A program made the position numbers and the translations under genes. A model generated the notes under the pieces. The model was not told the origin of the DNA. It saw only the letters and a list, made by a program, of their open reading frames with translations, and searched no databases. A stretch of DNA of 64,000 nt from NCBI GenBank assembly GCA_965261085.1, contig OZ253442.1:1216001-1280000 (forward strand). Reading direction: 5' to 3'. The DNA comes from a bacterium (GTDB lineage: Bacteria > UBA8248). The first letter of the stretch is position 1. Every line of letters starts with the position of its first letter. Positions 1 to 64,000 of this stretch are shown here, one piece after another.

Positions 1-2
1 AC

Positions 3-641
3 CGTCGGTTCTCAAAGCTCGCAAACAAGCGATCCCAAGCGTTCGATACTCAGCCTTCACTTCTAAACGGCGACACTTTTGAAACATGCCTCGCCCAGTA
101 CAAAACTCTTATCGGATATGTCGAAAAGCTGTGGGCTGAAGCGTGTCAACTTTATAAGCATGGAAATTTTCCACTTGCGACTTTCCTTTCCATACTTGTC
201 ATTGAGGAGATTGGTAAACTAACGAATCTCGCTCAAGATCTTATTTTGTATGATGTGCCGCGTCCCGCTAAGCAAGTTCATACGGTCGAACGAGATCACC
301 GAACGAAGCATTTCATAGGCGTTGTATCGGGGGCGCTGATCAACGCCCGACTAGATCGCGTGTTGGGCAAGGATGTTATCCGCAAAATCCTACACTGGGC
401 CGAAAGCGACGAACTTGAAAAGATCAGGCAAAGCTGCCTCTACATCGATGTGCAAGATGGCCGTGCAGTGATACCACACGAAAGCATCGATGCAGAACGT
501 GCTCGGGTGTTCACGGTGCTTGCGGGGGAGTTGATAGCGGAAGTTCTAGGCCATTTCCCGTGGGAATTTGAACGCATGCGTGAAAACGCGATCGCTTTCG
601 AGAGCGCGATAGGTATGCCTGAGAAAAAAATCGCTCCGTAG
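3..641 (+). CDS. AbiV-family (HEPN-like) abortive infection protein, 5' end outside the window
   Basis: The frame of ORF 246..641 is open back to base 3. It reads ...KLWAEACQLYKHGNFPLATFLSILVIEEIGKL...DHRTKH..., matching the AbiV EExGK and HxxK motifs. GC is lower than the backbone. Confidence 0.75.
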   Translation, partial: RRFSKLANKRSQAFDTQPSLLNGDTFETCLAQYKTLIGYVEKLWAEACQLYKHGNFPLATFLSILVIEEIGKLTNLAQDLILYDVPRPAKQVHTVERDHRTKHFIGVVSGALINARLDRVLGKDVIRKILHWAESDELEKIRQSCLYIDVQDGRAVIPHESIDAERARVFTVLAGELIAEVLGHFPWEFERMRENAIAFESAIGMPEKKIAP

Positions 642-742
642 TACCAAAAAACCTAGCTGGAGTCTTCTTTGAGGGTTAGCTAGTCAGAGTCGGTTGTGAT
701 TCTCGTGAGCGACTGATTCGTATAGAAAGAACGACATAAGCT

Positions 743-877
743 CCCCCTCCCCCCCTCTTCCACTTCACAAAATCCAGCCACCACGTCTCTCTTACGGCGT
801 TCCCCAGATTAGGCCGCATGGCCGCGCTTCGGGGGGTGCCGTAGGCGGCTTCCTCCCAGGCGTCCGTGGTGGGAATG
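743..877 (-). repeat. Diverged copy of the 3' tail of the gene at 2646..3353
   Basis: Aligns without gaps to 2641..2775 (offset 1898) with 11 mismatches in 135 bp by manual count. It encodes IPTTDAWEEAAYGTPRSAAMRPNLGNAVRETWWLDFVKWKRG. Confidence 0.95.
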
Positions 878-951
878 ACGGAGTGTCTTCCAAGCCACCA
901 GTGGCCAGCAAGCCCCCGCCTCCCCCGCCTCCCCCGCCGAAGAAGAGGTGA
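877..951 (+). pseudogene. Proline-rich C-terminal gene remnant (DGVSSKPPVASKPPPPPPPPPKKR*)
   Basis: Short frame with no start codon, abutting the tail duplicate. It contains a 9-bp CCCCGCCTC repeat and ends at TGA 949-951. Confidence 0.35.
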
Positions 952-1181
952 GGCGCTGATTCATGGGTTGGGCGGCTGATACTCAGGGAAGCAGTGCAAG
1001 TGGTGTCGTCGAATGTTTTGCTCAGAACCACGAGGTGGATTTGCTTCAAAAGCGTGTCGAGAATATAAAACATCTATGGCCTTCTGAAAAAGACAACTGC
1101 CACCTTCGTCAAAACATGCAAGGAGGTCAATGAATAGTAAAATGCCGCCGGAAAGTTAGTATTTGACGGGAGCACGCAGGG

Positions 1182-2537
1182 ATGGAAAATCTTCAGGAAC
1201 GCGCAGAACGTTTGGCTGAACAATTTACTGAAAAGGCGCGTAAACCGTTAGTCATCGAGTTTGCAGGAGTTCCCAAAGCGGGTAAGACGACCACGCTGTC
1301 ACATGTGCAGACGTTTCTCAAGCGTTGTGGCTTTCATACTGATGTCGTAGTCGAACGTGCTTCAGTTTGTCCGATTCGCGATAAAAAGCACGCGAATTTC
1401 AACATCTGGACCGCATGTACTACACTCGCTCAGATTTTGGAAAAAACACAAAATCCGCCACGGCCTGGCGACCCGCAGATTCTTTTTCTTGATAGAGGGC
1501 TTTTCGACTCTATCTGTTGGTTGACCATGATGGAACGGCTCTCTCGCTTGCGCTCGGATGAAAAAGCTTGCGTCCAGCAATTCCTCACCATTGATGATTG
1601 GAGGAAGCGTATCTCGGCTGTTTTTGTGATGCTTGTTTCTCCGAAGGACGCGATGAAACGCGAGCAAGGAATAAGGCCTGTGAATGCGAAAGAGGGCTCC
1701 ATAATGAATCTTGAGATCCTTGGGAAGATTAGGGAAGTGAACGAACAATGCGCCAAGCAACTTGAGAGGGATTTTCGGATTTATCGAATCAATACGTCTA
1801 GTGGTGCTGCCGGCCGAGATCAAGAATCTACGGCGGAGACGGTCACCGATGTCATTCTCGGTCTGATAGAAGAACAGCTCGCGGAAAATATACTTTCATG
1901 CTCCAAGGAAACCGTAAAAGAATTCTTTGGGGACAAGAGTTTTGTTGATGCTTCCAAAGCGAATGAACTGGCGCGGTATTACGAAGAATCTGACGATAGC
2001 AATTTCAAGACCAGAGAAGAGGTGGAAAACGATGCTTCTCGCGTCCAGGCGCTTCCCGTGGTGGTTGTTCGGAATGCGGACGGGGATGTACTTCGTCTTC
2101 GCCGACGTGAAAATAGGGGCGATAAGCCCCTTCATGATAAGATCGTGATCTGGGCCGGTGGACATGTTCGATGTGAGGATGCCGTCAACGGCGCTCCACT
2201 TATAAATTGCGCCATACGGGAACTCGGAGAGGAGTTGCGACTCCAACTCGAATCCTCATCGATGAAACTGATTGGTGCCTTGTACTTCGACAATGGTGGA
2301 AGTACTTCGAAGCATGTTGCAATCGTTTATGAATGGCGCGCACTCAAAAACGACGTTTCGGTGGTGCTGAGTAGAACCGAATTCTTTGAGAGGCGCGGAA
2401 CGTCTCTTAGCGGGAGTTTCGCGTCTGTCGATAAACTCGTTGAAGATGTTAAAAACAAAAAACTTATAGAACCTTGGTCTATTGAGTTGGTACGAGAATA
2501 TTTAGCGAAAGATAAATTTGAGCCACGTCTGTTTTGA
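1182..2537 (+). CDS. Thymidylate-kinase-like P-loop NTPase fused to a C-terminal NUDIX hydrolase
   Basis: Walker A GVPKAGKT, a dTMP-kinase-like FLDRG motif, and a NUDIX box GGHV...AIRELGEE. Lower GC. Confidence 0.8.
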   Translation: MENLQERAERLAEQFTEKARKPLVIEFAGVPKAGKTTTLSHVQTFLKRCGFHTDVVVERASVCPIRDKKHANFNIWTACTTLAQILEKTQNPPRPGDPQILFLDRGLFDSICWLTMMERLSRLRSDEKACVQQFLTIDDWRKRISAVFVMLVSPKDAMKREQGIRPVNAKEGSIMNLEILGKIREVNEQCAKQLERDFRIYRINTSSGAAGRDQESTAETVTDVILGLIEEQLAENILSCSKETVKEFFGDKSFVDASKANELARYYEESDDSNFKTREEVENDASRVQALPVVVVRNADGDVLRLRRRENRGDKPLHDKIVIWAGGHVRCEDAVNGAPLINCAIRELGEELRLQLESSSMKLIGALYFDNGGSTSKHVAIVYEWRALKNDVSVVLSRTEFFERRGTSLSGSFASVDKLVEDVKNKKLIEPWSIELVREYLAKDKFEPRLF

Positions 2538-2645
2538 ACGGTTAATCTCTGTTGTGAGCAGTCGAAGTTGAGTAGACTAAATTGCAATAGTTTCCTGCGC
2601 GCACAATTTGGCGGTTATCGGCAGATTCTTTTTCTCTACCCCCCC

Positions 2646-3353
2646 TCACCCTCGCTTCCACTTCACGAAATCCAGCCACCACGTCTCTCTTACTGCGTTC
2701 TTGAGATTGGGCCGCATGGCGGCGCTTCGGGGGGTGCCGTAGGCGGCTTCCTCCCAGGCGTCCGTGGTGGGGATGGTGGGGTCTTCCATGTCGTAGAGCG
2801 CGATGATGCGGCGCGCGCTCCTCTTCGTCTCCTGTATTTCCGCCTCCGCCGTCGCGCCTCCGGTGGCGGCGGTCTCTAACTGATACACGCGGCCCCGCGT
2901 CATGCCTTGGACCTCATAGAGGCGGTCCAGGTGTTCTTCGCGGTACCAGGCGAGCATCTCCTCTTTTAGCTCCTCGCCCTCGGGGTTGGGGCACACCATG
3001 TAGAGATAGGGCGAGTCGTAGCGGTGCGGCTCGCCGATGGAGACTTCCAGGCTGTACACGGCGCGCTCGGCGTTTTTGATGAAGGCCATGCACTCTTGCG
3101 TCCAGGGGGAGGGGTTGTCCCTCGATTCGCGGTAGTAATCGCTCTCAAACGCCGCGAGGCTGTCCCCCTCGAAGGTGCAGAGAATGTTGTGGTGCGCGCT
3201 GGCGTCCACCGCGTTGTAGCGATAACCCACGCGAAAGCCGGGGCCGTCCATCCTGTCCGTCGAGTGCTCGCAGTTGTGCCACTTTCTGAATTCCTCGTGG
3301 TTCTCGGGGTCGACGTTCAGCCAGATGGCGACGAGCGCCTGGGTCGGGTTCAT
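2646..3353 (-). CDS. Tandem EthD/DUF4286-like dimeric alpha-beta barrel protein
   Basis: Two repeats of the WH/WYxxEH motif (FRKWHNCEH, LAWYREEH). It lies directly downstream of the HpaB-family gene. Confidence 0.65.
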   Translation of the reverse strand: MNPTQALVAIWLNVDPENHEEFRKWHNCEHSTDRMDGPGFRVGYRYNAVDASAHHNILCTFEGDSLAAFESDYYRESRDNPSPWTQECMAFIKNAERAVYSLEVSIGEPHRYDSPYLYMVCPNPEGEELKEEMLAWYREEHLDRLYEVQGMTRGRVYQLETAATGGATAEAEIQETKRSARRIIALYDMEDPTIPTTDAWEEAAYGTPRSAAMRPNLKNAVRETWWLDFVKWKRG

Positions 3354-3366
3354 CCCAAAAATCTCC

Positions 3367-4794
3367 TTATTCGATGCCTGCGAGGCGTTTCGCGTAATCG
3401 ATGGCGGGGCCGATATTATGCTCGCGCCAGATGGTCATCTTCTCGGCCTCGATGCTGCCTTCCGCGTGAATCGCCAGCACGGCCTGATAGCCCGCGAAGT
3501 CGGACGCCGTAATCTCCGCAATAAGGTTCATGAGCCTGAGCCGCTCTTCCGTCGAGGCGGAGGGGGCGGCGCCCAGGTATTTGTCGATGAGTTCGGCGAG
3601 TTTTGGGTCGTCCAGGTCCTCCGCACTCGGGCCTGTGACGAGCAGTCCGCCCGCGATGTCCTGCACCCATGCGAGGGCCTGGTGGTAGCCCGTGGCGAAG
3701 TGGAGCTTCGCGATGTTGATAATCTCCGCATTCGGCACGGCGACGCCGTCCGTGACCTTGCATTCCCTGGCGGCCTCGCGCGTCATGCCCCGGCAAATCT
3801 GCGCGTAGGAGATGAGCTTGGCGAGCTTATCCCGCACGTGGCCCGCGCGGAGGATGCCGTTGTACTCCGCCATCAGGTGTGACGCGCCCACGAACAGGTC
3901 CACCAGCGGCAGCTTGTAGCTCACGGCGGTGAAGCGGTGGAACTCAACGAAAGTCTTGGCCAGTGGCCCGGCCATGTCCCCTTCTCCGTTTAGGAACACG
4001 CGCTCCCAGGGGACTTTTACGTTATCGAAAATGGTGAGCGTCTCCATCATCTTGTGTTTGCTTGAAATCGGGTTTTCAAACTCCGTTCCTTTTCTGCCGC
4101 CATACCCGCTGGCCAGCATGGTGAGGCCTGCCGCATTGGCCGGCACGGCGCAGGCCACGGCATACGCCTCATCGCCTTCTCGCATGTTTCTCGTCGGCAG
4201 CACGATTATTTCGTGCGCATTCGTGGAAACGGAGGTGTGCGCCTTGGCCCCGCGCAGGGTGACGCCTTCGTCATCCTGGGCGACGACGCGGACGTAATAA
4301 TCGGGATGCGCCTGATCGCCGGGGCCTTTGCCCCTGTCTCCTTTCACGTCGGTCTGGGCGACGGCGACGGCCAGGTCGTTGTCCCGGCAGTGATCGTGGA
4401 ATTTCTGGACGCGGGGGAGGTAGTCCGTGCCTAAATTCTTATCCATGTAGGAGGCCAGCAGACGTAAGGCGAAGAGCGCGTCGGTTCCGATTTCCTTGAT
4501 GAGTACGACGAGCGTTCCCCCTAAGGCCGTGGCGCGCTCGATGAGGGCGCTGCGCTTTAAGAGATCGTCCGCGCATTCGGGGATGTGGTAGTAGCGCGAG
4601 TAGGGGCCGTTCGGACCTTCGACCAGGGCGAGTTCGGGCTCGTCTTCGGCCATCTCGTAGTCGATGGCGGCGTGATCGACCGCCACGCCGATGACGGGGT
4701 GTGCGGTTACGTCCTCCACCCGCTCGCCCCGGTAATAGACCACGCGGCCATCGCGCAGGCTTTGTTTGTATTCACTCGGACTCATGAGCGGCAT
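3367..4794 (-). CDS. 4-hydroxyphenylacetate 3-hydroxylase / 4-hydroxybutyryl-CoA dehydratase family flavoprotein
   Basis: Motifs YKQSLRDGRVVYYRGERVEDV, AQTDVKGDR, GAKAHT and IFDNVKVPWERVF. Confidence 0.85.
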   Translation of the reverse strand: MPLMSPSEYKQSLRDGRVVYYRGERVEDVTAHPVIGVAVDHAAIDYEMAEDEPELALVEGPNGPYSRYYHIPECADDLLKRSALIERATALGGTLVVLIKEIGTDALFALRLLASYMDKNLGTDYLPRVQKFHDHCRDNDLAVAVAQTDVKGDRGKGPGDQAHPDYYVRVVAQDDEGVTLRGAKAHTSVSTNAHEIIVLPTRNMREGDEAYAVACAVPANAAGLTMLASGYGGRKGTEFENPISSKHKMMETLTIFDNVKVPWERVFLNGEGDMAGPLAKTFVEFHRFTAVSYKLPLVDLFVGASHLMAEYNGILRAGHVRDKLAKLISYAQICRGMTREAARECKVTDGVAVPNAEIINIAKLHFATGYHQALAWVQDIAGGLLVTGPSAEDLDDPKLAELIDKYLGAAPSASTEERLRLMNLIAEITASDFAGYQAVLAIHAEGSIEAEKMTIWREHNIGPAIDYAKRLAGIE

Positions 4795-4958
4795 GGCGCT
4801 TTCCTCCCGGTCGTGGCCACACCCTGCGGGCGGGCGTTTTTCATGTTAGAGAGTGGACAGGGTATCTTCTTTCGCGCTTCGGTGAAACGCCGCCCACGGG
4901 GCGTGAGCAAAAAATGAGGGCCGCCCACGCTTTTTTCACGCGGACGGCCCGGCAAACT

Positions 4959-5228
4959 CTACGCTTCGGCGAGTTCGCTCAATTTGCCTTCCTTGTCGTA
5001 GGCCTGGAGCTGGGGAAAGCCGCCGATGACCTCGTCGTCGATGACGATCTGGGGCACCGACTTGCCGCCCGTGCGCGCGAGCATGGCGTCCCATTCGGGC
5101 GTGCCGCCGAACACCAGGTGCTCGGTCCATTCGAGACCGCGCTTTTTCAAGAGATTCTTCGCGGCCAGACAGAAGGTGCAGGGCTGGGTGGTGTAGACCT
5201 CGATTTGTGCTGCCATTTTTCTCTCCAT
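4959..5228 (-). CDS. grxC: Glutaredoxin 3-like protein
   Basis: CTFC active site and SVPQIVI...IGGF motif. Confidence 0.85.
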   Translation of the reverse strand: MERKMAAQIEVYTTQPCTFCLAAKNLLKKRGLEWTEHLVFGGTPEWDAMLARTGGKSVPQIVIDDEVIGGFPQLQAYDKEGKLSELAEA

Positions 5229-5429
5229 GAAGACGGCATTGATGGGTGAACGGGTTTGCGCCTCTCATGAGACGCCCACTCGTCCATAAAATAACAAAAC
5301 TCCGGGCAATCGTCATCTAAAAGAGAGGTTTTCCTCTCAGGGACCCGGACTCGTTTTCCCCCTTCAAAAATAGGGCGTTCATGAATTTTTGCGAAACGGA
5401 AAACCGGCGTTTTTCGCCGAAGGAAATCG

Positions 5430-5513
5430 TTGACATGTAAGTGAAAAGAATATATATATTTTCTCCTTGTTGTTTAGGAAACATATTTTTGCAATCATCT
5501 TTTGCTAAACAAC
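5430..5513 (+). promoter_or_regulatory. Sigma70-like promoter and inverted-repeat operator of the polyamine operon
   Basis: TTGACA at 5430-5435, then 17 bp, then TATATA. Inverted repeat GTTGTTTAG (5469-5477) / CTAAACAAC (5505-5513). Confidence 0.6.
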
Positions 5514-5632
5514 CGATTCGACCGCCCGGCTCCCCCTATAAAATACGGAATCGTGCGGCCGAATCCCACGGACGCAAGCAAGCGTCGGTTCGTCCCGGCC
5601 TTTATGAGGCCGGACGCTGGACGGGCGGTGAT

Positions 5633-6232
5633 ATGGCGCAGGATTTGAAAGAGAAATCGAACAGGACCGGCATGAGCCGCTCCGTCGAGAGCCTGTTGCG
5701 CGTGGGCGCGCGCATCCGGGGTCTGCGCCGCTCCCATGGCTTGACGCAGGAAGAACTGGCCCATCGCTCGAACTTGACCAAGGGGTTCATCTCTCAGCTC
5801 GAGCGCGACCTGACCTCACCCTCGCTCGAGAGCTTGCTGGAAATCCTCGAAGCCCTCGACACCGACATCGTCCGCTTCTTTCAGGGCCACCAGGAAGGAC
5901 GCATCGTGTTCGGGGAGGGGGATTCGCGCAACGCGGCGACCTATCCCGAAGTGCGGGCCTTTGAGCTCATGGTGCCCGGGGCGGCGAACCGCAATATGGA
6001 GTCCGCCCTCGTGACGATGGAACCGGGAGAGTCGGTCGAAGAGGAAGCGCACGCGGGCGAGGAGTTCGGGTACGTCTTGAAGGGCAAGGTGCAGGTCGCA
6101 TACGGGGAGAAGCGCGCTACGGCGAAAAGTGGCGAGTGGTTTTATTTCGCCTCCGATAGAAACCACCGGGTGGCGAACCCCTACAAGAAACGGGCGAAGC
6201 TCCTGTGGGTGTCCACGCCGCCTAGTTTTTAA
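5633..6232 (+). CDS. XRE-family HTH plus cupin transcriptional regulator (PuuR-like)
   Basis: HTH LTQEELA...KGFISQLERDLTSPS and cupin HAGEEFGYVLKG. ATG 5633 chosen as start. Confidence 0.85.
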   Translation: MAQDLKEKSNRTGMSRSVESLLRVGARIRGLRRSHGLTQEELAHRSNLTKGFISQLERDLTSPSLESLLEILEALDTDIVRFFQGHQEGRIVFGEGDSRNAATYPEVRAFELMVPGAANRNMESALVTMEPGESVEEEAHAGEEFGYVLKGKVQVAYGEKRATAKSGEWFYFASDRNHRVANPYKKRAKLLWVSTPPSF

Positions 6233-6284
6233 TCTCGGGAGTTGACGGAATGATTCATCGATTCGTGTGGGGAGGAAGCGAAAA

Positions 6285-6716
6285 TTGATTTCTCTGGGCC
6301 GCCACCTGCTGGCGGAATTTTATAATTGTGAATCCGGTGTACTGAACGATCCGGAGCACATCGAGCGGCTGATGAACGAGGCCGCGCGCCTGAGCGGGGC
6401 CACCGTCGTGCAGAGCGTGTTCCACGTCTTCAGCCCCCACGGGGTGAGCGGGGTGGTCGTGGTGGAAGAAAGCCACCTGGCGGTTCATACCTGGCCCGAA
6501 TACGGCTACGCCGCGGTGGATTATTTCTCCTGCGGCGATGTCGACTGCGAAGCGGCGGTGCGCTATCTATCGAGACATCTCGCAGCCTCCCGCGTGGAGA
6601 CGAAAGAGGTGCCGCGCGGCGTCATCGAGGGGCGTATGGCGTCATTGAGTGCGCCGTTCGCCTCGAACGGGGAAGCATCCGTCGCCCTTCGCTCCGGGGA
6701 GGGGGGAGAGCGATGA
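6285..6716 (+). CDS. speD: S-adenosylmethionine decarboxylase proenzyme
   Basis: GRHLLAE and [24 protein letters not shown] (E-S pyruvoyl cleavage site). TTG start follows GGAGG. Confidence 0.9.
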
Positions 6717-7180
6717 TAATCCCCACGCCGAGCAGGTATTTCATGGCCCATGGGTGCGCCGAGGGTATGAGTGAGCTAAACGCCTTCGACGCAGCCCTCA
6801 TGAACGCAGGCGTCGGCAACACGAATCTCGTGCGCATGAGCAGCATCCTCCCGCCCCGCTGTGAGGAGGTGGCCTCAATCGAGCTGCCGCCGGGCGCGCT
6901 GGTGCCCACGGCCTACGCGTCCGTGACTTCCGCTGCGCCGGGCGAGGTGATCACCGCTGCGGTGGCGATCGCCATCCCCGAGGATGAGGACCACCCCGGC
7001 CTCATCATGGAACATCACGCGCACGCCCCCCGCGCGGTGGCCGAGGAGCAGGTGCGGCGCATGGCGGAGGCGGGCATGGCGTTTCGCGGAAAGAAAATCC
7101 GGGAGATCAAGAGCGTCGCCGCCGAGCACGTCGTGCGCGAGACGGGCGCCGCTTTCGCGGGGGTCATCCTGTGGAACTGA
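6713..7180 (+). CDS. pdaD: Pyruvoyl-dependent arginine decarboxylase
   Basis: [27 protein letters not shown] (S-S cleavage site). ATGA overlap with speD. Confidence 0.9.
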
Positions 7181-8052
7181 CGAAAGCCCCCTTCATGCCC
7201 GAACGTCCCCCCGGGAAGCCGGCGACCTGGTTCACCGAGTACCACGGTCCGGGAACGGGCATCACGATGAAGGTGTTGCGCACCCTGTATTCGGCGAAAA
7301 GCGCGTTTCAGGAAATCACCCTGGTGGAAACCGAGGATTTCGGGCGCGTCCTCCTGCTCGACGGCGTCATCCAGACCACCGAGCGCGATGAGTTCATCTA
7401 TCACGAGATGCTCACACACGTGCCCATGTGCTCGCACCCTGCGCCCAGGAACGTGCTCATCATCGGCGGCGGGGACGGCGGCTGCGTGCGCGAGGCGCTC
7501 CGGCACGAGACGGTCGCGCGCGTCACGCTCGTTGAGATCGACGGGATGGTGGTGGATTGCTGCCGCGAGTTTTTGCCGTCCATCGCCGGAAAGTTGGGCG
7601 ACCCCCGGGTGGAGATAAGAATCGAGGACGGGGTGAAATTCATCGAGGGCCATGAGAAGGCGTTCGACGTCATCCTGGTCGATTCCACCGACCCGGTCGC
7701 CATGGCGAGTCCGCTGACTAAAACCTCCTTTTTCCGGGCGGCTAAGCGCGCCCTCGCGCCGGGCGGCCTGTACGCCGCGCAGACGCAAGGGCCCGTGTTC
7801 GAGGGCCACATGATGGGGAGGATCACGAGGCGCATCAGGAGGGTGTTTCCGGGCGCATCGACTTATCTGGCGAACGTGCCGACGTACCCTGGAGGGATAT
7901 GGTCGTTCGCCCTCGCGCCGAAATCAGGGAAAGCGGACGCCCGCGCCAAGCCAAGGGAGCTGCCCGCAGGCGAGAATACCCACTATTACTCCCCCGAGGT
8001 CCATGCGGCCGCATTCACGCACCCTCCCTACGTGGCGGAGATTTTGAAGTAA
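7171..8052 (+). CDS. speE: Polyamine aminopropyltransferase (spermidine synthase)
   Basis: [26 protein letters not shown] and DSTDP motifs. Confidence 0.93.
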
Positions 8053-8909
8053 TGGCCCGCATGGCCCACCCCCGTTTTCTTTGCGCTGAGAGCGCCTTTG
8101 AACCAGCGCGCACCGTTCTCCTGGGATGCCCTTTCGATGAGACGGCGAGCTTCAGGCGGGGCGCGCGTCTCGGCCCCGGTGCGATACGCGAAGCGTCCGA
8201 TTGTCTCGAAACATACAGCCCGCATCTCGATAAGGATCTGGAAGACGCCGCCCTGTGCGACTTGGGCGACGTTGATTTCGCCTCCGATGATACCCAAGCC
8301 GTTCTCGATTCCATCCAGGCCGAGGCGAGGGAGATATTCCGCGCAGGCAAGCGTCCCGTATTCCTGGGCGGTGAGCACCTGGTGAGCCTGCCCCTTGTGG
8401 AGGCGGCGCTTGAAGTATTCCCGGGTCTGGCCGTTTTCCAGTGGGATGCGCACGCGGATTTGCGCGATGACTATCTGGGCGAAAAACTCTCGCATGCCTG
8501 CGTCATGCGGCGCATCCTGGATCTGGAGGGCGTCGGCCCGCTCCATCAGTTCGGCGTCCGCTCCGGCACGCGCGATGAGTTCGAATGGATGAGGGCGAAC
8601 GAGACGCTGCGCCCCCTCACGCCCGAAGGGGTCGAATCGGCCCTGGAAGAAGCGGGCGACCGCGCCATATATCTCACCCTCGACGTGGACGTCATAAACC
8701 CCGGCGAGATGCCCGGAACCGGCACTCCCGAACCCGGCGGTCCCGGCTTCGATGCGATTATGGATTGCATCTCGGTTCTCGACGCCTCGGGCGCGCGCAT
8801 CATCGGCGCCGACGTGGTGGAACTCGCCCCTGAATTGGACCCCTCCGGCGCAAGCGCCGTCGCCGCCGCGAAGCTGGTGCGTGAACTCGCGCTGGTAATG
8901 GGGGCGTGA
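8052..8909 (+). CDS. speB: Agmatinase (ureohydrolase)
   Basis: GGEHL, DAHAD, DVDVINPGEMPGTGTPEPGG and DVVE motifs. TAATG coupling to speE. Confidence 0.92.
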   Translation: MARMAHPRFLCAESAFEPARTVLLGCPFDETASFRRGARLGPGAIREASDCLETYSPHLDKDLEDAALCDLGDVDFASDDTQAVLDSIQAEAREIFRAGKRPVFLGGEHLVSLPLVEAALEVFPGLAVFQWDAHADLRDDYLGEKLSHACVMRRILDLEGVGPLHQFGVRSGTRDEFEWMRANETLRPLTPEGVESALEEAGDRAIYLTLDVDVINPGEMPGTGTPEPGGPGFDAIMDCISVLDASGARIIGADVVELAPELDPSGASAVAAAKLVRELALVMGA

Positions 8910-9009
8910 AGCGGGCGGCGTCATTCACTCGGCTGCACCACGTTTCCGAGAGGCGCGCGCAGCACTGTCATCGCTTGCAGCGCGTAGCGCTATACATTAC
9001 GATAACGCT

Positions 9010-9282
9010 ATGAAGATCAGGCGCAAGGGTTTGCGGTCGCTCCACGAACGGGACGACCCGGCGCGGTTGCCTGCCAATCTGGCGCCGCGGCTCCGGCGCA
9101 TCCTGTTTCGGCTGCAGGAGGCGACGCGCCCGGGTGATGCGGATGCGCCGGGCTTCCGGCTGCATCCACTGAAGGGCGACCGGGCGGGCGATTGGAGCGT
9201 GCGCGTTTCCGGCAACTGGCGCGTGGTGTTCCGCTTCGAGGACGGCGAAGTCGTGGACGTGGACCTGATCGACTACCACTGA
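9010..9282 (+). CDS. higB: HigB-like (RelE/ParE superfamily) toxin
   Basis: PGFRLHPLKGDRAGDWSVRVSGNWRVVFRF...DLIDYH. Confidence 0.9.
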   Translation: MKIRRKGLRSLHERDDPARLPANLAPRLRRILFRLQEATRPGDADAPGFRLHPLKGDRAGDWSVRVSGNWRVVFRFEDGEVVDVDLIDYH

Positions 9283-9300
9283 CGGGAAGGAGGATGAGCG

Positions 9301-9615
9301 ATGAACGAGAGCGGAGGCGAACGTGTAGGACCGATGCTGAACCCGCCGCATCTGGGCGAACTGATCCGAGAGAGTATGGAAGAGGTCGGCTGGAGCGTCA
9401 CCGAGACCTCGGCTCGCCTGGGCTGCGAGCGCGGGACGCTTTCGCGCCTGCTGAACGGAAAGGCGGGCGTGTCCGCCAACATGGCGATCGCGCTGGAGGG
9501 CATCGGTTGGGGAACCGCCGACCACTGGATGCGCATGCAGGCGAGCTACGAGCTGGCGCAGGTTCGCAAGGAGCGGTCCAAGGGGACACGGTTGGCTGAT
9601 GTGAGGTCAGCGTGA
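9301..9615 (+). CDS. higA: HigA-family HTH antitoxin
   Basis: MLNPPHLGELIRE...RGTLSRLLNGKAGVS...WMRMQASYEL. Confidence 0.9.
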   Translation: MNESGGERVGPMLNPPHLGELIRESMEEVGWSVTETSARLGCERGTLSRLLNGKAGVSANMAIALEGIGWGTADHWMRMQASYELAQVRKERSKGTRLADVRSA

Positions 9616-9646
9616 GCCGGCGTTGCAAAGGCGATGTGGAACGGGA

Positions 9647-9838
9647 GGCAGCCCCGAACCCGGTGGCCCGGGCTTCGATGCGATTATGGATTGCATCGGT
9701 ATTCTGTGGACTGCAGGTGTTCGCATCGTCGGCGCCGACGTGGTGGAACTCGCTCCCGAATTGGACCCCTCCGGCGCAAGCGCCGTCGCCGCCGCGAAGC
9801 TGGTGCGTGAACTCGCGCTGGTAATGGGGGCGGAGTAG
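9647..9838 (+). repeat. Diverged copy of the speB 3' tail (including a stop codon)
   Basis: 9647..9832 aligns without gaps to 8721..8906 (offset 926). There are 23 mismatches by manual count, all in the 5' part; the last 75 bp are identical. Confidence 0.95.
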
Positions 9839-9878
9839 AGCGCGGGTCCGGCGTCTATTTTTTTGGGGGATCATAGAA

Positions 9879-10415
9879 ATGTCCAGGCAATACGACCATG
9901 TTTGTAGTGCCAACCATGGTCGACGAGCAAAAGACCCTAGTTCAAGGAGACGAATAACATTGGAAAAAATTGACAAACTTACGCAGTTGCTCAATAACAA
10001 TGAGCCACTCAGCACTGAATGGCGAAGGGAGCTTTATAGTGCGTTCAGTCGGCGAGTCGTAGGAAAGATGCTTGACGACGGGGTTAGCTATGGCAAAGCA
10101 TCAGACGCACCTGAGTTCTATAATCAAGATTACCAAGCCTTTCGTGGCCACCTCAGGAAAACGGACCAGGACCTTGGTTGGCAATGTGATAGTGTCAGAG
10201 ACGCCTTCTCTGGGTACCTGAAAACAGGAGAAATACCAGCCCCCTATTTCCCAATGCGTATCGCTATCCTGCTAAGGAAGGCCAAAGAGACTGAACGCGA
10301 AAAGATGTTCCTGACTGCTTGGTGTCGTCATTTCGGAACAGGCAACCCGTCTTCCGGTAAGTATTACAAACTCTCGGAACGCCTGCAGAAGCTAAATTCT
10401 AAGACCTCAAACTAA
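9879..10415 (+). CDS. Hypothetical protein (lower-GC islet)
   Basis: 178-aa ORF with atypical composition; no family recognised. Confidence 0.6.
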   Translation: MSRQYDHVCSANHGRRAKDPSSRRRITLEKIDKLTQLLNNNEPLSTEWRRELYSAFSRRVVGKMLDDGVSYGKASDAPEFYNQDYQAFRGHLRKTDQDLGWQCDSVRDAFSGYLKTGEIPAPYFPMRIAILLRKAKETEREKMFLTAWCRHFGTGNPSSGKYYKLSERLQKLNSKTSN

Positions 10416-10477
10416 AAAATTCCGTAAATATAAAATTTTAGTTGCACCCAAGATACTCACCATGAGAGCGAATTTGC

Positions 10478-11488
10478 TTATGAGCGCAATTTCTTCCTGA
10501 ACGCGTTTGTGTCGAAGTCGAACCAAGGCGGTCGTTGAATTTTGAACCGCGCCTCGCGCACGTTGTATACAGTGTCGGGTTTGGCTTCGAAGAGAACCTG
10601 CCTGATGATCGACAGCGCAGCGCCGTACGCGTCAGCGGCGTTGGATAGCGTTATGTCACCGCCATACCGGATGTCAGTCGCGTCGTCTCCGGACAGGATT
10701 AGGGCCAGCTTTACGCGATCAATGGCTTCAGCGCCCAGACTCTCTGCCCGATCTGCCAGTGCTGAAAGATCGTGGGTATAAGGCGGCGTCTGTCCTTTTC
10801 GCCGAATTAGGAGCTTCAGCGCTTTCTCCGTGGCCTGCGACGCATCCCACGCGGCCGAGCGCAAGCAGGCGTCGTTCCGTTCACAAAGATTCCTAGCGCT
10901 GCTTTGAATATCTGTGCGAACCGACCCAGCTAATTCCGCGATGCTTAAATTCTCATTATGCACCAGTGCCCGGACGTCGAAGCCTATGCTCCGAACCAAT
11001 TTTGCGGTCTCTAAAGCCTCTTTTCGGACAACGTCCAGTCCTATGCCTGATAACCCATCGACCACGCCTCTGCTCTGAATCCAGCTAAGTGGGTCTTCTT
11101 CTGCTTGGACCGATGCAGGCCATCCAATCCAGACCATATTCGGCTCATCTGCGGATATCTTGAAACGCTTGGGTACCTGCATGGCGAAAGGTGTTCCATG
11201 AATAAGTAACATCGACACAAAGACCCCGGTTTCGTCGTTATCGACAAAGTCGCCGTAGCGGTCGCGATACCAGTCCTCTATGATGAACAGAAATGCTCCG
11301 TGCGCCACGCTGCGGTAAAATGTTTCGAAATCGGAAAATTCCATCGCCGTATCGCACAGAACTTCGAAAGCCTTCAATTTGCGGGCTGAAATCGGTATGT
11401 TCGCCTGACTAAGTGCCCCGTCGATTTTCGGGAGTTCTTCGTTCAGAAATGCAGCGATCTCCTTCCAGTTACTTATGTCGTCGGACAC
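10478..11488 (-). CDS. HEPN domain-containing protein
   Basis: C-terminal AAWDASQATEKALK...YTHDLSAL HEPN signature. GGAGG RBS before the GTG start. Confidence 0.8.
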   Translation of the reverse strand: MSDDISNWKEIAAFLNEELPKIDGALSQANIPISARKLKAFEVLCDTAMEFSDFETFYRSVAHGAFLFIIEDWYRDRYGDFVDNDETGVFVSMLLIHGTPFAMQVPKRFKISADEPNMVWIGWPASVQAEEDPLSWIQSRGVVDGLSGIGLDVVRKEALETAKLVRSIGFDVRALVHNENLSIAELAGSVRTDIQSSARNLCERNDACLRSAAWDASQATEKALKLLIRRKGQTPPYTHDLSALADRAESLGAEAIDRVKLALILSGDDATDIRYGGDITLSNAADAYGAALSIIRQVLFEAKPDTVYNVREARFKIQRPPWFDFDTNAFRKKLRS

Positions 11489-11710
11489 GGATTTGACCTC
11501 CTCTCAATTGCCAGACTCATTCAAGGCATCTCCTGTGCTTCCAGAATAACAGGAATTACGGCGTGATGAAGGTCGTGAGCTCATGCCCACCCCGCAGTTC
11601 ACGAACGTGTGTTTGACCCCGCCGAGCACGGGATAGTACGCTTGGTTGCTGCGTCCTGCTCCCGGGCGGGGCCGGTTCCCACCACGCCGCCAAAGCGCAA
11701 GGAGGTCCTC

Positions 11711-12571
11711 ATGAAACCAGCCGTATCGCGGGTTATCGCCGCCGTGTTCCTCGCCGCCGCCCTGCTGGCGCCCGGCGCGCTTCACGCACAGGCCAAACGC
11801 GTCATCACCCGCATCGCGGGCGATCTATACCGCTTCCAGAACAATTTTCACTATTCCGTCTTCCTGGTGACGCCGGATGGCGTGATCGTCACCGATCCCA
11901 TCAACAAAGAGGCGGCCACCTGGCTCAAAGCCGAGATCGCCAAGCGATTCAACCGGCCGGTCAAGTACCTGATCCTCAGCCACGATCACCGCGACCACAG
12001 CTCCGGCGGCGAGGTCTTCACCGACACCGCGACGGTGATCGCCCACGAGAGGGCCAAGGCCGCGATCATCGGCGAAGGCCGCCCGACCGCCGCGCCCGAC
12101 ATCACGTTCACCGACCGCATGACAGTGGCGCTGGGGGGCAAGCGGGTCGAGCTCATCTACACGGGCCGCAACCACTCGGACAACTCGATCGTCATGCTGT
12201 TCCCCGAGGAGCGGACCCTGTTCGCCGTCGACTTCGTGTCGGTCAAGCGCCTGCCCTTCCGCAACCTCTCCGATTCTTACTACCCCGACTGGATAGATTC
12301 GTTGCGGCGTGTCGAGCGGCTGGACTTCGACATCCTGGCGCCCGGTCACGGGGCCATGGGCGCCAAGAAGGACGTCGCCGATCATCGCCGCTACCACGAG
12401 GACCTGTACAACGCCGTCGTCGCCGCTGCGCGCGCGGGGCGGAGCCTGGAGGAGATGAAGGCGTCTATCACCCTCGACAAGTACAAGGGTTGGGGTTCCT
12501 ACGCCGCTTGGCGCGAGCTCAACATCGAGGGGGTATACTCCCGCGTCGTGCTCCAGCGACGGGGGAACTGA
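11711..12571 (+). CDS. Secreted MBL-fold metallo-hydrolase
   Basis: Signal peptide, SHDHRDH, NHSD and PGHG motifs. GGAGG RBS. Confidence 0.85.
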   Translation: MKPAVSRVIAAVFLAAALLAPGALHAQAKRVITRIAGDLYRFQNNFHYSVFLVTPDGVIVTDPINKEAATWLKAEIAKRFNRPVKYLILSHDHRDHSSGGEVFTDTATVIAHERAKAAIIGEGRPTAAPDITFTDRMTVALGGKRVELIYTGRNHSDNSIVMLFPEERTLFAVDFVSVKRLPFRNLSDSYYPDWIDSLRRVERLDFDILAPGHGAMGAKKDVADHRRYHEDLYNAVVAAARAGRSLEEMKASITLDKYKGWGSYAAWRELNIEGVYSRVVLQRRGN

Positions 12572-12686
12572 ACGAACGTCTGGCGCATCTCCCGGCAGGC
12601 GCTCCAGGCCTTCTCGTGAAACGTGCTGACGTGCCGCACTTCCCGATAATCCCCGGCGGATGCGGGTGGAGTCGCTATATTTTCTA

Positions 12687-12781
12687 TTGACGGATGCTTC
12701 GGATAGCGGCATCCTTATGCTCACTCCCCCAGTGGCTTCGACCGCTGGGTGCGGGGCCTCTCACGAGGCCCCTGCTTTTTT
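12687..12781 (+). ncRNA. Putative promoter plus ~60-nt structured small RNA ending in an intrinsic terminator, upstream of a NYN remnant
   Basis: TTGACG-17bp-CATCCT. Hairpin CCCAGTGG-CTTCGA-CCGCTGGG, then GGGGCCTC-TCAC-GAGGCCCC followed by T6. Confidence 0.5.
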
Positions 12782-12791
12782 AAGGTAAGAC

Positions 12792-12872
12792 ATGCGAACT
12801 TATATTTACGTCGATAGGTTCAACCTCTACTACTGCTCGCGGAAGCGCTCGTTCCCGGCGCGCATCGCCTAA
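12792..12872 (+). pseudogene. Truncated NYN/LabA-DUF88 (PIN-fold) nuclease
   Basis: MRTYIYVDRFNLYYCSRK...* resembles the NYN N-terminus (YxDGFNLYY). AAGG RBS; only 26 codons. Confidence 0.65.
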
Positions 12873-13603
12873 CCCACCTCCGCCTCGACCGCTTCGGCCA
12901 TCTCGCCCATCGAGAAGAATATGAAATCGGTCGTTGGGGTCGCCTCGACCTTCTCCGTCGCCCCCCAGCTTCCCCCCTCGGAGAGCCTCTGCCGGTCGAT
13001 CCAGGCGTTGGCGAGGCCGAAACGATTCGCCGGCGCATGGTCGTGCCGCAGGCTCTGCGCGGTGTGCAGGACGTCTGAGCAGTCGAGATCGAAGTCAGAT
13101 TTCAGGTGCGAGAGGAGATACTCGAAGTTGGCGTCGGCGGGCTTGTAGGAGCCGACCTCCTCGGCGGTGTAGACGGCATCGAACGCGACGCCCAGCTTGC
13201 GGTTCGAGGCGGCGAAGCCCTCGCGGTGTACGTTCGAGAGGATGACGAGCTTATAATGCCGCTTGAGGATGCGCAGCGCGTCCGCGGTATCAGAGAACGC
13301 CGGCCACAGCGGCACAGATGCGCCGAACGCCTCATCGAGCGCGTCGCTCGTCTCGAGATCGAAGCTCTCCGCCATGCTCCGGTGGACCCTGGCGAGGAGA
13401 TCGGGATAGCGAAGCTCAGGCGAGGCGTGCTCGTGGTGGGCTTCCCACTTCGCAAAAGCGAGGAGCGCGGCCTCGCGCGTCACCGCCGTGTCGCCGCCCC
13501 CCATGATCAGCGGCTGCAGCGCATCCCAGATTCCAGCCTCCCAATCGATGAGGGTGCCGTAGCAGTCGAACGTCAATACTTTGTAATCGGTCAGTCGAGC
13601 CAT
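12869..13603 (-). CDS. Haloacid dehalogenase type II (HAD) hydrolase
   Basis: FDCYGTLIDWE, ILSNV, GSYKP and HTAQS motifs. Confidence 0.88.
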   Translation of the reverse strand: MARLTDYKVLTFDCYGTLIDWEAGIWDALQPLIMGGGDTAVTREAALLAFAKWEAHHEHASPELRYPDLLARVHRSMAESFDLETSDALDEAFGASVPLWPAFSDTADALRILKRHYKLVILSNVHREGFAASNRKLGVAFDAVYTAEEVGSYKPADANFEYLLSHLKSDFDLDCSDVLHTAQSLRHDHAPANRFGLANAWIDRQRLSEGGSWGATEKVEATPTTDFIFFSMGEMAEAVEAEVG

Positions 13604-13792
13604 GGTTTGTGCTTCCTGTGCGGGGGGATTGGGTGTCCTCTTGTCGGCCAAGCCTGAGTCTATTCGAGAAAGTTTCTACGGTCGCGCGCTGGGGGGTGTC
13701 AAGAGCCGTCCCGGCAAGACTAATTCAAAAACCCCGATTGCATGGCGGGGCGGAATGTTTGTATAGTAGACTTACTTTTGTAACTCATTAAA

Positions 13793-13808
13793 TTGTATAC
13801 AGTATACT
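13793..13808. promoter_or_regulatory. Possible GntR/FadR-type operator upstream of citrate synthase
   Basis: TTGTATACAGTATACT, with a tandem GTATAC palindrome in an AT-rich intergenic region. Confidence 0.35.
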
Positions 13809-13908
13809 TTATTGATGGCGGTTTCGCGCGCGAGAGTCCGAATGGCGAAACCCGCCGATAATCAAAGTATTCTTAGAGCCAATTCATCACTTGCGTTTGG
13901 AGACGCCC

Positions 13909-15078
13909 ATGGCTGAAGAAAAACCCCGCCAATTCGTTGGAAGTGTGGAATTCAAGAAAGGTCTCGAGGGGGCCATCACGAACGAGAGCGCCATCAGCTA
14001 CGTCGATGGGGCGAACGGAAAGCTCATCTATCGCGGATACAGCATCGACGATCTCTGCGCCGGAGGCGGGGGATACGAGGAAACGGCCTATCTGCTGCTC
14101 AACGGGAAGCTGCCCACGCGGAGCGAACTCGACATCTTCAACGCGGATCTGGCGCTGCGCCGCACTATCCCCCAGGAAGTGAAAGACCTGATCGTGCAGA
14201 TCGCCTCCAAATGCCACCCCATGAGCACGCTGCGCACCGCCGTCTCCATGCTCGGCTGCCTGAACCCGAAGGAATTCGAGGTGACGGTGGAGAACGATTA
14301 CGATATCGCACTTACGCTGACGGCGCAGTTCCCGACCCTCGTGGCGGCCATCCAGCGGGCGAGAAGGGGCGAGTTCCTCCTGGAGCCCAACCCCTCGAAG
14401 GGCCTCTCCGAAGATTTTCTGCGCATGATGACGGGCGAGACGCCCGACCCGCGCACGGTGGAAGTGATGGACATAGCGCTCATCATCCACGCCGAGCACG
14501 GCATGAACGCCTCCACTTTCTCCTCGATGGTGACGAACAGCTCCTTGACTGATTTCTACAGCTCCATCGTCGCAGGGATAGGCTCGCTCAAGGGGCCTCT
14601 CCACGGCGGGGCGAACGAGGCCACGCTGCGCACGTTCCAGGAGATAGGCGACCCCGCCACGACCGAAGATTGGTTCGCGGCGGCGAAAGAAAAGAAGGTG
14701 AAGGTGATGGGCTTCGGCCACCGCGTATACAAGGCCTACGACCCGAGGGCGCGGCTGTTCGACCCCATCGCCAAGGAATTCTCAGAGCGCGCCGGAACGG
14801 CCCATCTCTACGAGATAGCGAAAAAGCTCGAAGCCCTCGTGGTGGCGGACCTGGGCGGCAAGGGCATCTTCCCCAACGTCGATTTCTTCTCGGGCGTCAT
14901 CTATGACGCGATGGGCATCGACACGGATATGTTCACGCCCATCTTCGCCGTGCCGCGCATCGCCGGATGGTCGGCGCGCATTCTCGAATATCTGCCCGAG
15001 AACCGGCTCTTCAGGCCCCGCGCGGTCTACATCGGCGATCTGGAGTCGCAATACGCGCCGATTGGGGAGCGCGGGTAG
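13909..15078 (+). CDS. gltA: Citrate / 2-methylcitrate synthase
   Basis: HAEHGMNAST, GPLHGGAN, MGFGHRVYK, PNVDF and LFRPR motifs. Confidence 0.92.
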   Translation: MAEEKPRQFVGSVEFKKGLEGAITNESAISYVDGANGKLIYRGYSIDDLCAGGGGYEETAYLLLNGKLPTRSELDIFNADLALRRTIPQEVKDLIVQIASKCHPMSTLRTAVSMLGCLNPKEFEVTVENDYDIALTLTAQFPTLVAAIQRARRGEFLLEPNPSKGLSEDFLRMMTGETPDPRTVEVMDIALIIHAEHGMNASTFSSMVTNSSLTDFYSSIVAGIGSLKGPLHGGANEATLRTFQEIGDPATTEDWFAAAKEKKVKVMGFGHRVYKAYDPRARLFDPIAKEFSERAGTAHLYEIAKKLEALVVADLGGKGIFPNVDFFSGVIYDAMGIDTDMFTPIFAVPRIAGWSARILEYLPENRLFRPRAVYIGDLESQYAPIGERG

Positions 15079-15095
15079 ATAAAAGAAGCGGACCG

Positions 15096-15128
15096 AAAAG
15101 CGGCTCTCGAGCGGGAGCCGCTTTTTTT
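15096..15128 (+). terminator. Intrinsic terminator after citrate synthase
   Basis: AAAAGCGGCTC...GAGCCGC followed by T7. Confidence 0.85.
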
Positions 15129-15199
15129 CGCCTGGCTTTCATGATCCCGGGTTTCCCGCCGGGCTTGTTGGGGCAATCTTAAATAGAGGAGGTTTACCG

Positions 15200-15622
15200 G
15201 TGGCGTTCGAAGATGGCTTCGTGATCGAAACGACGAGGCGGACGGATATTCTGGACATCACGCCGCAGGTGGAGCGCGCCGTTTCGAAAAGCGGGATATC
15301 AAGCGGAATCGTCCTGGTGTTCACGCCCGGCTCGACGGCGGGTTTGACGACGATAGAGTATGAACCGGGCGCAATTTCGGATCTGAAAGACGCGATTGCG
15401 CGAATCGCGCCCGAGGGGATGGCCTATGCGCACGATGCGCGCTGGGGGGACGGGAACGGTTTCTCCCACGTCCGCGCCGCCCTGCTGGGGCCGAGCCTCT
15501 CTTTGCCGCTCAGAGAGGGCGCGCTCGTTACCGGAACCTGGCAGCAGATAGTCCTGGTCGATTTCGACAACCGCCCGAGGAGCAGGCGGGTGGAAATCCA
15601 GATTATCGGGGATGCGTCCTAG
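15200..15622 (+). CDS. yjbQ: YjbQ family (UPF0047) protein
   Basis: GSTAGLTTIEYEP, NGFSH and GTWQQIVLVDFD motifs. Confidence 0.9.
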   Translation: MAFEDGFVIETTRRTDILDITPQVERAVSKSGISSGIVLVFTPGSTAGLTTIEYEPGAISDLKDAIARIAPEGMAYAHDARWGDGNGFSHVRAALLGPSLSLPLREGALVTGTWQQIVLVDFDNRPRSRRVEIQIIGDAS

Positions 15623-15624
15623 TC

Positions 15625-15780
15625 AATCCGCGCCGGACGCGCAACCGAGGGCGTGTCGACCGGAAATAAAGATACCCGGACTCTTGGAGCGAAGTATTAA
15701 TAAATCCGCGCCGGACGCGCACCCGTTGGCGTGTCGACCGGAAATCGAGATACCCGGAGTCTCGCAGCGAAGTATGAAAG
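15625..15780. repeat. Two diverged tandem 78-bp units between convergent genes
   Basis: AATCCGCGCCGGACGCGC...GGCGTGTCGACCGGAAAT...GATACCCGGA...AGCGAAGTAT starts at 15625 and again at 15703. Confidence 0.9.
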
Positions 15781-15781
15781 A

Positions 15782-16201
15782 TCAGTCGTCGCCTTCGGCG
15801 AATTCCTCAAAGGTGTAGAACAGGCCGTCGAGCACGCGCGCGGCTTGCTCGTCGAGGCCCGGCTTCTCGAGGGGCAGGTCGATGGCGTAGCGGAACACGC
15901 CGTCGTGGTAGTGCTCCACCTTGTGTTCTTCCTCTTCTCCCGCTTCTTCCATGCCGTCGTACACGAAATCGTCAATCGGGTCCTTGCTGTCCAGAATAGC
16001 GAGTTCGATGTCCTCGTTCATGTAGCGGTCGGCGGTGACGAAGCTGATGCGGAGTTTGCCGTCGTCCTCGTTTTTCGCGATCTCGAACCAGCAGACGTCG
16101 TTCAGCACCAGCCGGATGGAGCGGCCCGAAGGGTCGGGTTCGGGCGTGAAGCGATCGTCGGTGGCGTAGCGTTTGATCATGCCTGTAATGATGTCGGCCA
16201 A
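15782..16201 (-). CDS. Acidic hypothetical protein
   Basis: Backbone-like codon usage. TTG start after GGGAGG. Confidence 0.65.
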   Translation of the reverse strand: MADIITGMIKRYATDDRFTPEPDPSGRSIRLVLNDVCWFEIAKNEDDGKLRISFVTADRYMNEDIELAILDSKDPIDDFVYDGMEEAGEEEEHKVEHYHDGVFRYAIDLPLEKPGLDEQAARVLDGLFYTFEEFAEGDD

Positions 16202-16431
16202 AACAGGAGCCTCCCTGCGCGTGGGTGTTTTAAGAGTGGGAGAAACTGCTCTTCCCTTGTTTGGCGGGCAATATAGCTTGGAGTTTTCGTTTCGCCAAGC
16301 GGCGCCGGGCATCGGGAATGGCGTTCGCTTGCGGTGGGTGAACCTGAGCGGCGCGTAAGAAAAACAGGGGATGAGCGGCTTGGATTTTCCGTGCCGCCGC
16401 CCATCCCCCTGAGTGAGGCCTTGGGCCTTCT

Positions 16432-17412
16432 CTATTTCTTCATCGTCATGGCCTTGATGAGTTTCGTGTAGCCGTCGTAGTTCGGCTTTCTGACCTTCTC
16501 ATAGTCCGCGCCGTTCACGAAAACCACGTTTTCGCCGATGCTGCGCATGAAGCGCTTGAAGGATTTGTTCTTCGTGAGCTTCTCAAAAGCGTCACGGAGC
16601 GTCTTCAGCCTGTCGGCGGGCGTCTTGGCAGGCGCCATGAAGATGCGGTCCATCGTGAAGCCCACGCCCATGTAGCCGAGTTCATCCGTGGTGGGGACTT
16701 CCTTGAAGTCATTGTCCTTCGAGAGGCGCGCATTGCCTGTGAGTGCGAGCACGGTGACCTTTCCGGCCTTCTTATGGGGGCGAAGCTGGGTCGGGAAGGC
16801 GATGCCCACGTCGTCCTGTCCGGCGAGGACGGCGCGCAGAGCGGGGCCGCCGCCCTTATGCGGGATGAAGTTCACCTTGATGCCCGCCGCGCGCACGAAC
16901 TGCATGGCCGGCACGTGGCCCGCCCCCCAGACGCCGCTGTGGCCCCAGTTGACCTTGCCGGGGTTTTTCTTCGCGTAGGCGACGAATTCCTTCATGTTCT
17001 TCCACGGCCTGTTCGACAGGGAGAAGAACACCGGCTGCCCGTGGTTGATCTTGGCGACGGTCTTGAAATCGCGCAGCGTGTTGAAGGGCACCTTGCGCGT
17101 TTGCGGCACGAGCTGATCGAAGCCATTGTGGCTGAAGAGCAGGGTGTATCCGTCCGCCTTGGCCTTGGCCACGAAGCCGGTGCCCTTCATGCCCGCGCCG
17201 CCGGGCACGAGCTTCACCACCATGGGCTGGCCGAGAATGTCGGCGATGATGCTGGTGATGCCGCGCGCGTGGAGGTCGTGGCTGCCGCCCGCGCCCACGG
17301 GCAGAACGAGCGTGATGGGACGATCGGGATAGGCCGCCGTGCTCGCGGAGGGCAGCCCCAGCCCGACGAGCAGAACCAGCGCGGCCAGGACGGCGAAGAA
17401 GCGTTTTTTCAT
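16432..17412 (-). CDS. tctC: Tripartite tricarboxylate transporter substrate-binding protein (Bug/TctC)
   Basis: Signal peptide, YPDRPITLVLPVGAGGSHD, ADGYTLL and IPHKGGGPA motifs. Confidence 0.9.
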   Translation of the reverse strand: MKKRFFAVLAALVLLVGLGLPSASTAAYPDRPITLVLPVGAGGSHDLHARGITSIIADILGQPMVVKLVPGGAGMKGTGFVAKAKADGYTLLFSHNGFDQLVPQTRKVPFNTLRDFKTVAKINHGQPVFFSLSNRPWKNMKEFVAYAKKNPGKVNWGHSGVWGAGHVPAMQFVRAAGIKVNFIPHKGGGPALRAVLAGQDDVGIAFPTQLRPHKKAGKVTVLALTGNARLSKDNDFKEVPTTDELGYMGVGFTMDRIFMAPAKTPADRLKTLRDAFEKLTKNKSFKRFMRSIGENVVFVNGADYEKVRKPNYDGYTKLIKAMTMKK

Positions 17413-17438
17413 GATGTTCTCCTTTGATGAATATGCCC

Positions 17439-18944
17439 TCATGAAGCGGCGGGCCCCCTGGCGCGCCGCCACATCGGGCGAAGAATGAGATAGCCGACCC
17501 AAGTCAGCGCCGCCACCAGGAAGATGGAGGCGATTGGTCTTTGTACGAACAGGTACGAAAACGGAGAGCCCTTCGCATACAGCATCGACTGGCTCAAACG
17601 GTACTCTATCGGTTCGGCCAGCACAAAGGCGATGATGAGGGGCGCCAGGTCGAATTTGAATTTTCTTAGAATATAGGCGCACACGCCGATGATGACCATC
17701 AGTATCACGTCCGTGTTCGACCCCGTGGAGAGCGTGCCCACGAAGGCGAGCGCCACGATGAGGGGGATGAGATACGCCTTTTTGAGTTGAATGGCGCGGG
17801 CGAAGGGCTTGAGCAGAACGTAGCCCAGAAAGAAGAACAGCACGTTCGCCAGCACCATGGTGAGGATAAGGGCGTACATGAGCGCGCCTTGTTCCTGAAA
17901 TATCTGGGGTCCCGGCCGCATGCCGTGCGCCACGAACGCGCCCAGCAGAATGGCGGTGACGTTGTCTCCCGGAATGCCCAGCGTCAGCAGGGGAACCAGC
18001 GTGGGGCCGTTCACGGCGTTGTTCGCGGCCTCGGGCGCCGCTATGCCGTCGAGTTCGCCCTTGCCGAAGGTCTCGGGATGCTTGGACGCGCGCTTCGCCG
18101 CGCTGTAGCCGATGAAGGCGGCCACCACCTGTCCCACGCCCGGCACCATGCCGATGCCCGTCCCGATGGCGGTGGAGCGCAAGATGGAGCGAATCGACGC
18201 CTTGAACTCATGCCAGCGCAGGCGCTCGCCCGCCTTGGCGAGGTCCACGTGTTCGCTGATGAAGCGCACGGTGCGCGATTCGACCGCCTCGAGCACTTCG
18301 GGCATCGCGAATATGCCTATGGCCAAAGGGATGAGGGGGATGCCCGCGCTCAGGGCTTCCAGGTCGAACGTCATGCGGGTGGCCCCGGTGGTGGCGTCGG
18401 TGCCGATGAAGCCCAGCCCCATGCCGATGCAGGCGGCGATGGCTCCCTTTAAGCCTGACTCGCTCGATACGCTGGCGATGAGCACCAGCGAGAAGATGAT
18501 GACGGCGAACACCTCCGGCGGGCCGATCAAGAGCGTGACGATGGCGATGGGGCCGATGAGCGCCAGGGTGAAGATGTCGGACAGCGTGTCTCCGATGGTG
18601 GAGGAGAACAGCGCCATCTCGAGCGCCTTCCGCCCCTGGCCCTTGCGCGTGAGCGCGGGGCCGTCGAAAGTCGTGGCGATGGATGCGCCCGTTCCCGGAA
18701 TGCCGACCAGAATCGCCGGAATGCTGCCCCCGTAAATCCCGCCCTTGTAGATGCCGATCAGAAAAGGAATGCCGAGCATGGGTTCGAGCTTGAAGGAGAT
18801 GGGCAGAAGGACCGACATGGCCAGTATGGTGGTGAGGCCCGGCATCGCGCCCACGAACATGCCGACGGTGAGCCCTGCGCTGATGTAGAGATAGGTGTCT
18901 ACGCGCAGCAGGAGGGCGAAGGCCTGAAAAAAGGAATCGAGCAA
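17439..18944 (-). CDS. tctA: Tripartite tricarboxylate transporter permease
   Basis: GAMPGL, YGGSIPAILVGIPGT, APEAANNA and LTLGIPGD motifs. Confidence 0.93.
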   Translation of the reverse strand: MLDSFFQAFALLLRVDTYLYISAGLTVGMFVGAMPGLTTILAMSVLLPISFKLEPMLGIPFLIGIYKGGIYGGSIPAILVGIPGTGASIATTFDGPALTRKGQGRKALEMALFSSTIGDTLSDIFTLALIGPIAIVTLLIGPPEVFAVIIFSLVLIASVSSESGLKGAIAACIGMGLGFIGTDATTGATRMTFDLEALSAGIPLIPLAIGIFAMPEVLEAVESRTVRFISEHVDLAKAGERLRWHEFKASIRSILRSTAIGTGIGMVPGVGQVVAAFIGYSAAKRASKHPETFGKGELDGIAAPEAANNAVNGPTLVPLLTLGIPGDNVTAILLGAFVAHGMRPGPQIFQEQGALMYALILTMVLANVLFFFLGYVLLKPFARAIQLKKAYLIPLIVALAFVGTLSTGSNTDVILMVIIGVCAYILRKFKFDLAPLIIAFVLAEPIEYRLSQSMLYAKGSPFSYLFVQRPIASIFLVAALTWVGYLILRPMWRRARGPAAS

Positions 18945-18956
18945 ACCTTGGGCTCC

Positions 18957-19535
18957 CTATTTCCCGAGAAAGACAGAGGATAAGAACTTCATGATGGCGT
19001 CCTCGACGACGGCGATGGCTTCGAAATCGCTCCTCGGCAGCGAGATGAGCAGCAACCTCTCGAAGACGAAGCGCACGACGATGGGCATTAGCACGGCCAC
19101 GGGCGCGATGACCCATATCTGCCGGATGCCCAGATAAAAGATGATCGCCGCCGCCATCAAAAGCGTCGAGAGGCCGTAGCCCAGGATAGCCACGAATATG
19201 GAATACGCGGCGATGATGACTATCATCTTCGCGCCTCGGAGTATCCGCGTCGTCTCGGCTGAATCTGTGGCGTAGCGGATGTAGCGCCCCTTTCGCCAGG
19301 CGTCCAGCAGGTAGAGCAGGCACAGGACGGCGAGCACGGCGAAGGCGAGCCTCGGGAAGAAGACGGGTGATAAGGTCAGGAAATCCTGCGCGGAGGTAAT
19401 GCCGCCAGACGCGATGAGGTAGGGCATGAAGACGGAAAGCCCCGCCGAGGCGAGCGCCATCGCGGCCGCCAGATAGATTTCCAGGCGCAATATCATGGGA
19501 CTCGGCGCGTTCGTCGATTCTTCGTCCGAAGACAT
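18957..19535 (-). CDS. tctB: TctB family small membrane protein
   Basis: Several hydrophobic segments, PxFFP and C-terminal ISLP; adjacent to tctA. Confidence 0.85.
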   Translation of the reverse strand: MSSDEESTNAPSPMILRLEIYLAAAMALASAGLSVFMPYLIASGGITSAQDFLTLSPVFFPRLAFAVLAVLCLLYLLDAWRKGRYIRYATDSAETTRILRGAKMIVIIAAYSIFVAILGYGLSTLLMAAAIIFYLGIRQIWVIAPVAVLMPIVVRFVFERLLLISLPRSDFEAIAVVEDAIMKFLSSVFLGK

Positions 19536-19722
19536 GGTGCATCCTGTCGCAAGGGGTCTTTTTCTCTCGCCGACCCGGAAGCGTTCCCCATCACTCGATG
19601 AAGTGGTTTTGTGCTACGGGTTTGCGTATTATTCACCAATCGCTTGGCAGTAGCAAACTTTCATTCCATCCGTTCGGATGAGCGGCGCGCGCGCGGCGCG
19701 CGGATTCGAGGAGATCATTTCC

Positions 19723-20106
19723 GTGAAAATCATCAATTCCATGAGTGTGGACAAGGACAACGCCTATGAGCCTCCCTATTCCATCATGTGGGGGGTGAAC
19801 GACGAGACGACAGGCACGAAGGTCATGACCATGCAGCGCACCATCATCCCCCCCGGCGGTAAGAACAAGATGCACACCCATGCGTGCGACGCGGTGTTTT
19901 ACGTGAACAAGGGGCCGATTTACGTCTATTGCGGGGATCCCCAAAATCCCGAGAAAACCCTGGTCGAGGCGGGGCATTTCTGCTACGCGCCCGCCGGCGA
20001 GCCGCACGGACAGGAGAACCCCAGTTCGACCGAGCCCGCCGAACTCATCGCCACCTACGGGAATTGCTCCCACCACGACAAGGCGGGCACGACCTTCGTG
20101 CAGTAG
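19723..20106 (+). CDS. Cupin domain protein
   Basis: HTHACDAVFYVNKG and PAGEPH motifs. GTG start after GGAGG. Confidence 0.85.
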   Translation: MKIINSMSVDKDNAYEPPYSIMWGVNDETTGTKVMTMQRTIIPPGGKNKMHTHACDAVFYVNKGPIYVYCGDPQNPEKTLVEAGHFCYAPAGEPHGQENPSSTEPAELIATYGNCSHHDKAGTTFVQ

Positions 20107-20138
20107 CGTCTCACCAACCTTATAAATGGAGTTATGCG

Positions 20139-20879
20139 ATGGACCGAGGAATCTGGGCGTCCTGGTACGATCTGCCCGAAGATAAAAGAGAAGACTACTG
20201 TGCGTGGCTGCACGGGCGTCACCTGCCGGCCATGCTGCGGCGGGCGGGCTTTCTGTGGGCGGCGCATTACGAGGTCGCAGGCGGCGGAGCGCAGATGGAG
20301 CAGGTGAAGAACACCGCGCTCACCTATGCGGCTCCCGGTGAGCTTCCCGGCGGCACGCAGTACGTGCTCCTGTTCGGGGCGGTCTTTCCGCATGTGTTTT
20401 TCGACCCCACGCTCGCTGACATCGAAAAAGAATACGACGATGAGACGCGCGCCATGCTGGGCCTTCGCACCGGGCTTCGCGCGTGCATATTCAGTGAGGA
20501 GGCGCGCGTAGACGGCCCCGCCGTCGCCGCGAGGGGGCCGGGCATCACGCCGGGACCCACGATTCAGATGGGGCAGTTTCTCTCCCAAGACGCCGAGGCG
20601 GAGCACGACCTGGGCGCATGGTACGCGCAGTACCGCCTGAAATTCATGGAGCAGATGCCCGGCTGCATCGGCGCGCGGAAGCTGCTCTCGGCCGCCGGCT
20701 GGGCCAAGCATTCGATTTTTTACGAATTCATCTCGCCCGAAGCGAGGGAGGAGGGGTTCCAGAAGCACGAGAGCCTCTCGCTGGATGAGAGCGGCTGGTC
20801 GGGCCGGGTGGTGAGAACGCTCATACACGCGCCCGGCAGCCCGAGCGTGGGCCGCCGCCTGTGGCCCCCGGTGCTTTAA
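20139..20879 (+). CDS. EthD/DUF4286-like two-domain protein
   Basis: YCAWLHGRHLP...GFLWAAHY and AWYAQYRLKFMEQMPGC; similar layout to 2646..3353. Confidence 0.6.
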   Translation: MDRGIWASWYDLPEDKREDYCAWLHGRHLPAMLRRAGFLWAAHYEVAGGGAQMEQVKNTALTYAAPGELPGGTQYVLLFGAVFPHVFFDPTLADIEKEYDDETRAMLGLRTGLRACIFSEEARVDGPAVAARGPGITPGPTIQMGQFLSQDAEAEHDLGAWYAQYRLKFMEQMPGCIGARKLLSAAGWAKHSIFYEFISPEAREEGFQKHESLSLDESGWSGRVVRTLIHAPGSPSVGRRLWPPVL

Positions 20880-20912
20880 AGTCGGACAACCGAAAGGGGA
20901 GAGGAAATTCAA

Positions 20913-21599
20913 ATGGCGCAACTACCGATTCTGAGCGATGAGGAGGCAGGCCCCGAAGCGACCGTGGTGTTCGACGCGAGCCGCAAGATGTTCGGCCGCG
21001 TGGCGAACGCCATCCGCGTGAGTTCGGCCAGCCCGAGGATGCTTCAGCCGCTTTTCGGCTTTCTGCTCTCGCTGTGCAGGGCCGAGATCACCGACGTGCT
21101 CGACGCGAAGACCAAGGCGCTGCTGATCTTGAAGACCTCGATGGAAAACGGGTGTAAGTACTGAACGGCGCACAACGTCACGTTCGGTCGAGCGTGCGGG
21201 CTGTCGGATGAGCAGATTGACGCGGTGAAGGACGATGCCTATCAGGAATCGGATTTGTTCACCGACGCCGAGAAGGCGGCGGTCGCCTGGGCGTATCACC
21301 TCACGAAATACACCTTCGCCCAGAACCCGGAAGCCCTTGCGAACATGAAGAAACACTACGATCACGCCCAGCTCGTCGAGGCGACCTTGGTTTCTGGTTA
21401 TTTCAACATGTGGAACCGCTTCACGGACGCGCTCGAGACCGACCTGGAAGGCTCGGACCAGATGACCCTGTTCACGAAATCCGCCGTGCTCGAGAAAAAA
21501 GATTTCGCGGAATTCATGAACGAGTGCTGGTGGGCGAAAGAGGGCGCATCCGAAGAAGATAAAGAAGCGCTCCCGGCTTCCGCCGAATCGGGGAGCTGA
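20913..21599 (+). CDS. AhpD/carboxymuconolactone decarboxylase-like selenoprotein (CxxU, in-frame TGA 21162-21164)
   Basis: ORFs 20913..21164 and 21225..21599 are in frame and read NGCKY-TGA-TAH, matching the AhpD CxYCxxH motif. A hairpin follows the TGA. Confidence 0.85.
21179..21196 (+). promoter_or_regulatory. Candidate bacterial SECIS hairpin
   Basis: CACGTTC-GGTC-GAGCGTG. The G-initiated loop starts 22 nt after the TGA. Confidence 0.6.
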
Positions 21600-21638
21600 T
21601 TTTTTTCGGGTTTACGGGAAGACGGAACCGCTCTGCGA

Positions 21639-22364
21639 TCAGACGCCCAGGAAGCGGGACTTGATTTCCTCGTTCGCGGCGAGTTCCTCCGGTGTGGAGG
21701 AGTGAACCACGAGGCCCCGGTTCAGCACGTGCACGTAATCGCACGAGGCGAGCGCGAACTTCATGTTCTGCTCGACGAGCAGGATAGCCAGTTTGCTTTC
21801 CTTGAGTTTGGAGAGCGTCTCCCCCATCGCGCGAACCAGCAGGGGCGCGAGTCCTTCGGTGGGTTCATCCAGAAGAAGCATCTTCGGGTTCGTCATCAGC
21901 GAGCGAGCGAAGGCCAGCATTTGCTGCTCCCCGCCGCTCAACTGGTTGCCCATGTTGCGCAGGCGTTCCTTGAGGCGCGGGAAGAGGTCCAGCACCCGAT
22001 CCAGGTCCCAGGGTTCTTCGCCGCCGTCGGCGGCGCCTTGTTTTTCTCCGAGCAGGAGATTCTCCATCACGGTGAGGGAGCGGAATATCCGCCGTCCCTG
22101 CGGGACGAGGGCCACGCCGAGATTCACGATCTCGTGCGGTTGTAAGCCCGTGATGTCGGCGCCATCGAAGGTGACTTTCCCCGTGCGCGGCTTCGTGAAC
22201 CCGATGATGGAGCGGATGAGCGTGGTCTTGCCCATGCCGTTGCGGCCGAGCACTGCCATGACCTGTCCCTCGGCTATTTCGAGGGAAAGTCCCTGCAAGA
22301 CGTAGCTGTCCCCGTAATAGGTATGAATCTCATCTACTTTCAGCATCGGGCCGTTATCAGTCAT
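21639..22364 (-). CDS. livF: Branched-chain amino acid ABC ATPase (LivF-like)
   Basis: GRNGMGKT, LSGGEQQML and LLLDEP motifs. Confidence 0.9.
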   Translation of the reverse strand: MTDNGPMLKVDEIHTYYGDSYVLQGLSLEIAEGQVMAVLGRNGMGKTTLIRSIIGFTKPRTGKVTFDGADITGLQPHEIVNLGVALVPQGRRIFRSLTVMENLLLGEKQGAADGGEEPWDLDRVLDLFPRLKERLRNMGNQLSGGEQQMLAFARSLMTNPKMLLLDEPTEGLAPLLVRAMGETLSKLKESKLAILLVEQNMKFALASCDYVHVLNRGLVVHSSTPEELAANEEIKSRFLGV

Positions 22365-23139
22365 ATCCCAGATATATCTCCTGAACGGTCTGGTTCGCGC
22401 GGACTTCCTCTTTCGGGCCGTCGGCGATGACTTCCCCTTCGTGCATCACCATGAGCTTGTCCACGAGTTCGAAGGCGACGTCCATGTCGTGTTCGATGAT
22501 GAGCATCGTCATGTCCGAATCGAGATCCTTGAGGAGGGAAACCACGTCGGCGGATTCGGCGGGCGAGAGCCCGGCCGTAGGTTCATCGAGAAGCAGCAGC
22601 TTCGGGTTTTCGACCAGAGCGAGGGCAATCTCGATTTGCCTCTGGTAGCCGTGCGAGAGGTTTTTCACGAGAAGGTTCTGCATGTCCCACAGATTCAGTT
22701 TCCCCATCATCTCCTCGGCCTTGCTGTAAATATGCCGTTGGGTCTTGATGGTGCGGAATATCGAGAACTTAGACCTCTCCAGGGCCTGCGCCGCCAGCAG
22801 GACGTTGTCCAGTACGGACAAATCGGGGAACAGGTTGGTGATCTGGAAGGTCCTGGCCATGCCGAGATGGGCCCGCCGGTGGGTCGGCAGCCGCGTGATG
22901 TCCTCTCCGTAGAGGTGCACCCTTCCGTGCGTCGGGTCGAGTTCGCCTGCGATCATGTTGAAAAACGTCGTCTTACCCGCTCCGTTCGGACCGATGATGC
23001 CCCGGCGTTCGCCGTTTTCCACCACGAGGTCGACGTTACTGACCGCGACGAGGCCGCCGAAGTGCTTGGCGAGTCCCTCTACCTTCAGACACGCGGCGGA
23101 CCCGTTCGAATCCTGATGGGCTTCCTGCTCCAAGACCAA
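22357..23139 (-). CDS. livG: Branched-chain amino acid ABC ATPase (LivG-like)
   Basis: GPNGAGKTT, ARTFQ and IEHDM motifs. Confidence 0.9.
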   Translation of the reverse strand: MVLEQEAHQDSNGSAACLKVEGLAKHFGGLVAVSNVDLVVENGERRGIIGPNGAGKTTFFNMIAGELDPTHGRVHLYGEDITRLPTHRRAHLGMARTFQITNLFPDLSVLDNVLLAAQALERSKFSIFRTIKTQRHIYSKAEEMMGKLNLWDMQNLLVKNLSHGYQRQIEIALALVENPKLLLLDEPTAGLSPAESADVVSLLKDLDSDMTMLIIEHDMDVAFELVDKLMVMHEGEVIADGPKEEVRANQTVQEIYLGYD

Positions 23140-23255
23140 CCTCCTTAGCGTCGTTCAGCTTGCCTCGGTGGGGCTGAGGGGACCACCGCGCGCGGGTTGC
23201 GGGAAAAATTCCCCTCCGCGCGCGATGGCCCTGTATCAGATACTTTAACCGGCCC

Positions 23256-24512
23256 CTATTTCGCGCAATTCTTGCACGGGGGATAATCCCTGCTGTAGGG
23301 CGGATTCTTCATGAACTCATCCGGCTTGTACGTCCAGAATTGGCTCACGTTCGGGATGACCGCCAAAACCTTGTTTCTTTTCTTGCCGGTTTCATCCTTC
23401 GTGACCATGCGGACGTAGACGTTCATCTTGAACGTCCCGTGGCCGTCGGACGCCCTCGGTCCCGCCGGCATGCCGGAGGCAACCTTCAGGTTCTTGAGCG
23501 CGGCGAAGAATTTGTCCTTGTCCTCCACGTTGCCGTTTACGACCTCGATCGCCTTGTAGATGAGCCGCAATCCGCCGTAATACCCCTCGGCGTAGTAGCC
23601 GGGGTCTTTCTTGGCGTGCTTCCTGAACGCCTTGACGAAATCCTGGTTGACCTTGGTCTGGATGTCGGCGCTGTAGATCAGGGCCGAAATCCAGCCGAGC
23701 ACTTCATCCCCCTGTGCGTCGATGACGAATTCGTCCGTGTTCGTTCCGTTGCCCAGAATCACGTACTTGTTCGCCAGGCCCGCTTCTTTGAGCTGTTTCG
23801 GAAGCCGCAGACCCTGCGCCGCCGCCAGGGTGAGGAACAGGGCGTCGGCGTCTTTTCTGAGCTTGCCGATGTAGGGTCCGTAATCCACCGTATTGATGGG
23901 CATATACATCTTCTGGATCACCTTGCCGCCCATGTCTTCGAACACCTGCTGGAAGCCGCCCGTCGACTCGTAGCCGAAAGCGTAGTCGGGGCCGATGGTG
24001 ATCACTTTCTTGATGTTTGGCATCGCCGTCCGCACCCAGTGGGCGAATGCGTGCATAGGCTGGCTGCAGGAGAAATACGTGATCGCGTATTTCTTGCGCT
24101 TGCGCTTGGAAATGTCGTCGGGACACGACCAGATGAGAATCGGGGTCTTGTACCTGTCGGCCAGCGGCGCAATCGCGTAGCCGGTCGAGCCGAAAAGACC
24201 GCCCATTGCGATATGGACCTTGTTTCGCGTGAGAAGCTTCCGCACCCGGGTCACGGCCAGGGCCACCTTGCTCTCGTTGTCCTCCACGAAGAATTTCACA
24301 TCGCGGCCGGCGACCTTGTCCCCGAACTTCTCACGAAACACCTTGAGGGCGTTCATCTGGTCGGAGCCGTGCTTGGCGAGAACCCCCTTCTTGGAGGTGA
24401 GCAAGCCGATTTTAATGGGCCCCTTCGCCGCAAGGGCGGGTCCTGCGCCGATGAGCGCGGCGAGCGCAAAAACGAGGGGAACGACGAGAAAAACGGAGAG
24501 TTTTCGAATCAT
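23256..24512 (-). CDS. ABC substrate-binding protein (LivJ/K type)
   Basis: Signal peptide, PIKIGLL and DYAFG motifs; inside the liv operon. Confidence 0.88.
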   Translation of the reverse strand: MIRKLSVFLVVPLVFALAALIGAGPALAAKGPIKIGLLTSKKGVLAKHGSDQMNALKVFREKFGDKVAGRDVKFFVEDNESKVALAVTRVRKLLTRNKVHIAMGGLFGSTGYAIAPLADRYKTPILIWSCPDDISKRKRKKYAITYFSCSQPMHAFAHWVRTAMPNIKKVITIGPDYAFGYESTGGFQQVFEDMGGKVIQKMYMPINTVDYGPYIGKLRKDADALFLTLAAAQGLRLPKQLKEAGLANKYVILGNGTNTDEFVIDAQGDEVLGWISALIYSADIQTKVNQDFVKAFRKHAKKDPGYYAEGYYGGLRLIYKAIEVVNGNVEDKDKFFAALKNLKVASGMPAGPRASDGHGTFKMNVYVRMVTKDETGKKRNKVLAVIPNVSQFWTYKPDEFMKNPPYSRDYPPCKNCAK

Positions 24513-24558
24513 GGGAATTCCTCCTTTTATAGACGATGACGACTCTGAAGTGAGCCGG

Positions 24559-25512
24559 TCATTCGTTGTCCGCTTCGTGAACCTTCATTCTCAGTTTCTT
24601 GATGAAGCCCATGATGCCTTTGGGCGCGAAAAGAACCACCACGATGTAGATGCAGCCCACGACGGTCAGCGAGCGTTCGGTAAACGTATTCACGGAATTG
24701 TCGAGAAGGACGAATATGGTCGAACCCAGGAGGGGGCCGGCCAGTGTTCCCGGTCCTCCCAGCGAGACCATCAGCAGGGCGTTGAAGGAGGTCACCAGTT
24801 CGACGTCGGTCGGAGCGACGTAGCTGTTGTAGTAGACCCAGAGAAAACCGGCGAGACCGCTGAATATCCCTGAGATCATGTAGATGATGAACTTGTGGAG
24901 CCACACGTTGTAGCCCAGGGCCCGCATCCGCGATTCACTCTCGCGGATCCCCACCATCGTCTTGCCGAAACACGAGTGAACGAGAACGGAGAAGAACAAG
25001 AAGACGCCCGCCGCCACAAAGAGGGTGAAATAGTAGTAGGTGACCGTACCTTCCATGAATAATGGGCGTTCGATGCCCGCGATGCCGTTTTCGCCGCCGG
25101 TCATCGAATCCCAGCGGTAGGCGAGCCCCCAGACGATCATGGCCAGGGCGAACGTGATCATGAGGAAATACACGTCCGAGGCCCTCAGCGCGACGAGTGC
25201 GCAGATGGCCGTTACCACCGCCGCGGCGATGAGCGCGACGACGAACGCTTCGCCGAACGATGCGCCGTAGGTCGCCGACATGATGGCCGTGGCATAGGCG
25301 CCCGTGCCGAAATAGGCCGCATGGCCCAGAGAGGCCATGCCCGTGTAGCCGAGCATCAAGTCGAGGCTTAAGGCGAGAATTCCCCAGATCAGGCACTGGT
25401 TCAGGACGAGCACGCTGAATTCATCCACGAACAGCGGCAATATGGCCGCCAAAGCCAGAACGGAGGCAATCGCGATCATTCTTACCCGGCTGGTCAGAAG
25501 TTCGCCTATCAC
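24559..25512 (-). CDS. livM: Branched-chain amino acid ABC permease (LivM-like)
   Basis: GYTGMASLGHAAYFG and TGGENG motifs. Confidence 0.9.
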   Translation of the reverse strand: MIGELLTSRVRMIAIASVLALAAILPLFVDEFSVLVLNQCLIWGILALSLDLMLGYTGMASLGHAAYFGTGAYATAIMSATYGASFGEAFVVALIAAAVVTAICALVALRASDVYFLMITFALAMIVWGLAYRWDSMTGGENGIAGIERPLFMEGTVTYYYFTLFVAAGVFLFFSVLVHSCFGKTMVGIRESESRMRALGYNVWLHKFIIYMISGIFSGLAGFLWVYYNSYVAPTDVELVTSFNALLMVSLGGPGTLAGPLLGSTIFVLLDNSVNTFTERSLTVVGCIYIVVVLFAPKGIMGFIKKLRMKVHEADNE

Positions 25513-26366
25513 ATCACTCTCCCGAACAGCCCGGAGGGGCGAAGCGCCAGGATGACCGCCATCGGCAGGAACAGGGTGAAATAGGCGAATTCGGGAAAGA
25601 AGGTTTTGCCCAAATTGTCGATGATGCCCACGAGCAGGCTGGCGACGACGGCGCCTTTGAGGCTGCCCATCCCGCCCACGATAATGGCCACGAAGGCGAA
25701 GGGGAGTATCTCGAAATCAAGCCCCGCCTGGATGCCGAGCCACGGAGCCGCCAGAACGCCGCTCATGCCGGCCAGGAACGAGCCGAGTCCGAAGACGAGG
25801 CTGAACACGACGGGCACGTTCACCCCCATGCCTCCGGCCATCTCCACGTCGTCGACGGCGGCTCTCACCGAGGAGCCGATTTTGGTCCTGCTCTCGAAGA
25901 ACCACAGCGCTGACGCCGTCATGGCGGCGAATAGGATGAGGAACAACCTGTACATCGGAAAGGAGAATCCCCCGATCCGTCCCGTGCTGGCCAAAAACTT
26001 CGGCGCATCCATGCTGACCGGGTCGGGCCCCCAGATGACGAGAATAGCGTCCTGAAGAACGAGAACGAAGCCCATGGTGATGAGCACCTGGCCCAGGTCG
26101 TTTCCCTGAAGGCGGCGCAAAAAGATGCGCTCGATCACGACGCCCATGATGGCGATAGCGATTCCGCCGATCAGGATCGCGAGGAAAAAACTCCCTGTCG
26201 TCTTGAGGGTCGTGAGTCCGACGTATGCGCCCACGAGGAAATAGGTTCCGTGCGTGACGTTGATGACCTTCATGACGCCGAATATCAGGGATAAACCCAT
26301 CGCGAGGAGGAAGACGATGGCGCCGTAGGAGACGCCGTTGAATATCTGGGTGAGCCAGAAAATCAT
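25509..26366 (-). CDS. livH: Branched-chain amino acid ABC permease (LivH-like)
   Basis: GLSLIFGVMKVINVTHG and IIVGGMGS motifs. ATG 26366. Confidence 0.9.
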   Translation of the reverse strand: MIFWLTQIFNGVSYGAIVFLLAMGLSLIFGVMKVINVTHGTYFLVGAYVGLTTLKTTGSFFLAILIGGIAIAIMGVVIERIFLRRLQGNDLGQVLITMGFVLVLQDAILVIWGPDPVSMDAPKFLASTGRIGGFSFPMYRLFLILFAAMTASALWFFESRTKIGSSVRAAVDDVEMAGGMGVNVPVVFSLVFGLGSFLAGMSGVLAAPWLGIQAGLDFEILPFAFVAIIVGGMGSLKGAVVASLLVGIIDNLGKTFFPEFAYFTLFLPMAVILALRPSGLFGRVM

Positions 26367-26677
26367 ACGCACGCGCCCTTCGGGTAGGGTTCGGCGCGAA
26401 GAGGGGAAGGCCTGGAGCAGTAACCATACATGCCGCAACACTCCTTCAGGGGAAGGGGGTAGAATGCGACAACACATATTGTTTCTTGTGGTTGCGACTA
26501 TATCATTCGAGGGTGCCAAAGTATACTCTTTCGTACCATTAGGCCGAAAATCAGAAATCATGCACCCGTTCCCGACGCATACGGGATGCGGCCCGGCGGA
26601 TGAAGACGGTTTGTCCGTGAGGGTTTTTCGCATCCCGGGATTCAGAAGAGGGAGCGCGTTCCCGGGGAGGGCGTACC

Positions 26678-28105
26678 ATGAGCGGAGAAGATATTTTCTG
26701 GCTTGGGATTCACGAGCTTTCAGAGCGAATCGGGGAGGGTGAGCTTTCTCCCGTGGACGTGGTCGAGGCGCTTTTAAGGCGCATCGATTCGCTCAACCCC
26801 CGCATCCTGGGCTTTCTGGAAGTGACGGCCGACTCCGCGCTGGCCGAGGCGAAGCGCGCGGAGGAGGAAATCGCCGCCGGGCGCAGGCTGGGGCCGCTGC
26901 ACGGGATTCCCTTTGGCGTCAAGGACATCATCGACACAAGGGGCGTGCGGACGACGCGCGGGTCGAGCTTCTTCCGGGACAGAATACCCGAGGCGGACGC
27001 GGAGTGCGTCGCCCGCCTCAAGCGCGCCGGCGCGATTCTGATGGGGAAATGCCATACCCAGGAGTTCGCCTCCGGGCCGCTGAGCATCAACGCGCACTTC
27101 GGCACCGCGCGCAATCCGTGGGACCTCGAGCGCATGACGGGCGGCTCGAGCACGGGGTCGGGCGCCTCGGTCGCCGCCGGCCTTTGCCCGGCCGCCATCG
27201 GGACGGACACGGGCAGTTCGATCCGCGGGCCTGCGGCGCTGTGCGGGCTCGTGGGGCTGAAGCCCACCCACGGGCGGGTCAGCTTGCGCGGCGTGTGCCC
27301 CAACTGCCTGAGCTACGACCACGTGGGGCCTATTGCCCGCTCCGCGCGCGACGCCGCTCTCTTCTTGCAAGGGATGGCGGGCTACGACCCGGAAGACCCC
27401 TACAGCCGCGATGCGACGCTCCCCGATTTTTCCTCCCTCCTCGATGAGGGCGCGAAGGGTCTGCGGGTGGGCCTTTGCCCCGGTCTTTCGGGCGACTTCG
27501 AGGCGGACGCCGAGGTGATGCGGGCTTTCGAGCGGGCCGTCGGTGTGTTCCGCGAACTGGGTGCGCAGGTAGAGACGCTGCCCTTTAGTGAAGCGGAGCG
27601 TCTCATGCAGGTGAGCCGCATCATCATCCAGTGCGAGTTCGCCGAGTTTCACAGGCCGCTTTATGAGAAGAACCCCGACGGCTACGGCGCCTCTACGCGC
27701 GAGCGGGTGGAGGCGAGTCTTGCGGGGGCCGATCTGGACGAGTACATCCGCGCGCAGCGCGAGCGAGAGGTGCTTCGGCGCGAGGTCTTGGGCCTCTTCG
27801 ATAGGGCGGACGTCATTCTCACACCGTCTCTGCCGTGCATCGCTCCGAGAATCGATGACATCAAGGCCCGGATCAACGGCGAGGAGGTGGATTACTCCCT
27901 GGCCCTCACCATGCCGTTTCTCACCCACCAGAACCTGACGGGATTTCCGGCGGCGGTTGTTCCCTCGGGGTTTTCGGAGGAAGAGGGTATGCCCCTCTCC
28001 TTCCAGGTGATAGGCCGTCCCTGGGAAGAGGCGGAGGTGCTGCGCGCGGTCCACGCCTACGAGACGGCGACCCCGGAATTGCGGAATCGGCGGCCTGCGC
28101 TGTAA
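26678..28105 (+). CDS. Amidase-signature family amidase
   Basis: GPLHGIPFGVKD, GGSSTGS and GTDTGSSIR (Ser-cisSer-Lys triad). Confidence 0.92.
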   Translation: MSGEDIFWLGIHELSERIGEGELSPVDVVEALLRRIDSLNPRILGFLEVTADSALAEAKRAEEEIAAGRRLGPLHGIPFGVKDIIDTRGVRTTRGSSFFRDRIPEADAECVARLKRAGAILMGKCHTQEFASGPLSINAHFGTARNPWDLERMTGGSSTGSGASVAAGLCPAAIGTDTGSSIRGPAALCGLVGLKPTHGRVSLRGVCPNCLSYDHVGPIARSARDAALFLQGMAGYDPEDPYSRDATLPDFSSLLDEGAKGLRVGLCPGLSGDFEADAEVMRAFERAVGVFRELGAQVETLPFSEAERLMQVSRIIIQCEFAEFHRPLYEKNPDGYGASTRERVEASLAGADLDEYIRAQREREVLRREVLGLFDRADVILTPSLPCIAPRIDDIKARINGEEVDYSLALTMPFLTHQNLTGFPAAVVPSGFSEEEGMPLSFQVIGRPWEEAEVLRAVHAYETATPELRNRRPAL

Positions 28106-28203
28106 GGGTCGGTTGCCTGGTTTTCGTCTTTTCCCGCACCGGGCCGCCCGTATGATTCGCTGATTCAGGCGACCCTACACTGTTGACGCAAAGGGGACGA
28201 TGC

Positions 28204-29202
28204 ATGCGTATGAAAGCAGCCGTTTATCACGGACCGCGGGACATCCGGGTGGAGCAGGTGGAGCGGCCGGTAACCGGTGATGATGAGGTATTGGTGCGGG
28301 TGAGGGCGTGCGGTATTTGCGGCTCTGATCTGCACATGTACCGCCTCGGCATGTTCGAGGTGCTGGGGCGCCCGATTGACGAGGACCGGCGCATTATGGG
28401 TCATGAACTGAGCGGTGAAATTGTCGAGGTGGGGGAGAAGGTCAGCGGCTTTCGGGTCGGGGATCGCATCACCGGGTTAGGGCACGGCGGCTTCGCGGAA
28501 TACGTGGCGGTTCCTGTTACAAAACGCAGCCCGCACATCCTGCCGAAGCCCATCAGCTTCGATGACGGCGCGACGCTTGAACCGCTGGCCACCTCTCTGC
28601 ATGGCGTGTCCCTGGGACGGCCCGTGCCCGGTGAGACGGTGGTTGTACTGGGTGCAGGCATTATCGGCCTCGGCTGTGTCCAGGCCATCCGGGCGACCGT
28701 CGACTGCCGCATCATCGCCGTCGACGTTTCCGAACGCCGCTTGAACATGGCCAAACGTCTCGGCGCTGACGCCATCGTCAACCTGAGCGAAACCGACTCG
28801 GTGGAAGCCGTGATTGAACTCACCGGCGGCGCCAAGCCGGTGGAGCCTTTCGGCGTTCGCGGCGGCAACGCCGATCTGGTGATTGACTGCGCCGGCGCAC
28901 CGTCTTCGCCAAACCAGGGCCTGCTCATGCTGAAGCAGAAATACGGCCGTTTGGTGTTGGTCGCCCTGTTCGAGCGTCCCGTGGATATGGATTTCAACCA
29001 GGTGGTGCGCAAACACGTGGCCATCTATGGGTCCTGGACCTGGACCGGGGACGACTACCGCCGCGCCATCGAGCTTGTCGAAAGCGGCAAGGTCCAGCGC
29101 CGGCCCTTGATTTCCCATGCCCTCGACCTGGATGATGCTCCCGAGGGGTTCGCCATTCAGGACCAGCCCGGCGCCGCCATCAAGGTGGTGCTGAAGCCCT
29201 GA
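28204..29202 (+). CDS. Zn-dependent alcohol dehydrogenase (MDR family)
   Basis: GICGSDLH, GHE and GAGIIG motifs; lacks the structural-zinc Cys lobe. Confidence 0.9.
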   Translation: MRMKAAVYHGPRDIRVEQVERPVTGDDEVLVRVRACGICGSDLHMYRLGMFEVLGRPIDEDRRIMGHELSGEIVEVGEKVSGFRVGDRITGLGHGGFAEYVAVPVTKRSPHILPKPISFDDGATLEPLATSLHGVSLGRPVPGETVVVLGAGIIGLGCVQAIRATVDCRIIAVDVSERRLNMAKRLGADAIVNLSETDSVEAVIELTGGAKPVEPFGVRGGNADLVIDCAGAPSSPNQGLLMLKQKYGRLVLVALFERPVDMDFNQVVRKHVAIYGSWTWTGDDYRRAIELVESGKVQRRPLISHALDLDDAPEGFAIQDQPGAAIKVVLKP

Positions 29203-29339
29203 AGGTATACGACCGCGCGAAGTCATACGCCTCACGTAGCGTCACAAGGTCCATGATGAGTCGCCACCGAGAATATCGGTGGCTATGAGGACCGCGTCCG
29301 CGGTCATCGTCCCGCGCTCTGAAGATCGTATGCCTGGTT

Positions 29340-29924
29340 TTACTCTTTTCCGGCGCCCATCAGTTCCCCTATCAGCTCCTTGCGCTTCCAGAGCAGCATC
29401 GCGGCTATGACGACGGTGAGGCTTATCAGGGGGATGTCTCCTTTGCCTACGAAGACGGCGACGGCGGGCAGTAACAAAATGGCGATGAGTTCCGCGTGAT
29501 CGCGCCTGCCGGTCAAGGAGGCGACGAGCAGCGCGATGGTCGCGCAGATGGCCAGGGACAAGGGTGATACGCCGAGCAGCGCGCCCGCCGTGCTCGCCGT
29601 TCCGCGTCCGCCGCGAAACCCGTGAAACACCGGCAATATCTCGCCGAGCACCACGGTGACGCAGGCCAGAGCGACGATCCAGGGAGAGTCGCTCATGTAC
29701 CAGGCCAGGCCCAGCGCCAGTTGCGCCTTCAGGAAATCGGCGATGAAGACGAGCGCGCCCACGCGATCCCCCAGCACCATCCAGGCGTTTGCGAAATCGA
29801 GTGCGCCGCTTCCGTACGCGCGCAAATCGATTCCGCGCGCCTTTGCGGCGAACCAGGCGGGGGAGACCGAACCGATGTCGTAGGAGATGCACCCCACGAT
29901 GATGACGGGTACAAGAATTTCCAA
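29340..29924 (-). CDS. PlsY-like glycerol-3-phosphate acyltransferase paralog with degenerate motifs
   Basis: IGS...GIDLRAYGSG, DFLK and FRGGRG show the PlsY fold, but several conserved residues are replaced. Confidence 0.75.
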   Translation of the reverse strand: MEILVPVIIVGCISYDIGSVSPAWFAAKARGIDLRAYGSGALDFANAWMVLGDRVGALVFIADFLKAQLALGLAWYMSDSPWIVALACVTVVLGEILPVFHGFRGGRGTASTAGALLGVSPLSLAICATIALLVASLTGRRDHAELIAILLLPAVAVFVGKGDIPLISLTVVIAAMLLWKRKELIGELMGAGKE

Positions 29925-30065
29925 GAAAACCTCCGGGTGAATAAAAATCCCGGCCCATATTGCAGCATTCTCCCGCGCATGAAAAGCGATGCGCGCGCCG
30001 GTGGGGCGTGATACAAAGGGCGTTCATATTCCACGGTCATCATCAAGAATGGGAGGGAGCAGAGC

Positions 30066-30944
30066 ATGGGCGAGCGGATTGGTTATATCGGTTTGGGCAA
30101 GATGGGGCTGGCCTTGTCGAAGGTTCTGCTGGAAGACGGCCACGAGGTATGCGGCTACGACGTGGACGAGGAGCGCAAGAAGATGCTGGCGGACGCCGGC
30201 GGACGCCCGCTCGACTCAGGCAGAGAGGTGGCCGAGAACGCGGATATCGTCTGCTCGATTCTCTTGAAGCCCGAGCACATCGAGGAGAACGCTTTTGGGG
30301 AAAACGGGGTCGTCTCCGCCAATAAATCCGGGCTGGTCTATATCGAGATGAGCACCATGCCGCCGAGCTGGCAGGCGGATCTCGCGAAAAGGCTCGGTGA
30401 ACACGGGATAGAGATGCTCGATTGTCCCATCTCGGGTTCGCACCCCAATGTGATGGACAGAACCATCACGATGATGGTGGGCGGAAAAAAAGAGGTGTTC
30501 GAGCGCGTCCGGCCCATTTTCGAACCCCTCACGGCCGGCTTCGACTACACGGGCGAAAGCGGCTCGGGCGCCACGATGAAAATCGTGACCAATCTGTACG
30601 TGAACGCATCGGTGGCGCTTCTGGCCGAGGTGATCCTCACCGGCGAGCGGGCCGGACTTTCCCATGAGACGATGATGCGCTGTCTGGGGAAAGGCTCGGT
30701 TCGCGGAGCGATGCTCGAGCAGACGGCTCCGAGGATCTTCGAGAGGGATTTCGCGCCGAGGGGCGCGGTCGAAATTTTCGTGAAGGACATGGGCATGGCG
30801 ATAGACCTGGCGCGGGAAAACGGGGTTGACCTCCAGATCGTCAAGGCGGGCCGTGAGATGTTCCAGCGCGCCCTGGATGCGGGCTGGGGCAAGGACGACG
30901 CCGCCCGCGTCATCGAGGTCTATGAGGGGAAGGATAGGGGCTAG
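30066..30944 (+). CDS. NAD(P)-dependent beta-hydroxyacid dehydrogenase (3-hydroxyisobutyrate dehydrogenase family)
   Basis: IGYIGLGKMG, DCPISG, catalytic K (MKIVTN) and FVKDM motifs. Confidence 0.9.
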   Translation: MGERIGYIGLGKMGLALSKVLLEDGHEVCGYDVDEERKKMLADAGGRPLDSGREVAENADIVCSILLKPEHIEENAFGENGVVSANKSGLVYIEMSTMPPSWQADLAKRLGEHGIEMLDCPISGSHPNVMDRTITMMVGGKKEVFERVRPIFEPLTAGFDYTGESGSGATMKIVTNLYVNASVALLAEVILTGERAGLSHETMMRCLGKGSVRGAMLEQTAPRIFERDFAPRGAVEIFVKDMGMAIDLARENGVDLQIVKAGREMFQRALDAGWGKDDAARVIEVYEGKDRG

Positions 30945-31011
30945 GTGAATTCCGGCTTCCCGTCCAATCCACGCATGACCGGGGAGATGGCGGCGCGGCT
31001 GGCGGATTCTA

Positions 31012-31812
31012 TTATTTGTTCAGAATCTCGTGCTTGCGGCGCTGGAGGAAGATGCTGCGAATGAGGCTGTAGTAGTCCAGGTTCAGGGGGTCTTTCTTGA
31101 GGAGTTCCAGGGGTTCGATGAGGCGTTCGCGGGCGTCGACGCCTTCTAGGAGTCTTACTCCGAAAAGAAAATCCGCCAGATCGACCCTGTGCCCGAAGAG
31201 GATTTTTTCCTGATCGTCACCGGCGGCGCCCAGGTAATTGAGCGGGTTGATGAAGGCGTCCCCCACTTTGCCCAGGCCGTCTCGAACCGTCGATGGCCCC
31301 AGAATCGGGAGTACGAGGTATACCCCTTCTCCTACGCCCCAAACACCCAGGGTCTGGCCGAAATCCTCATCGTGATGCGGAATTCCTAAACCTGTCGCCA
31401 CGTCGAACAATCCCCCCACTCCCAGGGTGGTGTTGACCAAAAACCGGCTCAGGGTCATCCCGGCGCGCTCTCCCTCCCCCTGGAGGACGTCGTTCGTCAA
31501 CACGAAGGGGGCGTTCAAGTTGCGCATGAAATTGCGGAACGTATCGCGGATGGGTTTTGGGAATATGAACCGGTATATCTTCGCGAGCGGCAGGAAGATG
31601 ACGGTGTCGAGCGCCTCGTTGAAACCGAAGACTGCGCGGTTGAATTCCTCGAACGGGTCGATGGATTCAACCGTTTGTTCTTCTTTGTCGAGATCGTGGT
31701 CCGACGCCCAGGCGACAGAAGCCGGCGCACTCAGGAGCGTGAGGCTCAGGACGAGGACGAGCAACCCACGCAGCCATGAATATCGTTGTCTGGTTCCTCT
31801 TGGGCGAGGCAA
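31012..31812 (-). CDS. mlaA: VacJ/MlaA family lipid asymmetry protein
   Basis: DPFEEFNR, RFLVNTTLGVGGLFDVA, EDFGQTLG and LPILGPSTVRD motifs. Confidence 0.92.
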   Translation of the reverse strand: MPRPRGTRQRYSWLRGLLVLVLSLTLLSAPASVAWASDHDLDKEEQTVESIDPFEEFNRAVFGFNEALDTVIFLPLAKIYRFIFPKPIRDTFRNFMRNLNAPFVLTNDVLQGEGERAGMTLSRFLVNTTLGVGGLFDVATGLGIPHHDEDFGQTLGVWGVGEGVYLVLPILGPSTVRDGLGKVGDAFINPLNYLGAAGDDQEKILFGHRVDLADFLFGVRLLEGVDARERLIEPLELLKKDPLNLDYYSLIRSIFLQRRKHEILNK

Positions 31813-31949
31813 TGGAATTCACTCCGTTTTCGCGTCGTGCAGCAGCCCCGAAACATAGCGTATGCCAGATTTTCGAAGCAACCGCGTGGATGACATCATA
31901 GCTTGACGGCTGGAGGGAGGCCAGAAAATTTTTTCGGCGATTCCGCTCT

Positions 31950-32939
31950 CTACGCCAGAGAGCCCCCGCAGGAGGAGCCGGCCCCCGCCGTGCAGCCGAA
32001 GCAATGATCGCCCAGCAGAATTTCCCGGCCCAGCAGATCGGCGGGCGCTACGTCCCAAAGCTTCAGGGGCGTCCCGTTGCCCAGGGACATGTTGAGCATC
32101 TGGTTGAAGTCGCAGTCATACAGCACGCCGTCCCACCCCACGCTGATGAGGTTTCGGCACATCAGTTCGGGCAGCGTCCCGGGGTTGTAGGCTTCGCGCA
32201 GCGTTGTCATGTAGGAATCCAGTTTGCCGTTCACCTTCAGATAACTGGCGAAACGGGTGATGGGCATGTTGGTGATGGTGTAGAGACGATGAAAGCGAAT
32301 GCCGTAGCGCTTGAGGAGTTCGCGTTTGTAGTCCGCCTCGAGCGCCTCCTGGGGTGGCGGGAGATTATCATCCACGGGGTTATAGACGAGGTTTAAGGCC
32401 AGGTCTCCCAGCGGGCCGAACCCCGCCTCGTTCAGGTCCCGGAGCGCGCGGATGGATTTTTCAAAAACGCCGTCTCCGCGCTGGGCATTCACGTTTTCCT
32501 CGAGATAACAGGGCAGTGAGCAGATGAGCTCCACCCGGTTCTCGCGGTAGAAGTCGATCAAATCCTCCTGGCCCGGCTCGTAGACGACCGTGAGGTTGCA
32601 ACGAACCATCACGTGGCGGCCCTTGCGGCGGGCAGAGGCGACGATGCGCCTGAAGTGAGGGTTGAGTTCGGGAGCTCCTCCCGTGACGTCGACGTTGGGT
32701 ATCTGCGTATCCTCGAGCCATTCGATGATGCGGCTCGCCGTCTCCTCGGTCATGATCTCCTTTCGGTGCGGACCCGCGCCCACATGACAGTGCGCGCACT
32801 TCTGGTTGCAGTACTTGCCCACGTTGATCTGCAGCGTGGAGAGTTCGGTGCGCTCCAGGCGGGGAACGTTCTCCTGAATGCGGTCTGCGAACTTTAGTGC
32901 CCCGTTCGAGGACAGGGGCAAGGAAATGGATGCGGGCAT
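31950..32939 (-). CDS. arsS: Radical SAM protein, ArsS (arsenosugar biosynthesis, DUF3641) family
   Basis: LQINVGKYCNQKCAHCHV, DCDFNQM and C-terminal HCFGCTAGAGSSCGG. Confidence 0.88.
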   Translation of the reverse strand: MPASISLPLSSNGALKFADRIQENVPRLERTELSTLQINVGKYCNQKCAHCHVGAGPHRKEIMTEETASRIIEWLEDTQIPNVDVTGGAPELNPHFRRIVASARRKGRHVMVRCNLTVVYEPGQEDLIDFYRENRVELICSLPCYLEENVNAQRGDGVFEKSIRALRDLNEAGFGPLGDLALNLVYNPVDDNLPPPQEALEADYKRELLKRYGIRFHRLYTITNMPITRFASYLKVNGKLDSYMTTLREAYNPGTLPELMCRNLISVGWDGVLYDCDFNQMLNMSLGNGTPLKLWDVAPADLLGREILLGDHCFGCTAGAGSSCGGSLA

Positions 32940-32982
32940 TTTTTCTCCCGAAGCGGTGGCGTTGTTGGTCGTCTCTTTCAGT

Positions 32983-33390
32983 CTAGGCGGTTCTCACGAG
33001 TTTTCTGCGGAGTGATTTGATGCGCCTTCTCACGCGCTTGAGCTGAACGCCGTCTTTCGTCTCGATATGCTGATCCCGCGTGTTCTTGAGAGCTTTAATC
33101 TGTTGTTTGACGGCGCTTCTGTCGATTTTGGAGGTGCGCTTCGCCTCGATCAACGGAATGTCGTTTATCTCCTTGAGGGCCCGGATCAGCTGGGTTTTGT
33201 CCATGCCGTGGACGCCCGAAATCTTTCCGCCGTACGACAGAGCGGCTTCCTTGAGCTTGGGCACGTTCATCTTGTTGATCTCTTTCGCCGTCAAGACGGG
33301 ACCCTCGGGTTCGGGGGCCGCCGCTTCCTCTTGGGGAGCTTCCGCTTCCTGTTCGGTGGCTTCCGCTTCGTTTTTTTCTTCTTCCGCCAT
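32983..33390 (-). CDS. Small basic protein with a Rho N-terminal-like domain
   Basis: KMNVPKLKEAA...GVHGMDKTQLI followed by a basic coiled-coil C-terminus. Confidence 0.6.
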   Translation of the reverse strand: MAEEEKNEAEATEQEAEAPQEEAAAPEPEGPVLTAKEINKMNVPKLKEAALSYGGKISGVHGMDKTQLIRALKEINDIPLIEAKRTSKIDRSAVKQQIKALKNTRDQHIETKDGVQLKRVRRRIKSLRRKLVRTA

Positions 33391-33739
33391 TTTCATCTCC
33401 AGTGAAAAACGATTTCGCCCCGATGCGTATCCAGTCGCATTCATGGGGGATGTCCGGCTGAATAGTTCCCGCTGATGCGGGCTGACCGCCAAACCTAGCA
33501 AAACGGGGTTTCTTGATCAATGGCGTCGGGGGAATGAGGCGCGCCGGGAGCAAAAAGGATTTTGAGAAAGGGCCGAATCGCACCGTGTCCGGGCGAGGCG
33601 GAATCGTTTCCCGGGGGGATTTATTCTCCAAATGCGTCGATAGACTCCTTGAGACTTGCCCGCTGGTGGCCGCAATGTTAGAAATTGGACATACATTATT
33701 TTGCAGCGCGAATTTTCACTGAACAAGAGAGGCGTGGCC

Positions 33740-34753
33740 GTGGCCGAGAAACTACTGGAAGTAAAAGATTTGGTGAAGTACTTCCCCGTTCGGGGGGGCG
33801 TATTCTCCCGGGTTCGCAACTATGTGCGCGCCGTGGACGGGGTGAGCTTCGATCTGGAGCCGGGCGAGACGCTCGGGCTGGTCGGGGAGAGCGGGTGCGG
33901 GAAATCGACCACCGGCCGGGCCATCCTGCGCCTCATCGAGCCGACGTCGGGCGAGGTGAACTTCGAGGGCACCGACGTCTGCTCCCTGAACAGGGAGTCG
34001 ATGCGCAAGCTGAGGCGGGAGATGCAAATCATCTTCCAGGACCCGTATGCGTCCCTGAACCCGCGCATGACGGTGGGCAGCATCGTCGGCGAGCCGTTGA
34101 CCATCCACGGCATCGCCAAGGGAAATGAAAAAAAAGAGCAAGTCGCCGCGCTCCTCCACCGGGTGGGCTTGAGGCCGGAGCATATACGGCGCTATCCGCA
34201 TGAGTTCTCGGGCGGACAGCGCCAGCGCATCGGCATCGCCCGCGCTCTGGCGCTCAACCCGAAGCTCATCATCGCGGACGAGCCCGTCAGCGCGCTTGAC
34301 GTGTCGATTCAGGCGCAGGTGATCAACCTGCTCGAAGACCTGCAAAAAGAGTTCGGAATCGCGTTTGTGCTCATCGCGCACGATCTGGCCGTCGTCCAGC
34401 ACGTGAGCGACCGCATCGCCGTCATGTATCTGGGCAAGATCGTGGAGATGGCCACGGCCGACAAGGTGGTGATGGAACCGAAGCATCCCTATACCGAGGC
34501 TCTGCTCTCCGCCGTGCCGATTCCCGACCCGACGCTCAAGAAAAAGCGCATGATCCTGACCGGCGACGTGCCCAGTCCCGTGAACCCTCCCTCGGGGTGC
34601 CGATTCCATACGAGATGCCCCTACAAGGAAGACAGGTGCGTCGCCGAGGAGCCGCCGATGCGGGAGATCGCGACGGGTCATTTCGCCGCGTGTCACTTCT
34701 CGGAAAAACTCTATGGCGGGGCGCCGATAACGAACGGGGCGCCCGCGGGCTAG
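33740..34753 (+). CDS. Oligo/dipeptide ABC ATP-binding protein (OppF/DppF-like)
   Basis: [21 protein letters not shown] and [10 protein letters not shown] motifs. Confidence 0.92.
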
Positions 34754-34840
34754 ACGGTTCTACCCGTCGCCCGACGATGCGCGGGCGCATCGCTTTTCCT
34801 CAGGCGGGGCGCATCGCCCGGCGAGGGCATCGGTCGACGT

Positions 34841-36412
34841 GTGATGGATGAGAATTCCAAAAAATCAATTTCCCCTCTCCTGCTTTTTGCGCTCATCACG
34901 GCCCTCTTTGCGGCGGGTGCGACCTATTTCGCCCATCGAGCCGTTCAGGGTGTGCTTCTGAGCCGACACGCCGAACGCGACGCAAGGCGCCTGCAGGACC
35001 TCAAAACCAGGATGCGTGGCCGCGTCGATTCGTTGGTCGGGAAGATTCAAGGGGCCGAGCTTCTGATGGCGGCGGTTTCGGGTGTCTCGAACAGGGAGGG
35101 GAAAGCGCTTTCTTTTCTCCTGGGCGGGGAATCCAGGGAATCCTTCGCCGCCTCGGCGCTGCTCGATGAGCGGGGAGGGATTGTGGACTCGCGCAGGGTG
35201 GGGAGGATGCCGCCCCCGGGAGCCGAGGAGAAGGGTCTCTGGTCGGGGGCGAGGCGTTCGCTCCTCTCCTTGATGAGGCGAGAAGGGGAGGCGGGACCGC
35301 CGAGGAGGAAATTCGACGTTCAATCGAGCACACTGAACGGCGCGCCGGTGGTGCTGGTGTTGGCCCCCTCGGCGTCGACCAAGGGTTTTTGGGGCGTCGT
35401 CACTTCCGCGGAATCCTTATTGCCCTTGCGAAAGAGCGAACTGGCTCCCGGTGAGAGCGTTTTTCTTTTGGCGGAACCCGAGCAGAAGGTGCTCTTCGCC
35501 AGGCGGGGGGAAAAGTTCTTCTCTGAGAGCATCGCAGGGGCCTTCAAGAAAGAACTCGCCTCTGCCCTCGGCATTGCGGTTTGCTGCGATTCCGCCGCGT
35601 TTAACGCCGCGAACGAGAACAAACGCTCGATGGCGCAGTCCATATTCTACCTCGGGGTGAGACGAATGCGCCTCGTCCACCTAGCGGAACGCTCGGGAAC
35701 GGGCGCCGGATTGACAATAATGGCTGGTGTGATGATGGCGGGCTGGCTCGCATCGCTCGCCTTGTTTTATTTCCTGAAACCCGGGGAGGAACACAAAACC
35801 GGAGTTCGCCAGACGAGTGAAGTCGGGGGGGACGAGGAGGCATCCGGGCGGCGGCTCGATTCGAATCAGCTCGCGCTCATTTGCAGGGTGAGCGAATCAG
35901 TCGCGGCAGGCGCGCACTTTAGCGACGTTATTCTCACCGTCGCGCGGGAGGGTTCCCGCTTTGTCTCGACCGACAGGTATTACGCCGCGTTGTACGACGA
36001 AGCGACGGAGCGGTTTCAGGAGGTTTGTTCCTCGCGCCTGGGCCAGGCCTACCGGCGCGCCATCACCTCCCCCGACTCCGGCCTGCCGGAGAGGATTGCC
36101 CTCAGGGAAAAAGAGATCGTCGAGGTGCCATGCACCGATGAATGGTACGGTGCGCCCGAAGTGCTGAAGGCTGAAAAAGTGGGTGGCGCCGTGGTCTTTC
36201 CGCTGGTCGCGCTGGGAAAAGTGGTGGGGCTGGCCTCCTTTTATTTCGATGCCCCCCGGGAGATGACCGATGAGGAGGTCGACTATTGCGCCGTCCTCCT
36301 TCAGCAGGCCGCCGTGGCCATATCGCGGGCCCTGGCCGCCTCCCCGCAGGCCGCCGCTCGCAGGATCCCCCCGGCGGATTCGCCCAAAGACGCAAGCGAA
36401 GATGAGGCGTAG
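34841..36412 (+). CDS. Membrane-anchored protein with a C-terminal GAF domain
   Basis: Two hydrophobic segments flank an extracytoplasmic region; GAF-like VFPLVALGKVVG...QAAVAI. Confidence 0.65.
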   Translation: MMDENSKKSISPLLLFALITALFAAGATYFAHRAVQGVLLSRHAERDARRLQDLKTRMRGRVDSLVGKIQGAELLMAAVSGVSNREGKALSFLLGGESRESFAASALLDERGGIVDSRRVGRMPPPGAEEKGLWSGARRSLLSLMRREGEAGPPRRKFDVQSSTLNGAPVVLVLAPSASTKGFWGVVTSAESLLPLRKSELAPGESVFLLAEPEQKVLFARRGEKFFSESIAGAFKKELASALGIAVCCDSAAFNAANENKRSMAQSIFYLGVRRMRLVHLAERSGTGAGLTIMAGVMMAGWLASLALFYFLKPGEEHKTGVRQTSEVGGDEEASGRRLDSNQLALICRVSESVAAGAHFSDVILTVAREGSRFVSTDRYYAALYDEATERFQEVCSSRLGQAYRRAITSPDSGLPERIALREKEIVEVPCTDEWYGAPEVLKAEKVGGAVVFPLVALGKVVGLASFYFDAPREMTDEEVDYCAVLLQQAAVAISRALAASPQAAARRIPPADSPKDASEDEA

Positions 36413-36421
36413 CGAGAAAAG

Positions 36422-37099
36422 ATGAACGAGGCGAGGCTGCGGCCGAAGGATTTTGAGGCTCTCTACGCGGATTTAGCGAGTCCGCCCGCGCGGTTCGACT
36501 GCGGAAAAAAATGCGCGCCCTTTAATGAGGGCGTCCCTTTTTGCTGCGATTCGGGCTGGGTGGTTCCCGTCGCCTACCGCAAGGAATGGAGATTTCTTGA
36601 ACCGCGCACGCGGCTCTGGCACGAGTTCAGGCCGCGCTCGGCGTCTGAACTCGCGATGGTCGAAGAAGTCGACGAGGAACAGAGCGTGTTCATCGAGTGC
36701 CGGGGCGTCGCGCATTGCGAACGGGAAAACCGCTCCGTCTCGTGCCGCACGTTTCCCTATGAACCCTATTTTGATGGCGAGGAGAATTTTCTGGGCCTGG
36801 TCTACAACCGGGTGCTGGAGGGAAAATGCTACCTTGTGGATCGCCACCGCGTGGCGACGAAAAAGTTCGTCGGTGAGTTTATCCGCTTCTTCAACCGGCT
36901 TTTCGAATTGCTGCCCGTCGAACGCGAACTTTATATCGGACAAAGCAGGCGCTATCGCCAAAAGATGAGCAGGCAGAAAAAGCCCCTCGTGGTCTTGACG
37001 TCCGAGGGTCCATACGAGGCGGCCTACCGGGGCGGAAAGCTCATCGGGCCCTGGCGGGAGCCCGACCCTCCCGAGAGCGCGTATCGGCCCGGGGGCTGA
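36422..37099 (+). CDS. Cys-cluster hypothetical protein (YkgJ-like)
   Basis: FDCGKKC...FCC and EC...HC...RSVSCRTFP motifs. Confidence 0.65.
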   Translation: MNEARLRPKDFEALYADLASPPARFDCGKKCAPFNEGVPFCCDSGWVVPVAYRKEWRFLEPRTRLWHEFRPRSASELAMVEEVDEEQSVFIECRGVAHCERENRSVSCRTFPYEPYFDGEENFLGLVYNRVLEGKCYLVDRHRVATKKFVGEFIRFFNRLFELLPVERELYIGQSRRYRQKMSRQKKPLVVLTSEGPYEAAYRGGKLIGPWREPDPPESAYRPGG

Positions 37100-37127
37100 T
37101 GGGGCTTTACCGTTGGAATATATGTGT

Positions 37128-37157
37128 AATCACTCCCCCCTTGAAGGGGGAGTGATT
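37128..37157. repeat. Single REP-like palindrome
   Basis: AATCACTCCCCC-CTTGAA-GGGGGAGTGATT; same core as 51440..51597. Confidence 0.75.
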
Positions 37158-37207
37158 TTCGTTATAGTCGTCATCCCCGAATTAACGCCCACGCCCCGCG
37201 GCTGCGC

Positions 37208-38416
37208 TCAATCACCCATCTCCTCGGCCATGTCGGCGATGGCCTTTCCGATCATCAGAGACGCCGTCGCACCCGGCGAGGGGGCGTTGCACACGTGGAC
37301 CGCGCCCTCCGTCCGGATGATGGAGAAATCATCGAGCAGGCCGCCGGCCCGGTCCACCGCCTGCGCGCGAACGCCCGCTCCTGCGGGAACGAGGTCTGAT
37401 TCGCGAATCTCGGGCATGAGCTTTTGCAGCGCGCGCGTGAAGGCGGACTTGCTGATGGAGCGGACCATCTCGCCCAGCCCCGTCTTCCAGTATTTAAGAG
37501 CCAGCTTCAAGAAGCCGGGGTAGGTGAGGGTTTCGAAGAGATCGTAGGGGTCGATGCGCGTTTTCGTATAACCCTCTCGCATGTAGGCCAAAACGGCGTT
37601 CGGCCCCGCTTCGACGCTCCCGTCCACGCGGCGGGTGAAGTGCACTCCCAGAAAGGGAAACGCGGGGTCCGGCACCGGGTAGATCAGGCTCTTGACGAGC
37701 GAGCGGCGCTCGGGCGTGAGTTCGTAATACTCACCCCGAAAGGGCACGATCTTCATCGGCGGCGCACCGCCCGCGAGCTTCGCTATCCTATCGGCGTAAA
37801 GTCCCGCGCAGTTCACGATGAGTTTTCCCGCGAAATCCCCCGCCGTCGTCTCGACGAGTTTTTCTCTTCCCGCGACGGCGATGCCGGTGACTTGCGTGGA
37901 GGTCTCGATTCTCTGCCCCGCTTCGGTGACGATGCGCGCATAGGCGCGCACGACGGCGCCATAGTCGATGATGCCGGTGGAGGGCACCCGAAGGGCCTTG
38001 ACGCCACGGGTATGGGGCTCGATTTCCCGGAGTTCTTCGGGTCCCAGAACAGCGATGTTCTCGATGCCGTTCGCTACGCCCCGGCGGCGTAGTTCCTCGA
38101 GCCGGGAGATTTCCGCCTCGGTGGTGGCGACGACCACCTTCCCGCAAATCTCATGGTCGATGCCGTGCTCTTGCGCAAAACGCACCATGGCCGCCGCGCC
38201 CTCCACACAGGTCTTCGCCTTGAGCGAGCCGGGGCGGTAGTAGAGTCCGGCATGAATTACGCCGCTGTTGTGGAGCGACTGGTGGCGGCCGACGCCGGCC
38301 TCTTTCTCCAGGACGAGGACGCGCTTGCGGGAATGGCGGCGGGTGATCTCCATGGCGGTGGAAAGACCGAGTATGCCGCCCCCGATGACGATGACGTCCC
38401 ACGCTGTCCGGTTCAT
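37208..38416 (-). CDS. lhgO: L-2-hydroxyglutarate oxidase
   Basis: GGGILG, HQSLHNSGVIHAGLYY, YPVPDPAFPFLGVHFT and NAPSPGAT motifs. Confidence 0.92.
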   Translation of the reverse strand: MNRTAWDVIVIGGGILGLSTAMEITRRHSRKRVLVLEKEAGVGRHQSLHNSGVIHAGLYYRPGSLKAKTCVEGAAAMVRFAQEHGIDHEICGKVVVATTEAEISRLEELRRRGVANGIENIAVLGPEELREIEPHTRGVKALRVPSTGIIDYGAVVRAYARIVTEAGQRIETSTQVTGIAVAGREKLVETTAGDFAGKLIVNCAGLYADRIAKLAGGAPPMKIVPFRGEYYELTPERRSLVKSLIYPVPDPAFPFLGVHFTRRVDGSVEAGPNAVLAYMREGYTKTRIDPYDLFETLTYPGFLKLALKYWKTGLGEMVRSISKSAFTRALQKLMPEIRESDLVPAGAGVRAQAVDRAGGLLDDFSIIRTEGAVHVCNAPSPGATASLMIGKAIADMAEEMGD

Positions 38417-38702
38417 TGTCCGACCTCGAAGCCAGAATAAGATAAAGACGAGAAATTTTCAGGCGAAAAGGATACCCCAACGAGGCGCAAATGGCTTGTT
38501 GACAACAGGTTTTTCGCTCTTTATCCTTCAAATAGGCAATCATCCATAGAAAAAGAATTTGCAAAGACATAACTCAGAGGTTTTCCGAAGAATTCGCCAT
38601 CCACAAGGAGCACCTGTGGATGCCGTTTACACATTGGAAACGCTCATCAGCAATACTTGGTAAGTCTATTATCTACTTCACCTCACTCAAGGAGAATATC
38701 CG

Positions 38703-39671
38703 ATGAAAAAAGCAATGAAGTTTCTGCTCGCTTCGGTAGTGGCGGTTTCGATCGCGGGCGTGGCGGTTCCGGCGAGCGCCGCGAAGTTCCTGGTGGTCGG
38801 CGGCGGCTCCACCACGGGCGTGTACTACCAGGTGGCTCTCAACGTCTGCAAGCTGGTGAACAAGGGCTTGAAGAGCAAGGGCTATAACTGCATCGGCCGT
38901 CCCGCGCTGGGTTCGGTGTTCAACATCAACGCCATCAAGCGCGGCCTGCTGAACTTCGGCGTCGCCCAGTCCGACAGGAACTTTCAGGCGTATAACGGCA
39001 CGGCCGACTGGAAGGGCAAAGCCTACAAGGGTCTCAGGAGCGTCTTCAGCGTTCACCCGGAAACCATCATGCTTGTCGCGCGCGCGGATTCGGGCATCAT
39101 GAAGGTATCGGACATCAAGGGACGCCGCATCAACATCGGCAACCCCGGCTCCGGCCAGCGCGGAAACGCGACGGACATTCTGCGCATCTACGGCATCAAT
39201 AAAGACAAGGACATCAAAGCCGAGGGCTTGCAGCAGGGCGGGGCGAACCGCGCGCTGGTGGACAAGAAGATCGACGCGTTCTTCTACACCGTCGGCAACC
39301 CCTGGGGCGGCGGTCTCGAGATCTCCAACAGCACGGCTATTCGCATGATTCCCGTTAACTCCATGGGCATCCAGAAGCTCGTGGCCGGCAAGCCCTACTA
39401 CGTGATGACGAACATCCCGGGCGGCATTTACAAGGGCGTCGACAAGGACGTGCCCACCTACGCGGTGAAGGCCACCTTCGTGACCGGCGCCAAGCAGCCC
39501 AACGACGTGGTCTACAACGTCGTGAAGACCATCTTCGATAATCTCGACCAGCTCCGCGCCACACACGCGGCGTTCAAGTACCTGACGAAGAAAGACATGC
39601 TCGGGGGCCTCTCGGCTCCCTTCCATCCGGGCGCAACGCGGTATTACAAGGAAAAAGGCCTGATGAAGTAG
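38703..39671 (+). CDS. TAXI-family TRAP solute-binding protein
   Basis: Signal peptide, GGSTTGVYY, GSVFN, AQSD and PFHPGA motifs. Confidence 0.92.
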   Translation: MKKAMKFLLASVVAVSIAGVAVPASAAKFLVVGGGSTTGVYYQVALNVCKLVNKGLKSKGYNCIGRPALGSVFNINAIKRGLLNFGVAQSDRNFQAYNGTADWKGKAYKGLRSVFSVHPETIMLVARADSGIMKVSDIKGRRINIGNPGSGQRGNATDILRIYGINKDKDIKAEGLQQGGANRALVDKKIDAFFYTVGNPWGGGLEISNSTAIRMIPVNSMGIQKLVAGKPYYVMTNIPGGIYKGVDKDVPTYAVKATFVTGAKQPNDVVYNVVKTIFDNLDQLRATHAAFKYLTKKDMLGGLSAPFHPGATRYYKEKGLMK

Positions 39672-39786
39672 TAGTTTGCAAGAATATCCACCGCATGGGC
39701 CGGGGGGCGCTTCGCCTCCCGGTCTCGTGTGGTGATTCGAGTTTCATTCTTTCATGAAGTGAGGAAATTGTTTGAGGGGCGGATGA

Positions 39787-42036
39787 ATGAGCGAGCCGGG
39801 TGATTCCGCAGACGTTTTGGGCGCAGAGATCGACGAAGAATCCAAGCGGGCAGGGGAGGAAATCGCCGCAGAAGCTGAATCCGGCGGGCGGCAGCCCAAG
39901 AACCTCACGGCTTGGCTCGTCTCGGTTCTGGCGATCTCCTGGTCCTGTTTTCAGCTCTACATCGCCTACACCCCCCTGAACTCCATCATCGCCAGAAGCA
40001 TCCATCTCACCTTCGCCATCATGATGGTCTATCTGGCCTTCCCGGGGACGAAAAAGCCCGGTGAGAGTTGGGTTCAGCGCGTATCTCTCCAGCTTTTCCC
40101 CGGTTTCTTGCGGCCCCAGCGCTCCACGCGGGAGGTCATCCCCTGGTACGACTACGCGCTGGCGATCATCGCAGGCATGGGCGCGCTCTACATGGCCTGG
40201 GACTACGTGAACATCATCCAGCGCTCGGGCCTTCCCATTCAGCGCGACGTCATCATAGGGGCGATTCTCGTCGTTCTCCTGCTGGAAGCGGCGCGCCGCG
40301 CGCTCGGGCCCGCACTACCGATTCTCGCCATCCTATTCTTGCTTTATTGTTTCGTGGGTCCCTATATGCCCTCGTTCATCGCGCATCCGGGCATTCCGCT
40401 CGAATTCGTCGTGGACCACATGTATCTGAGCGACAGCGGCATCTGGGGCGTGCCCATCGGGGTGTCGACGAGCTTCGTGTTCCTCTTCGTGCTGTTCGGC
40501 TCCCTGCTCGACAAGGCGGGGGCGGCGAACTACTTCGTGCAGGTGGCCTTCGCGGCGCTGGGCCGCTTCAGGGGCGGACCCGCCAAGGCGGCCGTGGTCG
40601 CCTCAGGGATGACGGGTCTTGTTTCGGGCTCATCCATCGCGAACGTGGCGACGACGGGCACCTTCACGATTCCGCTGATGAAAAAAGTGGGCCTACCCGA
40701 CTACAAGGCGGGCGCCGTGGAGGTGGCCGCGAGCACGAACGGACAGCTCATGCCGCCGGTCATGGGCGCCGCCGCGTTCATCATGGCGGAATTTCTGGGT
40801 CTGGCCTATCTCGACGTGGTGCGCGCCGCCATACTGCCGGCCCTGCTCTCCTATATCGCCCTTTTCTACGTGGTTCACCTGGAAGCGCTCAAGCTCGACT
40901 TGAGGCCGCTCGAAGCGGATGAGTTGCCCGCTTTCTGGAACACGCTCATCAGCGGCATCCACTACGTCGTTCCCATCCTGGCTTTGATCTACACGCTGGT
41001 CATCCTGCGCATGTCGGCCGTGGCGTCCGCGTTCAACGCGATTCTGCTGACCATGGCGATCATCGTGGTTCAGCGTCCCATGCAAAACACCATCGCCGTC
41101 CTGCGCGACATGAAGCGGGAGAAGAACGTCGCCCACCTGCGCGAGCTATTCGGCGAAGCGCATTTCAATGAATTGGAAGATCGCCTCTGGTACGGGGTGC
41201 TCGCAGGCTTCGGCCAGAGCTTCGGCGACGTGTGGCAGGGCATGCTGGCGGGGGCCAAGAACATGATGGGCATCGGCGTGGCGACCGCGGCGGCGGGCAT
41301 CATCGTCGGCACCGTCACGCTCACCGGTCTCAGCGGCCGCTTCATCGAGCTTATTGAAATCGTTTCTCTGGGCAACGTGGTGCTCATGCTCCTGCTCACC
41401 GCGATATGCTCCCTCGTCCTGGGGATGGGACTGCCCACGACGGCGAACTACATCGTCATGGCGACGCTCACCGCGCCCGTCATCGTGAGCCTGGGCGCCA
41501 AGTCGGGCCTCGTGGTGCCGCTGCTCGCGGCCCATCTGTTCGTCTTTTATTTCGGCATCCTGGCCGACGATACGCCGCCCGTGGGTCTCGCCGCGTTCGC
41601 CGCCTCGGCGATAGCCAAGTCAGACCCCATCCAGACGGGCGTGCAGGGCTTCGTCTACGACTTGCGGACCGCCGTCCTACCGTTCGTGTTCATCTACAAC
41701 CTCGAGTTGTTGATGATGCAGGGGGTCGGCCCCAAGGGAGAGATCATCTGGATCAACGACGTGATGAAAATCGCCTGGGTGTGCTTTGTCTCCCTTGTGG
41801 CGATTTTCGCCTTCGCGTCTGCGCTTCAGGGTTATTTCGCCGATAATTGCAACTGGGGCGAGCGGGCGCTCTTGATGGTGGTGAGCATCGCGGCGTTCCG
41901 GCCCTCGCTCATAACGGGCTTCACGGGCGGGCCGCGCCCCGTCGTGCAGCTTCTGGCGGTGGCGGTGTTCGCCGCCTTGTACTGGTATCAGCACAGCAGG
42001 CGAAAAGGGCAAACGGCGCAGCCCGCGCCCGCCTGA
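39787..42036 (+). CDS. TRAP transporter fused permease (4TM/12TM)
   Basis: GGPAKAAV, GQLMPPVMGAAAF, GMGLPTTANY and DDTPPV motifs. Confidence 0.93.
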   Translation: MSEPGDSADVLGAEIDEESKRAGEEIAAEAESGGRQPKNLTAWLVSVLAISWSCFQLYIAYTPLNSIIARSIHLTFAIMMVYLAFPGTKKPGESWVQRVSLQLFPGFLRPQRSTREVIPWYDYALAIIAGMGALYMAWDYVNIIQRSGLPIQRDVIIGAILVVLLLEAARRALGPALPILAILFLLYCFVGPYMPSFIAHPGIPLEFVVDHMYLSDSGIWGVPIGVSTSFVFLFVLFGSLLDKAGAANYFVQVAFAALGRFRGGPAKAAVVASGMTGLVSGSSIANVATTGTFTIPLMKKVGLPDYKAGAVEVAASTNGQLMPPVMGAAAFIMAEFLGLAYLDVVRAAILPALLSYIALFYVVHLEALKLDLRPLEADELPAFWNTLISGIHYVVPILALIYTLVILRMSAVASAFNAILLTMAIIVVQRPMQNTIAVLRDMKREKNVAHLRELFGEAHFNELEDRLWYGVLAGFGQSFGDVWQGMLAGAKNMMGIGVATAAAGIIVGTVTLTGLSGRFIELIEIVSLGNVVLMLLLTAICSLVLGMGLPTTANYIVMATLTAPVIVSLGAKSGLVVPLLAAHLFVFYFGILADDTPPVGLAAFAASAIAKSDPIQTGVQGFVYDLRTAVLPFVFIYNLELLMMQGVGPKGEIIWINDVMKIAWVCFVSLVAIFAFASALQGYFADNCNWGERALLMVVSIAAFRPSLITGFTGGPRPVVQLLAVAVFAALYWYQHSRRKGQTAQPAPA

Positions 42037-42128
42037 CGCGCGTAGGCCTGTCGGCTCCCGTTCATTTCGGTTTTTCTCCCCTTTGGTTCCAGTGCGAGAA
42101 AGGGTTGTGGTACGCTAGGCCGCCTCAT

Positions 42129-42205
<77 letters not shown>

Positions 42206-42372
42206 TGTGAAATCCCCTCTATGATGCCCCTCCCAAGCCGAGAGGGAAGCGCTTCCTCAAATCGTGAAATTACCCCTTTCCGCACTGCGCAAACGCGATA
42301 AATTCTGATATCTTAGGGGCGGATGAATCTCCCTTATTCTTGAATCGTTGTATTTTTCACAGGAGCCTGTAC

Positions 42373-43560
42373 GTGCAGAATAATTCACTACCCCTTTCGC
42401 GTTTCAAGGTCCTGGATCTCACCCGCGCGCGGGCCGGCCCCACGGCGGTTCGCCAGTTCGCGGACTGGGGGGCGGACGTCATCAAGATAGAAGCGCCTCT
42501 CTCGAGCGGCTATGCGGACAACATGATGAATCCCCGGAGCGGCTATGAGGCGCAAAATCTGCACCGCAACAAAAGGGCCATGACGCTCAACCTGCGAGAG
42601 GAAAAGGGCCGCGAGATATTCTTCCGCATGGTGAAGGGCGCCGACGTCGTGATCGAAAACTACCGGCCCGACGTGAAGCACCGCCTGGGGGTGGATTACG
42701 AGGCCTGCCGCGCGGTCAACCCGCGCATCGTCTACGGGAGCATCTCCGGTTTCGGGCAGGAGGGGCCATACCGCACGCGGCCGGGGCTGGACCAGATAGC
42801 CCAGGGGCTGAGCGGCCTCATGTCCGTTACCGGAAAGCCGGGGGATGGCCCCATGCGGGTGGGCATCCCGATTGCCGACCTCTCCGCGGGCTTCATGCTC
42901 GCGCAGGGGCTTCTCATCGCCCTGCTCGAGCGCGAAGTATCCGGCGAGGGACAATGGGTTTATACATCGCTCCTCGAAGCCCAGATTCAGATGATGGACT
43001 TTCAGGCCGCCCGATATCTGCTATTCGAAGAGGTGCCCACACAGCAGGGAAACAACCACCCCACCTTTTTGCCTGCGGGCGTCTTCGAGACGGCCGACGG
43101 GCGAATCAACATCCAGTCCGGCCCCCAGCATCTCTGGGAGCGCCTCGCGCATGCCCTGGAAGTGCCCGAACTGCTTGAAAACCCCGACTATGCGAGCCTC
43201 GAGAAGCGCTACGAAAACCGCGAGGCGCTTCACGAGGCCATCGCGCGCCGGACGCGGACGAAGCCCGGGGCCGAGTGGATTGAGATCCTGAACGAGGCGG
43301 GAATCCCCTGCGGCCCCATCTACACGGTAGACCAGACGTTCGCCGACCCCCAGGTCAAGGGGCTGAACATGTCGCCCGAGGTGGAGCATCCCGAGATGGG
43401 GCCCATAAAAATCGTGGGCCAGGCGGTGAAGCTTGCGCGAACGCCGCAGAAGATGCGCAACGCGGCGCCCGAGTTGGGGGCGCATACGGAAGAGATTTTG
43501 AAGGAAATGGGCTACGATGCGGAATCGATAGATCAATTGCGAGATGAGGGCATCGTCTGA
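42373..43560 (+). CDS. CaiB/BaiF family III CoA-transferase
   Basis: VLDLTRARAGP, GADVIKIE, HRNKR, ENYRP and catalytic Asp in PIADL. Confidence 0.92.
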   Translation: MQNNSLPLSRFKVLDLTRARAGPTAVRQFADWGADVIKIEAPLSSGYADNMMNPRSGYEAQNLHRNKRAMTLNLREEKGREIFFRMVKGADVVIENYRPDVKHRLGVDYEACRAVNPRIVYGSISGFGQEGPYRTRPGLDQIAQGLSGLMSVTGKPGDGPMRVGIPIADLSAGFMLAQGLLIALLEREVSGEGQWVYTSLLEAQIQMMDFQAARYLLFEEVPTQQGNNHPTFLPAGVFETADGRINIQSGPQHLWERLAHALEVPELLENPDYASLEKRYENREALHEAIARRTRTKPGAEWIEILNEAGIPCGPIYTVDQTFADPQVKGLNMSPEVEHPEMGPIKIVGQAVKLARTPQKMRNAAPELGAHTEEILKEMGYDAESIDQLRDEGIV

Positions 43561-43603
43561 AAACAATCCTGCCCCCTCGGGGGCGCAGCGTATGGAGCAT
43601 GGA

Positions 43604-44398
43604 ATGCAGTTATCGACGGAGAAAATGGCTTGCGAGGTGGATGGTGGAATCGGCTGGATGATCTTCAACAACCCCGAGCGGAGAAACGCGCTCTCGCTCG
43701 AGATGTGGGGGGCCATCGCCGAGATACTCGAAAATTTCGAGGCCGACGACGCCGTCCGTGTCGTGGTGATGAAGGGCTCAGGCGATAAGGCGTTCGTATC
43801 GGGCGCGGACATCTCGCAGTTCGCTAAAAACAGGAGCAACGCCGAGCAGGCCGCCGAGTACACGCGGATATCGGAAGAGGCCAAAGAGATCATGGTGGGG
43901 ATGAAAAAGCCTCTGATCGCCATGATCCAGGGCTATTGCCTGGGTGGCGGGCTGGGCATCGCGCTGAACGCCGACATCCGGGTGGCGTCTGATGATTCGC
44001 AGTTCGGCATCCCCGCCGGGCGTCTGGGCATCGCCTATGGTTTTGACAACTTGAAGCAGCTCGTCGATTTGGTGGGACCCGCGAAGGCGAAGGAGATTCT
44101 CTTCACCGCCCGGCGCATCCCGGCGGCGAAAGCGCTTGAGATCGGGCTGTTGAACGACGTCACACCCGTGGATGAACTGGAGGATTTCGTGGTGGATATG
44201 GCTTCCACCATCGCGAACAACGCGCCGCTTTCGATCAAGGCGTCCAAGCTCACCATCGGCGAGGTGGTGAAAGACGGCGCGGATCGCGATTTCGAGACGA
44301 TCGCCAGAATCTCGAAAGAATGCTTCGACAGCGCCGACTACAAAGAGGGCCGCACGGCGTTCATGGAGAAGAGAAAGCCCGTCTTCACGGGCAGATAA
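43604..44398 (+). CDS. Enoyl-CoA hydratase/isomerase (crotonase family)
   Basis: NPERRNAL, AFVSGADI, GYCLGGG and EGRTAFMEKRKP motifs. Confidence 0.92.
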   Translation: MQLSTEKMACEVDGGIGWMIFNNPERRNALSLEMWGAIAEILENFEADDAVRVVVMKGSGDKAFVSGADISQFAKNRSNAEQAAEYTRISEEAKEIMVGMKKPLIAMIQGYCLGGGLGIALNADIRVASDDSQFGIPAGRLGIAYGFDNLKQLVDLVGPAKAKEILFTARRIPAAKALEIGLLNDVTPVDELEDFVVDMASTIANNAPLSIKASKLTIGEVVKDGADRDFETIARISKECFDSADYKEGRTAFMEKRKPVFTGR

Positions 44399-44422
44399 GA
44401 AGGCTTGAGCCTGGAGAATCCG

Positions 44423-45028
44423 ATGAACGAGGAGATATTCACCGGCATCATCTCCCCCGCAGGCATTCCCAGAATACCGGATGAGGCTCTGAAACCCAGA
44501 CCCGAGACGTTAGAGGGTGCGACTCTCGGTATCCTGGAGAACAACAAGGAATTCTCCGACTGGGTGCTGGACAGGGTGCGCGACCGGCTTCGGACGTCCT
44601 TTGAAATCACCGAAGTCGTCCAGCGCCGCAAGCACCATCTCGCCCAGTCGGCATCCCCTGAAATCCTGGAGGAGTTGAACGCGCGCTGCGACGCCGTTCT
44701 GGTCGGCGTGGGGCACTGAGGCTCCTCCACGTCGTGGAGTGTCCGCGACGCGGTGGAGCTTGAGAGGCTGGGAAGCCCCGCCTGCGTCATCGTGAGCCGG
44801 GGCTTCAGCCATAGTGGCCGCGCGATAGCGAGAAGGCAGGGCTACGGCGGCCTGCCCATCGTCGAGATGGACCATCCCCTCGCTGCACCTGAGAGAGAGG
44901 CGCTTCACCCCAAGGCGGACGCCATAGTGGAAGAAGTCGTCCACGCGCTCACGGCGGATGCGGGAGAGCTCCAGGCCGAATACAGGGTGAAGAAATTCAA
45001 AGGCCCCCGGAATCTTTGCCCGAAATAG
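44423..45028 (+). CDS. UGSC-family selenoprotein (in-frame TGA 44717-44719; UGSS variant)
   Basis: ORFs 44405..44719 and 44753..45028 are in frame and read CDAVLVGVGH-TGA-GSSTSWSVRDAVELERLG. A hairpin follows the TGA. Confidence 0.82.
44725..44758 (+). promoter_or_regulatory. Candidate bacterial SECIS hairpin
   Basis: CTCCAC[GTCGTGGA-GTG-TCCGCGAC]GCG-GTGGAG, a nested stem just after the TGA. Confidence 0.55.
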
Positions 45029-45041
45029 GGGGAGGTGGAGC

Positions 45042-46115
45042 TTGGCCGAAAACGTCGAAAACCCCTCCGCGGAAGCGGGCAGGCGGGTTCTGCCTATCAC
45101 CGGCTCCCTCGATGAGGTAAACGCCTATTTCTACGAACGCGGCTGGACGGACGGGCTGCCCATCGTCCCGCCGACTCACGAGCGCGTGGAGCATCTGCTC
45201 GGCGGCCGGCCGGGGGAGCCGGACGAGGAAATCGCCGAGGTTCCTCCCCTGATGGGAGTGGCGACGGTCCGCGCGGTCGCTGTGAACGCCGTGATGGCGG
45301 GCTGTGCGCCCGAGTATCTGCCCGTCGTCGTCACAGCCGTCTCGGCCATCACCAAGCCGCGCTATGGCCTCAGCCACCGGCAGACGACGACGCACCCCGC
45401 CACCGCGCTCATCATCGTGAACGGCCCCATCGCAAGGCGTCTCAGGATAAACTCCGGCTCGGGCCTTTTCGGCCCCGGGTGGCGGGCGAACGCGACGATA
45501 GGCCGCGCGCTCAGGCTCTGCCTCATCAACCTGGGCGGAGCGATTCCCGGCGAGGTGGACCGCGCCCAGCACGCCCATCCCGGCAAATACACCTACTGCA
45601 TCGCCGAGAATGAAGACGCGAACCCCTGGGATCCTTATCACGTGGAGCGCGGCTTCGCGCGCGATGAGAGCACCGTAACGCTCATGTGCGGCGAGTCGCC
45701 CCACTGCATCACGGACAACTACAATACCGACCCCCACGCGCTTCTCTTCGGCTATGCGGACTCGATGGCGACGCTGGGCGGGAACAATCTCTCCTCCCAG
45801 GGAGAGCCCGTGCTCGTCATGGCGCCCGAGCACGCCGCCTATATCGCGCGGGCGGGCTGGAGCAAGGCGGACGTGAAGCGCTACCTCTTCGAGAAGGCGA
45901 GAAAGCCCTGGAAGCACGTGGGCGTTCGCGGAAAATCGAAAGGCCCCACCTTTCCCGTCTGGGTCGACAGAACGAACCCCGAAGCCTCCGTGCCCATCCT
46001 CACCCACGCGGACGCCCTCATCCTCATCATCGGGGGAGGCGAGGGACAAAAATCCATGTGGATTCCCACCCCCGGCGCGCAGACGCTGAGCGTCATCGAG
46101 AAAATCCGGGAGTAG
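45042..46115 (+). CDS. Conserved partner protein of UGSC-family proteins (function unknown)
   Basis: GWTDGLPIVPPT, AVNAVMAGC, RANATIGRA and ENE...W motifs. GGAGG RBS. Confidence 0.75.
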   Translation: MAENVENPSAEAGRRVLPITGSLDEVNAYFYERGWTDGLPIVPPTHERVEHLLGGRPGEPDEEIAEVPPLMGVATVRAVAVNAVMAGCAPEYLPVVVTAVSAITKPRYGLSHRQTTTHPATALIIVNGPIARRLRINSGSGLFGPGWRANATIGRALRLCLINLGGAIPGEVDRAQHAHPGKYTYCIAENEDANPWDPYHVERGFARDESTVTLMCGESPHCITDNYNTDPHALLFGYADSMATLGGNNLSSQGEPVLVMAPEHAAYIARAGWSKADVKRYLFEKARKPWKHVGVRGKSKGPTFPVWVDRTNPEASVPILTHADALILIIGGGEGQKSMWIPTPGAQTLSVIEKIRE

Positions 46116-46155
46116 GGGAGAGTTTGTGGTAGTGCAAGTCTGGATATAGAAATAC

Positions 46156-46184
46156 TTGCACGGATGTATTCTGCAGGATACAAT
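46156..46184 (+). promoter_or_regulatory. Toxin-antitoxin promoter with an overlapping palindromic operator
   Basis: TTGCAC-17bp-TACAAT, overlapped by TGTATTCTGCAGGATACA (46165-46182). Confidence 0.7.
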
Positions 46185-46190
46185 TAGATA

Positions 46191-46481
46191 GTGGTAGAGG
46201 TTCGCCAAACCGATCAATATGCCCGATGGTTCGAGAGGCTTCGAGACGGGCGAGCAAAGGCGCGCATCAACACTCGCATCAGACGGTTGTCATTGGGCAA
46301 TCCCGGAGATGTGCGGGCGGTCGGGGGAGGGGTCTCGGAGCTTCGGGTCGACTATGGGCCCGGCTATCGCATTTACTTCGTGCAGCAAGGACAATCCTTG
46401 GTGCTCCTGCGGGCCGGAGGGGATAAAAGCACTCAAGCTCGTGATATCCAAAGGGCGAGGAATCTGGCGAGAGAGTTATAG
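46191..46481 (+). CDS. Addiction-module killer protein (RelE/ParE-type toxin)
   Basis: GNPGD...GVSELRVDYGPGYRIYF...GGDKSTQ. Confidence 0.9.
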   Translation: MVEVRQTDQYARWFERLRDGRAKARINTRIRRLSLGNPGDVRAVGGGVSELRVDYGPGYRIYFVQQGQSLVLLRAGGDKSTQARDIQRARNLAREL

Positions 46482-46487
46482 GGGTTT

Positions 46488-46775
46488 GTGATGGCGAAGA
46501 CGAAGACCAAGCCATGGGATGCGGCGGAGCACCTTGAGACCAAAGAGGATATCGCTCTCTATCTCGAGGCGGCTTTCGAGGATGGCGATCCGGCGCTCAT
46601 CGCGGCGGCATTGGGCGACGCTGCGAGGGCCAAGGGGATGACAAAAGTCGCCGCCGAAGCCGGTTTGGGCAGGGAGAGTCTCTACAAGGCGCTCTCGCCC
46701 AAGGGGAATCCCGAGTTCGCCACCATTCTCAAGGTCATTCGCGCCCTGGGTTTGCGGCTTCGCGCATCCGCTTGA
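46488..46775 (+). CDS. Addiction-module antidote protein (HTH)
   Basis: WDAAEHL...ALGDAARAKGM...RESLYKALS...GNPEF. Confidence 0.9.
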   Translation: MMAKTKTKPWDAAEHLETKEDIALYLEAAFEDGDPALIAAALGDAARAKGMTKVAAEAGLGRESLYKALSPKGNPEFATILKVIRALGLRLRASA

Positions 46776-47004
46776 GCGCCCGGCAACGATTTTATGGGCT
46801 CCGGGCGGGTATGCCGGTACGCCCCCTCCAATCCATATGCAGCTTGATGAATGCCTTATCCACCCCGCTGGCCAAAGATTTCATAAAAAAAAGGTTGTGA
46901 GAAAATCCCCATCATGTTATTTTTTATTTCCACATTTGCGACACGCCAGAGGACGTTTCTATATTTTCTTGATGCCCACGAGGGCCCACGAGGGAGACAT
47001 TGCG

Positions 47005-48030
47005 ATGAAACAGTACTTATCCACCGTAGTATGCGCGATTGTTGTCTTGGTATTGACTGCAAGCGCCGCGTTCGCCGCCAGCGCGACGCTGGAGACGGTG
47101 AAAAAGCGCGGCAATCTCATTTGCGGCGTCAACACCGGCCTCACGGGCTTCTCCTCGCCCGACGACAAGGGCGTCTGGAGAGGTTTCGACGTCGATTACT
47201 GCCGCGCCGTCAGCGCCGCTGTTTTCGGCAATCCCGACAAGGTGACCTACAAGCCGCTGACCGGTAAGACGCGCTTCCCGGCGCTTCAATCGGGTGAAAT
47301 CGACGTTCTCTCCCGCAACACGACGTGGACCTTCAAGCGCGACGTGAACCTGGGCTTCGAGTTCGTCGGCGTGCTGTATTACGACGGGCAGGGCTTCATC
47401 ACCCGCAAGTCCCTCGGCCTCAAGAGCGCCAAGGAGCTCGACGGCTCTTCGGTCTGCATTCAGACGGGCACCACGACCGAACTCAATCTGGCCGACTATT
47501 TCCGCAGCAACAAGATGAAGTTCAAATCGGTCGTCGTCGAGGACGCGGCCGAGGCGCGCCAGAACTACGCCGCCAACCGCTGCGACGCCTACACGACGGA
47601 CCGCTCCGGCCTCGCGGCCCAGCGCTCCGTGCTCAAGAACCCGGACGCGCACGTGGTCCTGCCCGAAATCATCTCGAAGGAGCCCCTCGGCCCCGTCGTG
47701 CGCCACGGCGACAACGTATGGGGCGACATCGCCCGCTGGGTGCGCAACGCGCTCATCGTCGCCGAGGAACTCGGCCTCACTTCCAAGAACGTCGACGCCA
47801 TGAAGAAATCGAACAACCCCGAGATCAAGCGCTTTCTCGGTCAGGAAGGCGACTTGGGCAGCATGCTCGGCCTCTCGAAGGACTGGGCCTACAACGTCAT
47901 CAAGGGCGTGGGCAACTACTCCGAGATCTACGAGCGCCACATCGGCCCCAAGACGGCCATCGGCCTCGCGCGCGGCTACAACAACCTGTGGACGAACGGC
48001 GGCATTCTCTACTCGCCTCCGTTCCGCTAG
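47005..48030 (+). CDS. aapJ: General L-amino acid ABC substrate-binding protein
   Basis: GFDVDYCRA, LSRNTTWT, GTTTELN, ISKEPLGP and YSPPFR motifs. Confidence 0.92.
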   Translation: MKQYLSTVVCAIVVLVLTASAAFAASATLETVKKRGNLICGVNTGLTGFSSPDDKGVWRGFDVDYCRAVSAAVFGNPDKVTYKPLTGKTRFPALQSGEIDVLSRNTTWTFKRDVNLGFEFVGVLYYDGQGFITRKSLGLKSAKELDGSSVCIQTGTTTELNLADYFRSNKMKFKSVVVEDAAEARQNYAANRCDAYTTDRSGLAAQRSVLKNPDAHVVLPEIISKEPLGPVVRHGDNVWGDIARWVRNALIVAEELGLTSKNVDAMKKSNNPEIKRFLGQEGDLGSMLGLSKDWAYNVIKGVGNYSEIYERHIGPKTAIGLARGYNNLWTNGGILYSPPFR

Positions 48031-48149
48031 GCTGCTTCTGCAACCGGTAACATGAACCCGCTCCGGCCTCGGGGATTTCCCCGGGGCCGGGCGGCGCGTT
48101 CTCGAAGCAAAGATACCGCGCCGGCGACTTCGCACTCCGGGGGCTCGAT

Positions 48150-49349
48150 ATGGCGGTAGACTCTCAAGACGGCGGCGGACGGCCAAGCGCCGCCCGCTGG
48201 TGGTATGACCCCAAAGTCCGGGCGATCGCGTTCCAGGTCGCCTTCGTGCTGACCCTCATCGGCCTTGGCGTCTACCTGATCCACAACACGATCATCAATC
48301 TCGAGAAACGCAACATCAAGGCGGGGTTCGATTTCCTCAATAGCCCGGCGGGCTTCGAGATTCCGCTCACGCTCATCCCCTACTCCGTCGAGGCGGGCTC
48401 GACCCACGGCGCGGTCTTCATCGTCGGCCTGCTGAACACGCTCCTGATTTCGGTCTTAGGGATCGTGCTGGCGACGATTCTGGGTTTTATTCTCGGCGTA
48501 CTCAGGCTCTCGAACAACTGGCTGGTCTCGCGTCTGGTGGGGGTCTATATCGAGAGCGTGCGCAACGTGCCGCTACTGCTGCAATTTTTGTTCTGGCACT
48601 TCGCCGTCTTTCAGTCGCTTCCCCTGGTGCGCCAGGCGATACCGCCGTTCGGTACGATTTTTATCCACAACCGCGGCCTCACGATACCGAAGCCGCTCCC
48701 GCAGCCGGGCTTCTGGGTGGTCGCGCTCTCGGTCGTACTCGCCGTCGCGGGGATTCTCTATCTCAAAAAATGGGCGCGCAGACGCCAGGACGCGACCGGG
48801 GAGCAGTTCCCCGTGTTCTGGGCGTCGCTCGGCGTACTGATAGGCGCGCCGCTGCTCGCCTCGGTTGCGACCGGTTTTCCGCTGGCCTGGGAATACCCCG
48901 AACTGGGCCGGTTCCGCTTCACGGGCGGCCTCGAAATCCAGATAGAACTGTTCGCTTCGCTGGCCGCGCTCACGGTCTACACGTCTTCGTTCATCGCCGA
49001 AATCGTCCGCGCCGGCATTCTCGCCGTCTCGCGCGGCCAGCAGGAAGCCGCCTATTCGCTGGGGGTGCGGCCGGCGCCGACGCTCAAGCTCGTCATCATT
49101 CCCCAGGCGCTCCGGGTCATCGTGCCGCCGCTGGTGAGCCAGTACCTGAACCTGATGAAAAACTCCTCGCTCGGCATCGCCATCGGCTATCCCGATCTGT
49201 TCAACGTCTTCGGCGGCATCTCGCTGAACCAGACCGGCCAGGCCATCGAGATTATCGCCATGTGCGTGGTGGTGTATCTCACCTTCAGTATGCTGATATC
49301 GCTCTACATGAACTGGTACAACCGGCGCATATCGCTGGTGGAGAGATGA
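48150..49349 (+). CDS. aapQ: Amino acid ABC permease
   Basis: GLLNTL, RNVPLLLQ, AEIVRAGI and KNSSL motifs. Confidence 0.9.
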   Translation: MAVDSQDGGGRPSAARWWYDPKVRAIAFQVAFVLTLIGLGVYLIHNTIINLEKRNIKAGFDFLNSPAGFEIPLTLIPYSVEAGSTHGAVFIVGLLNTLLISVLGIVLATILGFILGVLRLSNNWLVSRLVGVYIESVRNVPLLLQFLFWHFAVFQSLPLVRQAIPPFGTIFIHNRGLTIPKPLPQPGFWVVALSVVLAVAGILYLKKWARRRQDATGEQFPVFWASLGVLIGAPLLASVATGFPLAWEYPELGRFRFTGGLEIQIELFASLAALTVYTSSFIAEIVRAGILAVSRGQQEAAYSLGVRPAPTLKLVIIPQALRVIVPPLVSQYLNLMKNSSLGIAIGYPDLFNVFGGISLNQTGQAIEIIAMCVVVYLTFSMLISLYMNWYNRRISLVER

Positions 49350-49353
49350 GGCC

Positions 49354-50484
49354 ATGAGCGATATCGCGAAAAATCCGGACAGAAGTTTCGTTCGCACCGA
49401 AGACGTCCCGCAGGCGGCGCCGCCGATCTCGACCGCGGGCGTAGCCGGCTGGCTGCGGACGAACCTTTTCTCCTCGCCAGCCAATACGGCGCTCACGCTG
49501 CTGACGATTTATTTCCTCTATCTGGTCGTGCCGCCGCTGTTCGAGTGGGTCTTCGTCAACTCGCTCTGGGAAGGGGAGTCGAACAAGGATTGCCGGGGGA
49601 TTGAGGGCGCCTGCTGGGTTCTGATACCGAAACGATTCGGGCAGTACATCTACGGCTTCTACCCCGAGCCCGAGCGCTGGCGGGTGAACCTCACCTTCAT
49701 CCTGTTCTGCATCAATCTCTTGCCGGTGCTATCGGACAGGGTGCCGGGCCGCACCTTCGCAGCGCTTTTCCTCGTCTTCGGTTTTCCGATTATCGCCTTC
49801 GTTCTGCTCCACGGCGCTTTCGGCTTGGAAGTGGTGCCGACGCACAAGTGGGGCGGCCTGACGCTCACCCTCGTGTTCGCCTCTGTCGCCATCCTGTTCT
49901 CCTTGCCGATCGGGGTTCTGCTCGCGCTCGGGCGGCGCTCGGAGATGCCCGTCATCCGCACGATCTGCATCGCCTTCATCGAGCTCTGGCGCTCGGTGCC
50001 GCTCATCACGGTGCTCTTCATGGCCTCTTTCATGCTGCCGCTGTTCACGCCCGAGGGGGTGAACGCCAACGAACTGCTGCGCGCCCTGATAGGGTTCATC
50101 ATGTTCGCATCCGCCTATATGGCCGAGGTCGTACGCGGAGGCCTGCAGGCCCTGCCGAAGGGCCAGATCGAGGCGGCCCAGGCGCTGGGGCTGAACTACT
50201 TGAAGTCGATGCAGCTCATCATCCTGCCCCAAGCGCTCAAGATAGTGATTCCGGGCATCGTCAACACCTTCATCGGCCTGTTCAAGGATACCGCCCTGGT
50301 CTCGATCATCGGGCTGTTCGACTTGCTGCTCGTGGCCCGCTCCTCGGTGACGGACCCCAAATGGCTGGGCCTGGAGCATGAATCCTACATCTTCGCGGCT
50401 CTCATCTATTTCATATTCTGCTTCAGCATGTCGCGCTACAGCCTGTGGCTCGAGCGCAAGCTCGACACGGGCCACCAAAATTAA
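49354..50484 (+). CDS. aapM: Amino acid ABC permease
   Basis: [20 protein letters not shown] and FKDT motifs. Confidence 0.9.
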
Positions 50485-50501
50485 GCGGGAGGAACCGATC
50501 C

Positions 50502-51293
50502 ATGAGTGAAAACGCGGGCGAAGCCGGGGCGGCCGACGCCCCACAGGCCCTCTCGGATGAGCCGATTATCCGCATCGAGGGCATGAACAAGTGGTTCGGC
50601 CAGTTCCACGTTCTGCGCGACATCGACCTCACGGTCTACCGGGGCGAGCGCATCGTCATCTGCGGGCCCTCGGGTTCGGGCAAATCGACGCTCATCCGCT
50701 GCATCAACCGCCTGGAAGAACACCAGAAAGGCGCCATCGTGGTCGAGGGCATCGAGTTGACGGGCGACCTGAAACAAATAGAAAACGTGCGCCGGGAAGT
50801 CGGCATGCTGTTCCAGCAGTTCAACCTCTTCCCGCACCTCACGGTGCTGGAGAACTGCGCCCTGGCCCCCATATGGGTGCGCAAGACGCCCAGGGCGGAG
50901 GCCGAAGAAATCGCGATGGAATACCTCACCCGCGTCAAGATTCCCGAGCAGGCCCTGAAATACCCCGGCCAGCTATCGGGCGGCCAGCAGCAGCGCGTCG
51001 CCATTGCGCGCTCGCTCTGCATGCGGCCCAAGATTATGCTCTTTGATGAACCCACCTCCGCGCTCGATCCCGAGATGATAAAAGAAGTGCTGGACGTGAT
51101 GGTCGAACTCGCCGAAACCGAGATGACGATGCTGGTCGTGACGCATGAGATGGGCTTCGCGCGCCAGGTCGCCCACCGGGTCATCTTCATGGACGAGGGC
51201 CAGATCGTCGAGCAGAACGAACCCGAAGAATTCTTCTACCGCCCCCAATCGGAACGCACGAAACTCTTCCTGAGTCAGATACTCTCGCATTAG
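50502..51293 (+). CDS. aapP: Amino acid ABC ATP-binding protein
   Basis: [26 protein letters not shown] and THEMGF motifs. Confidence 0.92.
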
Positions 51294-51439
51294 GATCAAT
51301 CGCGACTGATGAAGGAGCGATTGTAGGCGGATGAGGAACAATTGGTCCGCAATTCCATCCTCTTCGCTCGGAATTCACTCCCACTGGTGCGGTAGCGAAC
51401 TTCGCCCTTGGACAGCATCGCGAACCAACGAGGGAGAAG

Positions 51440-51597
51440 AACCACTCCCCCCTTGAGGGGGAGTCAGCGCGGCAAGGACAATGTCCGCAGCCGCGCTGGT
51501 GGGGGGAGCTTTTCCAATTTTAGAATCGTCCCCCCACCGCATCAACCTTCGCATAAATCGCTCGGCTTCTTCGACTCCCCCTCAAGGGGGAGTGGTT
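51440..51597. repeat. REPIN/MITE-like element formed by two inverted REP-like units
   Basis: AACCACTCCCCCCTTGAGGGGGAGTC ... GACTCCCCCTCAAGGGGGAGTGGTT, with an internal GGTGGGGG/CCCCCACC stem. Confidence 0.8.
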
Positions 51598-51644
51598 GTT
51601 AGGCTTTCTCCCCGGTCGGCTCCATACGCTGAATCACGAAATCA

Positions 51645-51662
51645 GGGCTTTTTCAACGGCCC
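51645..51662. mobile_element. Possible isolated IS terminal remnant (IS5/IS1182-like end)
   Basis: GGGCTTTTTCAACGGCCC resembles such IS ends as I recall them. There is no transposase or partner end in the window. Confidence 0.3.
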
Positions 51663-51796
51663 CATTAGGGGTAAGGCTCGCGTTCAGGCGTGTTCAGTGG
51701 TTGTACTCGTGCGTGTATTGTAGGAAAGATGCGTGTCCGGCGTGGGACGCAGCGGATAATTTTGAAACCAGATGAGTTCTGAGAGGGAATAAGTAT

Positions 51797-53098
51797 ATGA
51801 GACTTAAGCCTAAACCGCTTGAAATTGGAGATGACACTGGTTTTGGTGAGCACGATCTCTTTGAGCGTAAAGATTTTGCCGAACGTCTCACCAATCTTGT
51901 TAAAAATATAGAGGATCCGACGGTCTTTTTGTTGGATGATTCTTGGGGATCTGGAAAAACCACGTTCCTGAAACAGTGGGTAGGGGAGTTGAGGCGCAGC
52001 GGTATTCCTGTTGTTGAATTCGATGCTTTCGCTCGGGACTATCAAGCCGATCCCTTCATTGCTCTGTCGGCAGAGATATTCGCTGCTGCCCAGAAAGTAA
52101 AATCGTTAGAAGAAGCTACACGCGAGGATTTTATTGAGAGAGCGAAATCACTAGGGAAAGCCTCCCTCTCCATCATTGCTCAAATCGCGATAAGCAAAAT
52201 CACCTCGGGCGAATTGTCAATTGAAGATGTCAAGAAGCTGGGCGAAACACCTATGAATGATGTTTCGGCCATTATTGAGGAACGCTTGAAATCAGCGGAA
52301 GCCGATGCAGAGCTTCTGTCTTCCTTTCGCGAAACACTTGAGAAACTGGCGAATGGAATGTCAACCGAAGAAGGAGTGCCGCTCGTCTTGATTGTTGATG
52401 AACTGGATCGGTGTCGTCCCTCTTTTGCAGTGGAACTCATCGAAAAGGTCAAGCACGTTTTCGCCGTGCCGGGCGTTCACTTCGTACTGTCGGCTCATCT
52501 ACCACAGTTGGCCAAAATCTTTCAGAATACTCACGGCCTTGGCAAAGATGAACAGGCTCTCGTCTATCTCGAGAAGTTCTACGATGTGCGGGTTAAATTT
52601 CCCGCTCCACTATATTACAGAAATACCACGACAAAGAGTTATATTGAGCACCTATGGTTTAAACTAAACTTGCCGTCTATGGATCTAAATAATGGGAGTG
52701 TTAATTTTCGTGAGTCACTAGAAAGTGTTTTCCAAAATCGTCGGGTTTCGTTGAGAACGGTAGAAAAAATCATGACGAATCTCGCCTTGTATTATGCGGG
52801 GAATTCTGCAGGAGGTGTAGAGAATGTTCTCTTCGTTACGGGCGTCTGTATTATTCGGCATAGCGATCCGGAACTGTATGAGAAAATCGCATCATCAACA
52901 GTTACATGGGACGATATCAATGGGTTCTTCGGGTTTGATAGTTGGTCCCAAGACAAGACCTCTGCTCTATTTCGAGAAAACTGGCGTCTTATATTTGGCC
53001 AGGAAGTCAGTTCTGACCTGATGAGTTTTTCAGGTAGTAAAGGAGATGCAAATCAATTGCTCTCCGAAATTACAAAGCAAATTGACAACTTCTATTAA
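51797..53098 (+). CDS. KAP-family P-loop NTPase
   Basis: DDSWGSGKT, IVDELDRCRP and YLEKFYD motifs. Lower GC. Confidence 0.88.
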   Translation: MRLKPKPLEIGDDTGFGEHDLFERKDFAERLTNLVKNIEDPTVFLLDDSWGSGKTTFLKQWVGELRRSGIPVVEFDAFARDYQADPFIALSAEIFAAAQKVKSLEEATREDFIERAKSLGKASLSIIAQIAISKITSGELSIEDVKKLGETPMNDVSAIIEERLKSAEADAELLSSFRETLEKLANGMSTEEGVPLVLIVDELDRCRPSFAVELIEKVKHVFAVPGVHFVLSAHLPQLAKIFQNTHGLGKDEQALVYLEKFYDVRVKFPAPLYYRNTTTKSYIEHLWFKLNLPSMDLNNGSVNFRESLESVFQNRRVSLRTVEKIMTNLALYYAGNSAGGVENVLFVTGVCIIRHSDPELYEKIASSTVTWDDINGFFGFDSWSQDKTSALFRENWRLIFGQEVSSDLMSFSGSKGDANQLLSEITKQIDNFY

Positions 53099-53106
53099 CC
53101 CCTTGA

Positions 53107-54792
53107 TCAACCCTCCGGCCCATAAGCCCCCGGCGCGAGGGCTTCGATGTCCGTGACGACGTCCAGAATGACGGGGCCTTTGTTCATGCTGAATGCCTTG
53201 TCGATCGCGGAGGCGAGTTCGCCCGGTTTTTCCACGCGAATGCTCTCGGCCCCCATCGACCTTGCGATCTCGTAGAAATTCGTGCGGTTGAAGCGCCAGA
53301 GTTCGTGCGCCTTTCCGTGCTGCTCCCCGCCGTAGGCGTCGTTGAAAATCTTGGTCTCCTGGTTCTGGGAGCCGTTGTTGTTCACGAGGATGACGGCGTT
53401 GATGCCCCAGCGCACGGCGGTCTCGATTTCCCCGATGTGATACCAGAAACCCGCGTCGCCGGTGAAGAGGATGACGGGCCGCTCGGGCGCGCCGCACTTG
53501 GCCCCCAATGCCGCCGGGAATCCCCAGCCCAGGTGGCCCGCCGCGCGTATGAAGCTGATGCCGGGGCTTTTGAGGTCTAGATAACCGCCCGTCCACATGC
53601 CCGAATGCCCGGTGTCGGCCAAGACGATGGCGTCAGACGGCAGTTGTTCGCTGAGCGTCTTACAAATCCGCTCGGGCCGCATGGGCGAATCGTCTGAATT
53701 TAAGAACGGCGCGAATTCCGCCCGCCACGCAGCGCCCATCTCGTTCACGCACGCGAGCCATTCGCCGCGATCTGGAGCGGGGCCGGCCGCCTCAATCAAT
53801 TTTTCGAGCGAGATTTTCGCATCGCCCATGATGGAGGCCTTAAGCGGATAGTTGCGCCCGAGTTCCTCGGGGTCGATATCGAGTTGAACGGCGGGCGTTC
53901 CTATCTTCGGTACGCGCCAGAAGTGGGTGGTCATGCCGCCCGTCTGGGTGCCGATGAAAAAGACCAGATCTGCTTCCGATACGAGTTCGTTGGCGCTGCG
54001 TCTGGAATAAGAACCCACCACGCCGACCGAGAGGGGATGATCGCCCGGGATGGTTTCCTTGCCGTTCATCGAGGTGGCGACGGGAATTTGCAGCTTCTCG
54101 GCGAAGGCGACCAACTCGGCGTTTGCGCCGGAGGTCCGCACGCCGCCCCCCGCGACGATGATGGGCCGCTTCGCCCTCCCGATTACTTCCAGCGCGCGGG
54201 TGATGCTCGCGGGCTCCGGTTCGGGCCTGAAGGCGGGCACTTGCCTGAAATTCTCCTCCACTATGAGTTCCAGATCGGCGACTTCCTGTTCCACCTGCCC
54301 TAAATTCCCGCTGAAGCGCAGGTGCACAGGCCCCGGCGTGCCCGAGGTGGCGACACGGAAGGCTTGTCTGAGCAGATCGGGAAAACGCGAGACGTCATCA
54401 ACCGTGGCGTTGAACTTCGTCACCGGGTCGAACGCGCTGATGTCCTCTGTTTCCTGGTAGGCGTTCCGGTAGCGGATTTGGGGCGTGGTGCCGCCCGAGA
54501 ACGCGATGAGGGGCGTGCAGGCGAGGTGGGCGTCGCGCAAGCCGGCTGCTAAGTTCACGCCGCCGACTATCTGGGCCATGCAGACGCCGGGGCGGCCCGA
54601 GGCGCGCGCGTAGCCGTCCGCCATGTAGGCCGCGGCCTTCTCCCCGTGCGTCAGGACGCGGGCGATGTTCGTCCCGCGCTCATCCATCTGGGCGAGGGAG
54701 TGGCTCAAAATCGTCGGCACGAAGAAAATGTGGGTGACGCCGTAGGCGTGGAGGGCGTCAGCCATGAACTGCGCCCCGCTCATTTTGGGCAT
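53107..54792 (-). CDS. Thiamine pyrophosphate-binding enzyme (acetolactate synthase-like family)
   Basis: HGEKAAAYMADGYARASG, PGPVH and GDAGF...NN TPP motif. Confidence 0.9.
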   Translation of the reverse strand: MPKMSGAQFMADALHAYGVTHIFFVPTILSHSLAQMDERGTNIARVLTHGEKAAAYMADGYARASGRPGVCMAQIVGGVNLAAGLRDAHLACTPLIAFSGGTTPQIRYRNAYQETEDISAFDPVTKFNATVDDVSRFPDLLRQAFRVATSGTPGPVHLRFSGNLGQVEQEVADLELIVEENFRQVPAFRPEPEPASITRALEVIGRAKRPIIVAGGGVRTSGANAELVAFAEKLQIPVATSMNGKETIPGDHPLSVGVVGSYSRRSANELVSEADLVFFIGTQTGGMTTHFWRVPKIGTPAVQLDIDPEELGRNYPLKASIMGDAKISLEKLIEAAGPAPDRGEWLACVNEMGAAWRAEFAPFLNSDDSPMRPERICKTLSEQLPSDAIVLADTGHSGMWTGGYLDLKSPGISFIRAAGHLGWGFPAALGAKCGAPERPVILFTGDAGFWYHIGEIETAVRWGINAVILVNNNGSQNQETKIFNDAYGGEQHGKAHELWRFNRTNFYEIARSMGAESIRVEKPGELASAIDKAFSMNKGPVILDVVTDIEALAPGAYGPEG

Positions 54793-54819
54793 CTTTTTCT
54801 CATCCTCAGAAAGTGTGGG

Positions 54820-55617
54820 TTATGAAACCTTTATCATCTGTTTCGCCTCATCGACGCTTGCGATTTTACGGCCCATCTCGCCCGCGATTCGCGCGATGCG
54901 CGCGACGTGATCGGCGTTATCCCCCAGCTCGCCGGGGTGGAGATAGGGCTCATCCTCGGTGCCCACGCGCACGTGGCCGCCGTGCATCACCGCCATCGTC
55001 TGCATGTGGATGTGGGTGGGGCCGGTGGCGCTCGCGATGTATTTGGAATCCGCCGGCAGGTTCGCCACGCGGTGTAAGAACTCGCTCAGCGAGGGCGGCG
55101 ACCACGCCCCGCCCGGACGCCCGAAGAAGCACGTCATGAGAACGGGGGGCTCCAGCAGCCCCTTCTGGAGCAGATCGTCGATCATCCACGTCTCGCCCAG
55201 GGTGAAGACCTCGAACTCGGGCTTCACGTTATAGTCCTTGCAGAGCCGCATCATCTCGGCGAGTTCCTCGCGGGGGTGGAGCATCATCACGTCGCGCGCG
55301 ATGAAGGCCATGTTGTGCGCGCCCACGGCGACGGACATCATCTCGGGATGGTTCTTCACCACTTCTTTTCTCTGCTCGACCGTCTGGGTCGAGATGCCGT
55401 ACTGGAGCATGATGTTGCACCGCTCCCGGATGGCCTTGGAATGAGACTCCCAGGCGTCGTAGTTCGTGGGGGGCGCATGGATGTGGGCGATGGACGCGCC
55501 CGCCTGATAGGCCTTTTCCACCGAATCGGCGAGGACTTGTGAATCCGCGAAACGCTGCGGCACGCCCTCGTGCATCGAGGTGTCCGCCGCGCAGTTTACG
55601 ATCATCAGTTTTTCCAT
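54820..55617 (-). CDS. Beta-keto acid cleavage enzyme (BKACE/DUF849)
   Basis: AGASIAHIH, KPEFEVF and GHVRVGTED motifs. Confidence 0.88.
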   Translation of the reverse strand: MEKLMIVNCAADTSMHEGVPQRFADSQVLADSVEKAYQAGASIAHIHAPPTNYDAWESHSKAIRERCNIMLQYGISTQTVEQRKEVVKNHPEMMSVAVGAHNMAFIARDVMMLHPREELAEMMRLCKDYNVKPEFEVFTLGETWMIDDLLQKGLLEPPVLMTCFFGRPGGAWSPPSLSEFLHRVANLPADSKYIASATGPTHIHMQTMAVMHGGHVRVGTEDEPYLHPGELGDNADHVARIARIAGEMGRKIASVDEAKQMIKVS

Positions 55618-55647
55618 GAATGGCTCCTCCCGATGCCTATAATATGT

Positions 55648-56451
55648 TTAGTTCATCCCCAGTATTTTCCTGGCCTCATCCACCGTGGCCGGGTCGCGTC
55701 CCAGTTCGTGGCCGATTCTCGCGATGCGCGCGACCAATTGCGCGTTGTTCTCGCACAGGACGCCCTCGGTGTAGTAGGGCTCATCCTCGGTGCCCACGCG
55801 CACGTGGCCGTCCCGGATGATGGTGACGGTCTCGAGCGCGTTCGAGGTCGGACCCGCCGAACTGCACGAGAACACGCAGCCCTCCGGCAGGTGGTCGATG
55901 CGGTGGATGAGTTCGCGCAGCGTCGCGGGGGCGTAGAAACCGCCCGGCCAGCCGAAGAAGATGGTGATGACGACCGGGTCCGCCACCAGCCCCTTGTCCA
56001 GCAGCCACTCCAGGTTCCACAGGTGGCCCAGGTTGAAGCATTCGAACTCGGGCTTCACGCCGTTGTCGTTGAACAGGCGCACCTGGTCTTCTATCTCCTG
56101 GCGGGAATGCTCGACGAGCAGGTCGGCGTCGACGAAGGCGAAATCATGCGAGCCCAGGGCGATGGAAGCCATATCCGGCTTCAAGTGGATGATCTTCTGG
56201 CGGCCCGGCAGGCCCATCGCGGCGATTCCGAACTGGATCAACACCTCGGGGCAGGCTTCGCGCACCGCGTTCGTGAGCGGCTCCCAGCTTTCGAGCTTCA
56301 TCGGGATGCCGTGGATGTGGGCGATGGCCGCGCCCGCCTCGTAGCTTTCCTTGATTTCCCTGGCGACGGCCTCGGGCGTCTGGAGCCGCTTGGGGACGCC
56401 CGCGTGCTTCCGGCTGTCCGCCGCGCAGTTGGTGATGATGAGTTTCTCCAT
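55648..56451 (-). CDS. Beta-keto acid cleavage enzyme (BKACE/DUF849), second paralog
   Basis: AGAAIAHIH, KPEFECF and GHVRVGTED motifs. Confidence 0.88.
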   Translation of the reverse strand: MEKLIITNCAADSRKHAGVPKRLQTPEAVAREIKESYEAGAAIAHIHGIPMKLESWEPLTNAVREACPEVLIQFGIAAMGLPGRQKIIHLKPDMASIALGSHDFAFVDADLLVEHSRQEIEDQVRLFNDNGVKPEFECFNLGHLWNLEWLLDKGLVADPVVITIFFGWPGGFYAPATLRELIHRIDHLPEGCVFSCSSAGPTSNALETVTIIRDGHVRVGTEDEPYYTEGVLCENNAQLVARIARIGHELGRDPATVDEARKILGMN

Positions 56452-56488
56452 TCGTTGCGCTCCTCAGGATGTGCTTGCGGTGTTTTAT

Positions 56489-57262
56489 TTAATCCAGGGA
56501 ACCTTCCACGTAGAGGAGGCTTCTGATCTTCTGCGTGAGTTTGACGAACATCTCATCGCCCATGGTGGAGAGCGAGCGCGGACGCGGGATGTCGACGGGG
56601 ATGATCTCGGAGATGCGCCCCGGCCTCGGCGTCATGACGATGACCCGATCGCCCAGGAACACGGCCTCGGGGATGGAATGGGTGATGAAGAAGACGGTTT
56701 TTTTGCTCTCCAGCCAGATTCTCTGGAGCTCGAGGTTCATCTGCTCGCGCGTCATGGCGTCGAGCGCGCCGAAGGGTTCATCCATCAGCAGAACGCTCGG
56801 GTCGTGGATGAGCGCGCGGATGATGGCGTTTCGCTGGCGCATGCCGCCCGAGAGTTCATGGGGGTATTTGTCCTCGAAGCCGTCCAGGCCCACGAGGCGG
56901 ATGAGGTCGTGCGCGCGCGGGAGTGTTTTCTTGATGTCCAGCCCCAGAATTTCCGCGGGCAGCATGGTGTTCTGGAGCACGTTTCGCCACAGGAGCAGAA
57001 CCGGGTCCTGAAAGACGACGCCCACGTCGTTGCGCGGGCCGTCGATGGGCGTGTTCTTGAGCGCGCAGGCCCCGGAAGTCTTGGCGAGCAGGCCGCCCAG
57101 GATTTTCAGGAGCGTGCTCTTGCCGCAGCCGCTCGGACCGACGACGGTGATGAACTCCCCCTCGTCGATCTCGAAGTTGATCTCCGTCAAGGCGTGCACG
57201 ATCTCGCGGCTCGCGGTGATGTATTCCTTTTCCAGATTCGATACCGAAATGTATGCGCTCAT
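56489..57262 (-). CDS. NitT/TauT-family ABC ATP-binding protein
   Basis: GPSGCGKST, LSGGMRQR, DEPFGALD and THSI motifs. Confidence 0.92.
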   Translation of the reverse strand: MSAYISVSNLEKEYITASREIVHALTEINFEIDEGEFITVVGPSGCGKSTLLKILGGLLAKTSGACALKNTPIDGPRNDVGVVFQDPVLLLWRNVLQNTMLPAEILGLDIKKTLPRAHDLIRLVGLDGFEDKYPHELSGGMRQRNAIIRALIHDPSVLLMDEPFGALDAMTREQMNLELQRIWLESKKTVFFITHSIPEAVFLGDRVIVMTPRPGRISEIIPVDIPRPRSLSTMGDEMFVKLTQKIRSLLYVEGSLD

Positions 57263-57329
57263 CTTTCTCCGAAACCCCCGGAGGAGCGAGTTGCTCCCCC
57301 GGGGGCCGTATCCCTTAAAAATTTCGCCT

Positions 57330-58250
57330 CTAGGCGCCCATCGTCTTGTCCGTCTCGGGCGCCCAGAAGAGCACTTTTTTCTTCACGAAGCGCACCACCT
57401 GGTGCATTCCCAGTCCCATGACCGAGAGGATCACCAGGATGGCGAACGTGCCCGTGGTGTCGCTGCTGAAGCTCATCTGCATGAGCAGAATTCCCAGACC
57501 GCACTGGCCGCGGCCTCCCCACATGCACTGGCCCGCGCCGACGAACTCGCCCAGAATCGCGCCGAGCAGGCTGAACACCACCGCGATCTCGAAGCCCGCG
57601 AAGATGAAGGGCAGGGCGTTTGGGAACTGCATCTTCCAGAACATCTGCCAGCGCGAGGCGGAGAGCGAGCGCATGAGGTCAATTTGATCCGACGCCGCGG
57701 ATTTGAGCCCCACCATGGTGTTCACCAGAAGCGGGAAGAACGCCACGAGGCCGGCGAGGAAGATTTTCGACTTCACCTCGTAGCCGAACCAGATGATGAA
57801 CAGGGGCGCGATGGCGAGCTTGGGCAGGGTCTGGAACGCCACCACGTAGGGCATGATGATCGCCTCGACCCATTTCGACTGCATGAACGCCAGCCCCAGC
57901 CCCAGCCCAATGATGCTTCCCATGAAAAAGCCCATGATGGCCTCGAACAGCGTGTGGCTGATGTGGTTGTAGAAGCTGGTCTTCATCAGGCCCATGAAGT
58001 CCGCGGCGCCCTCGACGTCCCCGCCCACGTCGTAGAAGAACAGCCCGCGCATAAGCGCCGTCGCCACACCCGAGGGGGCGGGGAAGATGAAGTCGTCCAC
58101 CTCGAAATAGCGCACCGTCCATTCCCATACGACCAGCAATATCACGAAGGAGACGGCGAACAGCAGATACGGCCTTTGCAGCAGCGTCTCTGAAAGCGAG
58201 GGGCCGCCTGCGATCTTTGGTGTTTCGCTTCCTTGGCTGTCGGTTTCCAT
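57330..58250 (-). CDS. NitT/TauT-family ABC permease
   Basis: FPAPS, LPKLAIAPLFIIWFG, NALP and GEFVG motifs. Confidence 0.9.
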   Translation of the reverse strand: METDSQGSETPKIAGGPSLSETLLQRPYLLFAVSFVILLVVWEWTVRYFEVDDFIFPAPSGVATALMRGLFFYDVGGDVEGAADFMGLMKTSFYNHISHTLFEAIMGFFMGSIIGLGLGLAFMQSKWVEAIIMPYVVAFQTLPKLAIAPLFIIWFGYEVKSKIFLAGLVAFFPLLVNTMVGLKSAASDQIDLMRSLSASRWQMFWKMQFPNALPFIFAGFEIAVVFSLLGAILGEFVGAGQCMWGGRGQCGLGILLMQMSFSSDTTGTFAILVILSVMGLGMHQVVRFVKKKVLFWAPETDKTMGA

Positions 58251-58263
58251 TCCGCTTTCCCTG

Positions 58264-59409
58264 TTATTTCTGCATCTTCATCATCGCCTTGAAGCGCTTG
58301 ATCTCCTTGGCGAAGTCGAAGTTTTTCGCCCGCTTGATGACCTCGTTGCGGTCGAAGTTGTTGACCTCGTCGATCAGCTCGTTCGTGTAGAGGGATTCCA
58401 CCTGCTCTTTGGTCAGCGTCTTGTCCAGGCCCACGAACTTCACGTACTCGGCCCACTCGCCGTCGTGGTGCGCGCCGAACTTGTTGATTTTCTCATCATC
58501 CAGGCGCAGCTTGGGGGCGCGCGACTTGAGCACCTTGATCATCCGGGCGGTGGCCTGCGCGTCGCTCATGCCCTTGGGTTTTGATTCGGGATAGAGCACC
58601 CAGTGGATTTTAAGAGAGGCTTCCGGGTTCGTGTAGAAGAAGAGGCTGCCCTTGGCCAGGCCGCGCAAAAAGCCGACCACGGTGTCGCGGTTGCTCGCCA
58701 GGAACTTCTTGTTGATCCACACGACGTTGCCGAAGAGGTTCTGCGTCCATTCCTTCTGGTAGGGGATCATGTCGAACTTGAATCCGGCCGCCTCCGCCAG
58801 GGTGTACTGGATGTCCACGTTCGCCCAGGCGTCCACGCGGCCGAGCTTCATGGCGGCGGCGGCTTGGGAGGCCGGCCCGACCGGAAGATACGTCACCTCC
58901 TGCTTGGCGGCGGGGATGCCGCAGGTCTCGAGCGCTTTTCTCACGAAGATGGGCCCTGAGTCGCGTTGGCTCATGACGCCCACTTTTTTGCCCTGCAAGT
59001 CGCAGACGGATTTTATCTTGCTGCCCGGCGGCACGGCCACGCCGTCGGCGTAGATGGCGTCTCTGTTCAGGATGTAGACGCCCATGACGGGAGGCATCTT
59101 CTTTCCGCGCGCGGCGCGGAAGAGAATCGGGATGGGCCTCGGCAGGCCGACGTGCGTGCGGCCCGAGAGGACCCAGCCCATCGCCTGGGCTCCGCCCTGG
59201 GCGGCGACGAACTGCGCGTCCACGCCGCTTTCCTGGTAGTAGCCGAGAAAATTTCCGATCCACAGGAAGGAAATGCCCGGGTTGAACAGCGGATTCGCCA
59301 TCGTCACCTTGATGTTCTTGAGTTTCATGGCGGCTGTGGACGGGGCCGGCGCCGCGATCAACAGCGCGAACAGGGCCGCGACGGCGATTACGAGTCGAAA
59401 CTTTTTCAT
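58264..59409 (-). CDS. NMT1/THI5-like ABC substrate-binding protein, copy 1
   Basis: Signal peptide, LGYY, DLQGKKVGV and FLRGLAKG motifs; 381 aa. Confidence 0.88.
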   Translation of the reverse strand: MKKFRLVIAVAALFALLIAAPAPSTAAMKLKNIKVTMANPLFNPGISFLWIGNFLGYYQESGVDAQFVAAQGGAQAMGWVLSGRTHVGLPRPIPILFRAARGKKMPPVMGVYILNRDAIYADGVAVPPGSKIKSVCDLQGKKVGVMSQRDSGPIFVRKALETCGIPAAKQEVTYLPVGPASQAAAAMKLGRVDAWANVDIQYTLAEAAGFKFDMIPYQKEWTQNLFGNVVWINKKFLASNRDTVVGFLRGLAKGSLFFYTNPEASLKIHWVLYPESKPKGMSDAQATARMIKVLKSRAPKLRLDDEKINKFGAHHDGEWAEYVKFVGLDKTLTKEQVESLYTNELIDEVNNFDRNEVIKRAKNFDFAKEIKRFKAMMKMQK

Positions 59410-59457
59410 GCGAGTTCTCCTTACTTGGGAATTATGAGTCAGGAAAATATCCTCTTT

Positions 59458-59508
59458 CTAGTCCTCTACTATAGCGACCGGGCGCACCCATTCGCCGCTC
59501 GCGCTCTT
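59458..59508 (-). repeat. Diverged copy of the cyclase 3' tail
   Basis: Encodes KSASGEWVRPVAIVED* versus KDASGAWVRPVAIVED* at 60730..60780. Confidence 0.9.
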
Positions 59509-59553
59509 TGGGTCTTCATTGCTCAGGCCGGTTGTTTCCATTGCGCTTGTCTT

Positions 59554-60699
59554 TTATTTCTGCATCTTCATCATCGCCTTGAAGCGCTTGATCTCCTTGG
59601 CGAAGTCGAAGTTTTTCGCCCGCTTGATGACCTCGTTGCGGTCGAAGTTGTTGACCTCGTCAATCAGTTCGTTCGTGTAGAGGGATTTCACCTGCTCTTT
59701 GGTCAGCGTCTTGTGCAGACCCACGAACTTCACGTATTCGGCCCACTCGCCGTCGTGGTGCGCGCCGAACTTGTTGATCTTCTCATCCTCAGGGCTCAGC
59801 TTGGGCGCGCTCGCCCTGAGCACCTTGATCATCAAGGCGGTGGCCTGCGCGTCGCTCATGCCCTTGGGTTTTGATTCGGGATAGAGCACCCAGTGGATTT
59901 TAAGAGCGGCTTCCGGGTTCGTGTAGAAGAAGAGGCTCCCCTTGGCCAGGCCGCGCAGGAAGCCCACCACGGTGTCGCGGTTGTCCGCCAAAAACGTCTT
60001 GTTGATCCACACGACGTTGCCGAAGAGGTTCTGCGTCCATTCCTTCTGGTAGGGGATCATGTCGAACTTGAATCCGCGTGCGCGGGCCAGGGTGTATTGA
60101 ACGCCCACGTTCGCCCAGGCGTCCACGCGGCCGAGCTTCATCGCCATGGCCGCCTGGGAGGCCGCTCCGACGGGAAGATACGTCACCTCTTGCTTGGCGG
60201 CGGGGATGCCGCAGGTCTCGAGCGCTTTTCGCACGAAAATGGGTCCTGAATCGCGCTGGCTCATGACGCCCACCTTCTTGCCCTGCAAATCGCAGACGGA
60301 TTTTATCTTGCTGCCGGGTGGTACGGCTACGCCGTCGGCGTAGATGGCGTCTCTGTTCAGGATGTAGACGCCCTTGACGGGAGGCATCTTCTTCCCGCGC
60401 GCGGCGCGGAAGAGAATGGGGATGGGCCTCGGCAGGCCGACGTGCGTGCGGCCCGCGAGCACCCAGCCCATCGCCTGGGAGCCGCCCTGGGCGGCGACGA
60501 ACTGCGCGTCCACGCCGTTTTCCTGGTAGTAGCCGAGGAAATTTCCGATCCACAGAAAGGAAATGCCCGGGTTGAACAGCGGATTCGACATCGTTATCTT
60601 GATGTTCTTGAGTTTCTTGGCGGCCACGGACGGAGCCGGCGCCGCGACGATGAGCGCGAACAGGGTTGCAGTGGCTATAGCGAGTCGAAACTTTCTCAT
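59554..60699 (-). CDS. NMT1/THI5-like ABC substrate-binding protein, copy 2
   Basis: 381 aa, near-identical tandem paralog of 58264..59409. Confidence 0.88.
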   Translation of the reverse strand: MRKFRLAIATATLFALIVAAPAPSVAAKKLKNIKITMSNPLFNPGISFLWIGNFLGYYQENGVDAQFVAAQGGSQAMGWVLAGRTHVGLPRPIPILFRAARGKKMPPVKGVYILNRDAIYADGVAVPPGSKIKSVCDLQGKKVGVMSQRDSGPIFVRKALETCGIPAAKQEVTYLPVGAASQAAMAMKLGRVDAWANVGVQYTLARARGFKFDMIPYQKEWTQNLFGNVVWINKTFLADNRDTVVGFLRGLAKGSLFFYTNPEAALKIHWVLYPESKPKGMSDAQATALMIKVLRASAPKLSPEDEKINKFGAHHDGEWAEYVKFVGLHKTLTKEQVKSLYTNELIDEVNNFDRNEVIKRAKNFDFAKEIKRFKAMMKMQK

Positions 60700-60729
60700 G
60701 GGATGCGCCCTCCTGAAAAATTTCTCGTC

Positions 60730-61497
60730 CTAATCTTCCACAATCGCGACCGGACGCACCCATGCGCCGCTCGCGTCCTTCACGTTGATCGGGAAACAGC
60801 AGATCTTGAAGCCGTGCGACTTCGGGATCGCCCCGATGTTGGTGATTTGTTCGATTTGGAAATACTCGCGCCGTCTGCCCAGAATGTGGTGGCAGGGCAT
60901 GAGCGATTCGCGCTTGCCCGCCTTGAACTCGGGGACCTGGAAGCTGAAGGGCCTGTCGAAACCGAAGGCGTCGATGGCGATGACGCGAACGCCGCGATCC
61001 AGGAGATACTCCGTCGCCGGGATGCTCATGCCCGGATGGAGTTCGGGATAATCGGGGCTGTCGCGATGCTCGTCGGTGCCCGTCCACAAGAGCACGATGT
61101 CGCCTTCCTTGACTTCGTAGCCGATTTTGGCGAGACATTCCTTGATGTCTTCTTCGCTAATCCAGTCGCCCGTCTTCTTGTGCCTCAGATCGAGCACCAC
61201 GCCGTCGCCGTAGCACCATTCGAGCGGCACCTTGTCGATTTTACGGGAGGGTTCGCCCGCCACGGTGGGGCCGTAGTGCCAGGGAGCGTCCATGTGGGTA
61301 GCCGAGTGCGTGGAGACGGTGACGAACTCCGCCGCTCCGCCCATGCCGTCGTGCAACTCCTCCACCGGGATGCCCCAATTCTTGGCCGCGCGTCCGCCGA
61401 ACTCTTCATGGTCGAGATAGGTGACCTCGGGCGGGCGGGGTTCGTTCGAGCCGTTCATGATGGGGGTGCTCAGGTCGATGAATCGCGTAGCGCACAT
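60730..61497 (-). CDS. Cyclase family (kynurenine formamidase-like) metal hydrolase
   Basis: HSATHMDAPWH, IDAFGFD, QIE and RPVA motifs. Confidence 0.9.
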   Translation of the reverse strand: MCATRFIDLSTPIMNGSNEPRPPEVTYLDHEEFGGRAAKNWGIPVEELHDGMGGAAEFVTVSTHSATHMDAPWHYGPTVAGEPSRKIDKVPLEWCYGDGVVLDLRHKKTGDWISEEDIKECLAKIGYEVKEGDIVLLWTGTDEHRDSPDYPELHPGMSIPATEYLLDRGVRVIAIDAFGFDRPFSFQVPEFKAGKRESLMPCHHILGRRREYFQIEQITNIGAIPKSHGFKICCFPINVKDASGAWVRPVAIVED

Positions 61498-61539
61498 GGG
61501 CTGTCCTTCATAGGTTGGTATTTGGTTGTTCCGGCTCGC

Positions 61540-62775
61540 CTAGACGACCCAGAGTTTTCTCTCCTGCGGGTAGATGAACTCATACCCCGTTTCGGTGACC
61601 ACCACGGTTTTTTCTATCTGGGTTCCCCCCATGCCGAATATCTGGCAGGGGTTTTCGACGCAAATCGTCGTGCCCGCCTCGAGCGGGAAATCGCTCGAAT
61701 CCGGCAGGAAGGGGCTGCCCTGAGGCGCCGGGTCCGCGAGAACGTAGGGCACTTCGCGCTGCTCCAGCCCTATGGCGTGGCCGGCGAAGTTGCCGTTGTG
61801 CTCGGGTAATCCCGCCGCGCGCGTGGCCTCGAGCAGGGTCCTGAAAATGGTGGAGCCGAGCACGCCCGCCTTGACCTTCGACATCGCGGCCTCGAAGCCC
61901 TCCTCAGTCGCCTTCCACAGGTCGAGTTGCGCCTGGTTCGGCTCGCCCAGCACGCCGCCCCAGCCGGTGTCCCCCTGGTAGTTGCCCAGCACTAGACCTG
62001 CGTCGAACTTCCACATCTCGCCTTTGGCTATCTTCTTGTCCGTGGGCGGGAAGATGCCCGTCGCCCGGCGGCCCGAGCAGAAGTGGAACCACTGCCATTT
62101 GCCGCCCATGCGCCCTACCTCCGCCGCGAAAACGGAGGCCACCTCGCGCTCGGTCGCCCCCTCGGCCACCGCGTTCGATGCGGCGATTCCCGCCTTCTCG
62201 TTCACCTCGGCGGCGGCGGCGAGCGCCGCTATTTCATCGGGCGTCTTCACCATCCGGATGAGGCGGAAGAAATCCGCCGCATCGACGATTTCGGCATCGG
62301 GCAGGGCCGCTTCTATCTGGGCGCGCACGTTCGGCATCACACGCTCCTGATCGAGCGCCAGGCGCGCTTTCGCGAGGCCGCGTTCCTTGAGCGCAAGGGC
62401 CAAGGCCGCGCCCGGGGTTTTGCCGCGCTTGGCGTCGTCGTTGTACATGCCGAGGTAGGTTTCCTCCTCCGGCGTTTGGGCTCCCTCTCCGGGAGGTTGT
62501 ATGAGGGCGCTCTTGCCGCCGAAGGTGTAGAGGTCTTTTATCCAGGACTGCTGGGCCGAGACGTAGGTGACCTCCTGGCCCGGCACGATGACGGCGGGGG
62601 CCGTTCCTTCGTCGCGCGCGAAGACGGCGAACATGTGGACGGAATAGGCATACACCTTGTTCGACCAGCCCACGGTGCCCGCCAGGTAGGTGAGGTTCTC
62701 CGGCGTGCTGGCGATGATGGCGTCGAAGCCGAAATCGGCCATCAGCCCCCGCGCGCGCTCTTCATTCAGATACAT
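61540..62775 (-). CDS. M24-family (Xaa-Pro peptidase/creatinase-like) hydrolase
   Basis: Creatinase N-domain (ENLTYL), RMVKTPDEI, D...YQGD, GHAIGL, E-P and IE motifs. Confidence 0.88.
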   Translation of the reverse strand: MYLNEERARGLMADFGFDAIIASTPENLTYLAGTVGWSNKVYAYSVHMFAVFARDEGTAPAVIVPGQEVTYVSAQQSWIKDLYTFGGKSALIQPPGEGAQTPEEETYLGMYNDDAKRGKTPGAALALALKERGLAKARLALDQERVMPNVRAQIEAALPDAEIVDAADFFRLIRMVKTPDEIAALAAAAEVNEKAGIAASNAVAEGATEREVASVFAAEVGRMGGKWQWFHFCSGRRATGIFPPTDKKIAKGEMWKFDAGLVLGNYQGDTGWGGVLGEPNQAQLDLWKATEEGFEAAMSKVKAGVLGSTIFRTLLEATRAAGLPEHNGNFAGHAIGLEQREVPYVLADPAPQGSPFLPDSSDFPLEAGTTICVENPCQIFGMGGTQIEKTVVVTETGYEFIYPQERKLWVV

Positions 62776-63170
62776 GATGTGTTCCTTAAACCAGGGGGAT
62801 ACGGGAGATGCCGAAACGCCCCGTTCGGGTCCCGGCCTTCCAAACGATCCGCGTTAATTTGATAGTGGGGAGGTTATCAAATCGGATGAAGGCTGAAAAG
62901 AGAAGCGAGGCCCGAATCGCGGCAATTTGTTCTACATATCGGGACGGGGAGGGGGTATATTGCCGAAATCGAGAAGGAAATGGCGGTAAAATCCCCATTT
63001 CTATATCTCCAGCGACTCTCGCCTACATGAAGCATTCCACCTTTTGTTGACTGTAGTTATGTTACGGTGAAAGCGTCATCTTGTCCTGATGCTCATAGCG
63101 CGTCGTAAAATAGTAGTATGCTAGGGATTGTGAATAAGAAATTCTTGCGTTTTCGAGAAAGGATATAGTT

Positions 63171-63548
63171 ATGCGGCCAGAATTACAGGGTCTTGAATAC
63201 GATCCTCCAACAGACTTTCGTGCTCTTTACCAAAGCAATTTTTGTGGGGCAATCTGGGTTTTTTTGAGGAGTTCGGATAACGTTGTGCGGATAGAGACCG
63301 CGACATTTCTCGAACGGCCAGCCGTTGAGCCTTTGGCTCCTGGACTGCTTCAGGAATTTGAGAAGCATTTTAGTAGGTGTAGCTCTGAGGACCTAAAGAT
63401 TACCAAGCGAATGATCGGCCACATGGTGAAGCACATCATGGAGATGATTGGCTACGAAGTTGATCGAGCGCAAGGTGATAATGGGAACGTGCCGGTTAAG
63501 GCAAACCCTCTTTTTTCGAGCGGCAGCCGTTATAAAAGGAAGCCATAG
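63171..63548 (+). CDS. Hypothetical protein (lower-GC islet)
   Basis: 125-aa ORF with an AAGGA RBS; no family assigned. Confidence 0.65.
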   Translation: MRPELQGLEYDPPTDFRALYQSNFCGAIWVFLRSSDNVVRIETATFLERPAVEPLAPGLLQEFEKHFSRCSSEDLKITKRMIGHMVKHIMEMIGYEVDRAQGDNGNVPVKANPLFSSGSRYKRKP

Positions 63549-63695
63549 TTGAAGAAATTAGTTTCAAGCATGTTAAATCGTCTGATCTGGAGAACGGGAG
63601 GATGATAACGACATCCTCGTGCAAACTGGCCCAATAAGTAATATCAACCTCGCTTCTCCTTTTTCCTAGTGCAAGCGGTGAAGTTTGAACAATCC

Positions 63696-63998
63696 TTAAT
63701 GCAGTTGCCAGTAGACACTTGTGTTCTTAATTGCGGTGTTTCTTTTTGCGTAATCCCCCGGCGTTTTTCCTTTGTTATCCCTCACTGTCGAGTCGGCCCC
63801 GGCGTCCAGCAACATCTCTACGATTACCAGGCTTTTTCCCCATTCTGCCACATCGTGCAGGGGTGTTCGTCCACTCTTATCCCGTGCGTTCACCTTCGCT
63901 CCTGCATCCAGCAAGGCCGCCATGACTGCTTTGTTATTGTTCTGAATCGCCGCGTTATGTAAAGGAGTTTGTCCGTTTTTATCCCGCACGTTTAATTT
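63696..63998 (-). CDS. Ankyrin-repeat protein, 5' end outside the window
   Basis: GQTPLHNAA...LLDAGA, GRTPLH...LLDAGAD and GKTP repeats. The frame is open to the window edge. Confidence 0.9.
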   Translation of the reverse strand, partial: KLNVRDKNGQTPLHNAAIQNNNKAVMAALLDAGAKVNARDKSGRTPLHDVAEWGKSLVIVEMLLDAGADSTVRDNKGKTPGDYAKRNTAIKNTSVYWQLH

Positions 63999-64000
63999 GG

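Follow-up and report, generated by a model that had tools for sequence, protein, structure and literature searches.

How foreign genes come to lie between a gene and a second copy of that gene's own 3′ end, at loci where no recombinase is encoded, is the question raised by a 64,000-nt stretch (the window) of the genome of an uncultured sponge-associated bacterium (G000, the genome under study). Three genes in the window, an 'EthD-like' gene, speB and a putative cyclase gene, had been described in a first-pass annotation as each being followed by such a copy, with cargo in between. The analysis presented here favours, as on balance probable, the formation of integrase-free slots by an insertion that duplicates a gene junction, the slots being later turned over by homologous recombination. 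Gene calls were home-made, and start codons are approximate.

Duplicated gene tails in the window

Alignment of the window sequence showed that the three direct repeats are present, gapless and located where they had been placed. The cargo between gene and copy is also as described (a P-loop/NUDIX gene, higB/higA and an SBP gene, respectively), in agreement with profile matches, and so are the further accessory genes behind the copies (AbiV; a hypothetical gene plus a HEPN gene).

The first anchor, a 235-aa ORF on the minus strand (2646..3353) downstream of hpaB (3367-4794), owes its 'EthD-like' label solely to a sub-threshold Pfam match to DUF4286; its orthologues, with 70-91% identity, are found in the loci of the 16 relatives examined. 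The last 45 codons of the gene and the 5 nt past its stop (tail P, 2641-2782, minus strand) are repeated as orphan copy A (743-884, minus strand; 142 nt, 90% identity, spacing 1898 nt, self-BLAST E-value ~1e-47), in which the stop codon is lost. Between them, cassette 1 (885..2640) contains a 451-aa gene (1182-2537, plus strand) with weak P-loop and NUDIX matches and has a GC content of 0.48, compared with 0.63 in the anchor gene; in G008 and G011 the EthD-like gene is followed by the same cargo, the far end of which lies at ~874-906. Behind copy A lies cassette 2, with an AbiV gene assigned by a family profile match (1..641, plus strand, start at window position -285), and beyond it, outside the window, a third tail copy (orphan copy C, genome positions 1215308-1215374, window -692..-626) stands directly before a native ankyrin gene. 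The EthD-like gene heads a two-cassette stack ending at this native neighbour, and the suggestion that stacks form is borne out here; where the two genes are adjacent, in G017 and G020, the ankyrin gene overlaps the end of the EthD-like gene.

The second anchor, speB (agmatinase, arginase family; 8052..8909, plus strand), closes a speD/argDC/speE/speB cluster. Its gene-attached tail P, comprising the last 62 codons and 0 nt past the stop (8721-8906), recurs as orphan copy D (9647-9832), both on the plus strand (186 nt, 88% identity, spacing 926 nt, E-value ~1e-59). The intervening cassette (8910..9646, plus strand) carries higB (9010-9282) and higA (9301-9615), identified by profile matches, and its upstream flank together with higBA recurs in G013 behind a decayed tail copy. 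Copy D bears the allele of G008, the closest relative, in a variable patch of ~30 nt, and over the last ~100 nt P and D are identical and share unique bases. The accessory genes behind copy D (9879..11488), a 178-aa hypothetical gene (9879-10415, plus strand) and a 336-aa HEPN-domain gene (10478-11488, minus strand), gave no tblastn match in the loci of the 16 relatives, and in five species (G002, G013, G015, G012 and G017) a membrane-protein gene begins 3 nt after the speB-tail copy.

The third example did not survive as a cargo cassette. The last 17 codons of the putative cyclase gene (60730..61497, minus strand; Pfam) and the 15 nt past its stop (60715-60780) are repeated at 59443-59508 (66 nt, 79% identity, spacing 1272 nt), and this orphan tail separates a pair of NMT1-type SBP genes (58264..60699, minus strand; 59554-60699 and 58264-59409), the products of which (SBP1 and SBP2) are 91.6% identical over their full length, and the 1.28-kb units match from one end to the other. 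What is seen here is a plain tandem duplication of 1.28 kb, with its breakpoint inside the cyclase tail and the tail copy as its edge. The tandem SBP form is also found on one contig of G022.

Tail copies across the genome and in relatives

At the loci considered, foreign DNA separates a conserved gene (A) from the gene that closely follows it (B). The A/B junction, made up mostly of A's tail, stands on both sides of this DNA, so that A is left intact and B retains the sequence that natively precedes it, with ribosome site and start. Genome-wide, 19 of 39 short-range direct-repeat pairs (about 17 loci, as counted in the single genome G000) consist of a gene 3′ tail and an orphan copy downstream, for an expectation of 5.5 (p=2.7e-7); a gene head with an orphan copy upstream is assigned to 10 of the 39 (p=0.04), six of which bear that label alone. 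In this count of 3′ tails versus 5′ ends, proposed in the first-pass annotation as a check, tails are enriched and heads barely so. The repeat ends no more than 15 nt from gene A's stop in 12 of 16 scoreable pairs. The duplicated stretch of A's tail measures 37-343 nt, the repeats vary from 46 to 343 nt, even at one gene, and two copies include the first 4 nt of the ADH gene and the first 10 nt of the amidohydrolase gene. Besides speB, housekeeping genes such as def, a formate-dehydrogenase-like gene and NFACT serve as anchors. The cargo, with a GC content mostly below that of gene A, is often one gene of 1-2 kb, and its kinds also include alpha/beta hydrolase, LysR, RTX, ankyrin and DUF4399 genes, which contradicts the earlier description of the cargo as specifically defensive. 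With foreign genes held in slots between tightly packed genes, the genome looks like an unusually clear case of recombinase-free gain and swapping on a genome-wide scale.

Same-genus species show either tail copies with other cargo or empty sites, as the initial proposal had anticipated, and the cargo enclosed by a given pair of conserved flanks differs from one related genome to another, mobility genes being absent. Empty sites were found at the DUF7676/ADH junction in four of five genomes searched, at the TauE/amidohydrolase junction in three of five and, in G008, at the AMP-binding locus. Since G000 has the TauE insertion in common with the more distant G021, empty sites could be secondary deletions between repeats. 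At the deformylase (Def) locus, the 1.5-kb cargo C1 is ~100% identical between G000 and G008, compared with 90% for the Def genes themselves, and it follows an orphan tail (T′) in G008, G004 and G013 but the real Def gene in G000. This swap and the speB array in G013 uphold the notion of tails as reusable homology, or landing pads. Def tail copies are present in all five relatives examined, the Cupin copy is shared with G008 and G006, and several tail duplications are old, predating species splits. The DUF7676 gene tail ends G021-like, whereas its orphan copy ends G008-like, and in the FDH orphan copy the left part resembles G006; allele mosaics of this kind, in the speB, DUF7676 and FDH copies, are compatible with recombination with relatives.

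Origin and turnover of the slots

The claim that the window encodes no integrase or transposase holds for its 29 ORFs (Pfam) and for 38 further gene calls (NCBIfam). Screening of the whole genome with PF00589 yielded 22 tyrosine-recombinase-like matches; none is near any tail-copy locus, and the nearest Phage_integrase match lies ~99 kb from the window. Integrase, transposase and resolvase families were absent from the 129 ORFs in the loci of the 16 relatives, as were integrase families from the 88 ORFs at 15 other G000 loci, among which only two were transposase-related, IS1595 (OsmC locus) and DUF772 (MmeI locus). When the repeats of 17 loci (34 copies) were compared all against all for a shared att motif, and the 36 ends of 18 cargo segments for a shared cassette end, only chance matches of up to 18 nt came up. 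An integron or common att site was rejected, since neither repeats nor cargo ends share a motif and no IntI-type recombinase lies by the arrays. A DGR was dismissed as well, with no RT family among the cargo ORFs and with A in the orphan copy at just 1/14, 3/23 and 7/14 mismatches. Transposon target duplication fails on repeats that are far too long and on a transposase-related ORF at only 2 of the 15 other loci; dispersed high-copy repeats occur near 8 of 18 loci, but the three window loci lack them and cassette boundaries do not coincide with them, and as the mechanism they were discounted.

The differences between tails and copies had been taken as a sign of selected alleles from relatives. 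Their synonymous-type enrichment and the lack of indels were reproduced (94 of 159 pooled differences, or 59%, fall at third codon positions, in gapless alignments), but not as proof that a foreign tail was imported, because old duplications, evolution of the functional copy and allelic recombination also give such a bias. A polarity test with relatives as outgroups, which kept only 1-5 outgroup rows per locus, assigned to third positions 22 of 37 changes on the gene-tail branch and 39 of 69 on the orphan branch; it was rejected as decisive, since old duplications shared by the 'outgroups' (Cupin) misassign changes. Both tests are confounded because several duplications predate species splits. 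At the two loci where the nearest relatives have an empty site, the orphan-branch changes by codon position are 4/1/2 and 2/2/2. A donor allele on the gene tail with a recipient allele on the orphan fits speB and DUF7676, but neither the final ~100 nt of speB nor the AMP-binding locus. With 98% identity and G000-specific bases in both copies, the AMP-binding pair, a recent case, looks like a local duplication; these bases, and the unique ones shared at the end of the speB pair, agree better with local duplication or later gene conversion than with the import of a foreign tail.

Under the junction-duplicating insertion regarded here as probable, a slot would be opened by homology-anchored or illegitimate recombination. 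DNA from a relative would pair with gene A on one side, its other end would join illegitimately inside the recipient's A tail, and the survivors would be only those products that leave A and B intact. Once made, a slot would be long-lived, and RecA-type recombination may find homology in gene A at one end and in the orphan tail with B at the other; by this recombination, cassettes would be stacked, swapped between species and deleted between tails, all of which is in part observed. Entry by single crossover or HFIR, put forward in the first-pass annotation, is plausible. Of that annotation's interpretation, the recurrence, the 3′ bias, the lack of integrases and att motifs, the stacks and the reuse of tails as homology are supported; the AMP-binding pair, which looks locally duplicated, and the plain duplication of the third case do not support it, and no circle or excised form was seen.

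Several other origins were weighed. The foreign DNA may have been inserted without any homologous anchor, through template switching onto it and an upstream return or through joining at a staggered break, so that 46-343 nt of the recipient's own junction were duplicated; selection would have kept the genes intact, and divergence and allelic recombination would have followed. The AMP-binding pair, with its near identity and G000-specific bases, the identical end of the speB pair with its shared unique bases, the inclusion, at two loci, of 4-10 nt of gene B in the duplicated stretch, reminiscent of a target duplication, and the spread of orphan-branch changes over codon positions at the two empty-site loci all point this way. 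A random window, however, should take B's head as often as A's tail, whereas the repeats mostly end close to A's stop and heads are barely enriched genome-wide; the preponderance of third-position differences and the allele patches matching other species also argue against this origin, which is considered rather unlikely. Circles of tail plus cargo, looped out in a donor and inserted by RecA at the same gene's tail elsewhere in a Campbell-type single crossover, would account for the recurrence of such units (T′ with C1 at Def; the decayed tail, flank and higBA in G013; copy A with AbiV), and the direct repeats, at 46-343 nt, are long enough as substrates. Contigs of four public runs list no joint that skips or circularises the cargo, a weak sign given that contigs drop rare forms; the EthD stack, with the long copy near the gene and the short one at the ankyrin gene, is by reasoning unlike a crossover into a short copy; and the origin of the first copy is left unexplained, the circles being distinctly improbable.

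Direct repeats of a target gene's 3′ end, together with restoration of the gene, are the classical signature of site-specific integrative elements, and both are found here too. That the loci are remnants of such elements, with integrases lost or acting in trans, could draw on the 22 tyrosine-recombinase-like stretches encoded in the genome, but it is made very improbable by some 17 different target genes, varying repeat lengths, the lack of a common core or cassette end, the absence of integrases from the slots of G000 and from the 16 relatives' loci, and cargo frequently limited to one gene of 1-2 kb. An assembly artefact, in which a strain-chimeric MAG placed two alleles in tandem, is suggested by the genome being taken as a MAG and by samples that hold several related strains at different depths. 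It is extremely improbable, given that genomes of other species, assembled independently, contain the same structures, that the copies are separated by foreign cargo and not by another allele of the entire region, and that public-run contigs, from a run that may be the source sample, match 1-786, 844-2682 and 9812-11601 without differences.

Relation to known systems

A double-crossover model leaves the opening of a slot inside compact operons unexplained. The present loci show a slot-opening scar, the duplicated gene junction, which later provides additional homology through which cassettes are stacked, swapped and deleted. Should this arrangement be general, it would offer a simple sequence signature for recombinase-free cassettes, often with defence or toxin-antitoxin genes, in the genomes of uncultured organisms, as well as a testable model for the tolerance of operons to insertions. 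In a limited literature search, no account of cassettes bounded by duplicated tails of housekeeping genes came to light.

As in integrons, arrays of small, often single-gene cassettes with a recurring separator are formed, and toxin-antitoxin and defence cargo is common; in contrast to integrons, there is no IntI, attI or attC, and the separators are local gene tail copies that differ by locus. A bolder reading, in which orphan housekeeping-gene tails act as recombination sites that are portable, specific to their locus and dependent on RecA, in the manner of attI/attC, and let small tail-plus-cargo cassettes be gained, stacked, excised and passed between symbiont species at dozens of operon junctions without a dedicated recombinase, is unlikely; were it true, the tails would mark a general and unnoticed path by which genes flow among uncultured bacteria and archaea. 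Integrase-less derivatives of site-specific elements (cis-mobilisable elements, tandem accretion) also combine 3′-end direct repeats with a restored gene and possible tandem arrays. The loci described here differ from site-specific and cis-mobilisable elements in that no integrase was found in the slots of 17 genomes, no core is defined and repeat lengths vary.

In the available part of one report, a 'unit of evolution' in clusters of tandem paralogs reaches from the 3′ part of one ORF across the intergenic region into the 5′ part of the following ORF (PMC2568036), and, as here, the recombining unit is the gene junction rather than the gene. The tandem paralogous lipoprotein genes in that part of the report are closest to the SBP duplication of the window, and foreign-cargo insertion does not figure in it. 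About half of bacterial gene-gain hotspots are, according to the accessible portion of a 2017 study, without recognisable mobile elements (PMC5635113). Such hotspots resemble the present loci in having variable cargo between conserved genes, no integrase and a turnover best explained by flank recombination. The hotspot model, as set out in that portion, neither needs nor predicts a duplicated gene tail, whereas here a duplicated junction marks the opening of the slot in a compact operon and adds internal homology for stacking and deletion.

The HFIR 'displacement' arrays at polymorphic-toxin loci, as far as the extract at hand covers them, comprise the T6SS effector-immunity arrays of Vibrio cholerae, Rhs C-terminal displacement and CDI orphan modules, and are there explicitly likened to integrons, with reference to Jackson 2009, Poole 2011 and Koskiniemi 2014 (PMC5361080). 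In the same extract, these arrays share with the present loci a conserved upstream anchor, orphan 3′ fragments downstream and the lack of an integrase; in the arrays, new modules enter beside the anchor and older material is pushed downstream (PMC5361080). Unlike in those arrays, the anchors described here are housekeeping genes that are kept whole, without replacement of the C-terminus, the cargo is unrelated to the anchor, and about 17 loci occur in one genome.

Tail repeats in the window

Repeat searches and alignments recovered the three direct tail repeats of the first-pass annotation at the same coordinates, each of them gapless. The EthD-like gene (2646..3353, minus strand) shares 142 nt at 90 % identity between 743-884 and 2641-2782, speB (8052..8909, plus strand) 186 nt at 88 % identity between 8721-8906 and 9647-9832, and the cyclase gene (60730..61497, minus strand) 66 nt at 79 % identity between 59443-59508 and 60715-60780. 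Family scans of the window ORFs, which rest on home-made gene calls, also bore out the genes named for these loci. The first contains hpaB, a 235-aa gene that matches DUF4286 only weakly, an AbiV gene and a 451-aa cargo gene with weak P-loop and NUDIX matches (NUDIX scores above the cut-off in two of three orthologues, those of the relatives G011 and G015). The second is a speD, pyruvoyl-ArgDC, speE and speB cluster with higBA and a HEPN gene, and the third consists of the cyclase and a pair of NMT1-type binding proteins. The proposal that the third locus also carries a foreign cassette did not hold: here a 1.28-kb unit whose edge falls in the cyclase tail is duplicated in tandem, the two binding-protein genes can be aligned end to end (91.6 % protein identity), and the same tandem form is found on one contig of the relative G022.

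The EthD-like locus proved to be a stack of two cassettes. Self-BLAST of the genome (G000, a single 4.27-Mb contig) revealed a third tail copy of 67 nt just upstream of the window (L001:15308-15374 in the extracted locus), so that the order along the gene direction is the EthD-like gene, the NUDIX cassette, the 142-nt copy, AbiV, the 67-nt copy and an ankyrin gene. The last copy and the ankyrin gene represent the native junction, because in G017 and G020 an ankyrin gene directly follows the EthD-like gene and overlaps its end. A tail copy precedes the ankyrin gene in eight of the 16 relatives' loci (G008, G004, G021, G014, G002, G006, G011 and G012), where the cargo varies and includes GmrSD, a Gp49-like gene, DUF6338 and additional ankyrin genes. 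G008 and G011 have the same distal end of the NUDIX cargo (window ~874-906).

Parts of the stretch are matched in sponge metagenomes. Elsewhere in it, an intergenic 78-nt unit occurs as two tandem copies of 74 % identity (15593-15748; repeat family D5), and tandem paralogues of the beta-keto acid cleavage enzyme BKACE (54820-56451) share several 62-65-nt blocks at 71-80 % identity. Neighbouring ORFs at 44405-44719 and 44753-45028 show matches to the N-terminal and the C-terminal half of the UGSC (seleno)protein family, probably representing a single selenoprotein gene with in-frame TGA readthrough, and ArsS-type and GrdB-type (seleno)protein family matches lie close by. Between transport operons are located a small accessory gene for an HI1420-type antitoxin (46488-46775) and a KAP-family P-loop NTPase with a PADLOC PDC-S20 match (51797-53098).

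Excess of tail duplications across the genome

Self-BLAST gave 173 pairs that had both copies on one strand, were separated by 250-10,000 nt, measured 40-400 nt and reached at least 78 % identity; a low-copy-number filter left 39 of them. In 19 of these, according to home-made gene calls, one copy contains the stop codon of a gene and the second copy lies downstream, compared with 5.5 expected if a random copy contains a stop with a probability of 0.141 (p=2.7e-7). The mirror arrangement alone, a gene head with the orphan copy upstream, accounts for six pairs, including one belonging to the EthD stack; ten pairs are unlabelled, two are tails with the other copy upstream and two are heads of paralogues. 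The 19 tail pairs correspond to 18 loci, two of which are uncertain, one consisting of small tandem ORFs (1751726) and the other having a copy within a giant gene (3254863), and an MmeI locus that fails the tail rule by 13 nt is additional to them.

The anchor genes, whose tails recur, include those encoding peptide deformylase (Def), NFACT, a formate-dehydrogenase-like protein, nitronate monooxygenase, TauE, a cupin, an AMP-binding enzyme and a second cyclase. The cargo comprises PD-Lambda-2_B, PDC-M36A, RTX, LysR, alpha/beta hydrolase, ankyrin and unknown genes, among others, and its GC content is usually below that of the anchor gene. In 12 of the 16 scorable pairs, the repeat ends no more than 15 nt past the stop codon. 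The repeat of a DUF169 gene tail (L033:3287-3651; genome 70287-70651) lies immediately ahead of two ankyrin genes, in a stretch of 286 nt that contains no cargo and has an internal period of 143 nt.

G000 and every relative searched have tens of copies of a dispersed family of 50-300-nt repeats, which look like REP- or MITE-type elements (e.g. L044:4346-4679, L035:4935-5071 and L046:2800-3270). These repeats make up 1.1 % of the genome, yet eight of the 18 tail-duplication loci contain them or have them no more than 600 nt away.

Slots and cargo among relatives

The relatives compared were few and mutually related. In eight of 22 same-genus genomes, the terminal 55-65 nt of speB give a second match, located 0.26-0.8 kb downstream. 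The slot flanks are homologous among G002, G013, G015, G012 and G017, in all of which a small membrane-protein gene starts 3 nt past the tail copy; the slot holds a 207-aa NYN-domain gene (PADLOC HEC-09) in all but G012, in which the copy is only 257 bp downstream. This slot represents a single old event common to the five species. G013 additionally has a decayed speB-tail copy and a flank matching that after the real speB of G000, followed by higBA. In a variable patch of ~30 nt, the orphan copy of G000 has the same allele as the closest relative, G008; the functional speB has a G006-like patch. Over the last ~100 nt the two copies are identical, with unique bases in common.

The higBA module is present once in G000. 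In assembled contigs from three public metagenome runs, summed contig depth over window 9201-9600 (higA and the end of higB) was ~1,460-1,840 compared with 20-140 in neighbouring core genes, and loose contig ends occur around higBA at ~9147/9193 and 9562; the communities sampled therefore contain the module in many further contexts.

Uninterrupted junctions were also encountered. The DUF7676/ADH junction is intact in G008, G006, G004 and G021, and in G000 it holds a 1.27-kb insert between the copies of a 112-nt duplication reaching 4 nt into the ADH gene. The AMP-binding cassette is absent from G008. The TauE/amidohydrolase junction is uninterrupted in G006, G008 and G004; since G021 shares the insertion with G000, these seemingly empty sites may be secondary deletions between the repeats.

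A Def tail copy was present in all five relatives searched. Cargo C1, two genes of unknown function spanning 1.5 kb (L040, genome 1984222-1987500; L075 in G008), is ~100 % identical between G000 and G008 from ~20 nt past the stop codon, compared with 90 % for Def itself, which points to a very recent interspecies transfer. C1 lies behind the real Def gene in G000; in G008, G004 and G013 it follows an orphan tail, with another segment lying upstream of it. The simplest derivation of this arrangement would be recombination between real and orphan tails combined with a recent exchange of C1 between species.

Mechanism and relation to known systems

Integrase, transposase and resolvase families were absent from the 129 ORFs in slots of 16 relatives, and among the 88 ORFs scanned at 15 other loci of G000 such matches were limited to an IS1595 DDE domain and a DUF772 transposase domain. 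The whole G000 genome contains 22 Phage_integrase matches, none of them near a tail-duplication locus, and motif comparison among the repeats of different loci, or among cargo ends, yielded chance matches only. Of the two halves of the model, turnover of cargo through homologous recombination has the better support. Slots may have been opened by either homology-anchored entry or local duplication-insertion; the AMP-binding pair resembles a local duplication. The synonymous enrichment between copies, previously taken as a sign of selected alleles from relatives, was reproduced in 15 pooled scorable pairs (OsmC omitted), with 36, 29 and 94 differences at codon positions 1, 2 and 3, and 77 changed codons synonymous and 53 not. 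Such a distribution looks more like selection than pure decay would, but old duplications and allelic recombination can also yield it.

The nearest described process is sequential displacement based on homology-facilitated illegitimate recombination at T6SS, Rhs and CDI loci (PMC5361080), and the nearest described pattern is that of hotspots without mobile elements, turned over via recombination in flanking core genes (PMC5635113; see also PMC2884548). Compared with both, the G000 loci add housekeeping anchors that are kept whole, a duplicated junction that marks the opening of the slot, and the number of such loci in one genome.
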